In this document: piece by piece, positions 1 to 64,000 of the stretch
Position numbering within the stretch: the stretch's first letter is position 1
Layout of the letters: every line of letters begins with the position of its first letter
Source of the DNA: Psammoneis japonica
Lineage: Eukaryota
Length of the DNA: 64,000 nucleotides
NCBI GenBank assembly: GCA_008632985.1
Contig: QPGO01000016.1
Coordinates: forward strand, 282,840 to 346,839
Direction of reading: 5' to 3'
Notes under the pieces: generated by a model
Told to the model about the DNA's origin: nothing
Seen by the model: the letters and a program-made list of their open reading frames with translations, nothing else
Database searches by the model: none
Program-made: the position numbers and the translations under genes

Positions 1-2123
1 GAAAAATGTTTGAGTTGAAGTCGAAGATTCTCGGTATCTTTGCATCATATGATATAGCCCCAAACACGAATATTTTAATATTTTCAGGTGGAGGGAAAAT
101 TTTGCCCAAACGAGAAAACAAAGGATCATGAATCATGAACAAAAAATATCTAGGGCCCTATTATAGAGAGAGTGAAGTCATGACGCTTCCACCGTCAAGC
201 CGTGAGAGGAATCCCAGTGGGTGGACGAAAGGAGTGTTCTCTCGATAAGATATTCACACGGTACATCAAACTTGTACATTTTTGATTTTGATCGAGTTGC
301 AAATATTTTGTACAAGTACATACCGGTACAGAGCATGGAACCAGTCAAGCACCTTGGTTGTGCTCGCCGCTCCTCTTCAATAGGCAGTGGAATATGGTAT
401 GAGAATAAATGTAGAGCCGTCACAGCGATGAATCCTCGTGTAACTATAGAGCGGCTTGTCAAGCTTGAAAGCCTACTACCGGTACGACAGGCGGCGCCGT
501 CCTACCGGTATCAGCCCCGATCCTTCACCGGGCTATTCGGTCAGTATACATGCTTGAGTAGTGCAGAGGGCATTTAGATTGGTCCCTCTCTCATCTGGAC
601 AAAGCATCTGGCACATAGGAGACAACTCGCGAATCCGTACAGTAGATAGCTGGCGCGACATTATTTCCTCTCGAGTCTTTCTACCTGGGACAATGCAGCT
701 GCGAGAGGCAGTACCGGTAGTACAAACGAGGACTCCAATTTTACCACGTATACCCATTGCACACGAGGGCCCAAAAACAACAAGAAAGCGTTGAATCGTT
801 CCGACCTTGTCGGCATACATGGCATGCACAGAAGAAATGCACTCCCGAACAATGTCCGTTGAAAGATGAACTGCCGGTCGCATCCCGAGCCATCATCAGC
901 AATAGCCCCACCGTGACCCCAAAGTCGTGCAACGATACCTGATCACCACTCGAAAACTGCGACAGGAGTACGTCACTCATGGTTGGAGGGATGTAGTTCT
1001 TGCCAGATCGACCAAAGATATAGCGATTAATCTCTTTTGGAAACTCAAAGGCACTATCTTTAGACTCGACTCGGCCAGTTCCAATCTCCAAATCATGGTT
1101 GAGTCACGCAGAACAATAAGAGTTTCGTGCATTTTAACTCCATCGACCTTCAAAGAGACGGGTCTCACAGCAACATTTCCGATATCTTCGTAGGAAAAGG
1201 TTTTCTGGCGAGAGCAAGGATATGCCCCTCTCCTGCTTGGACTGCTTGAACATGCAGCATCCCATACAAAAGAATCGGAAGGGAAGCATGAACAGATATG
1301 CGAGACATGGTGGCGGTGTCTCAACTCTCAACGACAGCAATCCCATTCGTGTCCGGGACAAGCTTTGGAGAACCCGATGCAGAATTCGGGACAAGGTCCG
1401 ATGATGGAATCGGCTGGTTCTGAGTTGGGATGTTGGAAGCGGTGTCGGGGATACTTTTCGTCAATGAATTCAGTTGGCGCAGGTAGAAACGAGAGTCCGA
1501 GAAAGAAAATTACGCACTGTGAGCTCTTTTTGTTTCTGTACGTTTCAACAACACGGTTTTTGGTTCCACGACTGCGTGACGCTATTACTGCACATCTCGA
1601 TTGCAGAATTTCTGTTGCCATTCTTACCCGGACTTGGAGTTGCTTTCCATTCCTGAGTCTCGCTCCCCAGCAGGAGTTTGATTCGTTGAAGTTACCGTCA
1701 TGATGCTCTTCAAAAAGATATAGGCTGATGTTTAACAGCACTATATGGGCAGAATTACGCTTGATTAGATGCAGAATAATCCGCGTCACCTCAGCGCTCT
1801 CAAGCTCATGCCTCTATCATCGGATGGCGTTGCTTCAAAAAACAGCTTTTGAAAAATTTGCCACCCTTTCGCAATTTTTAAAATTTTTGCCCCGCTATGT
1901 ACATTCAATCATATTTAAAACTATTCATACACTACATTATTGTAATGATTCAGAGGGGGGCTCACTCACCCCCCTTCTCCTGCTATTCTCACGTGAAAAA
2001 AGCCTTAAGCACATTCAACATTCTCAGCACTTCGCACTTCATAATCTGCTGCGACAGCTGACAGCAAGAAACAATACAGCAATACAACCGTGCATTCTTC
2101 AAACGTGCCTTCTGAAGTGCACC

Positions 2124-3981
2124 ATGCAACAAGCTTCCTCTTTACATCCCACTGAAAATGACGTATTATTAGGACGAGGAAGGGGCCCACGTGAGCATAT
2201 CGGCAATCGTCAATTTGCACAGCTTGTACGAAAATACAAGAGCACATACCAGTCGCTACAGAGACGAGTTGACAAGAGCGCCTTGGCACAGCAGATACTG
2301 AATGACGTCCATGCAGGACGGGGGCGCTTTATGGAATTCACTGATGTATGCCAATGGAGGGAAATAGCGACAGAGCGTGCCCTCGCCAAGATCAAGCACG
2401 CTTTGCGACAAAGACTGGAGTGTGAGATTGGTGAGAACGAGCGCAGCTGGTCAGGCAGCAATGTTTCGCCAATGCATACAGCCCATGACAGCCAAAATAT
2501 GCTCCGTCAACTCGGATTCTTGGCTCGCAATCCTTTTCTTCCGCCTCCTGCAGTTCCGATGTCACCTCAAGCAATACCCGCGATACAAAGTCAGATGACT
2601 TGGTCCCAATGCGCCGCTGAACAAAGACATGACATTGACCATCTCGTAGAGAATCAGAAGCCGCCGCTACCTCGGGTTGCTCAACATGTCGCACCACCTA
2701 AAGGCACAAATTTTTTGACTCCAGACAAGAAACAAGAAGAGCGAAATGGTACGCGCAAACAGCACAGAAACGAGACAGCAGTGATGCAGAGATCTCCCCA
2801 TTAACGTCATTGCGAGACCAACTTAATACCCCTAGTCTTCATAGCCGACCGCAGAGCCGGGAAGGCGCTGATCAACCACGCTCCACTTCTCCTGAAGAAT
2901 TTCCAGATACTCAGCACCGGAAAGACACCTACGAGCAGCAAGCCACGTCTCCCGAAAAACCAACAGAATCATTAACGAGTCAAGACATTGCGGCTGCTGA
3001 ATTCTTATTTTCAACCTTGACAGAATCGTCATCAATTCAAAAACTTCCGGAAGACCTTGATCTCACAGAAGATGAGCAGCGGGCTGCAGCGGTGGATCTA
3101 TTTGGAAAGCTGCGAGTATCGACAATGCTACCTACAAAGCGTGTAAAGCGAATCAAGGTTAACCATCACATTCCATCCTTGTTATCGGAAATGAAGCGTC
3201 ACATGGAACTCATCCGGCCACGTGAAAAGCGAGCTTGGTTAGAGTCCAAGCAAAAGGCTCGAGATATTGAGATCAATGACGACCGACTGGAGCTGTTTCT
3301 GAAACGAGTAGACATGGATCCAGAGACGGCGGCACTTCGATATGTTTCATATTGGGAAGAACGACTGCAGTTGTTTGGACGAGACAAATTCTGTTTACCT
3401 CTTACCGTCGATGGAGCTATGCGAGATGCAAAGGCGGCTGTTCGAGTGGGGATCTTTCGACTGCTCCCTTCATTAGACGATTCAGGCCGTCAGATACTTC
3501 ACTGCGTGCCACGACTGAATGATTACAATGGATACGATACTAGGAATTTGATTCAAGTGTATTGGCTTATGCATGAGGTGATGGCCCAACGCCCTAACGC
3601 TGCCGAGGGATTTGTTGTGATTCTCAATGCAAAAGGTGCGTCAGCATGGGATATCGATTTCAAACTTGAACGGAGCGTGGCTCATCTTGAGGCAAATGTG
3701 TTCCCGGTACCTCAACGAGGAGCGCATGTGTTTTGCGTGCCCTTCTTTTTGGCTAAGTTTATACAGCCAATTGCGCTGGCACAACAACCCAAGAATGTTC
3801 GTGCTCGACTCATTATACACGATGTCGGGGAGGAGGCATTGTTGAGGCGCTTTCTAGTTATGGCATTTCGAAAACGGTGATTCCAGTTGAACTGAGAGGT
3901 ACGTGTGAAAACCGACACTCTGAATGGATGGAGAGGCACTAGAGTAGAAGGTTTCGAAAAGAAGGCGCTGCGTATTCCATG
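2124..3981 (+). CDS. DUF6824 + CRAL-TRIO-like protein, probably one gene with two frameshifts (about 2711-2800 and about 3837)
   Basis: ORF 2124-2804 has the DUF6824 motif PTENDVLLGRG..HIGNRQF..KIKHALRQ. ORF 2810-3880 has a CRAL-TRIO-like region (LFLKRVDMDPETAALRYVSYWEERLQLFG..DDSGRQIL). The expected tail LSSYGISKTVIPVELRG lies in another frame after 3837. Confidence 0.7.
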
Positions 3982-4539
3982 ATCCGAACGTATACTCGAG
4001 AGTAATGATTCAGACGACAACGATGCCGGTATAGTTCCGGGAAGTCGTCCACATCACAAAGTGGGCCAATGTTCGCCACTAAACGAAACAGTGCCCTTCG
4101 CAAGATGTCACTACAGCTATTATATGTTGTGAGGAAATGATTGCAAGAGACAGCTCTCAAGTCCGTCACTTAAAACAACATGCGTTGATGCTGGAGCCAC
4201 GGTCATTGATGCGCACGGCTTTCTGTTGTATAAGTTTTGTATGTTACAAGTACACAGGGTGCTGCTCTTGCTTATGGATGGACAAAGTGTGTCCGGGGAT
4301 AGAGTCGCGCTTGGATTGACACCAAAACGCCACCAGAGCAGTGTTTTAGCTCTTTCCGTTTTATCATTTACAACCGTGAAAAGTCGACAGCACAAATGGT
4401 GAAAGACAAGGCGGGAGAAACAAGTAGCTGTGCCTGAAAGTCGAGGTCGCTATAAAGAATAAATTGTTCATAGTCTACTACATTGTCGCCGACTTCAAGT
4501 GTTTCTTCATGTAGTATTTTATCTGGTCTCTCATCATTG

Positions 4540-5460
4540 TCATTTCAGAAGACTTTGTTGGTGACTCGTGAGTAACTGGCAGCTTTGAAGAAAGGGCGGT
4601 GAATTCATTGATTGTTCTCCTACACTCAGAGCCTCCACGGATGACGATTCCCCCGATATGGATTCATCCTCAATCGTCAAAGTACCGGTAGAAAATTGTT
4701 TAAGCGCGCTTCTTATACGCATGGCTACAACAAAGCTGTCTGCTTCCTGATTTGTGTATTTGTGGTTGGTGTCCCGTGCGAAATGACAGCCGAGTCGGTG
4801 GATATGGCTCCGTTGTGATTGAATCAACTTTTTCGGTGTGACATTGTCTCTTGTCGGTGATGAATAAGTCATTTCCTTCGGGGGTACTGAAATGGTGCAC
4901 AAACGACTGTTAGCAAAGTTCTCACCACCGTACAGGCTCCTTGAATTAGACTACATCTCGTTTGTTTGGAATGGGTATGCACGTAGCTTGGGATACCCCC
5001 GCGGAAAAATGCCATTTCCTTCGTCTACGCAGTCAATATTTTGACTTGCAAAATATATTGGAATCAAATCTCGGAGCATGCAGGATGTGGACGCCGCATT
5101 TCATACAGAACGAATGAGCTGCAACGCGACCGAACCTTGATGGCTTGCGGATAACAACCCATTTATGTACATGTGGGAGCATTCGGCACCCTTTTTGTGA
5201 ATCGAAAGCTTGATGCCTCTACTCGTGCTCTTGGATACCTTATCTTTCCTGGGAGGCATCAATAATTGCTTTCAAGCATCGATGACCGAGAGAAACTGAG
5301 AGCGATATATGCAGCGACGGTCAGTACAGTAGCACAAAATGATAGTTCGTTTCTTTTTTGTATGTTGCTCATGACTCTCTTTTCTCGATGCGCAACACTC
5401 ACCTCAAAAACTCGATTGATCGACAATGACATGCGCGCCTCTATGTGTTCGACTAATTCG
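4540..5460 (-). pseudogene. GFA/CENP-V-like gene, interrupted (intron plus frameshifts)
   Basis: Manual minus-strand translation gives ACHCRSIEF (about 5430-5405) followed by a GTGAGT donor, then RVEASSFRF, AAHSFCMKCGVHILHAP and NIDCVD, in different frames. Boundaries are approximate. Confidence 0.45.
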
Positions 5461-5640
5461 TTACCATTTCTTTTCCAGTTGATCCTTTAAAGTGGCCAGG
5501 CTGCGCAAGATGTCTCGAACCATAACGAAACAGCGTTGAAAATCGTTCCGAGCACGCAACTGCCTGTTGAAACGATTCGTATTATTGCGCAGGAGCCGCT
5601 CTGTTTGTTTTCAGGATTGTCATTTTTTAAAAATAATCTA

Positions 5641-6018
5641 TCACTTTCCACTGCTTTCGCCATCCTTGTCATCGTTTTCTTCTTTTGCTACTGGAGGAAG
5701 CAACGGATCGACAGCCCACGTGGGCATGGCGAGCTCTTTTGGTTTCCATGACGCAGCAGCAGTCTCTTGTTGTTGTATTGGTGCATTCCATTGTACCATG
5801 TCGTTGGAATCATGTGAATTGACAGACACCTGAAAGCAATCTAGTATTGCCCGATCGTTGTAGGAAAAGTTTGGATTGGGTGCGGGTTGTGTCGATCGTG
5901 CTTTTCGTTGTGGCTTGTTGTTTAGCAAATCGTTCAAATCATCATCATCGTCGTCGCTGCTGCTGTCGTTCATGTCCATGTCCTCCTGATCCTCCATAGC
6001 AATATCATTCTCTTTCAT
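5641..6018 (-). CDS. Small acidic hypothetical protein (125 aa); weak resemblance to the SMN N-terminal helix
   Basis: ATG at 6018, acidic tract, normal TpA content; YNDRAILDCFQVSV is loosely like SMN WDDTALIKAYDKAV. Confidence 0.55.
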   Translation of the reverse strand: MKENDIAMEDQEDMDMNDSSSDDDDDDLNDLLNNKPQRKARSTQPAPNPNFSYNDRAILDCFQVSVNSHDSNDMVQWNAPIQQQETAAASWKPKELAMPTWAVDPLLPPVAKEENDDKDGESSGK

Positions 6019-6337
6019 CGTCGACTTTCTTATGGATAGATGGATATCTTGAAAATGTGCGGAGAGAGGAGAGGCCTTTCCAACTTGCGTTTGTTGTTTT
6101 GCTTTATTAGTTTTGCTGTCGTTGTGTTTCGTTTGTCGTGTGTCGTTGCGCTGTTGGAATCCATAGCGCACAGAGGGACGGACAGTGAAATTTTATTAGA
6201 CCTGCTCTATCTACCGTACTGTAGAGAGTGCCAATGGCGTGGGAGCATCTCTACAGTGGAGTTAATGTTGATTTCATTGTTCGATCTCGTTCCTGTTGAA
6301 GACGAAGTTTTGGTGTTGATGAGTTGCTCAAGGAAGT

Positions 6338-7600
6338 TCATGGCGACATGATGAAATCAAGTGCCGCAGGAAAATGACATGTTCTGGCATCACACACCAT
6401 GATGGGATTTGAGATTGGTCTTTTGTTTGCAGAGATGCGGAGTTTCACGACGACTCCAAAACACGGGCCACACACACAGCAGGAAGGACCATGCTTGTGG
6501 AGGCAAGCAACACGAGGAAAGAGACCTGTCTTGAATCTGTGCATGTCCAATTTTAGTGCAGACTCATTTTTCACTGAGTTCCCCAAACCTTTTTGTTGAA
6601 CTGCCTGTTCTGTCCCCAGTGCTTGCAGCAATTTTGCCATCCCCAGCAACCCCCCTGCAGCAAGTTTGCCATCCCCAGTGACCCTCTGCAGCCACACCCA
6701 GTGAAAAAGAGCTGGCATGACGTGGAGCCAAACAACCCCAAGCATCCTTCTTGTGCTTGATGACAACTTCGTCAAAGGAACTCTCTCGTTCGTCCAGGAG
6801 TTTCTCAGCCTCATCCAGCATCAGTCCTTCAGCCATGCGAACCAAGCATTCAGCATCGTTGCATTCTCCCGGAGGAAAAAAGCATCCCATGCCACAGTGT
6901 TGACATCCTCGGAGACCACTGGGCTGAAAGTAGAAACACCAAATTGACGGGACGGTTCAACAAGCAAAAAGAAAAGAACTGTGATCCGTCCGACCCACAT
7001 CCGCTGCAGATTTTTGTCTTCAGAGCCCAACAAATCCTCCAGAGGCACTCCCAGGGCCTCATTGTCTTCATCATGCTTGTTGCAATGAGCATGGGGATGT
7101 TGTTCTGGAGGTCCACCCCAGCGCTCGGCACATGCCATGGGATGCCGTTGAGCCAGTTGCTCTTCCGCAAGATGCTTTGCGACAGCACGACAATGATCTC
7201 GTGCGCATTCACTGAGTCCAGAAGGAATTGTTTCAGGATCGTCATCATCTGTCTTGGGAGGCTGAGCAACAGGAATGTCTTGTCCGTTTTCAATCGTGGT
7301 GCCTCCGACACCACGGATGATGCACACTTGACATGGCAGCATGTTGGGTTGATTCCAAGCTGCCAAATCAAGACAGACAGACTTGTTGTGAAGGACTGCA
7401 CTCTTGTCCTTGCTGTTCTTTTTAAAACAAGCTCGCTGGCAGTCCACAGAGCAAAAGTGCGCAACTTTGCAATGGGAACAGCAGCACTTCAGGCTTGTCA
7501 TTTCTTGTTCTTGTTTGCCGCAGCCAAGACAGGCATGGCGAGGTGGAATCGGAGGGTCCAATGTGGGAACATGACGAGCAAAGGGGTTGTTCACAAACAT
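6338..7600 (-). pseudogene. MYND zinc-finger gene, TpA-hypermutated
   Basis: CLGCGK..CSHCKVAHFCSVDCQR..H..VC MYND pattern; no Tyr in the 259-aa ORF 6821-7600; TGA at 6821-6823 with a further in-frame ORF (6338-6814) downstream. Confidence 0.65.
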
Positions 7601-7637
7601 GGTTGTGTTTTGAAATAAAGAGTGAAAACAGAAAAGC

Positions 7638-8836
7638 TGACAGGATTTGAGCAGGATTTAGGTGCGCGCGAAATGTCGCGCGCTGTTTAGTTTGCTGTGC
7701 ACAGTTTTGTGTGCTTTAGTTCCGCGCGTTCGCGCGCGATGTAGTTTGCTTTCGAGCCACAAGGCTCACAAGAATGAGGCTCGGTCTGCAGGTGAACCAT
7801 GCCGGATCGGATTGCCAGATCGGATTGCGTCAGAATTCCGTCAGTTGACAGGTGGAACCGGGTCGGATCACAGATCGGATTCGACATTTTGATGAGTCGC
7901 AAAACGATGTAAGTTTCAAGATTCCAAATTCTCAAGAACAACAAAGCTGAAATGGCGAACAACAGAGAGAGTGTGGCCATGATGCTTCACATCTTGTCAT
8001 GATGAGACGATGTGACAACAGAACTGTGCTGTTGTTGCTGCTTTACATGCTCACTTGACCGCATCATTGAGCATCATTGTCACTCAGTGTTTGCAGCACG
8101 CTGAGGAAGAAAAAGCCATCACTTTTGCAACTCAGAAACTGACGCTGTGTTTTCGCATTGAAATTTAGAATTGCATGACAAACACTTGTTGTTTTGCTCA
8201 TTCAATGTTTCTCCAACAAATCTTTACGGCATCATCGGTTTGACAAGCTGTTCTGTTGCCACACGACCTTTTTCATCTCCATTTCAAGCATGGGAAGAGC
8301 AAGGCTGCAATGCTGAGGAAGTTCTGTGCCCTCATGGCTGAATGTTGTGCCGCCCTGTGTCACAATCGTGTGATGTTGCGCCATTGTCGTGATGACGGCA
8401 TGGAATCTTCCAAATTCGATCCGACATCTGATCCGGATTTTCGGATCGGACGGTCTTCGGAGCAAAATGTTTTGCTCCGAAGACCGTCTGATCTGAGATG
8501 GCAGATCAGTCCCACGAAGGCCACGGATCAACTTTTTGACTTGATGGACTGACATTTTAATGGGTCATGAAGGAGTCAATCCGGCGATCCGATCCGGCTC
8601 GGTTCACCTGTAGACCGAGCCTTTTTGACTCGATGGACTGACATTTTAATGGGTCACGAAGGAGTCGATCCGGCTCGGTTCACCTGTGGACCGAGCCTGA
8701 CAACAGCAGCCCGATCATGCAGACTCACACGTCTTTCGGCTCCTGCGACGGTCTCTGAGCGGAGACTCATCTGCCATTTGGACAGCAGCAAGGAGTCATT
8801 GTTTGAATTCTTGCCATTTGCCTTCAATTTCTGTCA
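7638..8836 (+). repeat. 5' LTR (7638-7777 plus 8701-8836), split by a TIR element
   Basis: The two halves align end to end with the 276-bp 3' LTR. Confidence 0.95.
7778..8697. mobile_element. Non-autonomous TIR element, PIF/Harbinger-like, inside the 5' LTR
   Basis: 21-bp TIRs GGCTCGGTCTGCAGGTGAACC / GGTTCACCTGTGGACCGAGCC; 3-bp TSD TGA (7775-7777, 8698-8700); empty site present in the 3' LTR; many subterminal GATCGGAT/ATCCGATC motifs. Superfamily call is inference. Confidence 0.9.
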
Positions 8837-9384
8837 GATCAACAGTCTTGCTCATTGTCAACCCATTGAGCAACCGCCATCGTCGTCGTTGATTTGCCGA
8901 CGACGCCATTTCAATTCTGCATGGACCTCCGCATGCATTCTACATACATCGGCAAGTCTGCGCGCATTCAACACCAGGCATCGGCAGGAATTTAACGTCA
9001 CCGTCAAGTCTCCTTGCCGCTGGACATCTGGATTGATTGTGCTGCCTTTTGTCGCTGAAGACATAAATTCAACGGTCATGTCCAAGTCTGTCCTTGATCC
9101 TCATCCCTTCACACACCCACTCAACGGTTGACGGTCAAGAACCCTGCACATTCAAGGATCTTCGTTGCTAAAGACACACTTGTGTGTGCATGTCTTCATG
9201 GCCAAGAACTTGCACCCACTCTTTGGACTGCGGCTTTGCTGCCACTCTACAAGCACACCGAGTCTGTTGCACCTGATCCACCCCGGACCACTGGTGCTCT
9301 GCAGTTCTGCTGGGTCCACGAGGACGACTGTGAGAGCAAGTGGCCGTGATTGCAGCCTGCGTTGGGGCGAGGGTGTTTTCCCAC

Positions 9385-10298
9385 GACTTGTTCCAGACTT
9401 AGGTGGCGCGCACATGCCCCTTTTCGCAGAAAAAATAATTTTTTAATGCTTTATTCAACACCTAACATATTTAATAAAATTGAATATATTAATGGCTTCT
9501 AAGTAAAATAAACAGAATAAACTCGAACAAACAAACAGCCAAACCGGCCATGGCTTTCAGTGACCATGACGGCCCACTTTTTTCAGCCTTATGGAAAATT
9601 GAATGTCATGACCAGGATCTCCGTATTTGATATAGTCTGTGTCATCAACAACAATAGTGAAAATGCTTGTTGAAGGCTGCAGCGCGGCACAATAATGCTA
9701 AATCTGTCAGCAACAACAATTGAGCCTCTATTCACTCACAATTTGCCTCTAAGGACCATTTCTTTTCTATTACCATGTATATTTCCTCAATATATTCGAC
9801 TGATTCAAGTGTATCAATCGTTTATGCCTTCTAAACCGTGAAAAATGGTCCGAAGTCGACGCCATTGCGTGGGCTGAGCTACACTTCTTCTCACGTCGTC
9901 CTAAACTTATTAATCAACGGATGCTTTATTAGATCCGTTGAGTGTAACTCGTATTCGCGTATATAAACAAAATATTAATTATGCTATGTTAAAGACTTAA
10001 TTTATATATATTAATAATATTTTATATGTTTCTTCTTACATTTAGGCATATATAAATCGCTCATCGGAAAATTCGAGCTCTCAACTTACGGTACAATTTA
10101 GCGACTAATGACTGAGTCCATCAACAGTTTCGAATACATGGGTACACGCACAAGACAATTCTGTATGTACCCATAAAAACACATTTGTAAATTGTTATGT
10201 TTTTACTATCGAAAATGGTGCCGCAAGTGTGGACCGCGCGTTTCATGCAAAAAGGGTCATTTTTTCGCGCGTGAGTGCACCCAAGTCTGGAACAAGTC
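9385..10298. mobile_element. Non-autonomous TIR element with 4-bp TSD
   Basis: 21-bp TIR GACTTGTTCCAGACTT(A/G)GGTG; TSD CCAC (9381-9384, 10299-10302); AT-rich non-coding interior. Confidence 0.88.
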
Positions 10299-10692
10299 CC
10301 ACGTTTGTTCGTTCGTCCACAGCGCCCAACGCCTGCGTCAGCTGGCCAGCCTGATCGGGAAATCCAACCGATGTAAAATGAGAACGGTTCGGGGGTCTTG
10401 TCCACCTCCAGTCAGCTTGCCTGCAGGGGTTTGCAACCCGCTGCTCCACTCGCAAGCAACCCAAAGCGCCACTGGCTGCGGGTTCGGATGTGCCAGCACA
10501 ACTCTACGGACCGGACAGGAAGTTCAGCACTTGACAACGAACGGGATGACACAGCCCAGCGACTTCTGATTTTAAGATGGTTCAAGATTTCAAGTCAAGT
10601 CTGTTTCAAGTCAAGTCTGTTCTCACCCAAGTTTCAAGTCTGCCTTCGCATCCCAACCAGAATCGCTTGTTCTGACACCGCTTTTGTCTGCC

Positions 10693-13600
10693 ATGGTTCT
10701 CACTCGTCAGCAACAAACTGATGGTTTCGAGCACCTTGTTGGAACCGTGCTTGCCCAAGGTGCTGGAAGCCCTCTTCGTTTGGCTTTGACCCACGACGGC
10801 ACGGACTCGCATCAAGAACTGTTCACGTTCATGCCGTCCCAAATCAACTCGCTTGAGTGCGACAACGGCACCAATGTGATCTCTTTGTCCCATGGTTATG
10901 AGAACATGTCAGCAGCTCTAGTCAGTCTGCACATTGTCAAAGCACACAAAGGTCTTGATGTTGCCAATGACTCCTCGTTGTTCACGCATGAGGAGTTCCT
11001 TGCCTGCCGCCTCAGCCCCAACTGCATGTCGTCTGTGTCCGTCGGCAGCTCGCCCCTCGCACCTCCGCATGTCACGAACCCGACCAAGGCACGTGACCCG
11101 GTGCGAGACTTCAAGCGAGGCATCAAGCGTGACCCCACTGCTTTCACGGCTCTCAAATCCAACAAGCAGTGGCACACTTGGCACACCTCACTTGTGGCAC
11201 AAGCCCATGCCCAAGACGTCGAGTGCACCCTAGACTCGTCGTACAAACCGACCAGCCCCGAAGACAAACTGCTCTTTGCTGAACAGCAAAAGCACATGTT
11301 CGCCATCTTCGAACGCATCCTTCTCACCAACAAGGGCAAGGCTCTCATTCGCGAAAATGTGGGGTCTTCTGACCCCCAGACCGTCCACCGCGCCTTGTCC
11401 GAGTGTGCGCTTGCCTCCACCCGCGCATCTGTCGAGTCCTCCACCTTGCTCACGCACCTTGCCACCGCACGTCTTGGTGATGGTGCTTGGAAAGGTCCGA
11501 CCCACGGGTTCATCCTTCATTGGCAGGATCATTTGCGCAAGTGCGAGGCACTCATCCCGGCCAGTGACCACTTCTCTGAAGGACAGAAGCGCGTCATGCT
11601 CGAGAATGCCGCACATCCTGTCGAGGAACTCCGCGCCATCAAGAACCAAGCTGATCAGCATCGCGCGCAGAGTGGCAAGAGCCTCACACATGATCAACAT
11701 TGTGGCTTGCTCCTCTCCGCGGCGGCCCAATGCGACAGCGCGTTTCAACCCAAGACAACACCTCGAGCTCCCCGACACACCACATGCGCGCACAACGTCC
11801 ACTCCGAGGAGCCATCCGATGATGTGTTCCATGACATCAACAGCGACATTGACGTCCTTCAGGCCAACGCTGCCTGCACTCGCGGTCCCAGCCTCACCGG
11901 TGACCAATGGAAATGTCTCCCCCCCGACCACCAACGGATTTGGGATTCGTTGCCCCACTCCTCCAAGGCGATCATCCTTGAGCATTCTCGTCCGCCTCCC
12001 CGCAACCCGCGAGCCAGCAACTGCCATGAGTCCGTTGCGGCCAACCTTCACAACCAACAACTTGGGAGCGACGGTGATGTCAACTTGTCCAACACGACTC
12101 CTGCTGACTCTGGTGACCCCGCTCCAAATGTGGACGCCACTTCAGACAATCCCATCCTGGTGCACCTCACCAATCGCAAGCCACTGCCACCCGGTGATCT
12201 GCACCACCTGTTGTCTCCTGACCAAGCCTCCAATGCCAGTCGACTGGGCCCATCCGCCACTCCCTCTACCTTGCCTGCTCCCACAGATGACGTGGAACTC
12301 AACGGCCGCACTTGCCGCCGCGTTGACAACCACAATGTCGTTTGCTCTGCCTCCGCTCATCGCTCCACACGCGCTGGTGCTCCAGTCGATCGTGGAGCCA
12401 ACGGCGGCGTTGCTGGCGATGACGTTCGCGTCATTGCATGCACCTCTTGCCAAGTCAATGTTCAGGGCATTGACGACCATCAATTGGTGGACATCCCCAT
12501 TGTCACCGCTGGTGCCGTCATTGAGACACAGCGTGGTCCCGTCATCGCCATCCTCCATCAGTGCACATGCATGGGAAAGGGCAAGACCATTCACTCCTGC
12601 GGCCAGCTCGAATGGTGCAAACATGATGTCAACGATTGCTCTGTCAAGGTGCCCAACAGCTTGCAACGCACCGCCACCCCTGATGGCTGTGTCATCCCAA
12701 TTGACATCAAGGGCAGCCTGCCTTGCACTGCCATGCGACCCTGCACTGACGCCGAATGGGACACCCTGCCCCATGTCATCCTCACTGGTGATGACACATG
12801 GGACCCTTCCGTCCTTGATCACTCTGTCACTGACGACGACCAGTGGCACGACGCGATCTCTGACCTGCAGGACGATCCCACTGCCAACCTGTTTGATGAA
12901 TGTGGCAACTGCCGTCACCGTGTCGTTGTCAACAAGGCCATCATGTCCGCCTCCTTCTCTGCCGATCACGCGTCCGCCCTCGATGACCACCTCATTCCGA
13001 ATGACGACGTGTTCTGCGAGTGTCATCTGCACGCGATTGACCCCAAGGATGACAATGTTCCAACCCCGGAGCGCACTGTGCAGCCCAAGGACCCCCCCTT
13101 CGAGTCTCTTCGGCCTTGCTTTGGCTTCCTGCCTGCCGATGCGGTCCGTCGCACTTTTGACTGCACCGCGCAGTGCGTCCGCATGCCCGCCGGCACACAC
13201 CTTAGGAAGGCCTGCAAATCACCCAACCCCACCCTTAATGTGCACCGCCGCAACGAGCCTGTTGCCACTGACACCATTTGTGCCGACACCCCGGCCATCG
13301 ACTCTGGTCACACCAGCGCCCAACTGTTTGTTGGCACCGAGTCTACCGTCACTGACGTCTGCGGCACCAAAACGGACAAGGAGTTTGTCAACACACTCGA
13401 GGATCAGATCCGTGAGCGTGGTGCTCCATCCAAACTCATTGGCGACCGTGCTCAAGTTGAGATCAGCAACAAGGTGCTCGGGATCCTACGAGCCCTCTTT
13501 GTCTCCAGCTGGCAAAGTGAGCCTCACCAGCAACACCAAAACTTTGCCGAACGTCAATGCCAGACCGTGAAGCACATGGCAAACACTGTCATGGACCGTT

Positions 13601-16600
13601 TCAGTTCGCCTGCCCACACATGGCTGCTGGCGCTCATGTGCGTGTGCTTCATGCTCAACCACACAGCATCCCCACATCTCCACTGGCGCACGCCCCTCGA
13701 GACTCTCACTGGCTCCACCCCGGACATCAGCCCATTGCTTCGCTTTCACTGGTGGGAACCTGTGTGCTTCCACCTCGATGACTCCAATTGGCCGTCCGAA
13801 TCCCGTGAGTTGTGCGGACGCTTTGTTGGCATTGCTGAGCACGTCGGCCACCAGATGACCTTCAAGATTCTCTCTGACGACACTCAGAAGATCCTCTGCC
13901 GGTCCAACGTACGATCCGCTGCCACCGATCCTGCCGTTTGAAACCTGCATCTTGATCCTCCTGATGGGGAGCCACCTGAACCCATCATCAAATCTTGCCA
14001 TGACGACAACCCCGTCGATTCACCCAATGGGGAGATCAGGACACCCAAGATGCCAGTTTTTGATCCGCAAGACATCATCGGACGCACCTTCCTCATGCAG
14101 CCACAAGAGGACGGACAATGCCACAGAGCTCGCATCGTCAAGGCCGTTGAAGACCACGAATGGAAAGTGAACGGCAACCCTGAGCTCACTGAGTTCGTCT
14201 GCTCTGTCAACAACGATGAATGCGAGGAAGTCCTGGCCTGCAAGGACATCATGAATCACATTGAGCAAGAAGACGAAGACACTGCTGTTTGGAAATTTCG
14301 ACGCATTGTGTCACACGAAGGACCTCTGAAGCCTCATGACCCAACCTGGAAAGGCTCAAGCTACAACATCATGCTTCAATGGGAAAGTGGGGAGATCACG
14401 TCCGAGCCTCTTGCCATCATCGCCAAGGACGACCCTGTCACCTGCGCCATCCATGCACGAGAGAACGGACTTCTCGACACTGATGGCTGGAAGCGGTTCC
14501 GCACCATCGCGAGGCGCCAGAAGAAGCTGTTCCGCATGGCCAACCAAGCCAAGCTTCGCTCCTTCCGCACTGCACCTCGCTGCAAGTGCGGACACGAAGT
14601 TCCCCGGAACTGCAAACACGCCATGTCACTGGACGAACGCAACGGCAACCGCAAATGGGGAGACGCAACTAATCTCGAGATGGACCAACTCGATGAACAC
14701 GAAGTCATTCATGACTGCGGGCCCTCCGAGTCTTCCACTCCTCCTGCAGGACACAAGAAGATCCGAGTGCACCCGGCGCACGACGTGAAACATGACGGCA
14801 GCCACAAGGCACGACTCACAGCCGATGGGCACCTCACAGATGCACCCATCGACAGTGTCTGCTCCGGAGCAGTCTCCCTCCGTGGCCTTCGGCTGATGAT
14901 TTTCCTGGCCGAACTCAATGAGTTGGAGACATGGGCCACCAACATTGGCAATGCCCACCTTGAAGCCACCACCAAGGAGAAGCTGTGCATCGTAGCTGGA
15001 CCCGAATTTGGCAAACTCGAAGGCCACATTCTTGTCATCCACAAGGCCCTGCATGGACTGCGCAGCTCCGGCCTCTGCTGGCACGAGCGCTTCGCCGACT
15101 GCCTGCAAGCTGAAGGTTTCTTCCCCTGCCGTGCCGAACCCGACATTTGGATGTGCAGGAACGGCGACCACTGCGAATGCATTGCCGTTTGTGTGGATGA
15201 CCTCGCCATTGCCATGAAGGATCCTCAATCTTTTGTCGACACTCTCACGGAAAAGTGCAAGTTCAAGCTTGAGGGCACGGGACCGATTGAGTTCCATCCA
15301 GGCTGTGACTTTTCCCAGGATCCTGACGGTGCCTTGTGCCTGTCTCTGCGCAAGCACATCGAACGCATGGTCGACAGCTGCACACGACTGTTTGGGGAGA
15401 AACCTGCCACCAACGCCCTGTCACCTCTGGAGAAGGGTGACCACCCCGAACTGGACACTTCCGAACTGCTGGGGCCTGATGGCATTCAACAGCTCCAGTC
15501 TCTTGTTGGTTCACTCCAATGGGCAGTGTCCCTTGGCCGAGTTGACATTGCCACGGCCATCATGTCACTCTCTAGCTTCCGAGCTGCGCCCCGTCAAGGC
15601 CACTTGGATCGTGCCAAACGCGTCTGTGGGTGCCTCTCCAAGATGCGACACGGCGCTCTCCACGTTTGCACGGAAGAGCCCGACTGTTCGGATCTCCCTG
15701 CTCCGGCCCATGAATGGATGCATTCCGTGTGCGGCGAGGCAGAAGAGATGATCCTGAAGGACGCTCCACCGCCCCTTGGCAAGTTCGTCACCAGACGTGT
15801 TCCAGTCCCAGGTGACGCACAAAACAACAATCAGATTTTGAATGTAATTTATGCACATTTTAGCGCACACAGCATTTTGACAAAAATGCTCAAAGGGATT
15901 GACTTTTGTGGGCTTCTAGAGCATGAACATTTAAATGGTTTTTTGAGGGGCATTCAAATCCTCATGGGACATGTGTCACAAACTTCCTCAGCAGACTCAA
16001 TGCTGATTGTGCGCCAGCAGATTTACACTGAGATTCTTTTGCAGGTAGAAAACCTGCCAAGTGGCATCGCAGGAAGACACATTTAGGTGACATCCAAATG
16101 ACGGCAATGTTTTCGCCGAAAATCATCCGTTGTGTTACGAATCTTTTCACGCAATGAAAAACACAGATGGCACAACAACAATGACATTGCAACACTCACA
16201 TGAGTCTTGTCAGTGTTGCAAAACATTTGTGTTTGTACAAATCTGTGCTTTTGGTGGTGAAAGTTCGATCGCAAGTTAGGGACCGCGCAAAAATCGTGCA
16301 AATGTCGTTTTTGTGCACGATTTGGTTCACGTGCGGCTGGAACACGTCACCACCACCCACTGCGTCAATGCAAACTTGCACCATTGCATGCTCACCGGAT
16401 GCTCTGTCATGGGAATGCTCCACTTCCTCAACAAATTCCCTGCTGATTGGTTCTCTAAGAAGCAAGCCACCATGGAGACTGCGACCTGCGGGTCTGAATT
16501 TGTTGCCGCAAGGACTTGTGTCGAGCAGATTGTCGACCTGCGCATCACCCTGCGCTGCCTCGGCGTCCCGATCCGTGACATCAGTTGCATGTTCGGTGAC

Positions 16601-16921
16601 AACAAGTCAGTTGTGGACAGTGCCACCATCCCGCACTCCAAGTTACACAAGCGACACACCGCACTGTCGTTCCACCGTGTGCGTGAGGCAATTGCCTCTG
16701 GTCACCTTGAGCTCCACTTCATCGAAGGATCCCGCAACCCTGCTGACATTCTCAGCAAGCATTGGGGTTGCTCCCAAGTCTGGGACCTTCTCCACCCCCT
16801 CATGTTCTGGAACTTCATTCCATCCGAAGTCGAATCTGTTTCTGTGACTCCTCAAGCAAACTGGGGAGTGACAGGATTTGAGCAGGATTTGGGTGCGCGC
16901 GAAATGTCGCGCACTGTTTAG
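10693..16921 (+). pseudogene. Copia gag-pol polyprotein, inactivated
   Basis: gag FKRGIKRD; protease VDRGANGG; integrase VATDT..GDRAQVE..SEPHQQHQNFAE; RT KARL, NIGNAHL, KALHGL, VCVDD; RNase H SKKQATMETATCGSEF..NPADILSK. In-frame TGA at 13939-13941 (likely CGA->TGA) and an insertion at 15794-16348. Confidence 0.95.
15794..16348. mobile_element. Non-autonomous TIR element with 4-bp TSD, inserted at the start of RNase H
   Basis: 12-bp TIR GACGTGTTCCAG; TSD ACCA (15790-15793, 16349-16352); removing it restores the frame GKFVTTTHCVNANL. Confidence 0.9.
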
Positions 16922-17144
16922 TTTGCCGCGCACAGTTTTGTGTGCTTTAGTTCCACACGTTCACACGCAATGTAGTTTGCTTTCGAGCCACAAGGCTCAC
17001 AAGAATGACAACAGTGGCCCAATCATGCCGACTTGCACGTCTTTCGGCTCCTGCAACGGTCTCTGAGCGGAGACTCATCTGCCATTTAGACAGCAGCAAG
17101 GAGTTGTTGTTTGAATTCTTGCCATTTGCCTTCAATTTCTGTCA
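16869..17144 (+). repeat. 3' LTR (276 bp)
   Basis: TG...CA ends, preceded by the PPT and followed by the TSD. Confidence 0.96.
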
Positions 17145-17536
17145 AAAGCATCCGTGATCAACTTGTGAACCAGATCAATGTCCTCACTATTTTCGTCGAT
17201 CATCATCCACAGCGCATAGACTGACAGACAGTGTCGGAGGGAGTTCTCGCTCGCGCGCTCGAATGCCGCGCGATGTCGGAATGACGTGTTCCGGATAGGG
17301 GCAATAGGTGTGTGACGCGACGCGTCGTGCAATTTTCCGTTTTCGGTGTGTGAACTTTACAGATTTTTTTCTTGCATACATACATAACTTTCTCATGTTG
17401 CGATTGCAGCAATGGCGTCGTTGTTTTGTTGTCATCGTCCATAGAGAGCGTCTTGTGTGCATCGTGTCTAGTGTGTAACTCTATGTATGCGTCCTTTGAT
17501 ACTGATATTTTTATATAGATAAGTTTTGAAAGTAAA

Positions 17537-19014
17537 ATGGGAAATAATCAATCCTCGTCACAAGAACAAACAAACAGCGACAACGCTCCACCGCCGCAGC
17601 TCCTCCACCTCGTCCCAAACACTTGCTTTGGGGTTGTGAAACGGCCGACGAACACTATGCCGCCATGGAAGAGGCTTGTCGACTCGCGAGCGAGTATCAT
17701 GGAGCAAAGGGTCTCGAACAATTGGGATTTGAGTATCGCATGGTTCACGCGCACCCGTGCGATTGTGGAGCTCATTCAGATGTCGATGTCGAATCGTGGA
17801 GTGATGACGACAATTCTGTAGCAGCCGAGGAGGAGTATGAATCTGAAACAGAAGAATTCATGATTCCACTGGGAGAAGCCATCAAGGATCATTTACCCCC
17901 AGAGGGTGGGACGTTTGTGGAAATGGAACGATCCGCGTCGGGCAACATTCGAACACCACCGATTATGCATAGAACACAGAGCTCGGCAAGTCTCTTTTCA
18001 CTTGCAACTCATCATTCCATGGGAAGCAGTGTTACATCGTCCTCCGAACAGTTGGGTCCACCCATGCATATTGTACAGGGTCATGAGCATAATAACGTGG
18101 ATCACGAAACGTGTGCCATTCGATTGTTTCATGTTGCATCTGGCGTCTTGGTGACGGAAAAGAATCATCAAACATTTGTGGCACACGGGAAAATGTATGA
18201 CGAAATTGCACGACTGTGTATGGAATTTGCACAAGATTTGATTATAAGTGAAGGCGATTTGGAATGGATGACGATTCGCAACGAGGAACCCAAAATTCGT
18301 GCACTCGTGAGTCGAGATTGCTCTCGCAAACGGACGCTTCTCGTCGTGACGGGAAAGGGCAAGGTGGGTGCTGGTATTTTTTCACGACGGCTCCTCATGA
18401 CGCTGGGGATCGAACCAGCGTCGGCCTTGCCCTTTGTACGAGAAGCGGTAGCCCGAGACATGAACATTGTCGTGTTGGATCCCAATTGTCATGGGACACA
18501 GACCGCCATGCAAGTGGTCGAAACGAGTTTGGAGAGGCTGTTTTGTAAACAATGCAATGATGAATTTTACTTGCTCGCGCACAGCATGGCCGGGTCTCAA
18601 CTTGTACGATATTTGCTCAACAAGGCGGAAAGTACCGTGACTGAGAACAAACCCGCTCGGAATGCCGCAAACGAAACGGCTCCTGCCGTGGATCAATGCG
18701 TCAGGCAATTCAAAGCGGTCGCCTTTACAGATTCCAACCACAATATCAATTGGGTCAAAAAGTACCCATCCATATCTAACTTTTTAGTGGGCCCCCGCAG
18801 TTTGTACATCAAGTCGCACAAGGTGCATCAAGATGCCAAGGCACTCGGAGAGGCACACCATGACTGTCAGTACTGGCGGCATCGATTTGGTGAAATTCGA
18901 ACCCTTTGGGCAGGGACCAAGGAACACGCTTTAACCAATTACACGGCACGATTTCACATTTGGAGGCATTTTGATTCGTTCCTCAATGACGATGGTGACG
19001 ACGGCGTGGAATAG
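17537..19014 (+). CDS. Arb2/FAM172A-like alpha/beta-hydrolase-fold protein; one frameshift near 17590
   Basis: LLVVTGKGKVGAGIFSRRLL..SALPFVREA..IVVLDPN, AHSMAG and VAFTDS match the FAM172/Arb2 pattern; the MGNNQSS start (myristoylation-like) is in another frame. Confidence 0.8.
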
Positions 19015-19188
19015 CTAGCTACAGTAGACTACAGAGGTTGCCACGGAGGCGGCATTTTCAACAATCATTTCTCTAACTTGTACATTATTAAGCATGATTG
19101 TTGCCCAACCGATACGGTACTTTATACTTTATTGCTTTTGTGCTTGATCGGATCCATATATGTTTACCCTACTAATCTGCATCTTTGC

Positions 19189-22100
19189 CTAGTCCATTTT
19201 CGACAAGCTCTTTCGTGACATTTGTTTCGCCAAGAGCTTAAAGTATTCTTCATCCTTTTCTTTGGTTTCGGCACACTGTACAAGCCTATTGAGCTTGATC
19301 CCGGCCCGCATACTCAAGTGAAACACTCGAGAATAAAGCATGCCACGGCGCACTCCAAGCCTCACAGTATCCCACTTGGAAGCCGGAGACTCTTTCCACA
19401 GAGCAGCTTCAATCTCCTCGGGCGTAAACGTCCTGGCGCTCTTAATTCTGCTATCGCTTTCCTTTGTCTCGAATTCCGTAGGTGCCAACAAGACAACCAT
19501 TGCATTGATCACAAACTGCCACACAAGGCCACCGGCTCCTGCGGCAACACAAAATAGCCATTCTTTAGCGGTAAGCCCTCCGGCAACAAGGTTGACGGCC
19601 TCACCGCCAAACTCTACAATGAGAATCTGGAAGGCAAACGTTGTCACCATGACGGCCATAAACATTGGGTTCGAAAAGAGTCCCTGGAAAATGTTCCATT
19701 CCGATATTTCCGTCCTGAGTTTGGCGGCGGTCGGAAGGCGACGCGCGTTGAACTCGTTGAAGAGCTGTAGCATGACAAATACGTTGAAAAATACGGACCA
19801 ATTGAGGGAACCCCTCTTCGGCTCAAACTCAATGGAAGGCTCAATAATCGGCAGAGTACCCGGTGCAAACAACACCCAACTTAGAATTGCAATCTGGTAG
19901 ATGGAATGACCAATAATATTACCAGTCATGATAGGTCTGTAGTCAGCAACAAGGAAAAGGGAACATGGGTTAGCGCCGCGCATTTTGTAGAAAGTATGGC
20001 TGACCATAGCATTGCTATTGCATACTTACGAAATCACGGGTCTGCGTTTGCCATACTATAAACGTAAGGAGAAGCGAAGCAAAGAAAAATGGTTAGCGGT
20101 TTGCAATGGTAGACCACGATTGAAGCGAACTTGTTGTTTGTGATACTTACCGGCATTCGATCTAGGAGCTCTTTTGTGGGTTGTTCCGTCGCCAAGGCTA
20201 GAGAAGCCAAGCTGTCCATAATCATGTTCACCCACAACATTTGCACGGCGCTAAGCGGGGATTCGTTGTAGGTAAAGGCTCCAATGACTGCCAGAGTGAT
20301 TGCAACAACATTGACCGTAAGTTGAAACTGGATAAACTTGGAAATGGAATCGAAAACATTTCTTCCCCACATGACGGCCTTGATAATCGATGCAAAGTTG
20401 TCGTCGAGAAGGATAATATCACATGCCTGCTTTGCCGTCTCGGTTCCTGCAATACCCATGGCGAACCCCACATTTGCGGATTTGAGCGCGGGAGCATCGT
20501 TTGTACCGTCTCCTGTGACAGCAACAACTGTAGAGAGAATCAGGGTACTTGTAAGAGCCTGTTCTTGCTCCATTTTCGTCTCACATACCGACACACAAAC
20601 TTACCTTGGTAGTCCGGGAAGATCCTAATTCCGTGTTCACGATACAACGCTGCGCATCGAGCCTCGTCGAGAAACACTCTGCTCCTGCGCATTCCACGCA
20701 CCAACGTGAGCTAAAGTAAAAAACGAAATAGGGAGAGACGGTGTTAAGTAAGGGTCAGTCACAGAAAAGCATTGCAAGACACGCCTTCATACCTTATCTT
20801 CAGGTTGGCACCGAGCAAGCACGCGAAGAGTCGGCCACAACTTGTCAAACGCCTGCTGGTCCAACACCTTGTTGCCGTCTTCGTCCAGCAAGAATGGCTC
20901 GGCAAGTTTGTCAACAGCGTCATTGATATCGGGATCGAAAACGCGCCTCACAATTTTGGGCTTTTGGGGATCCTTTCGATGCACGCGATCGTCAAATTCA
21001 GCCCCCGTCATGGCGAAGTCCTCCTTTGGCTCCCCCGAGCTTTTCAGGTCCGAGTCCCGGAGAATACGACAACCCTTGGCAATGGCAATCGCCGTCGAGA
21101 GTGCATCACCGGTACACATGCGCACGTCAATACCAGCCTTGTGGCACTCCGAAATCGCTCCAGGCACCGACGCCCTCAAGGGGTCTTCAATGCCCACGAC
21201 GGCGAGAAGCGTCATTTCCGTTTCAAGGTCTCCCGACTTGTCCCAACCTCCCGACCTGCTTGGCTGGTCTTTAAAGTCACGATAGGCGATCGCTAGAGTA
21301 CGAAGACCTTTGTCTTGCCATTCCGACACGAGCTTCATAATGGATTGCTTTGCATCATCCCGAAGAGAATCGGACTGGGGAACACCCTTGTCGTTGATGC
21401 TGGTTGCAATCGACGAGCACGCGTCAAAGATTTGCTGTGGCGCACCTTGCTGTAAAGACGAAACTTTCCAGAATACGATAGATGAGACGAAGATGCGCTG
21501 ACAATCCACGACATGCGCTTCCTCTCGGACGAGAATGGGATGCAATGAACACCCCAATCCAACATGGACGAGCCATCCCGAAAGGGCTTTCGGACCTCCT
21601 CCGCGTCAAAACCCAGCTGCTGAGTAAGCTTGATAAGCGCACAGTCTGTGGGATTTCCTTCGTAGAGAGACTCGCCATTTTCCTTTTGCGTCACCTTGGA
21701 TGTTGCCGCCACATTGAGCAAAATTGCCTCGACGAGTAGCTCAGACTTGGCCTTGCTACTTCCAAACTCCTTTGTCATGATGGAACCTAGCGTATTATCC
21801 AATGCCGTCGACTCTCCCACAACATGCTCATAGACATTTCCGGCATATCGTGCCTTCATGGTTGTCATTTTGTTTTCTGTCAATGTTCCCGTCTTGTCAC
21901 TACAAATGGTGGTGGCACTTCCCATGGTTTCACAACTATCCATGTGTTTGACTTGATTGGCATCCTTCATCATGCGTCGCATCGATACGGCAAGGGCAAG
22001 CGTTACCGCCAATGGAAGGCCTTCGGGGACAGCCACCACCAATATCGTCACGGCTGTAATGAAATACTCGAGAATCGTGGACACGTCTTCGACGGTAAAG

Positions 22101-23295
22101 TGCCGAAAACAGTCAAAGTCGTCGTTCTCGTCTTGACCCAAGGATGCCTTGCATTCTGGCAATGCCAAACACGAGTCGAAACTCAAAGCCTCGTCACACG
22201 GTCCACCAAGAATGAATTGAAAGTAAATCCATTCAAACAACATGATTAAAAAGACGAAAAGAGCCACGATGATTCCAATCTTCCCAATGTCCACAGCCAA
22301 AATATCTAGCTTTTCCATGAGTGTCGCACCATCATCTCCACCACCAAAGGTAAAAAAAGCCCGACAATACGAACCGCATCCACCACCATTTTCATCTTGC
22401 TCGTAATCATCACCATTGTCTTCTTCTTCTTCACGAATACGTGCCAAAATCTTGCCTTGAATGGAATTGGAACCTACAGCAAGCGCCATGAAGAGTCCAT
22501 CTCCCTGCATCACGTTGGTTCCAGAAATGATAAAGGGATCATCCTTTTCATCACGGCTTGCGCCGGACGAGGATGGTACAGACTTGGCAATGAGTTGCGT
22601 TTCACCCGTCAAGGCGGATTCGTCCATGTGCAAATCCTTACTGCCCTGAAACAGCACCCCATCTGCCGGTGCAATATCCCCCACGGCGAGACGAATCACA
22701 TCACCCACCACCAAGTCACGAGGATGGACCGACATGGATGTACCTCCATCTCGAACAACATTAACGTGCTTGCCATCTTCGAGTTGGATTTGTTGTTGAC
22801 GAAATTCCCGCGCCTTGGTATAATCCGTAATGGCCGCAACACTCACCACCAAACACACTGTAACAGAAATGGAAACTCCTTCGATCCATCCCTTTTCAAA
22901 GTCACGTTCAATACCCAATCCTAAAATGAGCGACACGGCAGCCGATGCGAGTAGCATGAGCATGGTGGGATCGGCCAGTGCCGTCCAAATGAGTTCCAAC
23001 AAGGACGGTTTGGTGGGAGAGGCAGAGCGTTGGAACCAAAGGTGGAGCGTTGCTGGTTGACACTGTCGTTGGATAGACCATGCTTGAGATTGCTACAGCC
23101 AATCGTGGCTGCCAATCCCTCCACACCCTGAAAGGCCGTAATGGCACCCAATTGACCTTCGGAAACAATCGTGGCGAGTCCCGTAGGGCTTGCCGAGTAT
23201 CCATCCTGGACGGCAAATGAACCATAGGCATCGTTCTTGATGGAGTTGGAGCCACTACCCAACAGGGGCTCTCGGTCACTGGAAGCGCTGCTCAT
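19189..23295 (-). CDS. P-type IIB (PMCA-like) Ca2+-ATPase; four introns, two 1-nt frameshifts (about 23012 and 21446)
   Basis: [64 protein letters not shown] introns at about 20711-20792, 20528-20605, 20057-20150 and 19937-20029. Confidence 0.95.
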
Positions 23296-24049
23296 CAGAA
23301 AAGGACTTTTTTTAATACTACAACACAATGGTATATCTAACAGCAGCACCAACAGCGACACAATACACACAGTAATGTCAAAGATGATAGGCCCTTTGCA
23401 GGTGTTGTTGTGTTGCTGTCTCGTTTCGTTATGCAGGAAAAAAAGATCGCGCAAAGATTCAATCTTATTGTATACGAAAATTCAAACATAATAATAAAGA
23501 ATTGTCTCTCAGTACGGAATTGTAAGAATGTGTTCAGGAACAGTCGCACGCACGGCGGTCAGATGTAGACGAGCGGAAGAGGTTGTTGATTGCGTTTTGC
23601 AATGATGATTTACGATTTCAGCCAGCCCTGAGCAACATTTTTTTCTGGAACAGCAGGTCTGCTCAGTTTCTAAACATGGTGACTCTCCAACAATGTGGAG
23701 TGTTGCAGTTGACCTCCACTCCCTTCTTGGTTGGCTGTTCCTTGCAGATTCTGAACTGACCGACGACAACGGCCTGCCAGCTGCTGCTGGCACAACCTCA
23801 GAGGTGCACGCCAGGACAGTGATGGCAACATGGCACCAGTCAGAAAAAAAACTGAGTGAAGAGTGATCCATGAGATCCTTTGACAACCAAATGTGCCAAC
23901 GTGTGTCCACTGGGTGTGTGACCACATGGTTGTGAAATGAGAAGAGAAAACTGTGAGGCAGATTGGCACGAGAGAGCTGCCAACTGGCCAACAGCAGATG
24001 AGGGGGGCACAACCACACAGCAGCCATTCAATGAAAGTGCCCCATCAAT

Positions 24050-24420
24050 CAGTGGGGCATGGCAAGCCCAGCCTGCCTTGGCAAGTGCACCCATTGGGTT
24101 GATGATGCCAGGGGTGTTTCTGGCACAAAACAATCTTGTTGACCTCCTGATGCTGGCTTTGGATTGCAAAGTGTCGGGTGTCAACATTTCATCAGTGCTC
24201 CTTGGCAGGAATCTGACAGTTGGTCATTTTAAGAGTGCCAAAAAGGAGCTGTTAATGCAGAGGGGCATTGGCCCCTTTTGAGAGAAACCAAGTTCTTTCA
24301 AGACAGATGGAAGGCATGGGGTTTGTTTGGCAGCAGCAGCACATGTGACAAATTCCACCTCAGTGGAGCCAGCCACTGTCAGGGGTTGCACTGCACAAAC
24401 ATGAGCAAGAAAACAGCCTT
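24050..24420 (-). mobile_element. Degenerate copia RNase H relic of a second family
   Basis: QPLTVAGSTEVEFVTCAAAAKQ..SVLKELGFSQKGPMPL, then NVDTRHFAIQ and PGIINPMGALAK in shifting frames. Confidence 0.75.
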
Positions 24421-24534
24421 TCAGTGCAGAGTTGGCAGCAAGCACACATTGTTCTGGCAAAAGCCATGATGTGCACAGTGGTCAAATGCAGGAGCCAAGA
24501 AGGCAATGTTGAGCATGCATTGTGCATGAATTGC

Positions 24535-25277
24535 AAAAGCTGTGCAGCGCAGAAAGATGTGGGGCAAAGGTTGTCAGCAAAAGCTGCAGAGGGTGCAGAA
24601 AGCTGCAGGGAACAGGTTTTGCTCAAATGCTGTGGGGTGCAGGTTTTGCACAAAAAGCTGCCAGGTGCAAACAGCTTTGGATGCAGGTTTTGCACAAAAG
24701 CTGCAGGGCGCAAAAGTGAATCTGTGGGGTGCAGGTTTTGCAAAAATGCTGTGGGGTGCAGAAAGAAACTGTGGGGCACAGTGTTTTTCACAAAACATTG
24801 CAGAGTGCAAAAAAGTTGCAGGGTGCAGGTTTTGACACAAAAGCTGTGGGGTGCAGGTTTCATGCAAAAAGATGTGGGGGTGCAGGTTTTGCACAAAAAG
24901 CTGCAGGGTGCAGATTGTGCACAACAAGCTGTTGGGTGCAGAAAGCTGCAGGGTGCAGGTTTTGGGTTTTGCACAAAAAAGCTGCCAGGTGCAGAAAGCT
25001 GTTGGGTGCAGGTTTTTGCACAAAAAAGCTGCCAGGTGCAGAAAGCTGTGTGGGGTGCAGGTTTTGCACAAAAAAACTGCCAGGGGTGCAGAAAGCTGCG
25101 GGGTGCAGGTTTTGCACAAAACGATGCAGGGTGCAGAAAGCTGCAGAGTGCAGGTTTTGCACAAAAAGCTGTGGGGCACACAAAGCTGTGGGAGAGCAGG
25201 CTTTGCACACAAAGCTGTGGGTGGGGTGCAGAAGCTGTGGGGGTGCAGGTTTTGCTCAAAAGCTGTGGGGTGCAGAG
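24535..25277. repeat. Degenerate minisatellite of two alternating modules
   Basis: Repeated GGGTGCAGGTTTTGCACAAAAAGCTG and GGGTGCAGAAAGCTG modules over about 740 bp. Confidence 0.9.
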
Positions 25278-25289
25278 ATGAACCTGCCT

Positions 25290-25640
25290 GGACAACAAGA
25301 GCGGTTGTCATTGCACATTTGCCAGCTTTCCAGATTCAGTCAGAACATCTCCTGCAAGATGACCACCTTTCTAAAAATGCATTGTTGAGCCTCATGCTCT
25401 TGACTTCATCTGTCAGGTGTCATTGAAACAAGTGTTGAGCCCCCTGAGCTTGGTGTCAGTTCCCCAATGTCACGTGCTGCTGCTGCTGCAGAGCTCAAGC
25501 TGTTCAAACCAAGATCAAGATGTTGTGAGCTTGTGATGTTGCTGACATGACTGGGGAGACTGTCCATCATGAGGGCACCCTCAAATGACAACAGGTTGCT
25601 TGGCAAAGTGTTTTGTGCCACTTTGGCGAGGTCAGCCAAG
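25290..25640 (-). pseudogene. Possible LRR gene relic
   Basis: LPSHVSNITSSQHLDLGLNSLS and LAGDVLTESGKLANV resemble LRR units; heavily decayed. Confidence 0.4.
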
Positions 25641-26234
25641 TTTCCTGCTGACAGCCCATGTTTTCACAAGCCTTGAAGACTTGCAGATGTTCATGGTTTG
25701 AGTCCAAAAGACTCACGGAGATCCAGCAAGCCTTTTTGTTGGAATCACTCAAATGAGTCAAGCCAGGAGGAGCAAAAAACCCAAAGGGCTGTTTCAAGTC
25801 CATTGCCAAGTTGGTTGTCATTTTCCAGGTGCATGCATTGAAGATTTGAGACCTGGAAAAGTGGTGGCAGCACACTGCTCAATGTGTGTTTTCAGACAAA
25901 TTCAATCTCCCAAGTTTGTCTCCACCACAAAAAGCTCATTTTGTGGCTTCCCATTCAGTCAACAGCCCATGCAGTCAAAGGACCAGAGTCTTGGAAGGTT
26001 TCCAATGTTGGCAAAGATGGCTCTGTCAATGTCATTGCTCTGTCCCCAGCAACACAGCTTCTCACAAGAAGGTTTGGCAGCGAGACCACATCAAGTCCAG
26101 GGTGGCTGCCATCTCCAGGTCATTGATGAGCAACAAGTGGGGCAGCAAGGTGCCAATGGATTGTGTGGAATGTTCCCATTGCAAGATGAGCCAGCGCATC
26201 TCCCACTGCCCACTGAGTCATGGGCAGCGGTGCC

Positions 26235-26720
26235 TTGGTTCAAGCCAACATTGACATGCCTGTCATTGTTCAGCTGAGCCTGTTGCTGATCTGCAATTGC
26301 TGCAACACTCAGTGCCAAGCACACTGTGACCAAAACAGAAGCTCCTTCAATCTGTCCCATTTTCAAAGTCATGTTCAATGCCCAATCCCAAAACAAGTGT
26401 CATTGCAGCTGAAATCAAAAACAACATGAGCATGGCAGAGTTGGCCAGTGCCACCCAAATCAACTCAAATGAAACATGCTTGGCTGACAGAGGCACAGCG
26501 TTGGATCTGAAGGTCCTGTGTCAGGCCAAGCTTGATGTTGGCACACCAAAATTAGACCACCAATCCCTTGACACCCTGAAAGGCAACAATGGCTCCCAGT
26601 TGTCCATTGGAAACAATTGTGGCCAGTGACTGGAGTCTTGCCCAGTGTCCCATGACCCTTGACTGGAAACAAGCCACACACCCGGCACTGTTCTTGTTGG
26701 AATCACCCCCTTTAAGACAG
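26235..26720 (-). pseudogene. Decayed paralog of the 5' part of the Ca2+-ATPase
   Basis: Aligns to about 22755-23280, e.g. IEGASVLVTVCLALSVAAIAD vs [21 protein letters not shown]. Confidence 0.85.
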
Positions 26721-27085
26721 CTCATGGTCACTGAAAGTACTCATTAGATTGACTTTTCAGTGCTGCACAACGGTGTGTCAAACAACAGCACCAAGAACTA
26801 CAAGAATCAGCATCCATGGTGTGACTTGTTAGGTCTGCTGCTGTGTTGTTCTTTCGACAGAAAGATGTGCAAGATTGAATTTTGCTCTGAAGCGACCACC
26901 TAAGATATATTATAAGACTATCGAAGGAACAAGAAGACTCTGTCCAAAATGTATTATATAAAAACTTACAAATTGTTTCTGATCCAAATAACTTCATCAG
27001 CAATTCCATTAACATACAAGAGTATCGCCCAAGAGAGTTGAAAAAAACCTTTTCTCATTCATCTACACAGCCACCCCACTCGCTT

Positions 27086-28000
27086 CTAATCCTCAACATT
27101 TTCAATCAAATACGGTTCCACAATGGCTTCAAAAGGATACTCCACCGTATACTTGTTGACAACACGCAACACACAACCGGCTTCTGGAGTTTCGAAAATG
27201 GCATAAAACGAACGCTTCTTTCCATCACTCGAGTACACTTCGATATTTTGCTTGATATTGTTTGGCCCATGCAAAAGTTCCAAACGGGCCACCATGTGAC
27301 GACCATCCGTCTTGAGCAAGACTTGAATGCTGGCAACGGACGGATCAAAGTTCCATGTACGAAGTGCTCCACCCTGAACCACCATGGGTCGGACGGTATC
27401 CAACAAATGTTCCTTGACCATTCCCAAAGTACCGTCCCGATCGGGAAGGACGGCACCAGACAAGGGGTATTCGAGATTGCCCGTATTAAAGAGCGCCACC
27501 GTGTTGGAATACGGCGTGTCAATCACGGCATTGAACGGACTCAACGCACCGTCTTCTAGATAGACTTGCATTGTAAAGGGCTATTGACGAGAGAAACAGA
27601 AAGAAACGCGTTATTCACATGATAATGAAACACAAATAGAACAAAACAATAATGACGACACCGCACTTACGGTGTAATCCGGACCATGCCACAATTCAAC
27701 CTTGGAGTTCAATGGACGTCCTCCTGTCCTGAGCAAGATTTGGCAACGAGGACTGTGCTCATCGACAGTAAATGTTTTCAGCGAACTTCCCTGAACAATC
27801 GCCGGAGTCACTGTATCCCAAACCTTTTTAGTAAACCGACTTTCAATACCGTCGGGCGACATGGGAGGGAAGGCGTCGCCCTCTTTGATCGGTGTCATGG
27901 AGAATAGCTTGTTCGAGTATGCTGCAGCTGGCTTGACGACAAAGGCATCAATTGACTGCGAAACAGCACAGAACGCCAATATTACTTTAAGGCACGTCAT
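27086..28000 (-). CDS. Conserved algal hypothetical protein with an internal domain duplication, likely plastid-targeted; intron 27581-27670
   Basis: Signal peptide followed by AF; two repeats of VQG.(S/A)L(K/R)T..LL.T.GR....(V/L)EL.HGP; GT-AG intron restores the frame. Confidence 0.88.
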
Positions 28001-28370
28001 AGTTGATGTAGTTTTGTGGATGCCAACACACAAGCAAAAGGAGTAAGATACACACAAACCAAAGTTGATGTGTTGGTTGATGTGTGTGTGCGTTGTGTGT
28101 TGTGTGTGTCTTTTTGCGTTCGGTTGTTGGCGATTTTTGGTCGGACATTTTGTATCGCCAATTCAGTTCGTACTGAAAACGTGTAGAAATCTACGGATCC
28201 CCACAAGAATCAAATTTAGATCGTCGTCTGCTCACCCATCCGTCAACGGCTTTCCGAAGACGTCACGCGCGCAAAGGGCATGCGCATCACCGTCAGCCAA
28301 TCTGAAATGCAAATCAAAGAATCCCAGATAGAATCATCCCAACACACCAGAGCCACGGATCCCCTGAACT

Positions 28371-29138
28371 TTATACAAGAGCTGGCTCTGTATCTTCTTG
28401 AGCGAGCTTGAGACTTGCGCCAAACAATTTGAGGCGATATTTGGCTAGCTTTTGCTCGTACTTCATTTTTTGAGCGGTATATTTGAGCCGCTGCATTTTG
28501 AGTTCGGAGCGGCTCATCGTCTGCAACTCGTCTATTTCATGATAGACGACTGGATCTGTCGTTTCCCCTTCGGTAAATGTTGGTTGGCTTCCGGACAGGA
28601 GCGTATTGGTCCGTTCCAACAAACATTGGACTTGTCCTAGCTTTAGCTTGTTGGCTTCAAACTTGGACCGGACCTTGTCCATTTTCCCAAGAATCTTGGT
28701 CTTGGAGCGACTATCGGTTGAAGGTTGCTCAAGACTTGTTTCTTCTTTTTGTTCGCAACGCCTTTTACCACTAAAAGCCTCGCCATTCGTGTTTGTGGGA
28801 TCCTCTCCCGTCTGAAACTTGTACAAGTCCTCTGCAGTTTTCACCCCATTGGCATTGCCGGAAGCAGTTTCTTCTTGCTCTATTCTTCGGGCTACATTAC
28901 TCAATAGCTGTTCACGTTCATCAACGGACAATCCCATGATCATTTCTTCCAGTGTAGACGTTTTCGGTTGCAACAACGTTGGGCATGTTTTGCATAACTT
29001 GTCGAATCGGCCAAAGCGTTTGACAGCGGCAGCTTCCACCTTGTTCTTGGCTGAAAAGGCCACTGCAAACGACGGCGGACTTGTCGCATGTGTCACACAA
29101 GCAATAACAACAACCGCTGGAATACGATGCACCATCAT
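28371..29138 (-). CDS. Hypothetical coiled-coil protein with N-terminal presequence
   Basis: 255-aa ORF with hydrophobic N-terminus, a CxxC motif and normal composition. Confidence 0.7.
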   Translation of the reverse strand: MMVHRIPAVVVIACVTHATSPPSFAVAFSAKNKVEAAAVKRFGRFDKLCKTCPTLLQPKTSTLEEMIMGLSVDEREQLLSNVARRIEQEETASGNANGVKTAEDLYKFQTGEDPTNTNGEAFSGKRRCEQKEETSLEQPSTDSRSKTKILGKMDKVRSKFEANKLKLGQVQCLLERTNTLLSGSQPTFTEGETTDPVVYHEIDELQTMSRSELKMQRLKYTAQKMKYEQKLAKYRLKLFGASLKLAQEDTEPALV

Positions 29139-32100
29139 GGATCAACCTCCAGCCTTCACGAGGTTTGTTCCTTTGCGAAGGTCGAATGAGAAAGCTTTCT
29201 TCGATGTCGTGTGTGACGTTGCGACGTTGCGCACGCAGGAAGAATGGAATTCGAAATTTTGATGACGCCATCAAGTTCAACAAACCCGGCTTTTCAGATC
29301 GTGCGCGGTTTTGAATGTACTACTGCTGTACTGCACTGGGGCCCCATCAGACTCTACCGGATGTGCACTGTGCTGTAGAGTGCATGTCTGTCTGGCTTCT
29401 TTTCGTTCCATTTTCTAGTGTGTGTCCCTGGCCATTTTGTTCAAACGCTTTTTCGCAGCAGGGGATTTCAGATCTTGTGGTCACAAAACCCAAAAAAAAT
29501 CCACAAGGTCTCATCGGTTGGCGCCTGCTGGTTTCCATTGAGGGTGCAATTTTTTCTGTCATTTTCTGCACAAGCAATTCTTTGTGCGGAGCCCCCAAGT
29601 GCTCTCTCTTGTGCTCATTTGGTGGCATGAGGGTGATGGCTGCAGAGACAAATGCAGCAAGCACAATGCCGTCATCTTCAAAGCTTTTTCAATGCTGGCA
29701 TGTTCCCAGCACAATCCAGTCGGATTTTGGTCAAGATTGCCGCTGTCCCCACCAAATGTGGGCCTGCTTTGTCTCTTTGTCAGCATGGCTCAGGCTTCTG
29801 CTGGTGCCATTGAAAAAGTTGGTGACAAGGTTGAGGGGCTCAAAGTTGGCAACCAAGCTTGCAGCCATGTGGAAGAGCTGGTGGGCTTGCCAGGGGCTCC
29901 TCTGCAGAGCACGCAGCAAACCCAAGAATTCTTTGTGCATGGGGGCAAGTTGGCAACCAAGCTTGCAGCTGTGCAGGGCAGCTGGCAGGCTTGCCAGGTG
30001 CTCCACTGCATGGCGCACTGCTGCCAAAACAAAACTTCCTGTTGTTGCAGCAAAATCCAAGAATTTGAGTGTGGAGGAAGCTGCTTGGTGCACTGCTGCA
30101 CCGCTGGCGGGTGTGCTGCCACTGCTTGCAAAAGACTGATCTGTCACAGAGTTGGGCAAAATGCTAAAAACGAAGAAGGTGGCATTTGGCATGTTGCACA
30201 CTGCAGCGCACACACAAACAAGCACTTTGGCTGGCTTTTCAACTCACTCAACCTCCTGTGGAGAGAGAGGTGTCTCAAGGAGCAAGCAGAGGCAAGCAAG
30301 CCATTGGGCATCGCAACAGCAGCTGGTTGCAAGAAAGAAAGTGCAGAGTCACAAAATAAAAACACATGAACAGGAAAAGATTTGCAATGGTCGTGCAAAC
30401 CAGTTTGGCTCAACCCCCCCCCCCAAATGCACCAAAAAGTCTGACAAAGCCAAGATGCCAAATGCAGCAACACTGTGCCAACTGCCAACACATCTGTGAA
30501 ATGGACTTGACCCAGGCCCATTTCAGGGATCTGTCACTTGCTCACATTTTCCTCATGTTGACCCCAATGTTGCACAATGTGTTGCACAAAAAGTGTGGAA
30601 GAAGACACTGGCCCATCTTGCTGAAATCTGTTGATCTGGTGGCTTGCAGCCAATCCATGACAAGACAGACTTCAAACCAGCAGAAGGGGTTGGTGAGGCT
30701 CATGCTCTCATCTTCTTGACAGTGCAAAAGCAACAGGGCAAGGCTGCAGCTAAAAACTGAGTCCTGCAGAAAGAACAGCACAGCCACTCTCTAGATGTGT
30801 GTGGAGTTCTGGGCAGTGCTGGCACTTTCTGCTCAATGGGTGGACTTCTTGGTGCACAAGAATGGCCCAGTTGACCAAAGGTGGTCAAAAGAAGGCAGCT
30901 TGGTTGTGCAAAACATGGCATGCAAAGGAAGGCACCAATGTCAGTTGACCAATGCTCTCCTTTCAGTGCCCAGCAGCACAAAACACACATGTGCTGCTTC
31001 AGCGACTCAGCTCTCAGTCAGCAGCCCGCCATGCACTCCCAGACAAATGGCGCCAGACTCTTTGGTGTGCATGAAAAAACTTTCCACTGGCTCTCCAATG
31101 CCTTTTGTCAAAAACATGTTTGCACACCCTGCAGCTCAAATGCAGGTGAACATCAGCGGGGCCCCTGGTTGGACAACTGACCAGCAGGTTCATCTTCCCC
31201 AAACCTTCAGTCTGCTTGAGTCAGCAACCACCAACCACAGTGCTGAGACAACATTGCTGCCCTTGTTGCCACTGCATTGTCCCTTGAAAAGGCCCTGCAG
31301 TTGTTTTCATTGCAGCCCACTCAGAGCAAATGTTGCAGCTCAGCATTGTTGCAAGAGAAAGCTTGACTGCCAGCAAAAAGAAATGGAAGCCCCCAAAACA
31401 TCTCACAGATGGCCATCCAAAGGGCAAATGGTGGTCATGATCAAACTTGGTCAGCCTCAAACACAGCACACCAACAGCCAATTGATCATGCAGGACAATG
31501 TCAGGAGCAGATTCAAGGCCTTTGTCGCACATTTGATGTGTGCTTTGACTGGTGGCAGGTGCCATCGATGTGCTGTGAAAACATTCCAAGACAAGCCAAC
31601 AAATGAGGTGGAGCCCACCGTGCACCCACAGCTCACATCACATCAAGATGGTGCCAACAACCTTGCCAAAGATGTGATGGCACAGCCAGAGAGAGCTGAA
31701 ACCATCCTGCCAAAGAACCCGCCAACAACACACAAGCTCATCTTCTTTCCACAAAGACAGCCAGCCAGAGCTCAGCTTGAGAACACCAAGACACACTCCA
31801 AAGTTGAAAGTCCTGGCTGACACAAGCTCTGACTCAGCAACACACATGTTTGTCAACTGCCAATGGCACATCTCCAACTCCTGAAAGATGTCAAGTGTCC
31901 TGACAAGATGGGAGGCCACAAGATGTTGGATTTCTGATGCAGCCACTGCTGCGAGCTGCAGTTTTCTCTGTGCAGTCAATGACCATCTCCTTGACATCCT
32001 TGTGTGAGAGAAAAGGTTTTGCAAAGACATGGAGAAGGACAAAGCAACACATGTGATGCTTGCAATGTTGATTTTGCTGTGCACATGGAGGGCAGTGGTG

Positions 32101-33624
32101 GTGTGCTGGTGTGGACTGGGTTCTTGCTGGTTGCCCTCCAATGTGTGGCCTGCTCCACAGCACTTGGTGCACAACACAGAAAAGCACAAAAGCTGTCAGC
32201 CCCTGGTGGAGCACAGATCTGGCAAGCTCTGTGTGCCTCAGCTGCAAACTGCATGTTCCACAACCCAAGTTTTCTTGCACCTGCTCTTGCAAAATCATGT
32301 GCAACATTGTGAAAAGACACACACAAGACATTTTCCATGCAAGAGGATGTCATTGGCTCACTCTTGAAGAGCAGGTGCAGTCACTGACGATGCTTCTGAC
32401 TAAGTCACTTGGGTGTGACTCACCTGACTTGTCATCTGGCAGTGCCCCAGAGTGAAAAATGCTGGCAAGTGAGTCAAAAATCAAAAGAGGAGCAACTGCA
32501 TGATTCACACGGGGAAGAAGCATTTGCCGTGAGTGAAGAGCAAGTGCTGGAAAAACTTGCAGGACAAGAAAGGAGCACAAAAATGGGGTCTGGGCACAAA
32601 AGCAAGAAACACTTGGCAAGACATGATGGAACAAAGCAAGGCTTTGCTGCAGCTGCTGACTTGGTTGCTTCTCATGCCAGACTCTCTCCTCTGGCTGCAC
32701 CATCTTCCACATCCTCTCAGAGCAACAAAAGAGTGTGCCAAGCTGCTCATCCAACTGTGGAGACCTTCTTGTGCAACAAATGTTAGCAACCTTGTGGCAC
32801 TTGCTGCACAGCCTTGCCAAATGTCTGGAAAGTCAGAGGCGTGCACATGGCACATGTGCGCCTCTTGTTGTCAAGCATCTGGTCTGTTTTTGTCATGTTG
32901 CTGCAGTCTAAAGGGCACCTTTCAGCCAAAATGGGCCAGGCCCTTCCACCAGCTGACAGGAATGTTTTCTCTCTCCACCAGCTTCCTTTGAGCTGGTTTC
33001 TCTGCTGCTCATGCTGGGCTGGCTCTCTTGTGTCCAGTGTGTTGTGGTGCAAGATTCCCAGTGTCAAAAAATGAGCACAGATTTTTGTGAAGTTAAACTT
33101 GGCAGGTGGTGCAAAAACCTCCTTCATCAAGAAGAGAAGCCCCTGTCTCAAGCCAGAATGAAAAAGTTGTGCCTTGCAAGCAAATGACTTTGGACCACAA
33201 ATGCTCACACATCTCACCCTCCTGCTCACTCAACCAGTTTCATCTTGATGACTCTGCCACCATTGCAAACTTGACTCAGTTCTAAGTTGAAAGGCACTTT
33301 CTGTGCCAGCTCTGATTCGCGTCCTGTGCATGGAGAGCGGCCAGCCAGCTTGCCATTTGCTGTGAAAGTCACAATGGTCATGAGTGTGTCTGTCCACAAG
33401 AACAATGACCGTGGGCATGTGTGATCTTTGAACAGTCATCAACATTGACACATGTCTTGATGAGATTCATCATCTGTCCAAAATGACCTCTCCATGAATG
33501 AAATCGGCAGAGGTCATTGCTGCACTCCATCCCAAGCTCATGTTTTTCCAAAAATCAGATGAGAGAATGACATCTCCAGAACACAACATGCTTTTTTTCA
33601 CTTGCTCAAAGCACAGCAAAAGAT

Positions 33625-34208
33625 GAATGACACAAAGTCATCTTGTCATGAAGATGTCACACAAACCATGATGATTTGTTGGCGCCTGCTGTTGGAGATG
33701 GATTGCCGCCTGCTTCCAAGCAAGCAACGCTGGAGACTGAGCAGATGTCACATGCTTTGAGAAGGCCAAAAGAACATGACGCAATGAGAAATGCTCTCGA
33801 CTGCAGCATTGAGCCATCTTGTGGCAATGACAACATCTCATCCTCTGTCGAATGTTCAACGACTTGTCGAAAATTCACAAAATGAAATTAATGCACAGCA
33901 TGGCAAAGCCTGTTGGAGATCAATCTGATGGAGAACTCCCCAAAGGAAGGCCATCAAAAACAACAATGCACGTGCGGTTTCAACAGTGTGACAATGGAAC
34001 AAAAACCACCATCTTGGGCCCGCTTCTCAAGCCTTCATCCGAAATGAGCAAGGACAAAAAGGAAACAATCTGGCAGCAGCAATCCGATTTTCATGTGTTT
34101 GCCAAGGACACTGCAAGCATTTGCTGTCATCAAGGTTGGTTGTCAGAGAATGACAGTGGATCATGCACCTCAACGTCATGCAAGGTTTGTAAAAAGTGCT
34201 CTTCTTGG
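33625..34208 (+). pseudogene. Truncated, hypermutated copy of the gene at 37453-38351
   Basis: KPVGDQSDGELPKG..LGPLLKPSSEMSKD shared with the intact copy; ends at the duplication junction. Confidence 0.88.
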
Positions 34209-34449
34209 TGCAGTTTTCTCTGTGCAGTCAATGACCATCTCCTTGACCTCCTTGTGTGAGAGAAAAGGTTTTGCAAAGACATGGAGGAGGACAAAGCAAC
34301 ACATGTGTGATGCTTGCAATGTTGATTTTGCTGTGCACATGGAGGGCAGTGGTGGTGTGGTGTAGACTGGATTCTTGGCTGCCCTCCAATGTGTGGCCTG
34401 CTCCACAATGCTTGGTGCACAACACAGAAAAGCACAAAAGCTGTCAGCC

Positions 34450-36026
34450 TCAGTTTGGTTTTACCACGGGATTCCCCAAAATTCCCCGGGATTGCCACCT
34501 TTTGCCATGATTTTCCACGGGAACCATGATTTCCCGGGGAATCACCATGAACCGTGCTTCGTCACATGCACGCCACACACATGAACAAAAAATTGCACAT
34601 TGGCAATTCCCTGTGCTTCCCTTCTCATACATTTCTTCATCTCCCACGTGCCGGGACGTGCCGCAGGAGCCAGACAATCAACAGACTGCAACAAAAATGG
34701 GCAACATGCCATGGCGCGCTCGCATCCCATTTGTGACGGCTGTTGTCTGTCAATCATGACACCGTTCAATGCACTCAATGATGTCAATTAAACGGGATCC
34801 ATGACACAAAACACAAGATGAAATGTGATTGCACATGTGCAGAGTGGCAGCGCAGATGGGTTCCAGCCCCAGGCGGGACTCCGTGTGACATTGGGCCCGC
34901 AGAATTCTGCGTGCGAGCTCCGCAGCAAATTTGTGCTGCAATGAAAACACAAAAGATCGCCAACAGAAAAAGAGGCAATTTTGTGAATGCATCTCCTCCT
35001 TCATGCTTGGAGCACATCATTGACAGTTTGCCCGGGCATGTTCTTCAGACATCAAAGAACATGCCCAGCGCATTTTCATTCTCACAAATGTTGAAAACAG
35101 AGAGCCTTTGGCTTCACAAAACAGGGAGTGTGAAACAATTTTGTAGAATGTCACATGCAGAAATGCACGTGCGCGACATGCAACGTGATCCAAAAAACTG
35201 TTGATGTCACAGTTCAGCAGTGCGAGGTCCCACCTGGAGCTGGAACGCGCCCGCAATTGAGCCATCAGTTGTCAGTTTTTCTTTTGTCATGCAGCCACAA
35301 ATGCAAGCCACAAGGTGCACAGCGAAGGCCAAGGCAGAAGCAGAGCCATGCACAGCCAATAAAAACAACATGGCGGATTGAACGGTCACCCTCATTCTTC
35401 CAATTTACACATCTCATGTGCAGAATGAAGGGGATTGTTTAGTTCACTCTTTTGTCGTGCACCCAGAAAGGCAAGCCACAAGGCATCCAGTGTGAAGGAT
35501 GAGGCAAAATGGGAACTGCACATGGTTGATGAAAATGTGGCAGATTGATTGACAATGTTCATTCTTCCCTTTGACCTGTCTCATGTGCAGAATGCACTGC
35601 ATCATTTTTTCCTTCTTGTGTCGTGTGGTCACAAATGCAAACCACAACGGCTCTAGAGCAAAGGCTGCAGCAAAAACAGAGCCGTGCATGAGCAATGTAA
35701 ACATGTGTGATTTAATGGCAAAGTTTGTTCTTCCCTTGCTCTGTCACAAGGGGACGCTTTGTGTTGATTTGTCAATGCATCCATCATGGTCAGTGGTGGC
35801 AGAGCCTGGCTTTCTGGTTGAATGTGTCAAAAGCACAACCACCCACAAAACACAAGACGGGAATCACCGTGCTGCACTCACATTTTGTTCCTTCCCCTGA
35901 CCCCTTTCAGTCGTTCCTTCCCGCCAAATCACCCTCATTTCCCGGGCATTCCCCAAAAGGGCAAGGCAATCCCCCCTTGCCCTTGCCACATTTTGAGGAA
36001 TCCCCAAATGGGCAAAACCAAACTGA
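34450..36026. mobile_element. Non-autonomous TIR element, Mutator-like
   Basis: TIR TCAGTTTGGTTTT(A/G)CC; 10-bp TSD GCTGTCAGCC (34440-34449, 36027-36036); empty site in duplicate unit 1 at about 32192-32201. Confidence 0.88.
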
Positions 36027-37452
36027 GCTGTCAGCCCATGGTGGAGCACAGATCTGGTGAGCTCTCTGTGTGCCTCAGCTGCAAACTGCATGTTCCACAA
36101 CCCAAGTTTTCTTGCACCTGCTCTTGCAAAATCATGTGCAACATTGTGAAAAGACACACACAAGACATTTTCCATGCAAGAGGATGTCATTGGCTCACTC
36201 TTGAAGAGCAGGTGCAGTCACTGATGACACTTCTGACTGAGTCACTTGGGTGTGATTCACCTGGCTTGTCATCTGGCAGCGCCCCAGAGTGAGAAATGCT
36301 GGCAAGTGAGTCAAAAATCAAAAGAGGAGCAATTGCATGATTGCATGGAAGCATTTGCCATGAGTGAAGAGCAAGTTCTGGAAAACCTTGCAGGACAAGA
36401 AAGGAGCGCAAAAATGGGCTCTGGGCACAAAAGCAAGAAACACTTGGCAAGACATGGTGGAACAAAGCAAGGCTTTGCTGCAGCTGCTGACTTGGTTGCT
36501 TCTCATGCCAGACTCTTTCCTCTGGCTGCACCATCTTCCACACCCTCTCAGAGCAACAAAAAAGTGTGCCAAGCTTCTCACCCAACTGTGGAGACCTTCT
36601 TGTGCAACAAATGATGTCAGCGACCTTGTGGCACTTGCTGCGCAGCCTTGCAAATGGCTGGAAAGTCAGAGACATGAGCATGGCACATGCACGCCTCTTG
36701 TTCTCAAACATCTGGCCTGCTTCTGCCATGTGGCTGCAACCCCAAGGGCACTTTTTAGCCAAAACGGGCCGGGTTCTTGCACCAGCCAACACGAGTGTTT
36801 TCTCCGACAGCTTCCTTTGAGCTCTTGTTTCTCTGCTGCTGCTCACACTGGGCCGGCTCTCTTGTGTCTGGTGTGTTGTGGTGCAAGATTCCCAGCATCA
36901 AATGAGTGCAGATTTTTGTGAGGCAACTTGGCAGGTGGTGCCAAAACCTCTTCTGGCCGCCCGTCCAGGAGAGAAGCCGCCCCCTGGCCTCAAGCCAGAA
37001 AGCTCCTGTGCTTGGCAACCAAATGACTTTGGACCACAAATGCTCACACATCTCACCCTCTTGCTCGCTCAACCAGTTTCATCTTGATGACTCTACCACC
37101 ATTACAAACTGGAGTTAGTTCTTAATTGAAAGGCACTTCAGCACCAGCTCTGAGTCGCATCCTTCGGAGAGCGGCTGGCTTGCCATTCGCTGTGAAAGTC
37201 ACAACGGTCATGAGTGTCTGTCCCCAAGAACAATGACCTTGGGCATATGTGATCTTTGAACTGTCATCGACGTTGACCACATGTATGTCTTGATAATAAG
37301 ATTTATCATCTGTCCAAAATGACCTCTCTACAATGAAATCGGCAGAGGTCATTACTGCACCATCCAAGCTCATATTTTTCCAAAATCAGACGAGAGAACG
37401 AATCTCCAGAACATAACACGCTTTTTTTCACTCGCTCAAAGAACAGCGAAAG

Positions 37453-38351
37453 ATGCTTGACACAAAGTCATCTCATCATGAAGATATCACAAACCATGAT
37501 GATTTGGTCCCTGCTGTTGGAGATTCTTTGCCGCCTGCTTCCAAGCGAGCAACGCTGAAGGCTGAGCAGATGTCACATGCTCCGAGAAGACCAAAAGAGC
37601 GCGACGCAACGATAAATACTCTCGACTACAGCATTAAGCCATCTTATGGTATTAACGATATCTCATTCTGTCGAATTTTCAATGACTCGTTGAAATTTCA
37701 CAAAATAAATTAATTCACAGCATGGAAAAGCCTGTTGGAGATCAATCTGACGGTGAACTCCCGAAAGGAAAGCCACCAGAAACAACAAGACACGTATGGT
37801 TTCAACAATCGAACAATGGAATAAAAACCACCATTTTGGGTCCGCTTCTCAAGCCTTCATCCGAAATGAGCAAGGACGAAAAGGAAGCAATCTGGTGGCA
37901 GCAATCCGATTTTCATGTGTTTGCCAAGGACATTGCGAGCATTTGCTGTCATCGCGGTTGGTTATCAGAGAATGCCAGTGGATCATACACCTCAACGTTA
38001 CGCAAGGTTTATAAAAAGTGCTCTTCTCGGACTCCATTTGTAGGCGACGACTACCGATCAGTTCTCAGTGATCGTGAGATGCAGGAGCTGGTCCTATGGA
38101 TTAGAGTCACGACCTCAAGACGAGGGCTCGAACGAATTTCGATCCCATTTCTCGTTGAAGCTCGTAGACGAGGCAGGGATCAAGCTGTTCGATCCGTAAT
38201 TGAGCACCAGAAACGAGTTGGATTTGTCTTTAATTCCGATTCAAAGTGCGATTCACTACGGACCTTCCTGGAGAAGCGCACGCAGCCAGCAAAGATATTT
38301 GCACGACTTTTGGCAGAAGCGGATGCAGCCGTATGTGGTGATTCTCTTTGA
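37453..38351 (+). CDS. Diatom-type hypothetical protein (VxF..WW..RGLE family); frameshift near 37706
   Basis: IWWQQSDF..RRGLER..AVRSVIEHQKR..AEADA pattern; the duplicate has one extra base at the frameshift site. Confidence 0.7.
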
Positions 38352-39092
38352 CACTAGCCTTTACTTTTATTTAGTAACTATCCTATTGCTGTTTGAGATA
38401 AGTCTCGAAGTCGCCCTCTCAAAATGTGACCGCTCCATAATTCCAGCTTAGGAAACGTGAGGCTTTATGTGATCAAAACTTGCGAGAACTATGAAACTGA
38501 TAGAAAAACGGCCATTGAATTTGAAAGAGCAAATTGAATGAACTTTTAGAGTACTATCGAGAGCATGTGGAAAATAAGGAGTTTGATTGCATTGTCAAAG
38601 ACAGGCGACATCTTCGTTACAATGTCTCAACAAAATTGAATATCTTGGAACGGAAATCTTTGAAGTCATTATCAAATATGGTGACCAGACACGTTGCGAC
38701 TTTGCATGATATACCAGGTGTGCTATGAAGCACTTCAATGAGGTACAAGCCATGCTGACGCTGATTCTAGCAGTTTGCGCATGAGTTTCGTGGTGTTTCG
38801 TTGAGATGCACCACACCGATGCCGGTGACGCGTTCAGCGCCCTGACATCTCTACGAAAAGGTCTGGAGCCATTTCTACTACATTAGGAATATACAAGACG
38901 CGTCGGCATCGATCACAAATCAGGTTATTTTTGCCCGTGTGCGTTCGTCTATGGCGGGCAATGGCACATTCCTGCATTTCTGAGGCCTGGCTCCATTAAG
39001 GGTTATCCCTTGGCTTGAGTCAGTCTATCATATTTAGCAAAGGACAGAAGATAATACTCGTCTCGATACCAAAAACTAAACAGGAAGCTTTC

Positions 39093-39494
39093 TCATTTTT
39101 TCCCTTTCTTTTTCCCCGCACTCAATCCAGCACTGAGCATATCATCGAGATTAGCAGCTTCCTTTTTCTTTCGTTGCGCCTTGGTCAATCCATCACCACC
39201 CCCACCACCGCCTCCTTTTCCTCCCTTGTTTCCAGATACAGCTGCAATCAATTCTGCCTGGATTTCTTTTGCTCCCGGAAAGCATTCTTCCAGTGTCTTT
39301 CCGTGCTTCCCGGTAGCATGCGCTTTGAGTTCGGTGTTTGTTTTTGTAACTTTCAGCTCAACTTGGCACACCGAACACTGCGACATTTTCGGGGGATCCT
39401 TGACTCGGACAATTCTTCCCATTTCGTCGCCAATACCATTGGCTCGATTTTGTTTCTGGATGCGCTTTCTCTCTGCCTTGTTGGATTCCGGCAT
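39093..39494 (-). CDS. Small C2H2 zinc-finger protein (zf-met2/ZNF706-like)
   Basis: CSVCQ..LKAHATGKHGKTLEECFP with basic termini. Confidence 0.8.
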   Translation of the reverse strand: MPESNKAERKRIQKQNRANGIGDEMGRIVRVKDPPKMSQCSVCQVELKVTKTNTELKAHATGKHGKTLEECFPGAKEIQAELIAAVSGNKGGKGGGGGGGDGLTKAQRKKKEAANLDDMLSAGLSAGKKKGKK

Positions 39495-40062
39495 GGTGTT
39501 ATGTTGTTACAGGTACTTTCGATAGTATTCCTGCAAGTACGAGAAGCAGACAACAGCGTTAAAAGCATATGAAACCAAAGCGTTTCGCACCCTACTACTT
39601 CCAAGTCTCACCTGAATGGCCGCCCCGTCGTTAACGATTCGGAGACCGAAGCTCCGGTCTCATTGTTGTGATGAGTAGTAGGGGGTACCGGTACCGGTAG
39701 CGGGGGCATTTGCCAAGTTTTCGGATCGGGTGTTGAGCTCAATCAAATCTGTGTCTGTCATGCATCATGCGGCCCTCACTTCTATCTCCGCAACCTCGCT
39801 CTACTCTAGAGTAGCTACTCTCTACTAGAGAGAGACTACTCTCTCTAGCTCTCTAGAGTAGGGCCCTAGCTAGAGATTAAATACCGGTAATGCTACCGGC
39901 ATCCGTCCACCAGGTACAGTAGTAGTGGTTCGTAGTCTGATGTACTGTACTGGATACGACCTACCGTAAGTAATGGAGATAGGACAGAATCTTTCCTATC
40001 TTCGACAAACACTACCCGGTATTCTTATGCGTATCCAAAGCTGCAGTGGGCATCTAATTATT

Positions 40063-40977
40063 TCACCTAGTGGCTCGACTCAGTTCTTGTGTGAGCCGAA
40101 TCCGGCATCCGTCAGGATCGACCACTCTGCAATCCTCTGGAGAACTGTGGTTCGAATCCTGATTCACGTGAATGCCAGTGTTTCTCAGTTTGTCAATCAG
40201 ATTGGATAGATTTCGACTCGAAACACAAATGCCTTGAAATCCCAAGGAACGATCAGTGTCCTTGCAATAGCTGTACTTGAAGGACTGATCAATGTCCCAC
40301 AAATGTTGAAGCTCTAGAGTAGTGTATGGACGCTTCCAGAGCCATTCTCGATTGACGACTGCATCCACGTCGGAATCTGGAGGGTCTTCAGTTGTAAAGG
40401 CTAAAAAGTACAATGTAAATCGATGAGCCTCGACAGTTTGCCGAGAGAGTAGTTTCATACCCAACCCATCCACATAGAACGCAAGACTTGCTCTTGGATC
40501 TTTGATTCGAAGTGTGATTTGACCAAGCGTTGGTGAGCTTCCTAGCGGATGAGGCTCTGCTGGAAGCTTTTGAAAGTTTTCTCTAAAGTCATGCTGGAGC
40601 AATTCGATGCAATACCCCGTAGGATCGCTGAGGTGGCATAGATATCCAATGTCATAAAACTGGTTTGGCTCACTAACAGGATTCCCCGAACGAACAAGTC
40701 GCTCACGTGCGCGATCAACATCCTGTAGTGTCACTCCGATTTTCCAGTAGCCGTCGTGTCTGCTGTGACGATAGTCCAACTCGTCAAATTCGCGACGGTA
40801 ATGCAGCTCCAACAGCGTAGAATTTGGGAGTGCGTCAAACCCAAGTAAATAGTGCGTGTCATTCCCTTTGACTATCTTTTCCTTCAAAATCATTCCAAAT
40901 TGTTCTTTGTAGAATGCAACCGTGGTCTCGGCGTTTTTAATTCGAAGAACATGATGACTCAAGCGTTCGGATGCCAT
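40063..40977 (-). CDS. GLO1: Lactoylglutathione lyase (glyoxalase I), two VOC domains
   Basis: LRIKDPRASLAFYVDGLGMKLL..FTLYFLA..TLELQHLW; DPTGYCIELLQ. Confidence 0.88.
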   Translation of the reverse strand: MASERLSHHVLRIKNAETTVAFYKEQFGMILKEKIVKGNDTHYLLGFDALPNSTLLELHYRREFDELDYRHSRHDGYWKIGVTLQDVDRARERLVRSGNPVSEPNQFYDIGYLCHLSDPTGYCIELLQHDFRENFQKLPAEPHPLGSSPTLGQITLRIKDPRASLAFYVDGLGMKLLSRQTVEAHRFTLYFLAFTTEDPPDSDVDAVVNREWLWKRPYTTLELQHLWDIDQSFKYSYCKDTDRSLGFQGICVSSRNLSNLIDKLRNTGIHVNQDSNHSSPEDCRVVDPDGCRIRLTQELSRATR

Positions 40978-41411
40978 GACGAAGCTTCACTACTGTATTC
41001 TGTATTGAATCTGAACTCTCCTTCAGCACAAAAACAGTTCTACAATTCAAATTCTTGTGAGCAGAATAAAGAGTCAGTAGGGCCCGTCTGAAGTGACATT
41101 TGCGTCGTACCATGGTCGCGACACGACAATGTCAGAGCTATTGAGTCAAAGCAGTCAAAGATCCAAGATCTTTACCGTTTTCCGAGAGAGAGGTGACTGC
41201 GCTAATTTCAGTCGTGAACGCTGTTCAAGAAGCGAACCCGCGACCATCCCATGACCACGACTCACTCCCCTATGAAACAATACACAGTACCGCGTTGTTG
41301 GAGCTCGGCAAAGAACATTATGCTTACCGATCACCCTGCACTGCAACTCGTGGTGGGAAATGCCTCCTCAGATATCCGAATCCCACAAATTCAAGCCCTT
41401 CGTAACCGAAA

Positions 41412-42967
41412 ATGGGATTGTCCAGGTTCGGTGTTGTTGCTTTCGTTCTTGGTTTAGGCCTCGCAAAGTCACTCGATCCGGATAGTGCAATTCGGCCGAA
41501 ACTGCGAAAATGGGAAGGTGACCCTGATTTTGCCATGGGTCTATGCTTTGGAGACTGTGATGTGGACACTGATTGTCAGCAGGGATTGTCCTGTTTCCGT
41601 CGTAGCAGCACTTCTAGTGTAAGTATTCTTTTCATGAATCAGGACGATCTAAAAGTGCAACCAATGTCGCTAACATTTCTTTCTGATTGAAGGTTCCTGG
41701 TTGTCGTGGCAAGGGAAAGTCTGGTCGTGACTATTGTTATGATGAATTGCTGCTTGGCGGCTCAACATTGCGTATAAAACGCCCTTCCTCCGGAAGCCTC
41801 GGCAGGTGCCTTGGTGACTGCGACGTCGATTCAGATTGTTCCGGGAAATTGGTGTGCGCGCGTCGCAATGACACGAGTCTTATATATGGTTGTTATGGAC
41901 GCGGAGAAAGTGGGCGAGACTACTGCTCGATACCAGAGCCTATGAGTACTAGTAAGCCAAAACCTAAACTGACAAAGGCACCGACACCGGCACCGATGCC
42001 GGAACCACAACCATCAAAATCACCAACGGGGATCAAACACATTGGAACCACTAGAGCTCGATACAAGGGACCTGAAATTCATGAGGCAAAAATCACAGTC
42101 CCGGATGGTACAAGAGAAGGGGATCTACTCGTCCTTGTCCTCCATCGTACCGACGGATTCTTGCCTGTAAATATAAATGGAGACTACATTAGCGGGTGGA
42201 CAAGGGCGGCAGAGTGTCACAAGGAAGGCAACAAGAGGGACTGCGCCACATATTATGACTGCAGAACGTGCCTGGAAGGCGACGAACTAGTGGGAACCAA
42301 AAACACATTCTGTTTCAAATTTAAAGACAATGGCAGACTGGGTGGGAGAACAAAGGGTTGGGCCCGAGACCTGGGACAAGCGATTTACTACAAGGCGGCA
42401 GGAAAGGCAGAGTTGAGCGGCTCGCGAACAATCAGGGTCAATTTCAGTCCAGCAACAGGAAGGTTAAATGCTGCGTGGATGTTTCTTTCGGCGATTCGGG
42501 GTGCCGACACGAAGGATCCCATTCGCGATTGGACTGGAAAAGGCTCGGACGGATCGAAATATAGCATATTTCCTTCTGTCTATGGTAAGAAAGGCGATCT
42601 ACTTCTGCTATCACAAGGCTTTGATCAAGGTGCTCCCGGTGTGAAAATCGATAGCTTCCTGGCTCCAAAAGGTTTCGAAGAGTTTTCTTCCGTGTTTGAT
42701 TGCCTTAATCCCAAAAGCCGGTATTCCAAGGAAGAAAGGTGTGACGAAGCGGGCTACTTATTTGGTAAAGTTCTCATCAAAGATGGTAGAACAGGCGAAC
42801 CAGTAACTCGTGGAAGAGGTGCTGGTGAGAAAGGTGACGGGTTGGTTGCAGTCACGATCATGCCTGCAGGCGGAACAAGAGATGACAAAGGCGTAGGCGC
42901 GAGCGAGTGGATGGGTACCAAGGGTAGAAAGTGCCCACCAGGTAGAAAACGACCAAGCAATTCGTAA
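41412..42967 (+). CDS. Secreted frustulin-like protein (two CxGDCD repeats plus unknown C-terminal domain); intron 41619-41692
   Basis: Signal peptide; CFGDCDVDTDC..VPGC..GRDYC; Pro-rich linker; GT-AG intron in frame. Confidence 0.85.
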
Positions 42968-43511
42968 AAGATAGAAGTTTTAAGTACACATTACGCAGTA
43001 TGAACTACTTGTGAGTCTACTGTAAATTCCAGGAACCTGATAAGATACAAATTGGAATGGGCGATGTATTACTGGAAGAAGTGAAGTGAGCTACGCAATC
43101 CACTGCTGGAAAAGTCGGCTTATTTCGATCTTTCCTTCCTTTTCATCTCCCATCGATCTACAGTACGACTAGGATACTTATAGTGGGATGTAAGGTTCAG
43201 TTTGACTCGACATTGGCATAAACCCTTTGGCATTCAGAGATGTTGCGAGGTGCCATTCTGGACAAAAGCAACATGCGAGAGGCGACATTTTTGGAATCTT
43301 GAACCGCGTCCAACTCCATAACAAACTCATGCACGACTGCCGGCTAAAAGTAGAAATTCCACGTAGCCATGACCGAGTACAGAAAAAGAAAATCAAATTC
43401 GCCCATCCCTGCAACATAAATGCACATGGTCGGTTGTCGGTACCGCAAAGGCAAAAGAAGTGAACTTACTCCAGACATCACTTACAATTCTCGGTTTCTT
43501 TATTCATCGCA

Positions 43512-44831
43512 ATGTTAGCACTTCGGCTCATCGTCTTCGTGTTTGCTTTATGTTTGGGAATTTCAGTTGGCGATGAGAAGCCAAAATTACGAAAAGGAGA
43601 CAAAAATGGCTTACTAGATGTCTGCCAAGGTGATTGCAATTCCCGTAAAGACTGCAAACCAGGCTTGTACTGCTTCAAACGCCCGCGCGGCGACACCACG
43701 GAAGTTCCTGGTTGTTCTGGCATGGGGAAACCAGGTCGAGACTACTGCTATAAAAAAGATGAGGACAAGAAGGACGAAGAGGACGACCCGACAGACAACA
43801 CCCTCAAACCAAAGGAACCGACAGGCAACACTCTCAAACCAAAGGAAGCGCCCAACACCAAACCTGCACCACCAGAAACACTAGCTAGGATCGAGCACGT
43901 TGGAACTACCAGGATACGTTACAAAGGGCCTCACATATATAAAGCAAAGATTAAAGTGCCCGAAGGTACTGTTGCGGGAGACCTTCTAGTCTTGGTGCTT
44001 CACCGCACAGACGGATTTTTGCCGATGAGTATCAACGGAGATTTCGGCAACTCTGGGTGGACAAGGGCGGCCGAGTGTCTCAAGAGTGGAAATGGGAAGG
44101 ATTGCGGTACTTTCAAAGAGTGTAAAAAATGCCTTACGAGAGACGAACTCAAAGTCAGAACCAAAAACACATTCTGCCATCATTTCGACGAGGACGGTCA
44201 GTTTGGACCGCATACCAAGGGCTGGGGCAGGGACTTGGCTCAGGCAATTTTCTATAAGGAGGCAGGACCAAAAGAACTCACTGGACCTCGCTCCGTTGTG
44301 ATCAATTTCAACCCGGATAAGGAAAGAGAGAACGCCGCCTGGATGTTTCTATCAGCTATTCGGGGCGCAGACACGAAGGACCCCATTCGCGATTGGACTG
44401 GCAGGGGCTTAGACGATGTGAAACCAACCGTATTCCCCCCTGTTTATGGAAAGAAAGGAGATTTGCTCTTGTTATCCCAAGGCTTCGATCAAGGTGCTCC
44501 AGGTGTTAAGATTGACAGTTTCCTGGCTCCAAAAGGTTTTGTAGAGCTGTCATCAATGTTTGATTGCCTTAATCCACTGAGTCGTCTGTATAAGTCAGTC
44601 AAGTGTGACGAAGCTGGTTACTTGTTTGGAAAAGTCCTTGACAGAGACGGCAGAACTGGAGAGCAAAAAACGCTTGGTACTGGAGCCGGCTCGAGAGGGG
44701 ATGGGATGCTTTCGCTTACGATAATGCCGAAAGGAGGAACCAAAGATAACAGAGGAAGAGGAGCTTCCGAGTGGCTCGGGACTAAAGGCAACAACTGCCC
44801 ACCCACCAGAAGACGACCAGATGATTCCTAA
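43512..44831 (+). CDS. Tandem paralog of the frustulin-like protein (one repeat)
   Basis: CQGDCNSRKDC..VPGC..GRDYCY; C-terminal domain highly similar to the upstream gene. Confidence 0.88.
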   Translation: MLALRLIVFVFALCLGISVGDEKPKLRKGDKNGLLDVCQGDCNSRKDCKPGLYCFKRPRGDTTEVPGCSGMGKPGRDYCYKKDEDKKDEEDDPTDNTLKPKEPTGNTLKPKEAPNTKPAPPETLARIEHVGTTRIRYKGPHIYKAKIKVPEGTVAGDLLVLVLHRTDGFLPMSINGDFGNSGWTRAAECLKSGNGKDCGTFKECKKCLTRDELKVRTKNTFCHHFDEDGQFGPHTKGWGRDLAQAIFYKEAGPKELTGPRSVVINFNPDKERENAAWMFLSAIRGADTKDPIRDWTGRGLDDVKPTVFPPVYGKKGDLLLLSQGFDQGAPGVKIDSFLAPKGFVELSSMFDCLNPLSRLYKSVKCDEAGYLFGKVLDRDGRTGEQKTLGTGAGSRGDGMLSLTIMPKGGTKDNRGRGASEWLGTKGNNCPPTRRRPDDS

Positions 44832-45424
44832 GACAGAAAGCCAGGCGTAGTATTTCGTAGGGCCCTAGTCACTCGTATCGCAGTAGTACTTTAGATTGGA
44901 AATGTTTTCAACATCGCACACACCTGCGCACCGAGTATAACAGGAAATAACGACCGCAGTCTCTCTAAAGAGAGACAACTCGTAGTGAGTCTTTTGTAGC
45001 GTTTTTCGTGGTCCTTATTCCTTTTGATTTTGGATCCGAGCGATTGTTGCAACAGCACACCATGCAAGCTTTAGACATTTTTCACCTGAATCGCTTGGCT
45101 CCACGGAGAATAGCTAGAGCCATTCGAGAAATGTCTATCTGCTACTCTACTAGCTAGGGGGCCTCTGGAGCTAAGAGAAAAAGGGGTTTGTAGTCCCTTG
45201 TCTGCCAATCAGTGCGTATTCATGCACCGACAGCTCGCGAAAATCGCGCTCAGCGCGATTCGCATGTCGGCCGAATACCGATGCGCATCATGATGATGTG
45301 CCATTGGCTGATGCTGAAGTTTGCCTTGGCCCATACCGGTACAGCATCACCAGTTTGCTAGTAACAAGCGAGTATCAGTTAAATTTTCAATGTCTGGATC
45401 AGAAAGACATGTGGAGAATTGAGG

Positions 45425-46863
45425 ATGTGTCCCCCCTGGCCCCTGGAGACGCAAAAGATGGAAACGCAATGTGATGCGTCATGGCTAAGAATGCGTTGCA
45501 GGTCTCCGAGCAGACGACGAAGAAGAAGAGAAAACTGCTTGCTCGTCGCTATGATTTGCACTACAATGGTTTGCCTCGTTGAAAGTTGGAGTCCACCTGT
45601 TTCGCCATGGTTTCATCGTTCCGTGGCTTTAGGAGCAAGCAGCATTTCCATACAAGAAACGAACGGGTCGAAGCAAGCTCATGCCTGGAAGAATCATTTT
45701 AAGTTACGCAAGAGGCACCATCAAAAAGACGCAAAAGCTACAGTCAAGAGCGTCAGGTGGTGTGGAAAGAAAGGCATGTTGCCATTGCAAAAGTATGAAG
45801 GAAGAGCTCTGGATCCCGAAATTCATTTCGGCAAAAAGATCATGGTGAATGCGACAGAAAACAACCTATCTCGCTCTTCACGATACTTGTTGCAACAGAA
45901 CAACTTGAGTAACGAGCAAAAGGAAAAAGTGCAAATGAAAATTCAAGCAGAAGCGCGGGCATCGCAACAAGTACTGGAACGTGAGTTGCATTTGCACGTA
46001 ATTTATCAAGACGCAGACATGGTGGTGGTGAACAAGCCGAGCGGGATCTTGTGCGTTCCGGGAGCGCGACGCAATCCGTCCTTGGTGAATTTGGCGCACG
46101 ATGTGTTTGTTGCGGATGATGATACAAATAGTATAACTGTGGATCAAATGGTGGTTCATCGACTGGATATGGACACTAGTGGAGTTGTCGTGTATGCTCT
46201 CTCGACAAGCGCGTTGTCAACCCTGCACGACGACTTTCGAGAACGAAGAGTCAAGAAAACCTACGAAGCCCTTGTTTGTGGTCACGTTTCAGTCGCAGAA
46301 GGTGACATTGACCTTCCGCTAGAGCGGGATCCGACGCACTTGCCCTTTATGAGAGTAGCTGTTCCACGGGAAGCATCAGTTTTGACGGATCATCCAAACC
46401 ATGCAGGATATCAAAAGTTTGTCAACCAAAAGCCAAAACCAAGTTTCACGTCCTTTCGCGTCTTGTCATGGGAGTATTTGAATGGAAATCCTGTTACGAG
46501 GCTATTGTTGATACCGTTGACGGGAAGGTAGGTTGGTTCATCTCCTGAATTTCATATGCTTCATAATTCTGTCCTTAATCTTTGTTGCTCTTTGTCAGGA
46601 CACACCAATTGCGAGTTCACTGCGCGGCGATTGGGCATGCTATAGTGGGAGACGACATTTATGGGTACAAGGGCGAGGGGTCGCCCAATGCAGGCTTGGA
46701 TGAAGCGTCAATGAAACTGCTGTACCCGTCGCGAGCAAGCACAACGCTACAAGCTCGAATCCACAACGTGGCGAAACACTTGTGCCTGCATGCCCGAGAA
46801 TTATGCATTCATCATCCACAAACGGGCGCACCAATGATATTTCAAGCCAAAACACCATTTTAA
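45425..46863 (+). CDS. RluA-family pseudouridine synthase; intron 46528-46598
   Basis: [42 protein letters not shown]. Start codon uncertain. Confidence 0.92.
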
Positions 46864-46887
46864 CGCTTACCGGTCCGCCTCTTTTCT

Positions 46888-48069
46888 CTAATACCATCCC
46901 AGCTCCTCATCATAGTAGGAAGCTTCGTTGTTTTGATACGGTATGAACGCCTTTGGCAGGTACCCATGCTTTGCCACCCGCTCTGCGACGTCGTACAAGT
47001 ACTCTGCCTCTTGATGTGTTGGTATCGGGTTGGGTGGTAGTGTTGGCGGTTGCATGACTCGAGCACGGGCCCAAAGCGAACTCATGTCGCTGGGAAAGGC
47101 GTGTTCCTTGAGTGGCATTCTTCCAAATACTGTGTAGTGAATGACACAACCCTGCAAATATGTCCCTAGCGGAGAGGCATGAACGTCATCGGAGTGAATC
47201 AGCTTTTCCCACAATTCATAGTCTTCTTCATACACTGTAAGGTAGGCAATTCCCACCGGTGCAATCCTCGGCGCTTGCTCTGGAGGCAATTCCTGTGCCA
47301 CCAACTCCTGGTATAGCGTGTATCCGACATAGGTTAACGAGGTGAACACCGATACGTTCTTTAATCCACTCATATCTCTGTTTTCACTCCAGTACGCGTG
47401 TGTATGGATAAACACTGGAATGGCACCGGTTTGCTGAAACCACGGGATAAAAGTCGAGCTGAGAATGGCGAGGGATTCTTGTCTCGAATCATAACGAGGT
47501 GGACCACGTGTGTTGTCATTCATCACAATGAAATCCCACTGCGGCGTGTTGCTTTCTTGATAAAAGAAATCATAAAGATAATCCAGATAGGTCAGGTCTT
47601 CAAAGCAAGCATTCGTCCCATCAGAATACAGCCGCCCCTCCTCAGGAACCTCATCGTCATCCGTGCCATCTTCAAAGCGATAATCATTCTCGACAACTTC
47701 TGGAATTCTCTCATCGTACCCAAACAGCATTTGTCGAACCGTACAAGCCCCATAATCATGAATTCCCTCTTCCACAAGCGCATCAGTGGTGTTGAATTTG
47801 TAAGCCATTCCGTTTCCGGTATACAAAATTGACGTAAAGGTAGCACCCCCGTGCAGACATGAGTTTTGTGTTATCCGTCCTCCACTGAGTGCCTCCATGA
47901 AGCGGGGGGAGTCATTGTAATACTGCATGCTGTTACCGAAGAAGGCAATCCTCACACTCTCATCCAAGTCGGCATGAGGGAGTACAAAGGCGAGCACAAC
48001 CAGTGTTGCTGTTGTGATTGCAAACGTAACAGGCAGGGGACTGAGCCCTGCTGGTAACCATGTCACCAT
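46888..48069 (-). CDS. Membrane-anchored SGNH-hydrolase-like protein
   Basis: N-terminal TM segment; FFGNSMQYYN and DDVHASPLGTYL motifs. Confidence 0.75.
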   Translation of the reverse strand: MVTWLPAGLSPLPVTFAITTATLVVLAFVLPHADLDESVRIAFFGNSMQYYNDSPRFMEALSGGRITQNSCLHGGATFTSILYTGNGMAYKFNTTDALVEEGIHDYGACTVRQMLFGYDERIPEVVENDYRFEDGTDDDEVPEEGRLYSDGTNACFEDLTYLDYLYDFFYQESNTPQWDFIVMNDNTRGPPRYDSRQESLAILSSTFIPWFQQTGAIPVFIHTHAYWSENRDMSGLKNVSVFTSLTYVGYTLYQELVAQELPPEQAPRIAPVGIAYLTVYEEDYELWEKLIHSDDVHASPLGTYLQGCVIHYTVFGRMPLKEHAFPSDMSSLWARARVMQPPTLPPNPIPTHQEAEYLYDVAERVAKHGYLPKAFIPYQNNEASYYDEELGWY

Positions 48070-48774
48070 CGTGTCAAACAAACTAATGATCTACGCAGCA
48101 CAACCCTTTCAAAGTATGAAGAAGAGATTAGATCAAAGAAGTGTGAGTAAAGATACGAAATGAATGAATAAACATCAAAGTATGGGTCGGTGTCAGTCAC
48201 AAAATACCAATGCGAGACCACACCAGTCTGACCGATATTTCTCGCCACAAATCAAACACACAGCATAAACAAGATAGGGGATACTTTTCGTATCTATAAT
48301 AAAGAGATGACAGCAATGGTACGCAACAGAGGAGGTGCATTGAACGAATACACATCAAAGTATGGATCGTGTCAATTCCATGTTTTTTGGTGTTTCTTGT
48401 CGATACGAGAGAACGATGTTTCTCGACAAAGCCCCTACCCACAGCATACCCAAGACATGGGATATCTTTAGTGACTATTGTGAGTCGATACCAGCCAAGC
48501 GAGTCATCAGAAGAAGTGAAATGAACGAATAAATCAAAGTATTGGTTTTGCCGCTTGCCGCTCAAAAATGGCTGACAACAGCGAAGAGACCCATATTTTG
48601 ATTTCTACACAACGACAACACCGTTTCTCGCCAAACCAAGGACCTCACCTAACAGATCGACCTCCTAAAAGTAATATCAGCTTCTCCAATGAACGAAAAC
48701 GATGAAGAATAGCTCAAACAAGGCCGAGTATGGGTCGGCGCTGGCGTCATCGCCAAAACGAAATCTGCGATCTA

Positions 48775-50100
48775 TGCACGCGGTCCGGAAAAAAAGGGTC
48801 TGTGCGCGCAAAATCCCACGGATCGCGCGAAAGCCAATGTGATTTCTTGTTGGGCATCATGGCTCCAATGATCCAGAACCTGGGAGTGATCCAGAACACT
48901 TTGACTTTCTTGGAGTCCATGGCGGGGCTTCTTGCTTCTTGGCACACAGCCACTGGCTGGTGGCTGGTGACCCCTCCAAAAGTTTGTCTTTGCAAAGATG
49001 CTGCACATTGCTCGTGGCACATGACAACTTCAACTTCTTGGGAGGAGGCACGCCAGATGAAACTGCTGTGTTTGGGCCTTCGTTCAAGACAAACTCACCA
49101 CCAAGGATGGAGTGGAGTTTGTCCAACAAACACCAGCAGTGCACTTTGACAAGAGTGCCAAAGAAGCTGCAAAAGCAAGGGGGGTGGCTTCACTTTGCTG
49201 ACCCCAGCAGCATTGTTCCTTTTTTTGAGATCGTGGTCTCTTCAACCAAGTGCTCTGACAAAATGGTGCTCCCCACTGTCTCAATGAGGCAGACTGTCAA
49301 TCCACTTGAACGCTCCTCCTTGAAGAATTTTTCTTTGACATTTGCAGTTGCTTGTCACCAGGTGGTTGTGGGCATTGTCCAGAAACCCCTGTTGAGTGGT
49401 GCTTGTTTGATGTTCAGCATCACATTGTGACTTTAGAGAACCTTGAGCCTGGCACCTGCCTTGGCTTTGAGAGTGCAGCTCTGTCTTGGCAAATGGAAAT
49501 GTTGCTCACTCCAAATGTCCCACAAACAAGTCTTTTTGCAACATCTGTGGCACACCACCCTCACCCCAGTGGGGGCATCCACATTGGCCAAGCCTGCGCC
49601 CATGGATCAGTTTCCAGGATTGGAAATTCACTTGAACTTCCTCTCCAGGATGACAAAACTCTCAACTCAGTCCTTTCTCAGTCTGTGCTGCAAAAAAAGC
49701 ACTTGCTGGCAAAATGAAAGAGCTTGTCCCAAACTTTTCCCAGTGAGATTGCTGCCTTGGTTGTGCTCAGAGTCAGCGACATTTTGCAATCTCGTCCCAA
49801 GCAGCACAATGGCAATTCCTGCAAATTGTGCAGAGAGCGCACCAGTGGCTGCTGCTGCTGCTGCAAAAGCAAGTTTTTCACTGCCAACTGTTGCTGCATG
49901 CTGGAGGACAAGAATCCAAGTGTGATTCCTGCACCTTTGATTGTGAGTGCACGGTCAACACATCTGGAAACCTGTGCACCACAGGAGGTGGTTTTGGAAG
50001 CAATTCCATGATGGTGTGCAGGAATGAAAACAAGGCTTGTGGTCTTTGACAGTTTCATTCAGCACAAAAGCGCAACACCCGGTTGCTGTGAATGACCCAA
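48775..50100. other. TpA/CpG-depleted tract of unknown origin
   Basis: Essentially no TA over 1.3 kb; no recognisable domain or termini. Confidence 0.7.
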
Positions 50101-50496
50101 AACTGTTCTACATCGGCCGATCCAGCTCTAGACTCTAGAAATAACAGGAATGGCACTCGGCTTCAACACAAATTTTACAGGCATGCTTGTTCCATCATCA
50201 CATGCACAGTAGTATCCCTGCAGACGATTCACCACTACCTTAAATTTTCTCTTCAAAACACAAGTTCTAACCGATTGTTGAGCCTACCTTGCCATGTGCG
50301 AAACGAAGTGCTGTAGACGGCAGCTTATGGAAACTGTTTCTGACCCACCCCAAGTTCAATTTTATTCCTATAGAGAGTCTTTAGAGTAGCAGCACAACAT
50401 CTTATTCGCGCATTCACCTCCCTTAACAAGCGCTCTCAAAGGAATCGTTCGCAGCCTTCAAATTGGAAACTGGACAAACGTCGGACTACGTCAACT

Positions 50497-51285
50497 TCAC
50501 AAGGATATCATTCCACTGCAAGTCATGCATTCTCCCGTTATATATCCACTCCGCTCGCAACTAGCCAAAAACAGAACGAGATTGGCGACATCGGTTGGTT
50601 TGCCAAATTTTCCAAGAGGAATCTTCTTTACAATTTCTTTACACACGTGGTCAGGAACAGCACGGGACATGGGAGTGTCGATAAATCCTGGCAATACGGC
50701 ATTGACTCGAATGCTTTTCATTGCCACTTCCTTGGCGAGCGCTCTTGTCAATCCCAGCACACCACCCTTGCTTGCGCTGTAATTCACTTGGCCGAGATTG
50801 CCTTGCTCGGAAACCACAGAGCCAATGTTGACAACACTGGCGGGTGATGTTCTTGACGAGCAAAACTCTCGACAGGTCAAGAAAGTCCCGCGCAGATTTA
50901 CATTGATTACATTGTCCCATTGGTCCAACGTCATTTTGTGACAAAAGGCATCCTGCGTAATGCCAGCACAATTGACTAGAATGCTGCTACTACCGCTTTC
51001 ACCCGCAAACTCATCTGCTTCTCTTATCAATGACTCGACTTGAGTAGGATCCGTCACATCCGTCACGACACTACACGCCATTGACGACGACGAATGCTCT
51101 TGTTGCGATGACGACAGTTCTTGTCGACATGCCTGCTCCACTTGTTGCAATTTGTCTCGTGACAGGTCGGCCAAGACGACACGACATTTTTGTTTGGCTA
51201 ATTCCAACGACACGGCTGCACCAATTCCAGATCCGGCACCGGTAACAATAGCCGTTTTTGTACCAAGTTTCAACCAAGAAGACAT
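50497..51285 (-). CDS. fabG: SDR, 3-oxoacyl-ACP reductase / HSD17B8-like
   Basis: TGAGSGIG, VNCAGIT, YSASK, PGFIDTPM. Confidence 0.9.
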   Translation of the reverse strand: MSSWLKLGTKTAIVTGAGSGIGAAVSLELAKQKCRVVLADLSRDKLQQVEQACRQELSSSQQEHSSSSMACSVVTDVTDPTQVESLIREADEFAGESGSSSILVNCAGITQDAFCHKMTLDQWDNVINVNLRGTFLTCREFCSSRTSPASVVNIGSVVSEQGNLGQVNYSASKGGVLGLTRALAKEVAMKSIRVNAVLPGFIDTPMSRAVPDHVCKEIVKKIPLGKFGKPTDVANLVLFLASCERSGYITGECMTCSGMISL

Positions 51286-51656
51286 TCTTGTGAGAAACGA
51301 CGGAACGATATGGCGGAAAAGCGTTGAGAGTCTGATGGAGTGACGGGCTGCAGCGATGATCGAAGGTGGTAGGAGGTTTGGTTGGGTCGCCAGATCTTTT
51401 TTGGAATCAATCTTGACAGCCCACCTAAAATACTTATATAAATCTGTATACTATCTATATTTTCTTTGCACGACTTGTGACGTCTGCACACACGACTCGG
51501 GTTTCCTCGTGCGTGTTCTCGTGACTCACAAGTCACAAGTCTCGAGGCATCCGCCCGTCAATCCACATTGACGCTCTCAGCCATATAAAATACAGTAGAC
51601 TTCGCGAATGAAAACAATAGAAATACAGGGTTTCAAAGAAAAAGGCAATAGAAAGA

Positions 51657-52841
51657 ATGAAATGGATATGCAAGTCTCTGTGGCTCGTCATTTTTGTTTT
51701 GTCAAAGGCGGCGTCGGCCTTTTCGGCGGTTTCAACGGTAAACCGACCGCAGCAAGACAGAATCAAGCAGCTGGAACAAAAGGCTTATACCCCGGAAGAT
51801 CTGAGCAAGTTATTGGTTTCATACTCAACTCGAACACCAGGCTCCCTACGACACCAGCGTGGTTGGACGCACTGGTCACAGGTGGCGGTCGATACTATTC
51901 GGTACAACTTGTCACTGAATCTGCCTGTACAAGCGGACTCCGACGGCTTTTCGGACCTTTGGTTTCAATTGGGGGTTGCCGCTGATACGGGTGAGATGCC
52001 TAGCTTTGAATGCGCCGGAAGCCGATCAGGTTATGCACTTGAATTTTTCTGTCGAGCTTTGCTCCTTGCCGATTTGTTGTTGGATCCCACCTTTCCAACC
52101 TCCTGGAAGAGTGACACAGATGCTGCACTGAAGCGCCCATATTTACAGAACTACAAAGAATGTCATCTCATGTCAATTGGTGGTGGACCAGGGTACGACC
52201 ATGTCTCTGCAGCGTTGGTTGCGTCCTTTCACAATGTAGCTCTAGGTTCTGAGCAGACTACGGTATCGTCTGTTGTTTTCGACTATGAAGAGGGGTGGCA
52301 TGATTTGGTGGAATCCATGTCGACTGCTACAGATAAATCCCTACGCAATGACTCACACTCGTGTTCTTGGGGTGGCAAGTGCGATATTACAAAACCACTG
52401 TCAGATCCTTGCAACGAGGCCTGCTTGGAGCAAGCAAGCAAGACAAATCTCTTTGTATGCCAATATTGCGTGGCGGAAAATGCCAACGACTTGAGAGATT
52501 CCAACTTTTCCTTTTTTGTGGACTTGTTCCAGCGAGCGTCTGAGGGGGCATTGTTTATCTTTACTGAAACGTCGCCCCGACTGTGGCCGGACTTTGTGGA
52601 CCTGGTCGAGTCAAGACCCGAACTGCGCGACATGGAAGTCGGTTTTGTACGCAACGTTGGGAGAGGCAAGTGTGGACCGCAGTTGATACTCCGCAAAGGG
52701 CATGGACGTGAAAAATTTGCAACCCTCGATTTAGAGCAACGTGCTCTTTGCAACGACTTTAGACAAATGCAAGTGTTGCAGGATCGCAAAATGAGCAACA
52801 ATTTTCAACGGCAGCGGCGCAGAGTTCCTGGTGAAAAGTAA
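51657..52841 (+). CDS. Hypothetical protein with possible SAM-binding motif, likely plastid-targeted
   Basis: 394-aa ORF; ASAFS presequence; SIGGGPGYD motif. Confidence 0.78.
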   Translation: MKWICKSLWLVIFVLSKAASAFSAVSTVNRPQQDRIKQLEQKAYTPEDLSKLLVSYSTRTPGSLRHQRGWTHWSQVAVDTIRYNLSLNLPVQADSDGFSDLWFQLGVAADTGEMPSFECAGSRSGYALEFFCRALLLADLLLDPTFPTSWKSDTDAALKRPYLQNYKECHLMSIGGGPGYDHVSAALVASFHNVALGSEQTTVSSVVFDYEEGWHDLVESMSTATDKSLRNDSHSCSWGGKCDITKPLSDPCNEACLEQASKTNLFVCQYCVAENANDLRDSNFSFFVDLFQRASEGALFIFTETSPRLWPDFVDLVESRPELRDMEVGFVRNVGRGKCGPQLILRKGHGREKFATLDLEQRALCNDFRQMQVLQDRKMSNNFQRQRRRVPGEK

Positions 52842-54369
52842 CAGCATCAACCCACGACATGTCTAAACTACTGTGTACTCGACATAAACTGTCTTGTGGT
52901 AGCTTAACGGTGCGAATATCGACCAGTAAAGGAGTATTTGCAACAAGTCACACGACGATGGCTATAAGAGTGTTGCACCGTGGTCACGACGTTGCGATTA
53001 CTCCGAATCGTTATAGGTGCTCTGATGAAGGCGAACGCAGTCAATTATTTTTTCGGAGGTACTACTTGCTCTGAGGAAGCAATTTTCCGAAAAAAGTTCT
53101 TCTCCCGTTTTCCAGTATCTTCTCTCCAAGACCAATTCTACCCCTTCTGAAGCTATGTTTCAAAAAGAAAGCGAGGACAGAACAGCAGGATTGATGATGA
53201 CAGATGTAACGAGTGAGCTTTTGCATTCTCATGTTTGCCGAGTGTTAACGTTGGGCGTGGCAAGAGGAACAACAGCTTGAGCCCTGCGTATTCAATTCAG
53301 ATCTCATATCCAGCTATGGGAATGTTCCATGCTCACAACGCACATGCCTCTGGTCAGCGGTAGACGCCAAAATAATTGCAAAAGCGTCATACGGCTGAAT
53401 CCAAGGTTGCTCGCGACCCAGATCAGAACGAACTTGAGGGCAGGAAAGCCGAGGACAGCACCATTTTGGTTTGACTTCACATTTTTCCAACGCAAGCCTA
53501 CATGAGTCAAGGAGCTTGTTTTCAGAACGATCCCCTCGTAACGGAAACGCCAAGAGTCGTACAATCAATCCGAATATTGTGCTTTCACTTATTTCATCTT
53601 GCTGTAATAATGATCCAAGTTTTTGTTCACAACAAGGCGGAACCAAGTATCACACAGAAGGATTCCGTCGGCAACTCACCCAACTGTGGGCATTCCGAGA
53701 CCATCCACCAGACTATGAAACTCCAAAAAACCAACAGTCAACTCGCATACCTGCGACTCCTGCTTGGCATCCAAGCAAACTCCAGGGAGTGAGGATGTAT
53801 TGAAACGTTTGCTGCTCCGACTGTGACTGATAGCAAAAAATGTCGTGCGACTAAATAAGGCTGCTCGCTGATTCATGATGGAATGTTGTGTCTTATCCGA
53901 TTCGTCAACGGAAGACGGTTGCGCGGGAACGAAAGACTATCGATTTACTGTATTTTCCTAAACTCCTTTTAGATCAAAGATACGATAGTCTCATAGAGAA
54001 ACATCCATTATTATCCTTAAACGTGATACAAGAAATTGCACATTCCACCAAAACGGAGATGATAATAATAAAACTAAAATATAATATTTGTAGATAAATT
54101 CGATACCATGCATTCCGCAGAAGCGCGTAAAACTGCCCCTACGGAGCAAATTCGAAATAGATGTGTTCAAGCATGAATCCCTGATAAAATTTTGGAGTCT
54201 TGCAATTAGAATCTACCTATTCAGATCGCTAGCTTTGAATAACCGAAATTTCGAAAAAATTCGCTCTGATTTGGGGGGACCTTACACTCACAAAAATCTT
54301 AACGCCTCATCAGTGAGCGAGGTGAGTGAACATGATGCAACGCTCCTGTGTATCAACATTTCACTTGTC

Positions 54370-55712
54370 ATGATGGAAGCAACATTTTTTTAACCAAAGA
54401 ACGAAGTCAAAGAAACTGTGTATGGACGTTTTGGCGACGATCCATGGTGATTCTAGCTCCTTGTTTTGTGTTCTCTCTAATCGTTGGCTCTGGTATTGAA
54501 GAGTATACACGGGCTTCGGTTTTAAAAACACCAACAAGGTATGAAAAGGGAATTTGGGAGAATCTAAGACGAGATGGACACTCAATATTTGCTGTGAGAC
54601 CAAGGATCATAAGCCTTTTTCCTCCTCGCTCTTTAGCAAATGAAGAAGTCAGACCCGTTTATCCGATTGGAATGAACGCAAGCACATCCAAGAATGCCCA
54701 AATCCGAGATTTTGATCGTCCCTTCTACGACGAATGCGAGCCAATCGATGATTGGCAGACACGCTTTTATTCAACGTGCAATTCCTTTCATGAAATGGAT
54801 ATTTCGGCTTTGGATGACGACGGTCCGAAAGCTCGTGTTCTTTCGACTCTTGGTTCACGAAGATTGGTTTGGAAAGTCCGTCCGAGAGACAAAACGTTGG
54901 TGTTGAAAACGTTACATTTCCGTCGCGAATTTGATTCCACCACTTATCCTTTTTCGATTGTGGATGCAATCGTCATGGAGAGGCTCACGTCGTCACCCTT
55001 CATTGTCAATGCCTATGGCTTTTGTGGACAGTCGGTGTTCACAGAGTATGCTCCTGAAGCAGCCAGGTTTCTGATTCAGAACGATCGATTCAGTACCAAA
55101 CGTGACGGCATTTTATTGGCTCGTAATTTGGCCATTGGTATGCACGATTTGCATTACATTGGTAATTCCTCCGAACCAACATTCTGTCACAACGATATCA
55201 ACACGGCCAACTTGATTCAAAGGTCGAACGGAATCAAGTACAATGATTTCAACATTGGTTTCATGCTTCGACGAAACTCCACTTCCAAGAAACCTTGTGG
55301 ATTCCCTGCCCACTTTGTCAATCCCGAATGGAATGCCCCCGAAGAAATCAGAAACAAGAAATATGTATCAGAAAAGATTGATATCTTTTCTTTGGGATAC
55401 ATTTATTATCTCATCTTGACCAAGCAAGACGGGTGGAAGCTTGAACCGGGTGGACATCCACCAATGGCCACTGTAGAGCAAATGAAAGTGGATGGTGTCT
55501 TGCCCTTTTTGCCGGAACAATACGCCAACACGACAGTGTTGGAAGAGCGAGCCATGATTGCAGCGTACAGAGCGTGCTTTCAGTACGATCCCAACAACAG
55601 GCCAACGGCACGCGTGTTGCGTGAAGCGTTTGAAACTGTTATTGATTGGAGTAAGAAACAAAAGACAGCTACAGACAATGAGCTGCGAGAGCTGTTTCAT
55701 CTTGTTGAATAA
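54370..55712 (+). CDS. Membrane-anchored protein kinase-like protein
   Basis: VLKTL, HNDINTAN, NDFNIG, APEE, KIDIFSLG. ATG at 54370 needs one extra T in the T7 run near 54385-54391; otherwise the start is 54444. Confidence 0.85.
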
Positions 55713-56291
55713 AAGAGTTGGACCTGTTTCGCTCCCTGTTACGACGAACGGAAAAGACATGTTGTACAGTATAACTTCCATCATTACATGTAAGAAATTT
55801 TACATATTAATCATAAGATACTAAGACTTTGACAACTCTCTAGAGTCTAATTCTTGCATTACTCTCTGGTAGAGTAGTAGCTAGCTCCAGCTAGCTAGTA
55901 GCTAGACTACTCTAGCTACGAGTACTGAAATAGAGAGGGCTGGTTGTCGTACAGTATGGACTCTAGAGAGAGGGCCTACTAGAATAGCTAGACATGTTGG
56001 ATGTGCCGCACCATCATGGATCATGGTGAGCAAAGAAAAATGAGAGGAATCTGGAATGCTCTGTGATTTCGATCGGATCCCAACCTGGTACATTTTCTAC
56101 AGAGCCGTTACGTAGAATCATGTGTCGGAGTGACAGCTGTAGCCGCACAAAACAAATTCATGACGAGCCCCCATGGCAATCATTTTTTGCTGCCGTTAAG
56201 CGCGTTGGTTGCATGTAATTGTCCTTATAACTACGGATTCTAGTAGAGAGGCTATTGTTTCAGTTTAGTAAAGCCGGAGAATCAAAAAATT

Positions 56292-57830
56292 ATGTGTCGC
56301 TTTTGGATTATAAGTTCCGTCGTTGTTGTCTGCTGCTGCGTGGATTCATGGCGATATCCTCCGACGAGACAGGTTGTTCGAATCACAACAACAGCAAGGC
56401 CATGGAGAGATCTTCGTGGAGGAGGTGGAGATGAAAATGTGGAAATTATAGAAATGGAAGCAATCGTAACACATGGGAATGAATCAGACGAAAGTGTCAT
56501 GCGCATGACTAGCGGTGAAGAGGAACAACAAAATATCGAAGCTACAGAAGAAGAATCGGCAGAAGGGGAACAGTTTAAAGGACAGAATGATCATATTGAT
56601 AGTGAAGAGGATGAGGAAGTTTCGAGTACAAGTAGCAGCGATCAAGTCGGTGAAGAAGAAGAAGATGATGGAGAAGCTCTAGATTCTGATGAGGAGGAAA
56701 CAGTGAATGAGCAGACGCTGCAAGAGCAAGAACAAGCTCGTACTCTTGCAGCACAACTCCGATTAACTGGTAAGGAACTTCACGATGAAGGAAATTGGGA
56801 AAAAGCGGCGGAAACCTTCTATGAGGCATCGACCGTGTTGGAACAATTACCCGACGCGGCGGCAGAAGAATTGGCGACTTGTCGTCTGCACGAGGCACTG
56901 TGTCGGCTAAAGCAATTGGATTATGATGCTTGTGCCAAAGTTTGTAGTACAGTGTTGCAAGAAGGGGGGTCCACCATTCCGGCTGCCATTCAGGCACGAG
57001 CTCATCATCGACGAGCCAAGGCAAAGTTGGGTTTGGGGGATATGTCGGGTGCACTGGTGGATGCAAGGTCGGCAGCCTTTTTGGGTGATCGCAAGGCTGT
57101 TGCACTGTACGGTCGTCTCATGAGAGAAACATCCACCGGTGACGACTCGTCCTTGTCATCATCTCAAGAGGCTTCGTCATCATCGTCGTCGCCTCCAGCA
57201 CTGTTGAATGATTTGTTTCAAGGGCGCAATCCATTCATGCCTTCAAGTGGAGATGCCGGTTCCTCGGCCTTGATGGAGTCCCTTCTCAGCAAGAGCTCGG
57301 GATCAGGCAGCAGTGGCGGCAGTCCGTCACTGGGACCCTTGGGTGATTTGTTGCTGGGTGGAATGGGTGGCAAGAAGAAGAAAAAGGGTGATGGCAGCTT
57401 GGTAAAGTCCGTCATGAAGTCACTGTCGAAACGACTCGACGACGAAGACACACAAGAAACGATTTGTCAATATTTACAAAACACAGACTCGTCAAAATTA
57501 CAACGATTAGCAGACATGGCAGGCATGCCCTTGACGGATGCACAAGCGGCGCAGCTTGCCTCCTTTTGCAACGGCGTGACACCCAAGAAGATTCAAAAGA
57601 ATGTGAAACGAGGCAGAAGAGTGTGGTATGTCATTTCGATTGTTCGAAAAACTCTTAAAGTATTGGACAAGTACAAGCATATACTTGTCTTGTTGGCGTT
57701 AATATCATGGGTCAAGAGTGCAATATTGCGGCCAATGCCTATTAATAAAAAGGCAGCCAAGCAGGCCGCAAAGGAGGCGGCCAAGGAAGCTGCGAAATTA
57801 GCGGCGGAGAAAGCTCTGGAGGGCAATTAA
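56292..57830 (+). CDS. TPR-containing protein with signal peptide
   Basis: Acidic region, three TPR-like helical repeats, C-terminal TM segment. Confidence 0.85.
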   Translation: MCRFWIISSVVVVCCCVDSWRYPPTRQVVRITTTARPWRDLRGGGGDENVEIIEMEAIVTHGNESDESVMRMTSGEEEQQNIEATEEESAEGEQFKGQNDHIDSEEDEEVSSTSSSDQVGEEEEDDGEALDSDEEETVNEQTLQEQEQARTLAAQLRLTGKELHDEGNWEKAAETFYEASTVLEQLPDAAAEELATCRLHEALCRLKQLDYDACAKVCSTVLQEGGSTIPAAIQARAHHRRAKAKLGLGDMSGALVDARSAAFLGDRKAVALYGRLMRETSTGDDSSLSSSQEASSSSSSPPALLNDLFQGRNPFMPSSGDAGSSALMESLLSKSSGSGSSGGSPSLGPLGDLLLGGMGGKKKKKGDGSLVKSVMKSLSKRLDDEDTQETICQYLQNTDSSKLQRLADMAGMPLTDAQAAQLASFCNGVTPKKIQKNVKRGRRVWYVISIVRKTLKVLDKYKHILVLLALISWVKSAILRPMPINKKAAKQAAKEAAKEAAKLAAEKALEGN

Positions 57831-58072
57831 AATCGCTATGCTGCATAATATGTATTGATTGGGATTGCATTTAAATTTTCTTGCCGTGTAGCGTCTCAGC
57901 AAATCCCGGTCTCTAGCACCTAGCAAGCCTCTGCAAGAGAGCTGATATATTTTTGCGCAAATCCAGCTCAATTCTCACAACAATCCAGTATTGACAATGC
58001 TTTGTTTCTGAAGTGGCTTGTGTTCGTTGAAATACGGTTGCCCACCATACCCGCAAGCACGGGTTGGAGCTG
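57705..58072 (+). repeat. Direct repeat of about 370 bp, copy 1 (copy 2 at about 62305-62673)
   Basis: Covers the 3' end of the TPR gene, the intergenic spacer and the 3' end of the cyclophilin. Confidence 0.9.
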
Positions 58073-58504
58073 GCTCCATAAATGCAGAACGCCAACTGTG
58101 CTTCCCGTGCCTTCCCTCTCTAGTATCTCTCAACAAGAGTTCACAATCTGTTTCGATTTTGTTCACATACTCTACTCTCAAACGTGTCAGAGTTCAAGAG
58201 CATAGGATACTCCATTTCATTCCGATTCTCCCCACCAGTATCATGAAGATGGCCAATGACAACCATTGGGTTCCATCACAAAGGGATTCGATGAACGCAC
58301 AATGATATGGACAGGAGCATAGGTTCACTTACTCGAAAATGTATCTATTTGCGGTGAACGTCATACATTGTGCGTTGTAGGTGTTTCGTGATACAAGAAA
58401 GCCCTGTTCTCGATCTCTAGTAGTTAGTTCCTAGTAGTTCGCTCTGTTTCTCCCACCTATAGAAGCTGTGCAAGAAACTAGGCTAAATGTGTATTAATCG
58501 TAGG

Positions 58505-58803
58505 AAAGAACCCGTTTGATGGCGTATAGCAGACCAAAGAAGTTTCGAAAGCCGCACAAACCGGTATCGAGTCAATAAAATGCATAAGAATACCAATGTT
58601 TTGTGTAGTAAAGAACCCTTTTGATGGCGTAGCAGACAGAAGAAGTTTCGAGAGCCACACAAACCGGTGTCGAGTCAATAAAATCCATAAGAATACCAAG
58701 TTTGTACGTGTAGCAAAGAACCCGTTGGATGGCGCAGCAGACCAAAGAAGTTTCGAGAGCCACACAAACAGGTACCGAGTCAATGAAGTCCATATAAGAA
58801 TAC
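58505..58803. repeat. Tandem repeat, three units of about 105 bp
   Basis: AAAGAACCC..GATGGCG..AGAAGTTTCGA..GAGTCAAT..ATAAGAATAC at about 58505, 58610 and 58715. Confidence 0.9.
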
Positions 58804-58877
58804 ATTGTAAAAGCACATAGAGTCCACCGTTCAATGCTCAAACTCTTCTTAGATCTCCTCACGTAGACTCCATTATT

Positions 58878-60095
58878 TCAAACTCCATACAAGCAGGATT
58901 CCGTGAAAACACTTTCCGAGAGAGTGGCCGTTACCTGTGGAAGAGAAAGATCGCATGTGTCCTGCAGACATTGCTTAACAGCCAAGCAGGTTTTGGCCTC
59001 TGCTTCAAGTGTATCCTCTGCATCTTTGGGATCGCATTGCACCTGTGTGTAGTCAAAGTCTTGGCCGGGGCACATGAGGCCAATCGTAAGATTCGTTCCA
59101 GCAACCCCGCCTTCCGAGCATACTACCGACGGATCGGGAACAGCTTTGGCTGTTGTAGCAAAGGCACTTTGAGACGAGCCCCTGCATGCACACAAGACTT
59201 TCCACCAATTGTCCTCAGCAACAGATGACGTGCAGCTTATTTCACCGTCCCCGGCAATGGTGCAATTAGCAAAGTCAGAAATGCCCCAGAGCTCAATGGT
59301 GCCTCCTTCTCCACAAGACACAACCACACCAGGAGCTGAATCTTCGCACAGACCGTCAGAGCCTTTTACTGCATACCAATCAACTTGGAACATGGTATAC
59401 CTGGTGTTGCTATCGGGAGGTGGCTGCGTCGGTGGAGGTGTGCTGATGTTGGACTCATCTCCTTCATCATCGCTGACAACAACGGCAGCTACTACTGCAA
59501 TTGCAGCCAGCAAGAGAGCTAGCAATCCGAGCAGTACTAGCCAGCGCCTGCATCTAGGGGGCTTTTGTTTTTCTTCAGTATCTTTTTCTTCCAACATGAC
59601 ATCGGCACGTGGTGCTTCATTCATGATGCGCTTCTCGACTTGTGCCGCTACTCGAGCTTCAATCTCTGCCTCGTCGGGAGCGACTTCGGCGGCAACGAGT
59701 AGATCGGAAGTTCCCTCCGTCCTTCCTGCCTCCAATTCCTCAAAGTCATCTCGACGCATACCTGCATCCGAAGGTCTCAACCCGGCAACTGCAATGGCAC
59801 CTGGCATGGAAACTGCTTTTTTCATCACAGGAGCATGCTTCTTTTCACCGGTGGATCCAAAGCAGCTTTTCGTACTAGACTCTGCTCCAATTGCTGATGC
59901 GACACCCCCTGCGGGATACCCTCCCTCCTTGTTGCTACTGATTTCGCCGTGGTTCTGTCCTGCTGCGCTTGGGATGACCACAGCTGGCTTCCGTTCATCA
60001 TTGTCGATGGCTGTACGTCTTGGAATGGCAGGTGGCATGCGATCGTCCTCGTTGTCATCAATTCTGGATGTGGAGGAATAAGTCTTCATTTTCAT
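58878..60095 (-). CDS. Single-pass membrane protein with PGA motif and Cys-rich ectodomain
   Basis: MPGAIAV, TM segment, PPTQPP stalk, Cys-rich C-terminus. Confidence 0.82.
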   Translation of the reverse strand: MKMKTYSSTSRIDDNEDDRMPPAIPRRTAIDNDERKPAVVIPSAAGQNHGEISSNKEGGYPAGGVASAIGAESSTKSCFGSTGEKKHAPVMKKAVSMPGAIAVAGLRPSDAGMRRDDFEELEAGRTEGTSDLLVAAEVAPDEAEIEARVAAQVEKRIMNEAPRADVMLEEKDTEEKQKPPRCRRWLVLLGLLALLLAAIAVVAAVVVSDDEGDESNISTPPPTQPPPDSNTRYTMFQVDWYAVKGSDGLCEDSAPGVVVSCGEGGTIELWGISDFANCTIAGDGEISCTSSVAEDNWWKVLCACRGSSQSAFATTAKAVPDPSVVCSEGGVAGTNLTIGLMCPGQDFDYTQVQCDPKDAEDTLEAEAKTCLAVKQCLQDTCDLSLPQVTATLSESVFTESCLYGV

Positions 60096-60389
60096 GAACC
60101 AGATCACAGATGATCCCTTTTGTGCTCTTTCATTGAATCCAGCTGTGGTCGAGAAGTTGTTTCTTGTTCTGTTGTTTCGGGTAGTGTTGCTTCTTCGGAA
60201 TGAGACGACGGTGCTTTATTGTTTCCGCACACATTTTGATCCCGCGGCTTCAATGATTGCATGATAGATTGAAGATGATAGGCGATACGTTAGGCCGGCA
60301 ATCAGAATTTTTCGAAAGGCGGAAATGAACTGACGACTGACACCTTTTACAGTGCACGGGCAAAAGCCGCAGTCACAAGTTGAAGTTAT

Positions 60390-62340
60390 GTTGCGCTTTT
60401 GTCGTGTCTGGTGGCGGGTGTCACTTCTCCAGCGGGACCGACGCAAAGAATCCATCCGGAGGATGTTGCCCAGTGTTTTTTTATGGCAAATGATGCTGGC
60501 TTTCCACCAGACTTCTCAAGGACAGTCTTCTTGATGACATCCTCCTGCTCTTCACCCCTGGTGCTGTTTTTCATCTTCCCTTTTCAGAGAGGCCAGTGAC
60601 TCAAACACAAACTGCCAGGCCACGTGGGAGTGCTGCAAAAGGACAAGGCTCTCTTTTCCAGCGAACCGCCGAAGCAAGAGACACTGTCAGATGTTGGCAC
60701 ATGCTGACAGCACCTCATCATGACTGCAGGACCTGCTGCACTCTTCTTTCAGCTGTCTTTTTTTTCTTTTTTGTTGGTTTGGGGACACTTCTCATTGATT
60801 TTCCCAGCGTGTGCACAACATTGTCATTCCTTTGCAATGAGAGCCAATGGCCCCAGCCTGAAGAGGTTTGGGGCTGATCTGCTGCTGAGGGGCTGCTGCC
60901 ATTGCTGAAAGTGTGGCAGCTGTTTTGCCAAGGTGCTGTGGCTGTGTTGTCTTGTTGGGTTCTTGGCACCCAAAGCGCTGGTGTCGGGGTTGTCCAATGT
61001 GCAAACAACCTTCAGCGCAGCAGCAACCCCATTAAAACAAAAAAGAAGTTTGGGCAGTTGGATGAGTGTAAAAAGAAAGTGCAGGAGTTTTGGCCCAAAA
61101 CGACACCCAGAGGGGACATGTTGTGATCTTTGACAAAGTGCTTCTTCTGGCACATCCAAAGATGCACTTTTGCTTGAGCAGCAACTCTGGAAATCTGAAA
61201 AATCTCTGCAGCCATCTGTCCACAGGTGCTTGAGTGGCCCCTTCTCAACTTCATGGCATGTTTTGTCAAAGTGAGCTGTTGTTCCTGCATCTGATGTTTC
61301 TCTTGGTTTTGACCTGGCAGCAGCCCCAGCATTTGCTGGCAGATGAGGTGCTGCGTTGCACAAAAACAAGACAATGGGAAAAAAGAAAAAATCAATGAAA
61401 AGCTCCTGAGACTTGGTTGGGAGGAGGGTGGCACCTCTTGAGTTTGAGCTTTGGGCACATCAAGTGGCAAGCAACTCTCTGTGACCCAAGGCAACTGCTC
61501 TCTTCTGAGTGTTTCAGCTGGTCATTCCATCCTTTTTGTGGAGCAAGCCCCACATTTTTAATTTGAAAGGTGTGCTGATCTGTGCAATGAGGAGCTTTGT
61601 TTCAATTTTCAATGCCATCAGCCAGTGCATGGAACCTGCTCCCAGCCAGTCCCTGCCCAGCTCTCCTCATGCTTTGCCTCCTCCTGGGAGCTCTGAGCAC
61701 CAAGCACAGCAAAAAAACTGGGCTGAAGGATAAACTGCATTTGTGACAATCTTCAATCCAGCTTCATGCTTGCCATGTTTGCAAGTTCAGCAAGCAGAAG
61801 CTGCTCTGGTTTCTGCAAACTCACAACATTTCTGCTGGGGAACCGTTTGGCTCAACAATTAACTTCGCATCTGCCTTTTGCCAGGAGCCCCGCTGAAGGC
61901 ATTGAAATCTGTTTGACCTTGTCCAAACATCCTGCTCTGCACACTGCATGCATTGACTTGCTCTTTTGCCAGTGCTTCCATGTGCAAAACCCAACAACTG
62001 CCACCTGCAACAACAATGCTCCAGTTCTTCATGACTGCCCACACCGTGAGGGTTGAGACACCATCAGGGTCCCAACAGGTGTGGCTGGCAATTATGATTC
62101 TTGGTGTCCCCTCATGAAGGGATTTGAGGAACTCACACTTGAGTGGCACATCCCTCCTCTCGCTGTCTCCTGTGGGTCATTTTACTTGGGCACATGCACA
62201 ATCCTAGTTGGATCTGGTGTGGGTTTGATTTCTTTCTCCAATGCGTTGAACGATTTCGCCAGAGGTTCTCCCACTAGTTGTTGTTCAAGGCAATGGCGTT
62301 GATGTCATGGATCAAGAGTGCCACATTGCAGCCAATGCCA
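60390..62340. other. TpA/CpG-depleted tract of unknown origin
   Basis: Very few TA or CG; no recognisable domain. Confidence 0.7.
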
Positions 62341-62576
62341 ATCAATAAAAAGGCAGCCAAGCAGACCGCAAAAGGAAGGCGGCCAAGGAAGTTGCGAAAA
62401 AAGAGGCGGGGAATCCGACGGAGGGCAAGTGAAAATGGCTATACTGCATAATCCTCATTGATTGGGATGAATTTTACTTTTCTTTCCGTGTAAATTCCCA
62501 GCAAATTCCGGTCTCTAACACCTAGCTCTACCCTCTACTGAGAAGCTGATCCTTTAGCGCAAATCCAGCTCAATTC

Positions 62577-63572
62577 TCACACCACTCCTGTATTGACAAT
62601 GTTTAGCTTCTGAAGTGGCTTGTTTTCGTTGCAGTACATCGGTCCACCATACCGGCAAGCACGGGTTGGAGCTGCTTTGGTTGTAGGCCCACCCGTCAAG
62701 GCCATGTAATTGACCTTGGCACTCGCCACCACTGGGGCGTCGTTCAGGGCTTGCACAATATCCAAACCTTCCAAGACGCGTCCAACCACAATGTGATCCT
62801 GATTCAAGTAGCCTGCTTCGCTGCCACCCGGGAAAATTGTAAAACCAAAACCACCGTCATTGCCCCGTCGTACAGAAACAACACCCGGTGCGTCATGAGT
62901 CAAGGCGTTTTCTCCCTCCCACGTTGGATACAGTCGCGACACGAATTTGCCCGACACGGATCCTACATCGATACGTTCGTCCTTGACAATCCTCCAAACA
63001 GTCGAAAGATCATAGTTTACACCCTTGTCTTGCGATTCGATACACGAATTGTACACCTTGTTGGCCTCCAATTGCTCTCGTTGTAGCGTTCGAATTTCTT
63101 TTTCTTTGCACGGCGCAGGCAAACCCGATTTGGACACCAATTGCTTCAACATGGCTGTCGGCTGGGGGGCGTCCTTTCCAAACAGGCCAATGACAATGCG
63201 TGACGTTGTTGCTGCAACAGACGGATCTTTTTGTAAACCCTTGATTTCGATGAATATTTTATCCGTCACTTCTGCGTCTGCCGTTGTGCTGGCGGCGACC
63301 GACGATACTGGAAACGCAGTCAAGGTAGTCAATGTGGCAATAGCATTTCCTGATACTTGAAAGAGAGATCTTCTTGACAAATTATCAGCGAAACATTCTC
63401 CTATAGCGTCATTGTCGACTGAAAACAAAGCCCGAGTATCCGCTGAAACAGATTGTCGTGGAGAATGGGACGGCAAATCACGTTGCACCGGTGGAACCCA
63501 ACACGTCCCAGATCCTGCCCAGAAAACCAAGATGCCAAAAGAAAGAAAATACAATGGCAATAGATGTGCCAT
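62577..63572 (-). CDS. Cyclophilin-type PPIase, plastid/lumen type
   Basis: Presequence with SRR motif; VTDKIFIEI, IVIGLFGKDAP, HDAPGVVSV, VVGRVLEGLDIV. Confidence 0.88.
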   Translation of the reverse strand: MAHLLPLYFLSFGILVFWAGSGTCWVPPVQRDLPSHSPRQSVSADTRALFSVDNDAIGECFADNLSRRSLFQVSGNAIATLTTLTAFPVSSVAASTTADAEVTDKIFIEIKGLQKDPSVAATTSRIVIGLFGKDAPQPTAMLKQLVSKSGLPAPCKEKEIRTLQREQLEANKVYNSCIESQDKGVNYDLSTVWRIVKDERIDVGSVSGKFVSRLYPTWEGENALTHDAPGVVSVRRGNDGGFGFTIFPGGSEAGYLNQDHIVVGRVLEGLDIVQALNDAPVVASAKVNYMALTGGPTTKAAPTRACRYGGPMYCNENKPLQKLNIVNTGVV

Positions 63573-64000
63573 TGTGGGACGTGGTTCAGGAAAACCAGAA
63601 CCTACTTCTTTGTGCCGTTTGCAGCGCTGCTTTCTGCTTTTTCTAACGATGAGGATTCATCCGCCCGAGTTGAGATTCGGCTCAGGCGCCTCTTCAACAA
63701 AAAAGATTTCCTGCGTCACATACACGAGTTCTGCTCGCTCGAGCTCCTGACAAACAAAATATCAACGGTCATTGCCAACTCATCAAAAACTGTACACATC
63801 AGTATGACATATGTCATTGTGTTCAGAAACATTTATTGCTTAAATAAATGGTCATCTTTACTTAATAACAAATGTGTCTTCTAAGTGTTAGCAAAGTCGA
63901 GAGCATCACAAGAAGAATTATTGTTTAAAATTCCGGTCATCAATGACTCTTGTCAAAATTGTCCATCAAGGCAACGTTGTACTCGTAGATCTTCGATCAC

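Follow-up and report, generated by a model that had tools for sequence, protein, structure and literature searches.

The window analysed here is the whole 64-kb stretch of DNA presented above, and two-state segmentation on TpA density over its length yielded six tracts: tract 1 at 6264–9399 (TpA observed/expected ratio (O/E) 0.106, CpG O/E 0.72), tract 2 at 10208–16918 (TpA 0.092, CpG 0.82, GC content 55.8%), tract 3 at 23672–26712 (TpA 0.021, CpG 0.11), tract 4 at 29417–37093 (TpA 0.046, CpG 0.24), tract 5 at 48774–50108 (TpA 0.012, CpG 0.27) and tract 6 at 60388–62182, extended to ∼62372 by paralogue comparison (TpA 0.062, CpG 0.20). Together they amount to 23.7 kb, for which the background O/E would predict 815 TpA and in which 86 are present (Poisson P ∼ 1e-234). 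The remaining 40.3 kb have a TpA O/E of 0.578, with each of 136 background 1-kb windows at 0.33 or above. TG and CA are raised to O/E 1.4–1.9 inside the tracts, as against ∼1.2 outside, and each of the six holds the two in roughly equal numbers. The tracts are discrete islands between live genes, in which TpA has been converted to TpG/CpA (A:T to G:C at 5′-TA) to near saturation; the conversion stops no more than a few hundred bases short of functional genes. A previous sequence-only reading had described five tracts nearly devoid of TA and rich in TG/CA, next to genes with normal TA. The contrast is as it said (O/E 0.01–0.11 versus 0.578) and its coordinates are correct to ∼200 bp, but its first tract is in fact broken by a TA-normal insertion (9385–10298; TA O/E 0.9).

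Contents of the islands

The islands contain a dead Copia retrotransposon, elements with terminal inverted repeats (TIRs), truncated copies of neighbouring genes and relics without recognised origin. The left part of tract 1 (6264–7636) holds no recognised element; it is followed by the 5′ LTR of a dead Copia-type LTR retrotransposon (7637–17144, forward strand), whose 279-bp LTRs have TG..CA ends and are 93–94% alike (7637–7777 plus 8698–8836, and 16869–17144). The 5′ LTR is split by a nested insertion with 44-nt inverted repeats (7777–8697, TA O/E 0.11). The TA-normal insertion is a second nested element, AT-rich (GC 34%) and with 21-nt terminal inverted repeats, the interior of which is unmutated; since it lies inside a mutated Copia, either the process does not act on the island at all times or the insertion is very young. 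Tract 2 corresponds to the internal region of the Copia element, where a relic polyprotein frame (10576–16086, forward strand) is interrupted by one internal stop and carries an RVT_2 domain at ∼14743–15378.

Tract 3 includes a tandem array of 28–95 bp units (∼24516–25286) and a partial, mutated copy (26226–26802, reverse strand) covering the 5′ end of the neighbouring P-type ATPase gene together with sequence upstream of it; the reference copy is at 22823–23360. Tract 4 includes a tandem duplication on the forward strand. Its copy 1 (31957–34208) is mutated throughout and ends in a segment (33286–34220) that duplicates the gene at 37686–38348 from its upstream region through codon 119. In copy 2 (36027–38030, plus 34209–34449) the mutated part reaches 37093; from 37094, the very position where the upstream region of the live gene starts, the sequence is unmutated. 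The same tract carries a high-copy TIR element of 1577 bp (34450–36026, TA O/E 0.10) flanked by the 10-bp direct repeat GCTGTCAGCC. The right end of tract 6, from 62294 (the repeat continues to 62674, outside the tract), copies 57694–58072 and is mutated in its first ∼80 bp only. Besides the truncated host-gene duplicates, the elements identified are the Copia LTR retrotransposon and three with TIRs; nothing of viral origin was seen among the genes. The earlier statement that every tract with identifiable content holds transposable elements (TEs) or duplicated genes could be verified only in part: 1 of the 119 tract ORFs has a Pfam match, and tract 5 is without recognised content.

The TG and CA letters are backed by reads: in contigs derived from DNA run X1, tracts 3 and 4 have a depth of ∼55–90, like that of the flanking genes (∼60), and each contig differs from the assembly by 0–4 letters. 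Because X1 is probably the same sample as the source of the assembly, mis-assembly is excluded but the support is not independent.

Direction and sequence context of the changes

The direction of change was established with small sets of polarised sites (28, 16 and 47 pooled TA sites, and 18 tyrosine columns). When the background copy at 37094–38030 is compared with its tract copy, 28 TA correspond to 16 TG, 8 CA and 2 retained TA, whereas the tract has TA at none of 63 background TG and none of 86 background CA. Similarly, 16 TA of the reference copy 22823–23360 became 7 CA and 6 TG in the tract (26289–26802), with none kept. Pooling of three paralogue pairs gives 47 TA converted to 23 TG and 15 CA, with 3 kept and 6 changed otherwise. 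In the 37094–38030 pair, A to G occurs at unequal rates across contexts: at 16 of 27 sites after T, as against 3–6% after C (3/85), A (3/98) and G (4/67), or 10 of 250 in the other contexts pooled (Fisher P = 1e-12). Equal rates in all four contexts, which the sequence-only reading had named as a refutation of its proposal, were thus not observed. T to C is seen at 8/27 sites before A versus 2/69 before C. From one paralogue pair the exponent is 2.64 for TA and ∼0.055 at other sites, which suggests a TpA conversion rate roughly 50–100 times that of other sites of the same sequence. Both DNA strands are hit about equally; thus, the change was made on DNA.

The base following the mutated site also matters. 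It is a pyrimidine, on the mutated strand, at 27 of 38 sites in the paralogue pairs; hence conversion favours TAY (equivalently RTA) and the surviving TpA are mostly YTAR (45/84 in tracts versus 282/1660 of background TpA, P = 2e-13). TpA preceded by A or followed by T make up 9/84 of the survivors and 840/1660 of the background. Where both copies of the tandem duplication lie in the tract, their TG/CA choices are concordant at 205 places and discordant at 7, and beyond 37093 only copy 1 is mutated: conversion acted at least twice in this island, before and after the duplication.

Tyrosine codons provide a record of the same change. For outgroup polarisation, the Copia ORF of the window was compared with 41 homologues (49–57% identity). 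At the 18 columns with conserved Tyr, it has Cys in 10, His in 6, Trp and Leu in one each, and Tyr in none, while other conserved reverse transcriptase residues are ∼60–100% kept (Arg 63%, Val 61%, Gly 95%); YVDD reads CVDD, and Tyr accounts for 0.42% of residues in the relic. The same Tyr to Cys/His signature is present in other public Copia relics: in one of them (P0112), the positions at which an intact relative has its 36 Tyr are occupied by 15 His, 11 Cys and 7 Tyr, and 7 of 150 cluster representatives are Tyr-poor with Tyr replaced by Cys/His. Intact relatives of a second mutated Copia have a TA O/E of 0.47–0.70.

Superimposed loss of CpG

The earlier account made no mention of CpG, which is co-depleted in four tracts: its O/E is 0.11–0.27 in tracts 3–6 and little lowered in the two Copia tracts. 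In the paralogue comparison, 39 CG correspond to 14 TG and 9 CA in the tract copy, and C to T occurs at 14/39 sites before G versus 4/171 elsewhere. Ordinary decay of CpG to TpG/CpA is therefore superimposed on the TpA loss in four islands, which points to methylation decay. Deamination of 5-methylcytosine accounts for this CpG layer of tracts 3–6 but is incapable of removing TpA; and, since TpA is gone from a Copia tract whose CpG O/E is still 0.82, the two processes are separable. Diatom TEs are reported to be CpG-methylated (PMC9998398), and CpG methylation may mark the same islands as the TpA loss.

Targeting of silent islands

Dense, context-specific transitions, irreversible killing of transposons and duplicates, and a blockwise dinucleotide skew are all shared with RIP of ascomycetes. 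RIP, however, converts CpA to TpA and thus creates TpA, the dinucleotide lost from the diatom tracts, and no copy of a duplication escapes it, its mutations being limited to the duplicated stretch. The fungal direction (C to T at CpA) can be rejected, the change here being opposite (24/28 TA to TG/CA, against 0/149 background TG/CA to TA). Unlike in RIP, live paralogues are spared: the unmutated copies at 37094–38030, 22823–23360 and 57694–58072 have normal TA. These paralogues are untouched, one duplicated unit is cut by the boundary at 37093, and the X1 contigs give most of the tract DNA the depth of a single copy; the process is therefore not RIP-like induction by repeats. Targeting tracks silent islands rather than repeats. 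The sequence-only reading had proposed A to G conversion at 5′-TA on both strands of silenced or repeated DNA; the conversion, its two-strandedness and its confinement to the tracts stand, while induction by repetition does not.

DISCUSSION

The signature has so far appeared in print only once, in 2026, for the unrelated alga Bigelowiella natans, in a preprint on TpA hypermutation of integrated viral DNA (Mettrop et al., bioRxiv 10.64898/2026.01.13.699255). Our literature search found no report of a TpA-erasing signature in diatoms, in keeping with the sequence-only reading, which knew of none; the phenomenon itself was nevertheless already in print. As presented in the preprint, changes in B. 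natans arise de novo in mutation-accumulation lines, on an NCLDV and a virophage insertion that still hold many TpA; its genome has 124 clusters of TpA-poor, CpA+TpG-rich 1-kb windows, the TpA-poor coding sequences are enriched for RT and DDE domains, and an ADAT2-like deaminase is proposed. The two systems are alike in that the changes are almost exclusively A to G and T to C, at TpA and on both strands, and lie in discrete regions on a normal background, apparently not constitutively. They differ in several respects. The B. natans process is measured de novo in a rhizarian with viral insertions, as the preprint describes it, whereas the diatom, a stramenopile, displays only the end state, near saturation, in an LTR retrotransposon, TIR elements and truncated gene duplicates; and the diatom tracts have CpG transitions as a second layer where the preprint reports changes at TpA only. 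The words CpG, diatom and stramenopile are absent from the main text of the preprint, relative to which CpG co-depletion and the occurrence in a diatom are additions. The TAY/YTAR context is a further one, although the mutation list or motif logo of the preprint may already show extended context.

We suggest that the diatom tracts preserve, as fossils, the kind of TpA hypermutation that was measured as it arose in B. natans. An enzyme directed to silenced chromatin would alter DNA at TpA; most likely this would be a TadA/ADAT2-like adenine deaminase, converting A to hypoxanthine, which is then read as G. The effect would be irreversible inactivation of transposons and pseudogenised duplicates, with Tyr turned into Cys/His and the catalytic YVDD into CVDD. 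TadA/ADAT2 enzymes act on tRNAs with the universal U33-A34, and the 5′-T preference is the only feature in which the tract signature matches a deaminase of this type; the genes of the 64-kb window include no deaminase. The explanation as a whole, that is, conversion of TpA in silenced islands by a DNA-acting enzyme, probably an adenine deaminase, of the B. natans type, seems to us moderately probable, with DNA adenine deamination as the leading guess for the chemistry. Points against it are the unmutated element nested in the Copia (9385–10298), the seemingly family-wide TA poverty of the high-copy TIR element, the single family assignment among 119 tract ORFs, and two paralogous genes, 69% alike (42010–42955 and 43868–44819), that are both unmutated.

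The main rival, a clearly less probable alternative, is chemistry on the thymine side: the T of TpA would be modified in silent chromatin, for instance to 5-hydroxymethyluracil (5hmU) by a TET/JBP-type dioxygenase, and mispair with G, giving T to C. TA being self-complementary, thymine modification yields the same TpA to CpA/TpG pattern; the signature is symmetric, the altered base of the pair is indistinguishable, and an RTA reading is as good as TAY, so that sequence alone cannot separate the two. Thymine chemistry would need 5hmU:G mispairing frequent enough for saturation. A dinoflagellate TET/JBP homologue makes 5hmU, according to a paper whose title ties it to TE silencing (PMC11572971), and early work is cited as placing 5hmU preferentially in TA and TC contexts (PMC11071213). 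On the other hand, a modern base-resolution map of 5hmU in Breviolum is described as being without sequence preference, and the TC context is not raised here (T to C before C, 2/69).

It is very unlikely that the composition is native or selected, in the sense of foreign DNA or TE families that were always without TpA, or from which TpA was purged by selection. For most tract sequence an ancestor is lacking, 118 of 119 tract ORFs being without recognisable origin, and one family fits: the TIR element at 34450–36026, with a summed contig depth ∼700 times that of single copies, offers 58 variant places over the 20 kb examined, of which no more than 23 could restore TA and, among those listed, 1 does. 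Its copies thus seem to share the TA-poor state, possibly as native composition; for this element alone, a TA-poor family consensus, which the sequence-only reading had set against its own proposal, seems to hold. Elsewhere, three paralogue pairs have TA where the tract has TG/CA, the intact relatives of the second mutated Copia have a TA O/E of 0.47–0.70, and Tyr is lost at all 18 conserved columns including that of YVDD, a catalytic motif that selection would have spared. In tract 2, and in parts of tracts 3, 4 and 6, TA-bearing ancestors or paralogues rule out native composition.

Error-prone synthesis, in which a Y-family polymerase (Pol eta) engaged in heterochromatin repair misinserts opposite T at WA, is just as doubtful. 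The WA signature of Pol eta does include A:T to G:C transitions at TA, but WA also covers AA, after whose first A the change is rare (3/98, against 16/27 after T), and near-complete conversion of TA over kilobases would suit patchy repair synthesis poorly.

Still less credible is editing of RNA carried into DNA, in which retrotransposon transcripts would be edited at A after U by an enzyme like ADAR and the edits made permanent on reverse transcription. ADAR prefers U 5′ of the edited A, as stated in the B. natans preprint (bioRxiv 10.64898/2026.01.13.699255), and one tract is a retrotransposon. However, edits of the sense strand yield Tyr to Cys and not His, while His makes up 6 of 16 Cys/His replacements here and 15 of 26 in P0112; all tracts have TG and CA in roughly equal numbers; and non-retro DNA is mutated as well (gene-fragment duplicates, promoters, TIR elements, the tandem array). 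Editing fixed by retrotransposition is contradicted by this strand symmetry. APOBEC3 and ADAR resemble the diatom process as deaminase-type, context-specific hypermutation against mobile or foreign nucleic acid, but APOBEC3 acts by C to U on one cDNA strand and ADAR by A to I on RNA, in contrast to A:T to G:C at TpA on both chromosomal strands. The least likely of all, an artefact of assembly or sequencing, has nothing found in its favour and is opposed by the X1 contigs and by a pattern that respects biological boundaries and codon logic, although a chemistry-specific artefact common to all X1 libraries would appear in those contigs too.

More tentatively, a dedicated DNA-editing genome defence may be common to stramenopiles and rhizarians, and perhaps ancestral to SAR, with a TA-specific enzyme acting at silenced chromatin and mobile elements purging TpA in answer. 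If this is true, transposons, integrated viruses and pseudogenised duplicates would lose TpA through a TA-specific base-modifying enzyme, and the ∼700-copy TIR family, seemingly TA-poor, would be immune to it.

TpA-poor tracts and their composition

Dinucleotide counts in 1-kb windows revealed blocks in which the observed/expected ratio (O/E) of TpA drops to 0.00–0.15 and TG and CA climb to 1.5–2.3, compared with a TpA O/E of 0.33–0.93 in background windows. Two-state segmentation delimited six such tracts summing to 23,695 bp: tract 1 (6264–9399; TpA O/E 0.106), tract 2 (10208–16918; 0.092), tract 3 (23672–26712; 0.021), tract 4 (29417–37093; 0.046), tract 5 (48774–50108; 0.012) and tract 6 (60388–62182; 0.062). 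The O/E of the remaining 40,305 bp is 0.578. From this background value 815 TpA would be expected in the six tracts; 86 were observed, and the longest stretch without any TA is 1,609 bp. The TpA-poor tracts described in the sequence-only reading thus exist, and the coordinates it assigned to them were correct, save that its first block is broken by a TA-normal element which it did not notice. It also overlooked a loss of CpG, which is nearly absent from four tracts (O/E 0.11–0.27) and stands at 0.72 and 0.82 in the two that carry a Copia element; in a scan of the whole 64-kb window, no CpG O/E below 0.6 was found beyond the tracts and their edges.

The tracts take up the intervals between live genes and stop a few hundred bases short of these. 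Because TAA and TAG are missing, the tracts contain long overlapping ORFs, which are spurious by-products, and tracts of this kind skew gene and HGT calls that rely on composition.

Direction and context of the substitutions

Tract 4 contains a tandem duplication. Its copy 1 (31957–34208) is entirely inside the tract; copy 2 (34209–34449 and 36027–38030) exits it at 37093 and enters a live gene (37686–38348). With the background part of copy 2 as reference, its 28 TA were found as 16 TG, 8 CA and 2 TA in copy 1, and its 39 CG as 14 TG, 9 CA and 13 CG. None of its TG (0/63) or CA (0/86) reads TA in copy 1. Change of A to G is concentrated after T (16/27, versus 3/85 after C, 3/98 after A and 4/67 after G; Fisher P = 1e-12), which bears out the 5'-TA context proposed earlier; T to C before A was seen at 8/27 sites, and C to T at 14/39 before G and 4/171 elsewhere (Fisher P = 1e-8). 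Tract 3 holds a truncated copy of the 5' end of the neighbouring ATPase gene, and comparison of the ATPase 5' region (22823–23360, reference) with 26289–26802 gave 7 CA and 6 TG for 16 TA, none of which was kept. When three paralogue pairs were pooled, 47 TA had become 23 TG and 15 CA, with 3 kept and 6 otherwise changed.

TG and CA are about equally frequent in every tract. Moreover, change of Tyr to His requires T to C on the sense strand, and its frequency is as expected, so that both strands were altered, on DNA and not on a transcript; RNA editing was rejected on these two grounds.

The 84 TpA surviving in the tracts show a marked context bias. Forty-five of them are YTAR (282/1,660 in the background; P = 2e-13), and an A before or a T after is found at 9/84 (840/1,660 in the background; P = 4e-14). 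At polarised sites, the base following the target on the mutated strand is a pyrimidine in 27/38 cases and G in 2/38. Together, the survivor and next-base biases indicate that the preferred target is TAY, or equivalently RTA should T be the altered base. No long strand-coordinated runs were detected, converted sites switching between TG and CA, an arrangement that is uninformative at saturation.

Between copy 1 and the background part of copy 2, the decay exponents are 2.64 for TA and 1.10 for CpG, with ~5.5% divergence at other sites. From this one pair, the loss of TpA would outpace that of ordinary sites ~50–100-fold and would also exceed that of methylated-type CpG. In the stretch of the tandem duplication that is inside tract 4 in both copies, the TG/CA choices are concordant at 205 places and discordant at 7. 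By our own estimate, independent saturation would have produced ~30 discordances, which argues that the shared in-tract part was mutated before the duplication. As judged from the alignment, the gene fragment of copy 1 is a later target, mutated after the duplication, and the process is recurrent.

The earlier framing of the process as repeat-induced is unsupported. The boundary of tract 4 at 37093 falls within a repeat unit, and two adjacent paralogues of no Pfam family (42010–42955 and 43868–44819), 69% identical as DNA, each have normal TpA, so that an old tandem gene duplicate is not targeted as such.

The Copia element and related proteins

Tracts 1 and 2 harbour a Copia LTR retrotransposon (7637–17144) with 279-bp LTRs that have TG..CA ends and are 93–94% alike; it carries two nested TIR-type insertions. 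Its frame 10576–16086 contains RVT_2 and is open except for a single stop. The ORF was aligned to 41 homologues (49–57% identity), a column being taken as conserved when at least 80% Tyr. None of the 18 conserved-Tyr columns retains Tyr in the window ORF, the residues found being 10 Cys, 6 His, 1 Trp and 1 Leu. Other conserved residues are mostly retained (Gly 37/39, Pro 23/26); among 30 conserved Arg, 11 are changed, 7 of them to Cys, His or Gln, the products expected from CpG. Tyr makes up 0.42% of the ORF, the homologues having 4.13%, and CVDD stands in place of the catalytic YVDD. Paralogues, Copia outgroup and strand symmetry therefore agree in giving good support to the mutational origin, TpA to TpG/CpA, that the sequence-only reading had proposed.

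An AT-rich element of 914 bp (9385–10298; GC 34%, 21-nt terminal inverted repeats, TA O/E 0.9) is nested inside the mutated Copia and is itself unmutated, which indicates that the process is not constitutive, unless this insertion is very young. Its terminal inverted repeats are identical except for one base, TA versus TG. In the left part of tract 1, a Cys/His pattern noticed by eye (6824–7657, minus strand) resembles a degraded MYND zinc finger, for which neither a Pfam match nor a homologue (E ≤ 0.001) was found. The 3' LTR of the Copia element is adjoined by an Arb2-domain ORF (17623–19014, plus strand; E = 1e-9). The Arb2 domain is known from a protein that binds Argonaute in fission yeast; the adjacency here is probably a coincidence.

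A similar deficit was encountered in public Copia-like proteins. Among 120 homologues listed for the Copia ORF, one (P0112) has 0.85% Tyr. Compared with its intact relative L001 (82% identical), a metagenome locus, 36 Tyr positions have become 15 His and 11 Cys, with 7 still Tyr. A metagenome scan with P0112 yielded eight loci (L001–L008), all intact TA-normal relatives (TA O/E 0.47–0.70); the contig of P0112 itself was not among them. Of 150 cluster representatives, 4 have less than 1.5% Tyr together with more than 7% Cys+His, and 7 in all have Cys or His at 44–87% of the positions where an intact relative has Tyr, versus 0–21% in 8 controls. Tyr is nearly absent and Cys+His in excess in P0112, P0274, P0308, P0354, P0299, P0334, P0265 and P0327; going by amino acid composition and replacements, P0112 and its seven counterparts are carriers of the same hypermutation footprint. 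The sources of these Tyr-poor proteins may include P. japonica.

Other tract contents and neighbouring genes

It had also been claimed that the tracts hold TEs or duplicated genes. This is correct wherever the content can be named; most tract sequence cannot be, and a Pfam search of 119 tract ORFs of at least 90 aa returned a single match, RVT_2. Neither tract 5 nor the stretch to the left of the Copia element yielded content that could be named. Tract 3 includes a degenerate tandem array (24516–25286; periods 28, 45–48 and 95 bp) that is TA-free and almost devoid of CG; contigs from X1, a DNA sequencing run, show rearranged joints at this array. The right end of tract 6 is a copy of 57694–58072. 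In tract 4, a TIR element of 1,577 bp (34450–36026) is flanked by a 10-bp direct repeat and has a summed X1 depth of ~700 times single copy. In a 20-kb comparison with X1, at most 23 of 58 variant places are of a kind able to restore TA, and 1 listed place does. The TIR family seems to be TA-poor as a whole, having either been amplified from a purged master or being natively TA-poor.

Host genes in the window encode a P-type ATPase, a glyoxalase, a pseudouridine synthase, an SDR, a kinase, a cyclophilin, and CRAL/TRIO, DUF6824 and Arb2 domain proteins. The five listed SDR homologues with organism names are all from diatoms (Nitzschia inconspicua, Seminavis robusta, Pseudo-nitzschia, Nitzschia sp. 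Nitz4 and Thalassiosira; 49–52% identity), which marks the window as DNA of a diatom and not of Bigelowiella. A 105-bp tandem repeat (58500–58803; 2.9 copies, 86% matches) adjoining an ORF (58878–60107, minus strand) is TA-normal.

Read support and variants

X1 contains 87% of sampled words from 29000–38500. Over tracts 3 and 4, its contigs differ from the window by 0–4 letters each, in support of the TG/CA bases, and its depth (~55–90) resembles that of flanking genes (~60). The assembly probably stems from the sample that X1 represents, so this support is not independent; the contigs do rule out a mis-join or consensus error as the cause of the TA-poor tracts. X1 depth over tracts 3 and 4 also shows the bulk of the tract sequence to be single-copy at a likeness of at least 90%, the exception being 34339–36339, with the ~700-fold summed depth. 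X2 is a second run, made from that sample too; its cover is limited to parts of genes and is zero over tracts 3 and 4, and it has no bearing on expression. No RNA run was listed as containing this sequence.

Among 30 listed places in the tracts where X1 and the window differ, 9 are of the CpG/TpG type, and one, 34948, has CA versus TA. Since TpA targets are exhausted, such variants cannot speak on ongoing TpA mutation. At several places of 23000–42999 (e.g. 25705–25754 and 29047–29077), X1 has two alleles at about half depth. The half-depth alleles and CpG/TpG-type differences suggest two haplotypes and ongoing CpG decay.

Mechanism and precedent

The tracts were produced by a recurrent A:T to G:C process, specific to TpA and restricted to certain regions, that affected both chromosomal DNA strands. 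CpG decay forms a second, separable layer; the CpG loss fits the CpG methylation reported for diatom TEs (PMC9998398). We propose that an enzyme is guided to silenced chromatin, where a TadA/ADAT2-type or orphan deaminase would deaminate adenine on DNA. An adenine deaminase is the candidate that we favour, because the requirement for a 5' T fits such enzymes and because the authors of a preprint on B. natans (Mettrop et al., bioRxiv 10.64898/2026.01.13.699255) propose an ADAT2-like one. The main rival is that the T of TpA is modified instead, on the model of 5hmU made by TET/JBP enzymes (PMC11572971, PMC11071213); the two routes are alike in sequence. Biased gene conversion was rejected, since TpA specificity is not expected from it, and RIP, the WA signature of Pol eta and native composition are each at odds with a feature that was tested.

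The closest precedent is this 2026 preprint, and this kind of process was first described only in that year. Its main text counts 231 de novo mutations in an integrated NCLDV and a virophage, all but one of them A to G or T to C, on TpA (230), and confined to some lines; the genome has 124 TpA-poor clusters. The signature in the window is the same, here in a diatom, saturated, and on transposons and gene duplicates; in comparison with that main text, from which the words 'diatom', 'stramenopile' and 'CpG' are absent, the window adds CpG co-depletion and the TAY preference. In the accessible text of a P. tricornutum mutation-accumulation paper, CG, CC and TG, not TA, are given as mutagenic contexts. 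No report of TpA loss or hypermutation in a diatom was found in the literature searched, most subscription journals lying outside its coverage.

We know of hardly any programmed mutagenesis of an organism's own silent DNA in eukaryotes beyond fungal RIP and animal deaminase defences. If the process is indeed a natural A:T to G:C editor of double-stranded chromosomal DNA, it would be of interest for base editing, and the TAY preference can be used for comparison with candidate enzymes. Besides viruses, the process reaches retrotransposons, DNA transposons and gene duplicates. The one earlier report of a TpA-erasing process, dating from 2026, concerned a chlorarachniophyte; the saturated footprint of the process is now seen in a diatom, which places the question in a lineage with genetically tractable model species and suggests a wide occurrence among organisms that are dominant in the primary production of the oceans.

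Follow-up and report, generated by a model that had tools for sequence, protein, structure and literature searches.

The locus examined here, a dead Ty1/copia LTR retrotransposon at 7638-17144 of a 64,000-nucleotide stretch (the window) of contig QPGO01000016.1 from the diatom Psammoneis japonica, raises the question of which process altered its two LTRs almost exclusively at YpR steps (TA, TG, CA or CG), and whether that process acted on the integrated DNA or during reverse transcription. The reading that we favour, and hold to be moderately probable, is chromosomal mutagenesis confined to silent repeats of this diatom, in which CpG deamination is combined with an unexplained A:T-to-G:C arm at TpA.

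Structure of the element and its nested insertions

Direct LTRs with TG..CA ends (starting TGACAGG and finishing TCTGTCA) and a 5-bp duplication place the element in the Ty1/copia class, and the identical AAAGC on both flanks indicates that both LTRs come from one insertion. The features are as follows.

7633..7637, + strand: left target-site duplication, AAAGC, the same letters as 17145-17149
7638..7777, + strand: 5' LTR part 1, begins TG; 94% identity to 16869-17008, gap-free, with 9 transitions, all YpR
7778..8697, no strand: nested TIR element, 920 bp, with ~30-bp inverted ends and a 3-bp duplication, TGA, at 7775-7777 / 8698-8700
8698..8836, + strand: 5' LTR part 2, finishes CA; 93% identity to 17006-17144, with 9 YpR transitions and 1 transversion
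8837..16868, + strand: internal region, interrupted by two more insertions; RVT_2 domain, and 120 relatives matched by tblastn over 12322-16865
9379..10296, no strand: nested MITE-like TIR element, 918 bp, with 21-bp inverted ends; other copies join 9378 to 10297
14743..15378, + strand: reverse transcriptase domain RVT_2 (Pfam PF07727, E = 4e-19), residues 232-443 of the ORF at 14050-16086
15787..16345, no strand: third insertion, ~559 bp, approximate ends; joint from 15786 to 16346, loose ends 15791/16345, homology gap in metagenome relatives at 15791-16355
16869..17144, + strand: 3' LTR, 276 bp, TG..CA, with a purine-rich tract just upstream
17145..17149, + strand: right target-site duplication, AAAGC, matching the left copy

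PF07727 was present in all 120 relatives listed out of 1,290 homologues, identifying the reverse transcriptase as copia-type, and in its YVDD box the conserved tyrosine reads cysteine (Y to C at 15190). Upstream of the reverse transcriptase, where an integrase would be expected, the 1,085-aa ORF had no Pfam match, and long relatives align there from 12322. Between 10300 and 16868 the TA o/e was 0.08-0.11 and GC content 54-57%. No further copies were found within the 64-kb window, a degenerate LTR-end pattern had no match in metagenome_contigs or viral_contigs, and a protein-based scan returned only other families, with at most 68% DNA identity among the relatives found. The family is very abundant in run X1, where 15,099 contig pieces align to the element and polymorphism among them falls at the same kinds of site. 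Run X1 also contains an empty-site sequence, with 7619 joined to 17144. The split of the 5' LTR by the 920-bp element, whose duplicated TGA is a single copy in the 3' LTR, had gone unmentioned in the initial annotation.

Differences between the LTRs fall at YpR steps

The two gap-free alignments gave 9 + 10 = 19 differences, comprising 18 transitions and a sole transversion (8721 A, 17029 C), in agreement with the by-eye count for the 276-bp LTRs in the initial annotation. All 18 transitions lay in YpR steps, which hold ~0.485 of the identical sites (P ~2.2e-6), and the 18:1 ratio of transitions to transversions departed from a 2:1 expectation (P = 0.005). Fifteen of the 71 aligned YpR steps varied (5'/3'): CG/CA at eight, TG/CG at two, TA/TG once in each direction (7659/16890 and 8779/17087) and CA/TG doublets at three, so that the opposed TA/TG pairs and the three doublets reported earlier are both borne out. 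No YpR excess was seen in two control pairs, namely the genic paralogues 42010/43868 (53/149 transitions, expected 0.32, p = 0.21) and the repeats 57694/62294 outside depleted DNA (10/30 transitions, p = 0.9).

At 10 of the 15 variable steps one LTR still reads CG, and for these plain CpG decay is enough. Methylated-CpG decay might then explain the whole pair, if the two TA/TG differences arose by chance or through deamination at non-CpG methylation and each doublet was a CpG hit once per LTR. Site 17021, where G makes up 96% in the family and the ancestral step is polarised to CG, agrees with such decay, and by our own arithmetic, based on 12 steps left intact, 10 hit once and 3 doublets, independent hits would yield about one doublet by chance. 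Against this, TA/TG differences occurred at 2 of 10 TA-step positions compared with no transitions at 134 non-YpR positions (Fisher 0.004), and the doublets run the wrong way: at unambiguous CpG steps the 3' LTR carries eight G>A (CG to CA) and no C>T and the 5' LTR two C>T and no G>A, yet all three doublets read CA in the 5' LTR and TG in the 3' LTR, opposite to each LTR's bias. At the doublet 17015/17016 the majority family letters in run X1 were T (80% of depth) and A (58%). The strand pattern, together with the family reads for this one doublet, points to TA rather than CG as the ancestor of the doublets. Family reads resolved 4 of the 19 LTR sites (from 40 of 1,119 variable places listed), so the polarisation by consensus proposed in the initial annotation was achieved in part, with 17021 assigned to CG and TA favoured at 17015/17016. 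The variable sites were therefore not all ancestrally CpG, as the two TA/TG steps and the doublets indicate; 10 of the 15 steps are nevertheless CpG decay. As an explanation of the entire pair we consider CpG decay unlikely.

Much the same low probability attaches to ectopic gene conversion, by which pre-existing family variants would have been imported into the LTRs. The family is huge and polymorphic at like sites, and five CG/CA differences clustered inside 15 bp of the 3' LTR could represent one tract; the strand-consistent pattern, however, spans the whole 3' LTR rather than a single tract, and changes private to the TIR element or to the interior appear in no other contig. Conversion would also only shift the origin of YpR-restricted variants to other chromosomal copies.

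What the LTR pair dates

Since the LTR differences postdate one integration marked by its target-site duplication, editing during reverse transcription cannot have made them. The 920-bp TIR element, a DNA-type transposon with TA o/e 0.11 and CG o/e 0.93, was changed likewise: its five best-supported differences from all other copies were three TA to TG/CA and two CG to TG/CA, all at YpR steps, which argues again that the process is not reverse-transcription editing. The earlier claim that the mutations arose after integration thus stands for the LTRs; it does not extend to the bulk of the TA loss in the interior (~95%), which the LTR pair cannot date. Among the variable places listed (40 of 1,119), the interior at 10297-16868 held no TA-type change private to this copy, and its TA loss may therefore have been inherited from already mutated progenitors. 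The warning that LTR-divergence dating would overestimate the age holds, with a total divergence of 19/276 compared with 1/276 outside YpR transitions, and ages obtained in this way would be inflated in genomes of this kind.

Tyrosine codons give the direction of change

Taking as reference 492 columns conserved in the 120 relatives, we found that the element kept none of 23 conserved tyrosines, compared with 430 of 469 other conserved residues (Fisher 3e-23); the tyrosines had become cysteine (n = 15), histidine (n = 5), phenylalanine, tryptophan and leucine (one each). Unambiguous single-step transitions numbered 45, of which 25 were TA to TG/CA, 16 CG to TG/CA, three TG/CA to CG and one other. 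All 16 polarised C>T/G>A changes at CpG, and the C preceding all nine G>A, fit the CpG arm. In 79 metagenome relatives the TA o/e had a median of 0.72 and a minimum of 0.31, and judged by these sequences TA depletion is not intrinsic to this type of family. Two unrelated metagenome contigs from other projects showed partial loss of tyrosine to cysteine or histidine. Tyrosine retention was 0.57 or higher in each of the remaining 77 relatives, several of which are CpG-poor (CG o/e 0.10-0.24, whole-locus), so CpG decay alone does not remove tyrosine codons; with a TA o/e near 0 window-wide and 23 of 23 tyrosines lost, a separate TA-consuming process is required. The TA o/e of 0.00-0.2 in depleted blocks, the tyrosine loss and the nested TIR element confirm that the TA-to-TG/CA process is real and operates at the DNA level.

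A-to-I editing of double-stranded transposon RNA by an ADAR- or ADAT-like enzyme, fixed by reverse transcription, could in principle have caused the TA loss and left only the CpG changes as chromosomal. Changes of A to G and T to C after T/U on either strand do resemble duplex editing, and the interior, having lost more TA than the LTRs, could have lost it before integration. Yet a single RNA cannot give rise to LTRs that differ at TA/TG, the DNA-type element with its 3-bp duplication shows both the loss and private TA to TG/CA changes, and TA and CG losses share block edges. ADARs accept A as the 5' neighbour; of the 29 polarised A>G/T>C events here, only one had it. We judge RNA editing improbable, more so than CpG decay or gene conversion. 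Less credible still is selection on transposon RNA against CpG and UpA, similar to that by which RNA viruses evade host sensors and nucleases. These are the two dinucleotides suppressed in many RNA viruses, but the loss of all 23 conserved tyrosines, that of the catalytic box among them, is not what such selection would produce, and the strongest depletion lies in non-coding blocks without a recognisable gene; of all the alternatives weighed here we give it the least credence.

Two further candidates were discarded. An over-correcting T:G glycosylase was set aside, with CpG gains (3) far below TA losses (25), and UV and alkylation signatures were rejected, non-YpR transitions being almost absent.

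Depleted blocks across the window

Depletion extends to other repeat-like blocks of the window, which had TA o/e 0.00-0.2, CG o/e down to 0.03 and TG+CA 1.4-2.1, compared with CG o/e ~1 and TA ~0.55 in its genic DNA.

6501..7637, no strand: older depleted block hosting the insertion; TA o/e 0.03-0.07, CG 0.43-0.49
23501..26500, no strand: depleted block; TA 0.00-0.16, CG 0.03-0.13 from 24001 (edge bin 23501-24000, 0.49), TG+CA 1.7-2.1, no Pfam domain
29501..37000, no strand: largest depleted block; repeat pairs 31957-32201/34209-34449 and 32191-34208/36026-38030
49001..50000, no strand: depleted block; TA 0.00-0.03, CG 0.16-0.17
60501..62000, no strand: depleted block; TA 0.00-0.09, CG 0.11-0.21

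TA loss and CG loss have common block edges. Comparison of the two 2-kb repeat copies showed 25 steps with TA and 33 with CG in copy 2 against TG or CA in copy 1 (2 and 8 steps the other way round), and this excess lies almost wholly beyond the block edge at ~37000. Repetition alone is not sufficient for depletion: that edge falls inside a repeat, and repeated sequences that are undepleted include the pair 57694/62294 and the AT-rich 918-bp TIR element (TA o/e ~0.8, CG ~1.1), whose word depth was 3,800-6,000 compared with ~38 for a single-copy contig.

Among CG contexts in the window TCGA was most depleted and GCGC least; ATAN/NTAT flanks of TA were nearly absent and TTAG/TTAA persisted. The two metagenome contigs with partial depletion did not reproduce the flank preference at TA, and only ATAT was clearly depleted in them. 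Most depleted blocks had no TG versus CA strand skew at block level, so the strand runs of the LTRs are local at best. Weak skews at 10297-12300 (-0.18, p = 0.00085, a C-rich stretch) and 29501-31950 (-0.10, p = 0.021) were no stronger than that of genic 17150-23500, and in the element interior a hand count gave no significant runs of TG-type or CA-type outcomes. Pfam searches of 54 stop-free frames from the other depleted blocks gave nothing above the cut-off and one weak Pex16 match below it.

Systematic miscalls, with modified bases at CpG and TpA misread as transitions during base-calling or assembly, would give a domain-limited, transition-only pattern at two motifs such as this one, and run X1 contains no more than 0.42 of the words sampled from the element. 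Nevertheless, a contig of run X1 matches 7400-7667, inside a TA-free block, without a single difference at a word depth of 37.6, which for words of 31 letters would mean that the reads are accurate. TA/TG/CA polymorphism among copies also appears inside contigs of X1, which, as possibly the source sample, is not fully independent, and the tyrosine-to-cysteine/histidine pattern recurs in the two metagenome contigs of other projects. The exact contig at single-copy depth and these two unrelated contigs indicate that the sequence of the depleted DNA is real, and we rate an artefact as very improbable, below RNA editing.

Proposed mechanism

Chromosomal mutagenesis, the preferred reading, would remove the two self-complementary YpR steps, CpG and TpA. 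It builds on what was observed, namely the pattern and direction of change, their restriction to blocks and their presence in a DNA-type element; that the blocks are methylated, that an enzyme is involved and when most of the TA was lost are matters that we infer. In the first arm, CpG would become TpG or CpA (C-to-T at CpG), as from 5-methylcytosine deamination, possibly with the assistance of an enzyme because the changes run on one strand. In the second, TpA would become TpG or CpA through an A:T-to-G:C transition, faster than the first arm in this element. Our best guess for this step is an enzyme that deaminates adenine in DNA, on either strand and with a strong 5'-T preference; we know of no described mechanism for TpA to TpG/CpA. 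The 19 LTR differences would represent the post-integration share of both arms, 10 of them CpG-type and probably eight TA-type. Older blocks show the end state, with almost no CG, no TA, and TG and CA at about twice the expected level.

More tentatively, the process may be a repeat-directed defence mutator of diatoms or of one of their lineages, not described before, that acts on the chromosome in silenced domains and flips both 5mCpG (C-to-T) and TpA (A:T-to-G:C); we regard this extension as possible, though doubtful. If true, tyrosine codons would be erased and yet no TAA or TAG stop would arise. Its TpA arm would need either a DNA adenine deaminase of natural origin that prefers a 5' T, or one activity acting on both 5-methylpyrimidines (5mC and T), for example oxidation to mispairing formyl bases; the latter would explain the placement on one strand of all 12 inferred 3' LTR changes.

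Comparison with known systems

RIP, as known from Neurospora and other Pezizomycotina, is likewise a transition-only hypermutation of repeated, silent chromosomal DNA that proceeds in local one-strand runs and inactivates transposons. RIP is C-to-T mainly at CpA and creates TpA, whereas TpA is destroyed here and an A:T-to-G:C arm is added. PMC7884421 gives RIP thresholds of at least 0.89 for TpA/ApT and, for (CpA+TpG)/(ApC+GpT), of at most 1.03. The depleted blocks had values of 0.06-0.10 and 1.47-2.05, the reverse of RIP, and duplication as such, the trigger of RIP, was no sufficient trigger here, given the repeated sequences that are undepleted. The process is a candidate diatom transposon-inactivation system with a signature opposite to that of RIP.

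Decay of methylated CpG and TCG-type hypermutation, the latter mentioned for Pucciniomycotina in PMC12730594, match the C>T/G>A changes confined to CpG (16/16) and the CG o/e of 0.03-0.5 in blocks; methylated-CpG decay leaves the TA loss unaccounted for. According to PMC9998398, transposons are methylated in those diatom species that have been studied, and RID-related DNMT4 enzymes of diatoms have no known function.

Very-short-patch repair in E. coli offers a DNA-level route from TA to CA/TG, converting T:A to C:G at look-alike sites, and is the only such route known to us. The repair acts on T:G mismatches and evolved to counter 5mC deamination, and Bhagwat and McClelland reportedly treated it in 1992 in connection with the rarity of CTAG. 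That system is bacterial and limited to one pentanucleotide, whereas TA was lost here in all contexts, and TG/CA-to-CG gains, which a repair of that kind ought to favour, were rare, with three against 25 TA losses.

Fossils of ADAR hyper-editing and APOBEC G-to-A editing of retroelements resemble the locus in their clustered transitions within retroelement copies. Both precede integration and cannot split LTRs, and a DNA-type element was hit here. ADAR-type editing would leave identical LTRs and affect retroelements only, whereas the LTRs differ at TA/TG and the TIR element is affected; APOBEC acts before integration through plus-strand G-to-A in GG/GA rather than CpG contexts, whereas the LTRs differ and all nine G>A follow C.

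In its copia-type reverse transcriptase the element is like the diatom copia-like retrotransposons that Maumus et al. reportedly named CoDi in 2009; the best matches of host genes are to diatoms, and relatives are abundant in aquatic metagenomes. The closest relatives found have no more than 68% DNA identity.

In the portions of the literature covered by our search, which lay outside subscription journals, no description of TpA-to-TpG/CpA loss in transposons of diatoms or other organisms was found. A context-specific A:T-to-G:C DNA mutator acting in silent repeats would, if true, be a new mutational process and possibly the work of a new DNA-modifying enzyme. To our knowledge no natural DNA adenine deaminase has been found, and such an enzyme, if it exists here, would be of interest to base-editing work. 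RIP indices would miss the joint CG/TA signature and CpG-only models would misjudge it. In addition, TA-free DNA, being without TAA or TAG stops, carries long spurious ORFs on both strands by which gene callers are misled.

Divergence between the long terminal repeats

Within this 64-kb window, to which all conclusions apply, TA and CG steps of a Ty1/copia-type retrotransposon (7638-17144) and of other sharply bounded blocks have been converted to TG and CA, in part after integration. The LTRs of the element were placed by a repeat finder and gap-free pairwise alignment.

Structural features of the element
7633-7637 and 17145-17149: target duplication AAAGC, identical copies flanking the LTRs
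7638-7777 and 8698-8836: 5' LTR, in two parts
7778-8697: TIR element, 920 bp, splitting the 5' LTR; ~30-bp inverted ends, 3-bp TGA duplication of the LTR target
9379-10296: TIR element, 918 bp, AT-rich; 21-bp inverted ends, skipped by other copies
about 15787-16345: third insertion, ~559 bp, skipped by other copies and distant relatives
16869-17144: 3' LTR, 276 bp

The LTRs start with TG and end with CA, and the identical AAAGC on either side indicates that both belong to one integration; given the 920-bp, 918-bp and ~559-bp inserts, this copy bears three nested insertions. The ~559-bp insertion breaks the RNase H-side coding region, and the 920-bp element, which the initial annotation does not mention, has an internal tandem duplication of ~90 bp (8532-8622/8621-8698) and inverted ends that differ from each other by a TG/CA doublet.

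Gap-free alignment reproduced the 19 LTR differences described in the initial annotation, 18 transitions at YpR steps (TA, TG, CA, CG) and one transversion (8721 A/17029 C), and the step count recovered both its TA-versus-TG sites in opposite directions and its three CA-versus-TG doublets. All 18 transitions lay at YpR steps, compared with 0.485 of identical sites (P ~2.2e-6), and 15 of 71 aligned YpR steps differed.

Differing YpR steps between the LTRs
CG/CA, n = 8: CA in the 3' LTR every time
TG/CG, n = 2: TG in the 5' LTR
TA/TG, n = 2: one in each direction (7659/16890; 8779/17087)
CA/TG doublets, n = 3: the 5' LTR reads CA and the 3' LTR reads TG at all three

Two control pairs from the same window lacked this YpR excess: a genic paralogue pair had 53 of its 149 transitions at YpR steps (p = 0.21), and a pair of repeats outside the depleted DNA had 10 of 30 (p = 0.9). 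The genic pair lies in tandem paralogous ORFs (41687-42967/43512-44831), ~69% identical and not assigned to a family, with an ordinary spectrum (149 transitions, 139 transversions). Since editing during reverse transcription cannot introduce differences between the LTRs of one insertion, the proposed chromosomal mutagenesis is supported; RNA editing, a rival explanation, likewise cannot give two such LTRs different letters. The 920-bp element, a DNA transposon by structure, had a TA observed/expected ratio (o/e) of 0.11. In X1, the sequencing run whose contigs were aligned to the retrotransposon, the five differences that best set it apart from all other copies comprised three TA to TG/CA and two CG to TG/CA changes.

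Ancestral state of the variable sites

Polarisation by X1 family contigs drew on 40 listed places of 1,119 variable ones, four of them among the 19 LTR sites. G makes up 96% of family depth at 17021, which means that the 3' LTR went from CG to CA by ordinary CpG decay. At doublet 17015/17016, family depth of 80% T and 58% A implies TA in at least 38% and CG in at most 20%, favouring a TA ancestor; at 17024 both LTRs have CA and 57% of family depth has TA. The ancestor of the other two doublets was argued indirectly, from the strand bias of unambiguous CpG changes (8 G>A and 0 C>T in the 3' LTR, p = 0.008; 2 C>T and 0 G>A in the 5' LTR). A CG ancestor at the three doublets requires the opposite strand in both LTRs every time, whereas with a TA ancestor every one of the 12 changes in the 3' LTR falls on a + strand purine. 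On this strand pattern and the family letters, the 18 transitions are read as 10 CpG-derived and probably 8 TA-derived; the TA/TG sites and the TA-favouring doublet contradict an exclusively CpG ancestry, the outcome that the initial annotation named as its refutation. Five of the CG-to-CA changes fall inside 15 bp of the 3' LTR (16954-16968) on one strand, and the private interior CpG changes among those listed (8921, 13054, 14818, 16794) are G>A, like the eight of the 3' LTR.

Direction of change in the coding region

ORF 14050-16086 encodes a copia-type reverse transcriptase domain (RVT_2, E = 4e-19). Relatives of the element reach at most 66% protein identity and, among listed loci, at most about 68% DNA identity. 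A tblastn comparison of 120 relatives with 10297-16868 gave 492 conserved columns, of which the window kept 430, including none of 23 tyrosines, which now read Cys at 15 columns, His at 5 and Phe, Trp and Leu at one each. Retention was 80-100% for each of the other residue types (Fisher 3e-23 for Tyr versus the rest). The YVDD box has lost its Y to C, and a MAFFT-based count (95 of 358 columns changed) agreed, its commonest changes being Y>C (10) and Y>H (5). The 62 changed columns comprised 45 unambiguous single-step transitions, 8 single-step transversions, 2 ambiguous and 7 multi-step changes. YpR steps accounted for 44 of the 45 transitions (P about 1e-12): 25 TA to TG/CA, 16 CG to TG/CA and 3 TG/CA to CG, with 1 other. 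All polarised C>T and G>A changes were at CpG, and A:T-to-G:C changes were nearly limited to TpA, the 5' neighbour in polarised A>G/T>C events being T in 25, C in 3 and A in 1. C-to-T change at CpA would pile TA up, whereas here TA vanishes.

Window-wide depletion of TA and CG

A dinucleotide map in 500-bp bins revealed sharply delimited blocks depleted of both of the self-complementary YpR steps, with TG+CA o/e rising to as much as 1.4-2.1.

TA and CG o/e in depleted blocks and genic DNA
6501-7500: TA 0.03-0.07; CG 0.43-0.49
10501-17000: TA 0.00-0.21; CG 0.71-0.94
23501-26500: TA 0.00-0.16; CG 0.49 in 23501-24000, 0.03-0.13 from 24001
29501-37000: TA 0.00-0.12; CG 0.00-0.75
49001-50000: TA 0.00-0.03; CG about 0.16
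60501-62000: TA 0.00-0.09; CG 0.11-0.21
Genic DNA: TA about 0.55; CG about 1

The element has nearly lost TA and kept most CG, indicating that TA is lost ahead of CG. Across 79 related metagenome loci TA o/e had a median of 0.72 (minimum 0.31), and depletion is thus not inherent to such elements. Selection against CpG/UpA is a rival account of these low ratios. Surviving TA steps showed a bias in their flanks: ATAN/NTAT occurred 9 times in blocks versus 842 outside, and TTAG/CTAA plus TTAA survived best (42 versus 200; neutral ratio, 0.55). The five TA steps remaining in the LTRs are all TTAG or GTAG.

TA-free DNA offers neither TAA nor TAG stops, hence stop-free frames of 110-350 codons overlapping on both strands (10684-16921, 24349-25423, 29402-36918), and gene callers are expected to over-predict in depleted DNA. 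Searches for Pfam domains in the depleted blocks and these frames found none outside the copia genes. Inside the young depleted element, GC content over 10300-16000 is 54-58% against about 48% around it, matching the expectation from about 240 A:T-to-G:C changes; older blocks, where CG is lost too, are again near 48-50%.

Read accuracy and other genomes

A rival reading is that modified bases were systematically miscalled, which could yield such a pattern. Element sequence was present in runs of one sample, including X1, which may be the window's own assembly sample and so not fully independent. Against miscalls, an X1 contig matched 7400-7667, in a TA-free block, without a difference at a depth of 37.6 in 31-letter words, suggesting accurate reads, and X1 contigs themselves vary among TA, TG and CA. 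The 15,099 contig pieces aligned to the element point to a very abundant family, and the places at which they depart from the window are overwhelmingly transitions (T>C 255, C>T 230, A>G 229, G>A 209), with 15-36 in each transversion class. Another X1 contig, with the depth of single-copy sequence (33.9), links 7619 with 17144 through 10 additional letters and differs over 7400-7619 by 18 letters and 7 gaps; it is an empty-site allele or a paralogue, ~8% diverged, within a depleted block.

Also against miscalls, two metagenome loci from other projects, L030 (about 65% DNA identity to the window) and L070, showed partial loss of Tyr to Cys/His (Y>C/H 51/32 and 17/35; Tyr retention 0.39 and 0.47), placing the phenomenon beyond this assembly. 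Both encode copia-type reverse transcriptases of other families (TA o/e 0.31 and 0.33; GC 0.52-0.53). The other 77 loci retained 0.57-0.83 of Tyr, and no listed locus among them had more than 6 Y>C or 14 Y>H.

Host genes of the window have their best matches in diatoms, among them a P-type ATPase gene (61% identity to Nitzschia and Ditylum proteins); a DUF6824 protein, a family we take to be diatom-associated, is also encoded.

Domain confinement and timing

In the repeat pair 32191-34208/36026-38030, copy 1 has TG/CA at 25 steps that are TA and at 33 that are CG in copy 2; steps of the opposite kind number 2 and 8, respectively. The left half of copy 2 lacks TA and CG, and the right half, adjoining ORF 37722-38351, retains both. 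Nearly all of these steps lie in the part of copy 2 past the block edge at about 37000, so TA and CG loss share a boundary that cuts a repeat, which fits an effect of chromatin domain better than one of homology sensing. Being repeated does not suffice: the pair 57694/62294 is undepleted, as is the 918-bp TIR element, though repeated (word depth 3,800-6,000 versus about 38 for a single-copy contig); with its normal TA and CG, the latter is very young or else escapes the process.

If the ancestor was TA as read above, no fewer than 8 TA steps were present in the LTRs at integration, and each LTR has since lost roughly half of them, compared with about 95% TA loss in the interior. If flanks decide the outcome, the same change in both LTRs leaves no trace. 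No private TA-type change of the interior occurred among the listed sites (40 of 1,119 variable places), and interior loss may therefore have been inherited from already mutated, trans-mobilised progenitors.

Candidate mechanisms

The CpG arm is ordinary and would reflect deamination of methylated CpG, the blocks themselves presumably being methylated. PMC9998398 describes methylated transposons in the diatom species studied and RID-related DNMT4 enzymes, widespread among diatoms and of unknown function. For the TpA arm we propose, with low confidence, enzymatic deamination of adenine in DNA with a 5'-T preference. The order of 5' neighbours, T > C > A, is one we take to resemble that of TadA-type deaminases. 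Alternatively, thymine at TpA may be oxidised to a base that mispairs. T:G repair with a GC bias, as in the VSP system of E. coli, is disfavoured by the rarity of CpG gains.

In the literature covered (full-text articles, mostly as abstracts, outside subscription journals) we found no TpA-to-TpG/CpA loss in diatom or other transposons; as far as can be told, neither the TpA arm nor the combined outcome, DNA with no CG and no TA, has been described. That a truly new enzyme system lies behind the pattern we consider rather unlikely. Compared with RIP, using the thresholds quoted in PMC7884421 of >=0.89 for the first index below and <=1.03 for the second, indices in the depleted blocks were inverted, with TpA/ApT of 0.06-0.10 and (CpA+TpG)/(ApC+GpT) of 1.47-2.05.

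Follow-up and report, generated by a model that had tools for sequence, protein, structure and literature searches.

A Copia retrotransposon probably destroyed in place by hypermutation directed at TpA

The window analysed here, a stretch of 64 kb, contains a complete Ty1/Copia LTR retrotransposon (positions 7638-17144) that has lost nearly all of its TA dinucleotides and tyrosine codons. The best explanation of its sequence is that of a once-functional element, now dead, and we consider it probable that the destruction took place after insertion, through a hypermutation aimed at mobile DNA that turns TpA into TpG or CpA. The changes obey a context rule and a polarity, are confined to mobile elements, and include hits made after both LTRs existed. 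As far as sequence can tell, the signature is that of the TpA to TpG/CpA hypermutation so far reported from one unrelated alga, Bigelowiella natans. To our knowledge, no DNA-level hypermutation against mobile elements was known outside fungi before the 2026 preprint on that alga, and the present locus provides a saturated, cleanly interpretable example, probably in a different major lineage.

Anatomy of the focal element

The element has 276-nt LTRs and a 5-bp target duplication, and three TIR elements were later inserted into it. Its features, in window coordinates, are the following.

7633-7637, forward strand: left copy of the target-site duplication AAAGC, equal to the sequence 3' of the 3' LTR
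7638-8836, forward strand: 5' LTR, its two pieces (7638-7777, 8698-8836) separated by a 920-nt TIR element; termini TGACAG...CTGTCA
7778-8697, unstranded: TIR element nested in the 5' LTR, with inverted ends of about 21 nt (GGCTCGGTC...CAGGTGAACC) and a 3-nt TGA duplication
8837-9378, forward strand: leader 3' of the 5' LTR; TA o/e 0.20
9379-10296, unstranded: nested 918-nt TIR element with ends CTTGTTCCAGACTT...GGTG and the 7-nt duplication TCCCACG
10693-13938, forward strand: gag-pol frame, first part: 1082 codons beginning with ATG, 2 Tyr, integrase-like core inside
13255-13272 (EPVATD), 13441-13455 (GDRAQ) and 13543-13557 (FAERQ), forward strand: residues D, D and E of the integrase-like core, kept in the focal copy
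13939-13941, forward strand: single in-frame stop TGA, in a column that is P, R, K or Q in relatives
13942-15786, forward strand: continuation of pol in the same frame, with RVT_2 at about 14743-15378; colinear with P0003 residues 76-1687
15190-15201, forward strand: CVDD, formerly YVDD by motif comparison with relatives
15787-16345, unstranded: nested 559-nt TIR element with ends GTGTTCCAG and the 7-nt duplication GTCACCA; TA o/e 0.24
16346-16868, forward strand: RNase H end of pol, P0003 residues 1686-1851 matching 16346-16843; TA o/e 0.07
16475, forward strand: ETATCGSEF, in the RNase H end of pol
immediately 5' of the 3' LTR, forward strand, within 16346-16868: purine run GGGGAG
16869-17144, forward strand: 3' LTR, 276 nt; TA o/e 0.23
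17145-17149, forward strand: right copy of AAAGC; the flank beyond has normal TA density

The LTRs (276-279 nt, 93% alike) show the expected TGACAG...CTGTCA termini, AAAGC on both sides and the GGGGAG purine run, and the two 5' LTR pieces are 93.6% and 92.8% identical to 16869-17008 and 17006-17144 of the 3' LTR, respectively. A Copia-type reverse transcriptase is present (Pfam RVT_2, E 4.5e-19, 69.5 bits for a cut-off of 31.6), and the focal polyprotein is colinear with 1,850-aa relatives carrying this domain. The integrase lies upstream of the reverse transcriptase: a profile built from 15 relatives weakly matches the retroviral integrase core at 890-991 (E 0.0074) and has invariant D854, D912 and E947 at spacings of 58 and 35 residues, with the reverse transcriptase at 1340-1551. 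Pfam rve matched neither the focal copy nor the intact relatives, and the rve score is an uninformative test because the latter also give no match. The sequence-only reading had delimited a hypermutated Copia polyprotein at 10693-16830, inactivated by missense changes with no frameshift. The polyprotein is as described, but the element is larger (7638-17144); likewise the missense changes are real, but the 559-nt TIR insertion shifts the frame and one in-frame TGA interrupts it. This insertion is the sole frame change, seen as a break in the tblastn match between P0003 residues 1687 and 1686.

As for the nested insertions, the one in the 5' LTR has a TA o/e of 0.11, contains internal tandem repeats, and belongs to a repeat family of its own with a lower summed depth. 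The 918-nt element is TA-rich (o/e 0.86), is not hypermutated and is private to the focal copy, the contigs of other copies jumping from 9378 to 10297, and one contig of another copy jumps from 15786 to 16346, i.e. is without the 559-nt insertion. The presence of a spared, repeated 918-nt TIR element inside a depleted domain requires very recent insertion or selective targeting.

Loss of TA and tyrosine, and the substitution spectrum

We counted 14 TA in 5,075 nt (10576-15650; o/e 0.06), in agreement with the earlier figure of about 14 in about 5.1 kb, and 27 in 10693-16830 (o/e 0.09). At the background o/e of 0.57, taken from 39,105 nt of non-depleted parts of the window, 133 would be expected in the 5,075 nt, and the Poisson probability of 14 or fewer is 1.2e-39. 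TG (o/e 1.67) and CA (o/e 1.40) are raised in the element, and its GC content is 0.54-0.58 versus 0.47 in the background. The interior is more depleted than the LTR and leader (19 TA in 6,013 nt versus 10 in 818 nt), and at many leader sites the TG or CA of the focal copy corresponds to TA in other copies. GC-biased gene conversion among copies was rejected as a source of this composition: AA, AT and TT stand at expectation (1.00-1.09) and TA alone is lost.

The scarcity of tyrosine was likewise found as claimed: the 1082-aa ORF (10693-13938) has 2 Tyr, the 586 aa that follow have 1, and the 166-aa RNase H part has none. Compared with the mean of 69 full-length relatives, the focal polyprotein is poor in Tyr (0.16% versus 3.84%) and rich in Cys (3.95% versus 0.90%) and His (5.62% versus 3.53%); the minimum Tyr content among 240 relatives is 1.85%. 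Conserved Tyr columns were defined as those with Tyr in at least 80% of 45 relatives (n = 38). There the focal copy keeps a single Tyr and shows Cys in 24 columns and His in nine, an excess of Cys over His with p 0.014, while as a control Tyr to Cys/His changes in the same columns numbered 0 in 34 of the 45 relatives, 1 in eight, 2 in two and 11 in one. All five altered motifs singled out by the sequence-only reading held up against the consensus of the 45 relatives (VYEYIAVYVDD to HCECIAVCVDD, GNAYL to GNAHL, KALYGL to KALHGL, ETATYGSEF to ETATCGSEF, and VHLVYDVK to VHPAHDVK), the relatives having YVDD and ALYGL, not CVDD and ALHGL. The RVT_2 score is 69.5 bits in the focal copy and 87-110 in relatives.

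In order to describe the spectrum, the 708 columns conserved in at least 80% of the 45 relatives were tabulated by codon; the focal copy differs at 121 of them, and 44 of these differences are one TA step (31 TA to TG, 13 TA to CA). Their outcomes include Y to C, Y to H, V to A (GTA to GCA), L to P (CTA to CCA), I to M and first-position changes of the type T|A to T|G, among them all the codon changes that had been predicted (TAY to TGY/CAY, GTA to GCA and CTA to CCA). Since both kinds of step are seen on the sense strand, the hits fell on both strands, again as foreseen. Compilation of the 121 differences revealed that (i) A to G follows T in 31 of 34 cases and T to C precedes A in 13 of 15, 44 of the 49 inferred A to G or T to C changes thus lying inside TpA, (ii) G to A follows C in 23 of 23 cases and C to T precedes G in seven of eight, a second signature of 30 changes (CG to CA 23, CG to TG 7), (iii) the 80 inferred transitions comprise 44 at TA and 30 at CG, and (iv) a further 21 differences are single-step transversions and 20 are multi-step changes. 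The changes are concentrated on TA, which supports TA conversion as the cause of the decay, but CpG transitions contribute too. The CpG, transversion and multi-step changes may reflect a separate, slower decay together with ordinary family divergence. TA hits on the same strand are mildly clustered (14 runs versus 19.3 expected; one-sided p 0.025).

Timing, family copies and other depleted DNA

The LTR pair shows 19 differences over 279 aligned positions: two TA|TG, ten CG|TG or CG|CA, three adjacent CA|TG doubles and one transversion, with no transition outside TA and CG. The doubles all read CA in the 5' LTR and TG in the 3' LTR; as this runs opposite to the CpG losses (CG to TG twice in the 5' LTR, CG to CA eight times in the 3' LTR), they are best read as independent TA hits in each LTR. 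The hits arose after LTR duplication, on DNA, the post-integration case for TA resting on five LTR sites (two singles and three doubles). Moreover, two of the nested TIR elements, which are of DNA-transposon type, are TA-depleted (o/e 0.11 and 0.24), so that no RNA stage is required; taken with the independent hits in the LTRs, this places the process on DNA in the genome. Of the TA estimated to have been present originally, about 90-93% is gone, set against one non-context LTR difference. On the assumption that all TA loss post-dates integration, the rate would exceed background by a factor of about 1,300-1,500, an estimate whose interval is very wide given that single difference (95% interval 0.025-5.6 events).

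Contigs of other copies from the same organism were compared with the focal copy at the 40 variant places listed of 766. Among the 32 transitions, 26 have TG or CA in the focal copy where the others have TA (n = 13) or CG (n = 13), and at several of the listed places TA and TG/CA coexist among family copies. TA depletion is not a family trait. A contig of single-copy depth joins both flanks of the element, consistent with an allele that lacks it. The locus was found in one sequencing sample, no RNA run being listed for it, and among the contigs listed none spans the whole stretch.

Five other TA-depleted blocks lie within the window, most of them CG-depleted too.

6500-7637, unstranded: older repeat adjoining the element; TA o/e 0.06, CG o/e 0.46
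23600-26500, unstranded: depleted block; TA o/e 0.03, CG o/e 0.11, TG 1.79, CA 1.99; no Pfam domain
29450-37000, unstranded: depleted block with internal 1.07-kb direct repeats, 88% identical; TA o/e 0.05, CG o/e 0.24
49000-50000, unstranded: depleted block; TA o/e 0.02, CG o/e 0.16
60500-62000, unstranded: depleted block; TA o/e 0.05, CG o/e 0.15

A Pfam search with 57 ORFs of at least 110 aa from these blocks returned nothing beyond one chance-level match. Depletion ends sharply at the LTR edge (17144) and the host genes of the window are not TA-depleted; it is thus confined to mobile DNA, with neighbouring host DNA unaffected and one nested TIR element spared. The best-preserved elements combine a TA o/e of 0.07-0.11 with a CG o/e of 0.82-0.93, and the unrecognisable blocks are depleted in both: TA loss precedes CG loss, and CpG decay lags behind. 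The conversion of CpG to TpG/CpA would most simply be explained by deamination of methylated cytosine.

The same TA bias was found, in graded form, in an unrelated Copia family from microbial-mat metagenomes. On the terminal branches of 49 copies, transitions affected 113 of 3,029 TA bases and 213 of 17,768 other A/T bases (OR 3.2; p 5.5e-20), and in one copy (L055) the corresponding counts were 28 of 85 and 10 of 393, with 3 of 125 CG bases hit. Conserved Tyr was replaced by Cys or His at 30-55% in seven of 223 relatives. Under a strict private-change filter the outcome was mixed, with an OR of 6.1 for A after T and a non-significant OR of 0.4 for T before A; this filter drops recurrently hit sites, and the per-copy and terminal-branch tests were used in its place. 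TA to CA outnumbers TA to TG in this family (223:151), and the strand preference is inconsistent, since the focal copy has more Tyr to Cys than Tyr to His changes (24:9). A short-fragment protein search with the RT segment of the focal element yielded no copy of the focal family, the best match having 68% identity. Overall, the environmental copies suggest that the process is common where such Copia elements live.

Proposed mechanism, alternatives and related systems

We propose that, once the Copia element had inserted, a process directed at mobile DNA would have converted TpA to TpG or CpA, through A:T to G:C transitions on one or the other strand that arose orders of magnitude faster than background mutations, and that a slower loss of CpG to TpG/CpA would have run in parallel. 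The closest counterpart is B. natans, for which the main text of the preprint describes de novo mutations of integrated viral DNA, nearly all of them A to G or T to C and every one on TpA, with a rate about 1000-fold that of background, as well as an enrichment of RT and DDE domains among TpA-depleted coding sequences (10.64898/2026.01.13.699255). Common to both, as far as that text goes, are the TpA to TpG/CpA change, its presence on both strands, its restriction to foreign or mobile DNA, and the rise of TG and CA as TA falls. There it was caught in action, in insertions of giant viruses and virophages that are single-copy, silent in transcription and only mildly depleted (Rho 0.45), whereas the present case shows a nearly saturated end state (o/e 0.06), affects an LTR retrotransposon of high copy number as well as TIR elements, and is accompanied by CpG decay; a single-copy insert is hit there, while a repeated TIR element is spared here. 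The near-absence of other mutation types that marks the B. natans process was not seen in the focal element. The background TpA frequency is 3.98% here and 6.0% as reported for B. natans in the preprint (10.64898/2026.01.13.699255), the genes here are intron-poor, and the host lineage is probably a different one. A DUF6824 protein encoded in the window has its nearest clusters mostly in Bacillariophyta, a lead that points to a diatom host. Among the homologues of a host glyoxalase the best match reached 55%, and no named eukaryote appeared. The terms CpG, LTR, Copia, retrotransposon and diatom are absent from the main text of the preprint (10.64898/2026.01.13.699255), the supplementary tables of which may list retrotransposon families. 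By analogy, we infer that the process acting here may be the same as the live TpA hypermutation of B. natans cultures.

The analogy would extend to a genome defence comparable to RIP, with opposite polarity. Fungal RIP consists of C to T changes mainly at CpA and creates TpA. The two have in common a context-specific transition hypermutation, the death of mobile elements in place by missense changes, and neighbouring genes left untouched; in contrast to RIP, TpA is here destroyed and GC raised (0.54-0.58 versus 0.47), and the pattern of C to T at CpA or other CpN with rising TpA and falling GC was not found in the focal element. CpG decay of methylated transposons is recognisable in 30 of the 80 inferred transitions, in ten of the 19 LTR differences (CG to TG/CA) and in the older blocks of the window (CG o/e 0.11-0.24), but leaves the loss of TA unaccounted for, CG o/e being 0.82 when TA is 0.07. 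As to the chemistry, one may speculate on an ADAT2/3-like enzyme that deaminates adenine in DNA; the natural tRNA target of ADAT2/3, A34, is always preceded by U33. The preprint, in its main text, notes that A to G with T/U 5' of the edited A is the neighbour preference of ADAR and ADAT (10.64898/2026.01.13.699255).

It is improbable, in our view, that the copy was born dead through editing of the element's RNA or cDNA at UA/TA during retrotransposition, by an ADAR-like activity on double-stranded RNA or by a deaminase on single-stranded cDNA. ADAR (A to G, with a 5' U preference) and APOBEC3 (G to A) have RNA or nascent cDNA as their substrate and leave their marks on one strand, and APOBEC3G edits the single-stranded cDNA of HIV. 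The A to G change after T/U and the inactivation by dense transitions recall these systems, and editing before integration agrees with a depletion that stops exactly at the LTR ends, with family copies in different states at the same sites, as expected if each is edited at birth, with the sense-strand bias (Cys 24, His 9) and with the same-strand clustering (14 runs versus 19.3 expected; one-sided p 0.025). However, both strands are marked here, and a single edited RNA strand is insufficient for the 31 TA to TG and 13 TA to CA steps on the sense strand; depletion extends to two of the nested TIR elements, which move as DNA, and to blocks without any retroelement domain; and the LTRs were hit separately, although cDNA editing after LTR duplication would also be compatible with this last point. 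In B. natans, moreover, the signature arises in resident integrated DNA, according to the main text of the preprint (10.64898/2026.01.13.699255).

Targeting within the genome by a thymine chemistry fits the spectrum as well, a T to C change at TpA being indistinguishable from A to G at TpA on the opposite strand. The thymine of TpA would be modified or oxidised by a TET/JBP-type enzyme to 5-hydroxymethyl- or 5-formyluracil and pair with G, with no deamination of adenine. In dinoflagellates thymine is replaced by 5-hydroxymethyluracil, preferentially in TpA and TpC. We hold this route to be unlikely; the authors of the preprint prefer adenine deamination, from the ADAT2 homologue only, in the main text (10.64898/2026.01.13.699255). 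An artefact of assembly or base calling, in which modified bases of silenced repeats are misread as TG or CA, is very unlikely. Only 42% of the sampled 31-mers of the stretch occur in the sole run that contains it, and none of the listed contigs follows the focal copy over any great length; yet contigs omit rare variants by construction, 2,694 contigs of that run are at least 99% like the stretch, TG/CA and TA alleles coexist at high depth in read-derived contigs, independently assembled metagenome contigs and proteins share the bias, and the flank is read without error. Hardly credible at all is an intrinsic composition, by which the family would have evolved to avoid UpA/TpA for RNA stability or against TA-targeting insertions. 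TpA is indeed under-represented across the window (background o/e 0.57), but 33 of 38 conserved Tyr are replaced, including that of the catalytic YVDD, the RVT_2 score has fallen to 69.5 bits from the 87-110 of relatives, other family copies keep TA at sites lost in the focal copy, and unrelated non-coding repeats are depleted too.

A literature search for an earlier report of such hypermutation in diatoms found none, and in the text of Maumus 2009 that was available (PMC2806351) the terms hypermutation, RIP, deamination and dinucleotide are all absent. Returning to TpA-directed hypermutation of resident mobile DNA, the LTR pair, the nested insertions and the likely empty allele together provide an internal clock, by which TA is lost faster than CpG decays. 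In repeats free of TA and poor in stops, spurious ORFs become very long and encode Cys/His-rich 'proteins', which can mislead gene callers. TA o/e also provides a one-line screen for further hosts, the comparison of which could lead to the enzyme. We are somewhat inclined to the wider view that TpA-directed A:T to G:C hypermutation serves marine protists in general as a genome defence, a RIP in reverse, which in a probable diatom would strike LTR retrotransposons and DNA transposons where they sit, reach saturation sooner than methyl-CpG decay and erase nearly all Tyr codons and TAA/TAG stops, the environmental Copia copies representing intermediate stages. If this is true, TpA hypermutation would occur in at least two branches of SAR, Rhizaria and Stramenopiles.

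TA depletion of a Ty1/Copia element

The sequence-only reading had described, at 10693-16830 of the window, a Copia polyprotein in which Tyr is replaced by Cys or His through loss of TA dinucleotides, with both strands affected. TA is nearly absent across 10250-17000, and the scarcity then noted is borne out: segment 10576-15650 contains 14 TA (observed/expected ratio, o/e, 0.06) where 133 are expected at background (Poisson probability of 14 or fewer, 1.2e-39), and 10693-16830 contains 27 (o/e 0.09). In the TA-poor Copia region TG is raised to 1.67 and CA to 1.40; the background, taken as the 39,105 nt of the window that show no depletion, has a TA o/e of 0.57 and a CG o/e of 0.95. The Tyr tallies are exact too (2 residues in 1082 aa and 1 in the 586 aa that follow). 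As neither TAA nor TAG can be present, long open stretches are found in all six frames of this region. Residual TA amount to 10 in the 818 nt of LTR and leader versus 19 in the 6,013 nt of the interior (10297-16868), and 12 of these 19 are preceded by C (p = 0.007); CTA may be a context disfavoured by the mutator, or TA may have been regenerated through later changes. At 16844-16921 the frame continues about 25 codons beyond the end of its relatives, until a TAG inside the 3' LTR terminates it; the TA loss may also have removed its original stop.

The layout of the element (7638-17144), which carries three nested elements with terminal inverted repeats (TIR elements), is that of Ty1/Copia:

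7638-7777 and 8698-8836, 5' LTR, a direct repeat with 93% match to 16869-17144
7778-8697, TIR element of 920 nt within the 5' LTR (TA o/e 0.11, CG o/e 0.93)
9379-10296, TIR element of 918 nt within the leader, with a 7-nt duplication, TCCCACG
15787-16345, TIR element of 559 nt, separating RT from RNase H (TA o/e 0.24)
16869-17144, 3' LTR, preceded by a purine run

The LTRs start with TGACAG and end with CTGTCA, and AAAGC flanks both sides. Full-length relatives, 1,850-1,900 aa long, align colinearly with the coding region; in one of them, P0003, residues 76-1687 correspond to 10870-15792 and residues 1686-1851 to 16346-16843. Pfam detects RVT_2 in the focal copy, at 69.5 bits versus 87-110 in four relatives. 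Upstream of RT lies an integrase-like core, for which a profile of 15 relatives shows an invariant D, D, E triad with spacings of 58 and 35 residues, all three retained in the focal copy; this profile matches a solved retroviral integrase weakly (E 0.0074). Pfam rve gave no match, even in the intact relatives scored, so the rve half of the HMM comparison proposed earlier is uninformative. The focal element itself is an ordinary Ty1/Copia retrotransposon; its mutation is not ordinary.

The three TIR elements, all with target duplications, are later insertions. That at 7778-8697 has internal tandem repeats (8532-8698) and a 3-nt TGA duplication, 3-nt target duplications being the habit of PIF/Harbinger elements, and its target may formerly have been TAA or TTA. 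The insertion at 15787-16345, its 559 nt not divisible by three, is the sole frame change in the coding region, which has one in-frame stop (TGA, 13939-13941). The 918-nt element at 9379-10296 is untouched and TA-rich (o/e 0.86, GC about 0.38) inside a TA-free domain. It belongs to a repeated, diverged family, whose copies differ by about 12-15% among contigs of X1, the sequencing run of the only sample found to contain the locus. The elements at 15787-16345 and 9379-10296 resemble each other in a terminal motif (..TGTTCCAG..), both have target duplications of 7 nt, and they may belong to one superfamily; their depletion differs, the former being partly depleted (o/e 0.24) and the latter not.

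Substitutions against relatives and in environmental copies

With the integrase-bearing part as query, 1,105 relatives score at or below E 1e-10, and identity is 50-62% for the best of those that are full-length. The mean of 69 full-length relatives is 3.84% Tyr, 0.90% Cys and 3.53% His, versus 0.16%, 3.95% and 5.62% in the focal copy. At 38 columns with Tyr in at least 80% of 45 aligned relatives, Tyr is kept in the focal copy at one only, the others being Cys (24), His (9), Phe (3) or Leu (1), while conserved residues other than Tyr are mostly retained. As a control, the same Tyr to Cys/His changes were counted in each of the 45 relatives: 34 have none, eight have one, two have two, and one has 11. 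Total mismatches at conserved columns reach 116 in the focal copy, versus a median of 40 (range 18-82) in relatives. Among 708 conserved columns, mapped codon by codon to DNA, 121 differ in the focal copy; a one-step TA change explains 44 of them (TA>TG 31, TA>CA 13) and a one-step CG change 30 (CG>CA 23, CG>TG 7), and 47 fit neither. Enumeration of all single-base reversions at the differing columns gave (i) 34 A>G, 31 with T before, (ii) 15 T>C, 13 with A after, (iii) 23 G>A, all 23 with C before, (iv) 8 C>T, 7 with G after, and (v) 21 transversions; a further 20 differences require at least two steps. Overall, the earlier observation and its interpretation hold. TpA loss is near-complete, and 74 of the 80 inferred transitions lie in TpA or CpG context; each of the five motif changes quoted is confirmed by comparison with the relatives' consensus.

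When 223 relatives were compared with the family profile, 213 had fewer than 10% of conserved Tyr changed to Cys or His and seven had 30-55% (P0075, P0121, P0123, P0176, P0190, P0206 and P0240). DNA for relatives of P0206 was taken from microbial-mat metagenome contigs (80 loci), about 60 of which form one Copia family with 75-86% protein identity and a TA o/e of 0.27-0.91 in the matched part. Loci L001-L073 and the seven proteins represent Copia copies from the environment in which hypermutation is partial and specific to TA. When 49 distinct copies are compared with a majority reference, nine have an excess of A>G/T>C at TA bases that is significant after Bonferroni correction; in locus L055, 25 of 69 TA bases are changed, versus 21 of 419. 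Terminal-branch changes, where a copy differs from its nearest neighbour and the neighbour agrees with the majority, affect 113 of 3,029 TA bases versus 213 of 17,768 other A/T (OR 3.2, p = 5.5e-20), and 279 of 4,583 CG bases versus 212 of 14,963 other G/C (OR 4.5). By this count L055 has 28 of 85 TA bases changed and only 3 of 125 CG bases; about two thirds of its TA are gone and its CpG are almost intact. Another host thus shows the 'TA first' pattern too, in copies at intermediate stages.

In the focal copy Tyr>Cys outnumbers Tyr>His (24:9; p = 0.014) and same-type changes are mildly clustered along the element (14 runs versus 19.3 expected; one-sided p = 0.025), which hints at strand-coordinated events. 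As the metagenome family has the opposite overall preference (TA>CA 223 versus TA>TG 151), we draw no conclusion from strand bias.

Substrate, timing and rate

Of 279 LTR positions, 19 differ between the two copies: two TA/TG, ten CG/TG or CG/CA, three adjacent CA/TG doubles and a single transversion; no further transitions occur in any other context. All three doubles have CA in the 5' copy of the LTR and TG in the 3' copy, and single CpG losses run in the opposite direction (5' CG>TG twice, 3' CG>CA eight times), so that the doubles are best explained as one TA changed independently in each LTR. Furthermore, the two depleted nested TIR elements (7778-8697 and 15787-16345) move as DNA, and an RNA or cDNA stage is therefore not required.

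The Copia family is highly repeated: 14,544 X1 contigs match across 9.9 kb, and their summed depth, which is not a copy number, lies three orders above that of two flank contigs (31.8 and 34.6). Variant places in X1 comprise 642 transitions versus 103 transversions. Among the 40 of 766 variant places listed, 32 are transitions, and at 26 of these the focal copy has TG or CA where other copies have TA (13) or CG (13), both states often coexisting among copies. X1 contigs skip from 9378 to 10297 and from 15786 to 16346, so both insertions are private to the focal or few copies. A contig of single-copy depth (33.9) connects position 7619 with 17144, ten differing letters lying between the two; it is likely an allele without the element, whose insertion would then be hemizygous. 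On the right flank two haplotype contigs show 0 differences versus 4 differences and 9 gaps in 185 nt. Assuming that TA loss came after integration, about 200-270 original TA were reduced to 19 (2.4-2.7 changes per site), and, with non-context changes at 0.0018 per site per LTR, the TA rate is about 1,300-1,500 times background, a figure that rests on one background event.

Other depleted blocks and known systems

A 500-nt profile across the window detected five further blocks, each with TA o/e of 0.02-0.06 within:

6500-7637, depleted block
23600-26500, depleted block
29450-37000, depleted block
49000-50000, depleted block
60500-62000, depleted block

Here CG is also low (0.11-0.46), TG and CA rise to 1.5-2.0, and no protein domain is recognisable in any of the five. 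Block 29450-37000 has two pairs of repeats, one of 1.07-kb direct repeats at 32191-33261 and 36026-37100 (88% alike), the other at 31957-32201 and 34209-34449. Its repeats differ by many non-context changes too, and the block may be an old nested LTR element. The Copia interior has lost TA (0.07) with CG little affected (0.82), the TIR element in the 5' LTR is in the same state, and the unrecognisable blocks have lost both; this order of preservation indicates that TA loss runs ahead of CpG loss.

The window also holds thirteen uninterrupted host ORFs of at least 300 aa. One host protein carries DUF6824 (E 4.6e-21). The three atlas clusters nearest to it that have this domain are all from eukaryotes; Bacillariophyta is the phylum most often represented, and the scores are no higher than 0.79-0.80. 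Together with the background TpA frequency given below, these features provide a lead that the host is probably a diatom rather than Bigelowiella natans. Directly right of the transposon nest, gene 17665-19014 encodes an Arb2-domain protein (E 9.3e-10), an adjacency that is probably coincidence. High-TA 500-nt stretches lie beside host genes at 39501-40000 (o/e 1.33) and 55501-56000 (o/e 1.06).

A full-text literature search for the same TpA signature gave one paper, a bioRxiv preprint on Bigelowiella natans (10.64898/2026.01.13.699255). It reports that 231 of 302 nuclear mutations in mutation-accumulation lines fell in an integrated giant virus and virophage, those in the viral inserts being almost exclusively A>G/T>C and all on TpA, at about 1000 times the background rate and in only some lines. 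The genome has 124 TpA-depleted, TG/CA-enriched clusters, its TpA-depleted coding sequences show enrichment of RT and DDE domains, and the authors propose an ADAT2 homologue as the enzyme, solely from sequence and fold. Background TpA frequency is 3.98% in the window versus the 6.0% reported there, and the words CpG, LTR, Copia, retrotransposon and diatom are absent from its main text. Fungal RIP is a functional analogue of the TpA process, although of opposite polarity. Our literature searches found no report of a RIP-like or TpA process in diatoms, nor does the accessible part of the founding paper on CoDi, the diatom Copia lineages (PMC2806351), mention one.

The process is most probably a context-specific, near-complete A:T>G:C hypermutation at TpA that acted on DNA in place, accompanied by a CpG decay that lags behind the TA loss. 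The hypermutated Copia element belongs to a kind first described in 2026 in one unrelated alga, and, in what is probably a diatom, it widens the known targets of TpA hypermutation to include DNA transposons and LTR retrotransposons.

What the first reader, a model, noticed from the sequence alone, without database searches (positions are those of the whole stretch)
33230..38030. Tandem duplicate vs intact gene: asymmetric conversion with a sharp border near 37090
Comparing 37722-38030 with 33900-34208, 6 of 7 TpA sites are converted in the left copy (GTAT->GTGC, AATA->AACA, TTAT->TTGT, ATAC->ATGC, GTTA->GTCA, TTAT->TTGT) and one TAAA survives. Unit 2 is TA-free until about 37090 and then abruptly normal (CTCTACCACCATTACA vs CTCTGCCACCATTGCA) although homology continues. 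Unlike RIP, which hits both paired copies, targeting looks domain- or chromatin-based and spares the complete gene with its upstream region. Selection could contribute.
Basis: partly seen in the sequence, partly recalled or inferred. Interest (0 to 1): 0.82.

Follow-up and report, generated by a model that had tools for sequence, protein, structure and literature searches.

The report
TpA-erasing hypermutation in silenced DNA
A truncated gene duplicate and the transposon-filled DNA around it have had nearly every TA (and, more slowly, every CG) changed to TG or CA while the intact gene next door is untouched, which points to a genome-defence-like mutation process, in a diatom-like alga, that I could not find described anywhere.

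Summary
Right of 37094 the intact right copy has 28 aligned TpA. The left copy has TG at 16, CA at 8 and TA at 2; other dinucleotides are kept 703 of 845 times (p=1e-17). CpG is converted too: 23 of 39.

Direction is settled by outgroups. The right copy keeps the gene family's conserved Tyr and Leu where the left has Cys and Ser. A Copia element in the same window has Cys or His at 32 of 37 conserved Tyr positions, including YVDD to CVDD.

The window holds six sharp-edged blocks with TA observed/expected at or below 0.10. Inside them TA loss is all-or-none, whereas CpG loss is graded from 0.93 to 0.00 and is lowest in the host sequence around nested insertions. Duplicates outside the blocks are not converted. 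An independent contig set confirms the border.

Best reading: a fast, in-situ, domain-restricted A:T-to-G:C hypermutation at 5'-TAY-3', overlaid by slower CpG decay, acting on transposon-derived silent DNA. It resembles RIP in effect but not in chemistry or targeting. The enzyme is unknown, and eight literature searches found no precedent.

The parts
29417..37093 (.). Block D. A 7.7-kb stretch almost free of TpA and CpG: 23 TA (o/e 0.05), 111 CG (o/e 0.24), CA o/e 1.70 and TG o/e 1.91. It contains the left unit and the left part of the right unit.
   Evidence: The left edge lies between TA 29416 and 30165. The right edge lies between TA 36756 and 37094.
31957..34208 (+). Left unit (L) of the tandem duplication: a truncated, fully converted copy. 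Sub-parts are A plus B-left 31957-32782, B-mid 32783-33254 and B-right 33255-34208.
   Evidence: 86.9% identity over 2049 columns to 36026-38030, and 31957-32201 matches 34209-34449 at 93.5%. TA o/e 0.02-0.10 and CG o/e 0.06-0.39.
33900..34208 (+). Converted pseudogene copy of the first 103 codons of the gene. It ends at the duplication junction 34208|34209.
   Evidence: Tyr89 and Tyr97 to Cys, Leu93 to Ser, Arg78 to Gln and Trp59 to Gln, each against the family consensus.
34209..34449 (+). Right unit (R), part A'. It is separated from the rest of R by a transposon insertion.
   Evidence: 96.5% identity to 31957-32201.
34450..36025 (.). Nested element with terminal inverted repeats (Mutator-like by its roughly 10-bp target-site duplication). 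It is TA-poor (10 TA, o/e 0.10) but still half-rich in CG (o/e 0.52), and it belongs to a very abundant repeat family.
   Evidence: 17-nt arms at 34449-34465 and 36011-36027, 94% complementary; the same 10-11 bases lie on both sides of the insert and once in the left unit; summed contig depth reaches 91128 against about 60 in the flanks. One search gives the dinucleotide counts.
36026..36613 (+). R, B-left. TA-free and CG-free (0 TA, 2 CG), 95.7% identical to L.
36614..37093 (+). R, B-mid: the transition zone. It is TA-free (1 TA, o/e 0.04) but CpG is only partly lost (12 CG, o/e 0.35).
37094..37721 (+). R, spared upstream region of the gene, with normal TA and CG density from the first base. 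The border of the TA-free domain lies within 36757-37094.
   Evidence: 21 aligned TA here, of which L has 12 TG, 6 CA, 1 AA, 1 GA and 1 TA; 25 aligned CG, of which L has 11 TG, 6 CA and 8 CG; a contig spans 37031-37871.
37722..38351 (+). Intact gene of 209 codons. It belongs to an uncharacterised protein family with no Pfam model.
   Evidence: the ORF; 194 homologs at E<=0.001, the best at 38% identity; no Pfam match.
10574..16919 (+). Block B. A Copia-type retrotransposon that is TA-erased but CpG-rich. It supplies the polarity proof.
   Evidence: RVT_2, E=4e-19. Tyr to Cys at 23 and to His at 9 of 37 conserved Tyr columns; coding part TA o/e 0.06 and CG o/e 0.82; 1719 codons with a single stop.
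6264..9000 (.). Block A. TA-poor (o/e 0.10) with CpG partly kept. It holds a 920-bp element with terminal inverted repeats (7778-8697) nested inside a repeat that recurs at 16869-17144.
23672..26553 (.). Block C. TA o/e 0.02 and CG o/e 0.11. At its right end lies a converted copy (26289-26802) of the 5' fragment of the P-type ATPase gene (22823-23360).
   Evidence: of 21 aligned TA, 7 are TG and 7 CA; of 26 aligned CG, 13 are TG and 2 CA.
48774..50109 (.). Block E. TA o/e 0.01 and CG o/e 0.27.
60483..62093 (.). Block F. TA o/e 0.05 and CG o/e 0.14.

Best explanation
Shown. The window comes from a diatom-like stramenopile. Its long intergenic, transposon-derived stretches are subject to an in-situ, sharply bounded mutational process. 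That process turns TpA into TpG or CpA (an A:T-to-G:C transition on one strand or the other), never into CpG, and runs to near saturation. A second change, CpG to TpG/CpA, accumulates in the same stretches more slowly and independently.

The 2252-bp tandem duplication placed a copy of the gene's upstream region and first 103 codons inside such a stretch. That copy lost 24 of 28 TA and 23 of 39 CG. The right copy is TA-free only up to about 37094, roughly 630 bp before the start codon, and is normal from there on.

The target is context-dependent. TA in R-TA-Y is almost never left; TA in Y-TA-R (TTAA, CTAA) survives most often. Polarised cases point to the A of 5'-T-A-Y-3' as the hit base.

Inferred. 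The blocks are silenced, probably CpG-methylated domains, and the edge at 37094 is the edge of the active gene's promoter region. TA erasure acts as a fast burst, RIP-like in effect. It destroys every Tyr codon, TATA-like and AATAAA-like signals, and both TA-containing stop codons. CpG loss is ordinary methyl-cytosine decay, or a slower deaminase activity with a 5'-T/A preference.

The chemistry most likely to give A-to-G at T-A is adenine deamination to inosine by a DNA-acting deaminase recruited to silent chromatin. I put about 0.35 on that step. TadA/ADAT-type enzymes naturally require a U/T before the target A (recalled).
For: Conversion counts and significance.

Polarity for this gene. 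Among 40 homologs the right copy keeps Tyr89 (Tyr in 37 of 39 homologs), Tyr97 (31 of 39), Leu93 (19 of 39), Arg78 (26 of 38) and Trp59 (27 of 39), where the left copy has Cys, Cys, Ser, Gln and Gln.

Polarity for the process. Take the 37 columns where at least 80% of 19 homologous Copia polyproteins have Tyr. There the window's element has Tyr 1, Cys 23, His 9, Phe 2, Leu 1 and Arg 1. Other conserved residues are kept 74-100% of the time. The catalytic YVDD reads CVDD. Tyr content is 0.2-0.4%, against a median of 3.8% and a minimum of 2.9% in the 120 homologs.

Fast process against slow process. TA o/e is at or below 0.16 in every unit inside a block. CG o/e runs 0.93, 0.82, 0.74, 0.60, 0.52, 0.39, 0.35, 0.27 and on down to 0.00. 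The two nested, hence younger, insertions have more CG than the sequence that hosts them: 0.93 against 0.60, and 0.52 against 0.00-0.06. The Copia frame has only 1 stop in 1719 codons.

In situ and domain-limited. Host-gene fragments are converted in two independent places. Duplicates outside the blocks are not: TA is kept 9 of 20 and 9 of 15 with no directional bias, and CG 10 of 16 and 10 of 14. TA and CG borders coincide within about 50-100 bp at the five borders I read for this (left edges of C, D, E and F; right edge of E), but not at the right edge of D. At the right edge of C, CG stays low for about 450 bp beyond the last TA-free stretch, the opposite order to D's right edge.

Context. 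Of 66 surviving TA, 36 are Y-TA-R, against 283 of 1665 outside the blocks. Only 4 of 66 are R-TA-Y, against 544 of 1665 (chi-square p=1e-14). Cys exceeds His 23 to 9 at Tyr codons (p=0.02).

Not an artefact. X1 contigs agree with the window inside the blocks, with 0-2 differences per 842-2870 nt, at full depth. No TA-to-CG product is seen among 28 sites.
Against: - No methylation, chromatin or expression data could be brought to bear, so 'silenced domain' is an inference from position and content.
- The whole genome is not held, so 'genome-wide' is an extrapolation from six blocks in 64 kb.
- The sharp coincident borders would also fit inserted DNA that arrived already mutated.
- The abundant Mutator-like family looks TA-poor as a family. 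In the shown part of the variant table (40 of 68 rows) none of the 5 variants that fall inside the element restores a TA (my reading of the contexts). TA-poverty of that element may therefore predate this copy.
- The strand and context tests on polarised events are weak: the effect of the base before the codon has p=0.12, and TG against CA in the duplicate is 16 to 8 (p=0.15).
- The right copy is not wholly untouched. At codon 26 it has TGG where the left copy and 20 of 36 homologs have Arg/CGG.
- The uneven transversion divergence along the unit is unexplained.
- No candidate enzyme was seen.
Confidence: 0.72

Rival explanations
1. Hypermutation happens during transposition, by editing of transposon RNA or cDNA or of excised DNA. 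On this view the blocks are simply insertions that arrived TA-free, and their sharp edges are element ends. The left unit would have been carried along as transduced flank.
For: - The borders are very sharp.
- Three recognisable elements are TA-poor while still CpG-rich.
- The abundant Mutator-like family appears TA-poor as a family (limited table).
- There is a sense-strand bias of 23 to 9 at Copia Tyr codons.
Against: - The converted left unit is a head-to-tail tandem copy of host DNA, joined directly to its source (34208|34209).
- A second host-gene fragment is converted at 26289-26802.
- In the right copy the host-side zone 36614-37093 is TA-free.
- Both strands are hit in every data set: 16 to 8, 7 to 7, and 23 to 9.
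- RNA editing alone cannot give T-to-C on the sense strand.
Confidence: 0.1
2. A RIP-like, homology-triggered process mutated the duplicated DNA. The right copy looks spared only because lineages with a damaged gene were lost.
For: - Converted host DNA is seen only where it is duplicated.
- Diatoms carry DNMT4 enzymes that may be related to fungal RID; their function is unknown (passages of PMC9998398).
Against: - The spared part holds 31 TA and 39 CG in 937 bp, and 21 of the 28 aligned TA and 25 of the 39 aligned CG lie in the non-coding 628 bp upstream. Selection cannot hold each of these.
- Duplicates of 380 bp (82% identity) and 950 bp (69%) outside the blocks show no directional conversion.
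- About 2.5 kb of block D (29417-31956) and blocks C, E and F have no partner in the window and lie at about single-copy depth (with that tool's caveat on depth).
Confidence: 0.08
3. The same footprint arises with no dedicated adenine deaminase. Either deaminated methyl-CpG triggers patch repair by an error-prone polymerase (Pol eta-like, A-to-G at WA), or thymine modification at TpA (5-hydroxymethyluracil-like) miscodes as C.
For: - TA loss and CG loss occupy the same domains.
- Both known processes give transitions at A:T pairs. The Pol eta WA motif and the TpA preference of 5-hydroxymethyluracil in dinoflagellates are recalled, not tested here.
Against: - AA goes to AG at only 3 of 98 sites, against 24 of 28 for TA, which is far stricter than a WA motif.
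- TA erasure is complete in elements that have lost almost no CpG (Copia CG o/e 0.82, the 7778-8697 element 0.93). It therefore cannot depend on prior CpG deamination events.
- Saturation with so little collateral change argues against low-fidelity synthesis.
Confidence: 0.07
4. Artefact. Either modified bases (5mC, 6mA) were miscalled in a long-read assembly, or two haplotypes were assembled as a duplication.
For: - The pattern (C read as T at CpG, A read as G) resembles known miscalls at methylated sites (recalled).
- The window differs from X1 contigs by several small indels, which suggests a long-read assembly.
Against: - X1 contigs, at exact 31-mer depth 56-74, agree with the window inside the blocks and across the border: 0 other letters over 37031-37871 and 33192-34049, and 2 over 29119-31986.
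- Depth in the blocks equals that of the flanks, so both strands agree and both units are present at full dose.
- Strand-discordant miscalls would leave TA and CG products, whereas 24 of 28 sites are cleanly TG or CA and none is CG.
- The two units also differ by 49 transversions.
- Caveat: X1 probably comes from the same sample as the assembly, and its platform is not on record.
Confidence: 0.03

Closest known systems
Repeat-induced point mutation (RIP) of Neurospora and other ascomycetes
   Same: Context-specific transitions that run to near saturation. They ruin transposons and duplicated gene copies and leave blocks of skewed dinucleotide content with sharp edges. Diatoms carry DNMT4 enzymes that may be related to RID (PMC9998398, passages).
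   Different: RIP is C:G to T:A, mostly at CpA, makes DNA AT- and TpA-rich, and hits both copies of a repeat (abstract of PMC2621366 in the listing). Here the main change is A:T to G:C at TpA, which removes TpA. GC content stays near 0.49. One partner of the duplication is spared, and unique DNA appears to be affected.
RIP-like TpCpG hypermutation of transposons in Microbotryum and other Pucciniomycotina (recalled; not read here)
   Same: C-to-T at CpG with a 5' T preference. Here the base before the mutated C is T in 17 and A in 11 of 37 events, and TCGA is the rarest surviving CpG context.
   Different: It has no TpA component and occurs in fungi. The preference seen here is modest.
Decay of methylated CpG in diatom transposons
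   Same: CpG methylation of transposons is documented in Phaeodactylum (passages of PMC9998398 and PMC2806351). A related Copia fragment from another source is CpG-poor (o/e 0.27) with normal TA (o/e 0.58) (L001).
   Different: It explains only the slow CpG half. It does not explain TA o/e 0.01-0.10, nor TA erasure in elements that still keep their CpG.
Editing footprints of ADAR or APOBEC in retroelements of animals
   Same: Clusters of one kind of transition are fixed in genomic copies of retrotransposons (abstract of PMC4866542 in the listing; the ADAR part is recalled).
   Different: Those footprints are strand-exclusive, limited to retro-copies and far from saturation. Here both strands are hit, host-gene duplicates are hit too, and only TpA is affected.
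TadA/ADAT2-ADAT3 adenine deaminases and ADAR-independent A-to-I mRNA editing in fungi (recalled)
   Same: They require U/T immediately 5' of the target A. The native TadA site is U-A-C-G, which resembles the 5'-T-A-Y-3' preference inferred here.
   Different: They act on RNA loops, and no natural DNA-targeted member is known to me. No such gene was seen in the window, and the genome is not held.
CTAG depletion in E. coli through very-short-patch repair (recalled)
   Same: A system tied to cytosine methylation drives T-to-C changes that remove a TA-containing word and enrich TG/CA words.
   Different: It is genome-wide, weak and tetranucleotide-specific, and it occurs in bacteria. It is neither domain-limited nor saturating.

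Membership tests
Fungal RIP | C:G to T:A transitions with a CpA (or other CpN) preference, giving a TpA excess | tested here: not met
   The dominant change is TA to TG/CA (24 of 28), and TpA o/e falls to 0.01-0.10. C-to-T is confined to CpG.
Fungal RIP | Triggered by sequence duplication, with both copies mutated | tested here: not met
   The right copy is spared over 937 bp. Two duplicate pairs outside the blocks are not converted. Parts of the blocks have no partner in the window.
Fungal RIP | Premeiotic timing and dependence on RID/DIM-2 | not testable with these tools
   No genome is held and there are no life-cycle data.
Methyl-CpG decay | CpG to TpG/CpA, graded with age | tested here: met
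   23 of 39 in the duplicate. CG o/e is graded from 0.93 to 0.00, and nested, younger insertions have more CG than their hosts.
Methyl-CpG decay | 5-methylcytosine present on the affected DNA | not testable with these tools
   No methylation data were available.
Methyl-CpG decay | Accounts for the whole footprint | tested here: not met
   TA loss is independent of CG loss: Copia has TA o/e 0.06 with CG o/e 0.82.
RNA/cDNA editing footprint (ADAR- or APOBEC-type) | Changes on one strand only, and only in retro-copies | tested here: not met
   Both strands are hit: Cys 23 to His 9, TG 16 to CA 8, and 7 to 7. Tandem host-gene duplicates are affected.
Pol eta-type error-prone repair signature | A-to-G at WA, that is at AA as well as TA | tested here: not met
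   AA to AG at 3 of 98, against TA to TG/CA at 24 of 28.
TadA/ADAT-like adenine deamination | T/U required 5' of the target A, with a pyrimidine favoured 3' of it | tested here: inconclusive
   The 5' T holds by definition of the footprint. For the 3' pyrimidine: survivors are Y-TA-R in 36 of 66 and R-TA-Y in 4 of 66 (p=1e-14), and Cys exceeds His 23 to 9 (p=0.02). The direct polarised test gives p=0.12, and 25 of 35 mutated-strand A have a 3' pyrimidine against 19 of 35 on the other strand.
TadA/ADAT-like adenine deamination | A deaminase gene, and inosine intermediates in DNA | not testable with these tools
   The genome is not held.
Tandem segmental duplication | Head-to-tail units with one novel junction, and the downstream copy continuous with unique sequence | tested here: met
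   31957-34208 and 34209-38030 (minus the insertion 34450-36025) align end to end. The junction is at 34208|34209, and the right unit runs on into the rest of the gene.
Ty1/Copia LTR retrotransposon (block B) | RVT_2 reverse transcriptase and a polyprotein homologous to Copia elements | tested here: met
   RVT_2 at E=4e-19. 1025 homologs in the searched length class (1188-3390 residues), the listed best mostly about 1850-1930 residues, at about 60% identity.
Ty1/Copia LTR retrotransposon (block B) | Two long terminal repeats | tested here: not met
   No repeat was found between 9000-11500 and 15500-17800 or in purine/pyrimidine space. The element may be truncated at its 5' end.

The most novel reading that the evidence does not exclude
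This alga has a natural, chromatin-targeted DNA adenine mutator. The enzyme (a TadA/ADAT-like deaminase, or one with a new fold) would deaminate the A of 5'-T-A-Y-3' on either strand of silent DNA. In one or a few bursts it would erase every TpA of a newly silenced transposon or gene copy. That would make it an A-to-G counterpart of RIP, aimed by domain rather than by homology, and separate from the slower CpG decay.
Probability: 0.35. Interest if true: 0.95.

Novelty: new variant of a known kind. Interest (0 to 1): 0.82.

Why it matters
Directed hypermutation of selfish DNA is so far known as a C-to-T process: fungal RIP, APOBEC on retroelements, and methyl-CpG decay. A saturating, TpA-specific A:T-to-G:C process would be a second chemistry for genome defence, and it would be found in the ecologically dominant diatom lineage.

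Several things follow if it is real.
- It kills transposons in a distinctive way. All Tyr codons, including the catalytic YVDD, become Cys or His, while reading frames stay open because TAA and TAG disappear and no new stops arise. Such DNA fills with long spurious ORFs in all six frames (44 ORFs of at least 90 codons overlapping 29000-40000, most of which is TA-free block). Gene predictors will annotate these as proteins.
- TA status gives a yes-or-no mark of 'has been silenced', and CpG content gives a clock. That is a simple tool for dating insertions and mapping silent domains from sequence alone.
- The sharp edge about 630 bp upstream of an intact gene offers a natural place to study how a mutagenic domain is stopped.
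- If the agent is a DNA-acting adenine deaminase, it would be a natural relative of the engineered adenine base editors.

Tried and rejected
- **Whole genome.** It is not held, so no genome-wide survey and no search for deaminase or DNMT4 genes was possible.
- **Word-based homolog search with the gene.** Nothing scored. The full HMMER search then found 194 homologs.
- **Expression.** No RNA holder is listed. Run X2 covers only some genic stretches and has no cover on the blocks or on 37216-38483. Its library type is not on record, so nothing is concluded from it.
- **Pfam on the blocks.** I scanned 97 stop-to-stop ORFs of at least 80 codons from the blocks. None reached a cut-off; the single hit was Pex16 at E=0.008, 16 bits against a cut-off of 25. 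What blocks C, D (29417-31956), E and F once were remains unknown.
- **Hidden homology.** A self-comparison after recoding to purine/pyrimidine found only the pairs already known.
- **LTRs of the Copia element.** None found.
- **Relatives in metagenome contigs.** One locus at 59% identity was found, with normal TA. No unconverted near-identical copy turned up.
- **Tyr-poor relatives.** None of the 120 listed Copia homologs is Tyr-poor. Only 120 of 1025 hits could be seen.
- **Earlier findings of this scan.** Nothing relevant.
- **Bacterial-type promoter and terminator scan at the border.** It is not applicable to a eukaryote and I ignored it.
- **TG-versus-CA discordant sites.** I first read the 12 such sites between the two units (8 of them left of the border) as proof that both copies were converted independently after the duplication. 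I rejected them as proof. Codon 59 shows a TGG-to-CAG flip in the left copy from a non-TA, non-CG ancestor, so such flips can arise through a short-lived TA or CG intermediate.
- **Literature.** Eight full-text searches and a term look-up in one diatom transposon preprint (0 hits) found no description of TpA-to-TpG/CpA hypermutation. One search failed on term syntax. Subscription journals and supplementary files were not searched.

Full report
**What the window is.** It is eukaryotic. One ORF carries DUF6824, which I recall as a diatom/stramenopile domain. A short-chain dehydrogenase has its best named relatives in diatoms (Nitzschia, Seminavis, Pseudo-nitzschia, Thalassiosira) at about 50-60% identity. 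No whole genome is held for it.

- The two units align over 2049 columns at 86.9% identity (32191-34208 against 36026-38030). A further 245 bp (31957-32201 against 34209-34449) makes them head-to-tail units of about 2252 bp.
- The right unit is interrupted by a 1576-bp insertion and runs on into the rest of a 209-codon gene.
- Over the whole stretch right of 37094, 24 of 28 aligned TA are TG (16) or CA (8), 2 are kept and none is CG. Other dinucleotides are kept 703 of 845 times (p=1.2e-17).
- Unit 2 has one TA between 36026 and 37093, then four within 30 bp from 37094. The border therefore lies somewhere in 36757-37094.

**Direction of change.**
- The gene has 194 homologs, the best at 38% identity, and no Pfam family. 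In an alignment of 40 of them, the right copy keeps the family residue where the left does not: Tyr89 (Tyr in 37 of 39 homologs; left copy TAC to TGC), Tyr97 (31 of 39; TAT to TGT), Leu93 (19 of 39; TTA to TCA), Arg78 (26 of 38; CGC to CAA) and Trp59 (27 of 39).
- There is one exception. At codon 26 the left copy (CGG) and 20 of 36 homologs have Arg, while the intact gene has TGG. That is a CpG change in the spared copy.
- An independent and stronger outgroup sits in the same window: a Copia-type element (RVT_2 at E=4e-19). Take the 37 columns where at least 80% of 19 homologous polyproteins have Tyr. There it has Tyr once, Cys 23 times and His 9 times. Other conserved residues are kept 74-100% of the time, and conserved Arg is Cys or His in 7 of 51 columns.
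- Its YVDD motif reads CVDD.
- Its reading frame of 1719 codons has a single stop.
- None of the 120 listed homologs is Tyr-poor.
- TA and CG are therefore ancestral and TG/CA derived. The element was hit hard at TA while otherwise almost intact.

**It is one of six blocks.**
- Blocks C to F (23672-26553, 29417-37093, 48774-50109, 60483-62093) have TA o/e 0.01-0.05 and CG o/e 0.11-0.27.
- Blocks A and B (6264-9000, 10574-16919) have TA o/e 0.09-0.10 but CG o/e 0.75-0.81.
- The rest of the window has TA o/e 0.57 and CG o/e 0.95.
- GC content stays near 0.49 in blocks A and C to F (0.56 in block B, the Copia element), and CA and TG rise to o/e 1.4-2.0.
- Edges are abrupt, and the TA and CG edges coincide within about 50-100 bp at the left edges of C, D, E and F and the right edge of E. 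The right edge of block D is an exception: CpG resumes near 36614 and TA at 37094. At the right edge of block C the order is reversed, with CG still low for about 450 bp after TA returns.
- A second host-gene fragment repeats the pattern. The copy of the 5' end of the P-type ATPase gene at the right end of block C has TG or CA at 14 of 21 TA and at 15 of 26 CG of the original.
- Two duplicate pairs that lie outside the blocks show no directional conversion.

**Two processes, not one.** Unit by unit, TA o/e is at or below 0.16 everywhere inside a block. CG o/e forms a continuous series:

| Unit | CG o/e |
|---|---|
| Nested inverted-repeat element 7778-8697 | 0.93 |
| Copia coding region | 0.82 |
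| Sequence hosting the 7778-8697 element | 0.60 |
| Nested Mutator-like element 34450-36025 | 0.52 |
| Left copy, B-right | 0.39 |
| Right copy, B-mid | 0.35 |
| The remaining block units | 0.27 down to 0.00 |

- Both nested insertions must be younger than the sequence that hosts them, and both have more CpG than that sequence.
- TA loss therefore behaves as fast and all-or-none, while CpG loss behaves like a clock.
- The apparent ratio of the two rates also differs between elements. It is about 2.4 in the left copy. It is far higher in the Copia element, where the TA signal is nearly saturated (Tyr kept at 1 of 37 conserved columns) while CG o/e is still 0.82. This comparison across elements is my own estimate.

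**Target context.**
- Of the 66 TA that survive inside blocks, 36 are Y-TA-R (TTAA, CTAA/TTAG, CTAG), against 283 of 1665 outside the blocks. Only 4 are R-TA-Y, against 544 of 1665 (p=1e-14).
- Unpolarised counts cannot say which flank matters. At Copia Tyr codons, however, the sense-strand A is hit 23 times and the antisense A 9 times (p=0.02).
- The split by the base before the codon goes the expected way: 13 Cys to 2 His after a pyrimidine, and 10 to 7 after a purine (p=0.12).
- This fits a preference for the A of 5'-T-A-Y-3'.
- For CpG, the base before the mutated C is T in 17 and A in 11 of 37 events, against 10 and 8 on the other strand. TCGA is the least likely CpG context to survive.

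**Artefact checks.**
- Contigs of run X1 agree with the window inside the blocks and across the border: 0 other letters over 37031-37871 and over 33192-34049, and 2 over 29119-31986. Their depth equals that of the flanks.
- The small indel differences suggest that X1 is a different data type from the assembly. X1 is probably from the same sample, and its platform is not on record.
- Miscalls of modified bases that differ by strand would leave TA and CG products. None of the 28 sites is CG.

**What remains open.**
- Why the first 826 bp of the unit differ by 6 transversions in 811 positions while the rest differ by 49 in 1391 (p=2e-5). Gene conversion or a second, later event are both possible.
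- What blocks C, E, F and 29417-31956 once were. Pfam gave nothing on 97 ORFs.
- Whether the very abundant Mutator-like family (summed depth up to 91128 against about 60) was TA-poor before it spread.
- Which enzyme acts, and when in the life cycle.

**Comparison with what is known.**
- In effect this works like RIP. It fails both RIP features that could be tested here: the chemistry and context, and the mutation of both repeat copies.
- The CpG half matches methyl-CpG decay, which is documented for diatom transposons (passages of PMC9998398 and PMC2806351). A related Copia fragment from elsewhere shows CpG loss with normal TA.
- The TA half matches nothing I could find. Eight searches and one preprint look-up gave no precedent.
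- The nearest chemical analogue I can name is the TadA/ADAT deaminase family, which needs U/T before its target A. That is recalled and was not tested here.

**Verdict.** The best explanation is a domain-restricted TpA-erasing hypermutation plus slower CpG decay. I rate the interest as high.

Noticed in passing
10693-15849 (+): A Copia-type polyprotein frame of 1719 codons with a single in-frame TGA. Tyr is 0.2-0.4%, Cys about 4% and His about 5.5%. Because TA-to-TG/CA cannot create a stop and removes TAA and TAG, the dead element still looks like an open gene.
   Followed up: yes
29000-40000, both strands: 44 ORFs of at least 90 codons overlap this stretch, in all six frames. Most of it is TA-free block, where only TGA can stop a frame. 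Such ORFs are likely to be annotated as hypothetical proteins.
   Followed up: partly
34450-36025: A Mutator-like non-autonomous element with 17-nt terminal inverted repeats and a target-site duplication of about 10 bp. Summed contig depth in run X1 reaches 91128, against about 60 for the flanks, so the family is very abundant. In the shown part of the variant table the frequent variants in other copies restore CpG, not TpA.
   Followed up: partly
7778-8697, inside 7638-8836: A 920-bp element with 33-nt terminal inverted repeats and an apparent 3-bp duplication. It is nested in a 280-bp repeat that recurs at 16869-17144. The two repeat copies are 93% identical in bases but 99.3% identical as purine/pyrimidine strings, and they differ mostly by CG against CA/TG in both directions.
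   Followed up: partly
22823-23360 and 26289-26802: The 5' fragment of the P-type ATPase gene is repeated on the far side of block C. The far copy is converted: 14 of 21 TA and 15 of 26 CG. Blocks C and D are thus both bordered by a duplicated gene start.
   Followed up: partly
24486-25287: Internal degenerate tandem-like repeats inside block C, at 69-77% identity.
   Followed up: no
31957-32782 against 32783-34208 (and their partners): Transversion divergence between the two units is 0.7% in the first 826 bp and 3.5% in the rest (p=2e-5). This suggests gene conversion or a two-step history of the duplication.
   Followed up: partly
37797-37799 (codon 26 of the gene): The intact gene has TGG (Trp) where the converted left copy has CGG and 20 of 36 homologs have Arg. 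That is a CpG-to-TpG change in the copy that is otherwise spared.
   Followed up: partly
22000-41000: Run X2, from the same sample as X1, covers only some genic stretches (22000-23363, about 26990-28530, 38856-39514, 40017-41000), as a transcript library would. Its type is not on record.
   Followed up: no
42010-42955 and 43868-44819: Two neighbouring paralogous ORFs (341 and 439 codons, 69% DNA identity) with no Pfam family and normal TA and CG content.
   Followed up: no
whole window outside the blocks: TA o/e is only 0.57 even in normal, gene-rich DNA. I did not examine whether this reflects a weak genome-wide share of the same process.
   Followed up: no
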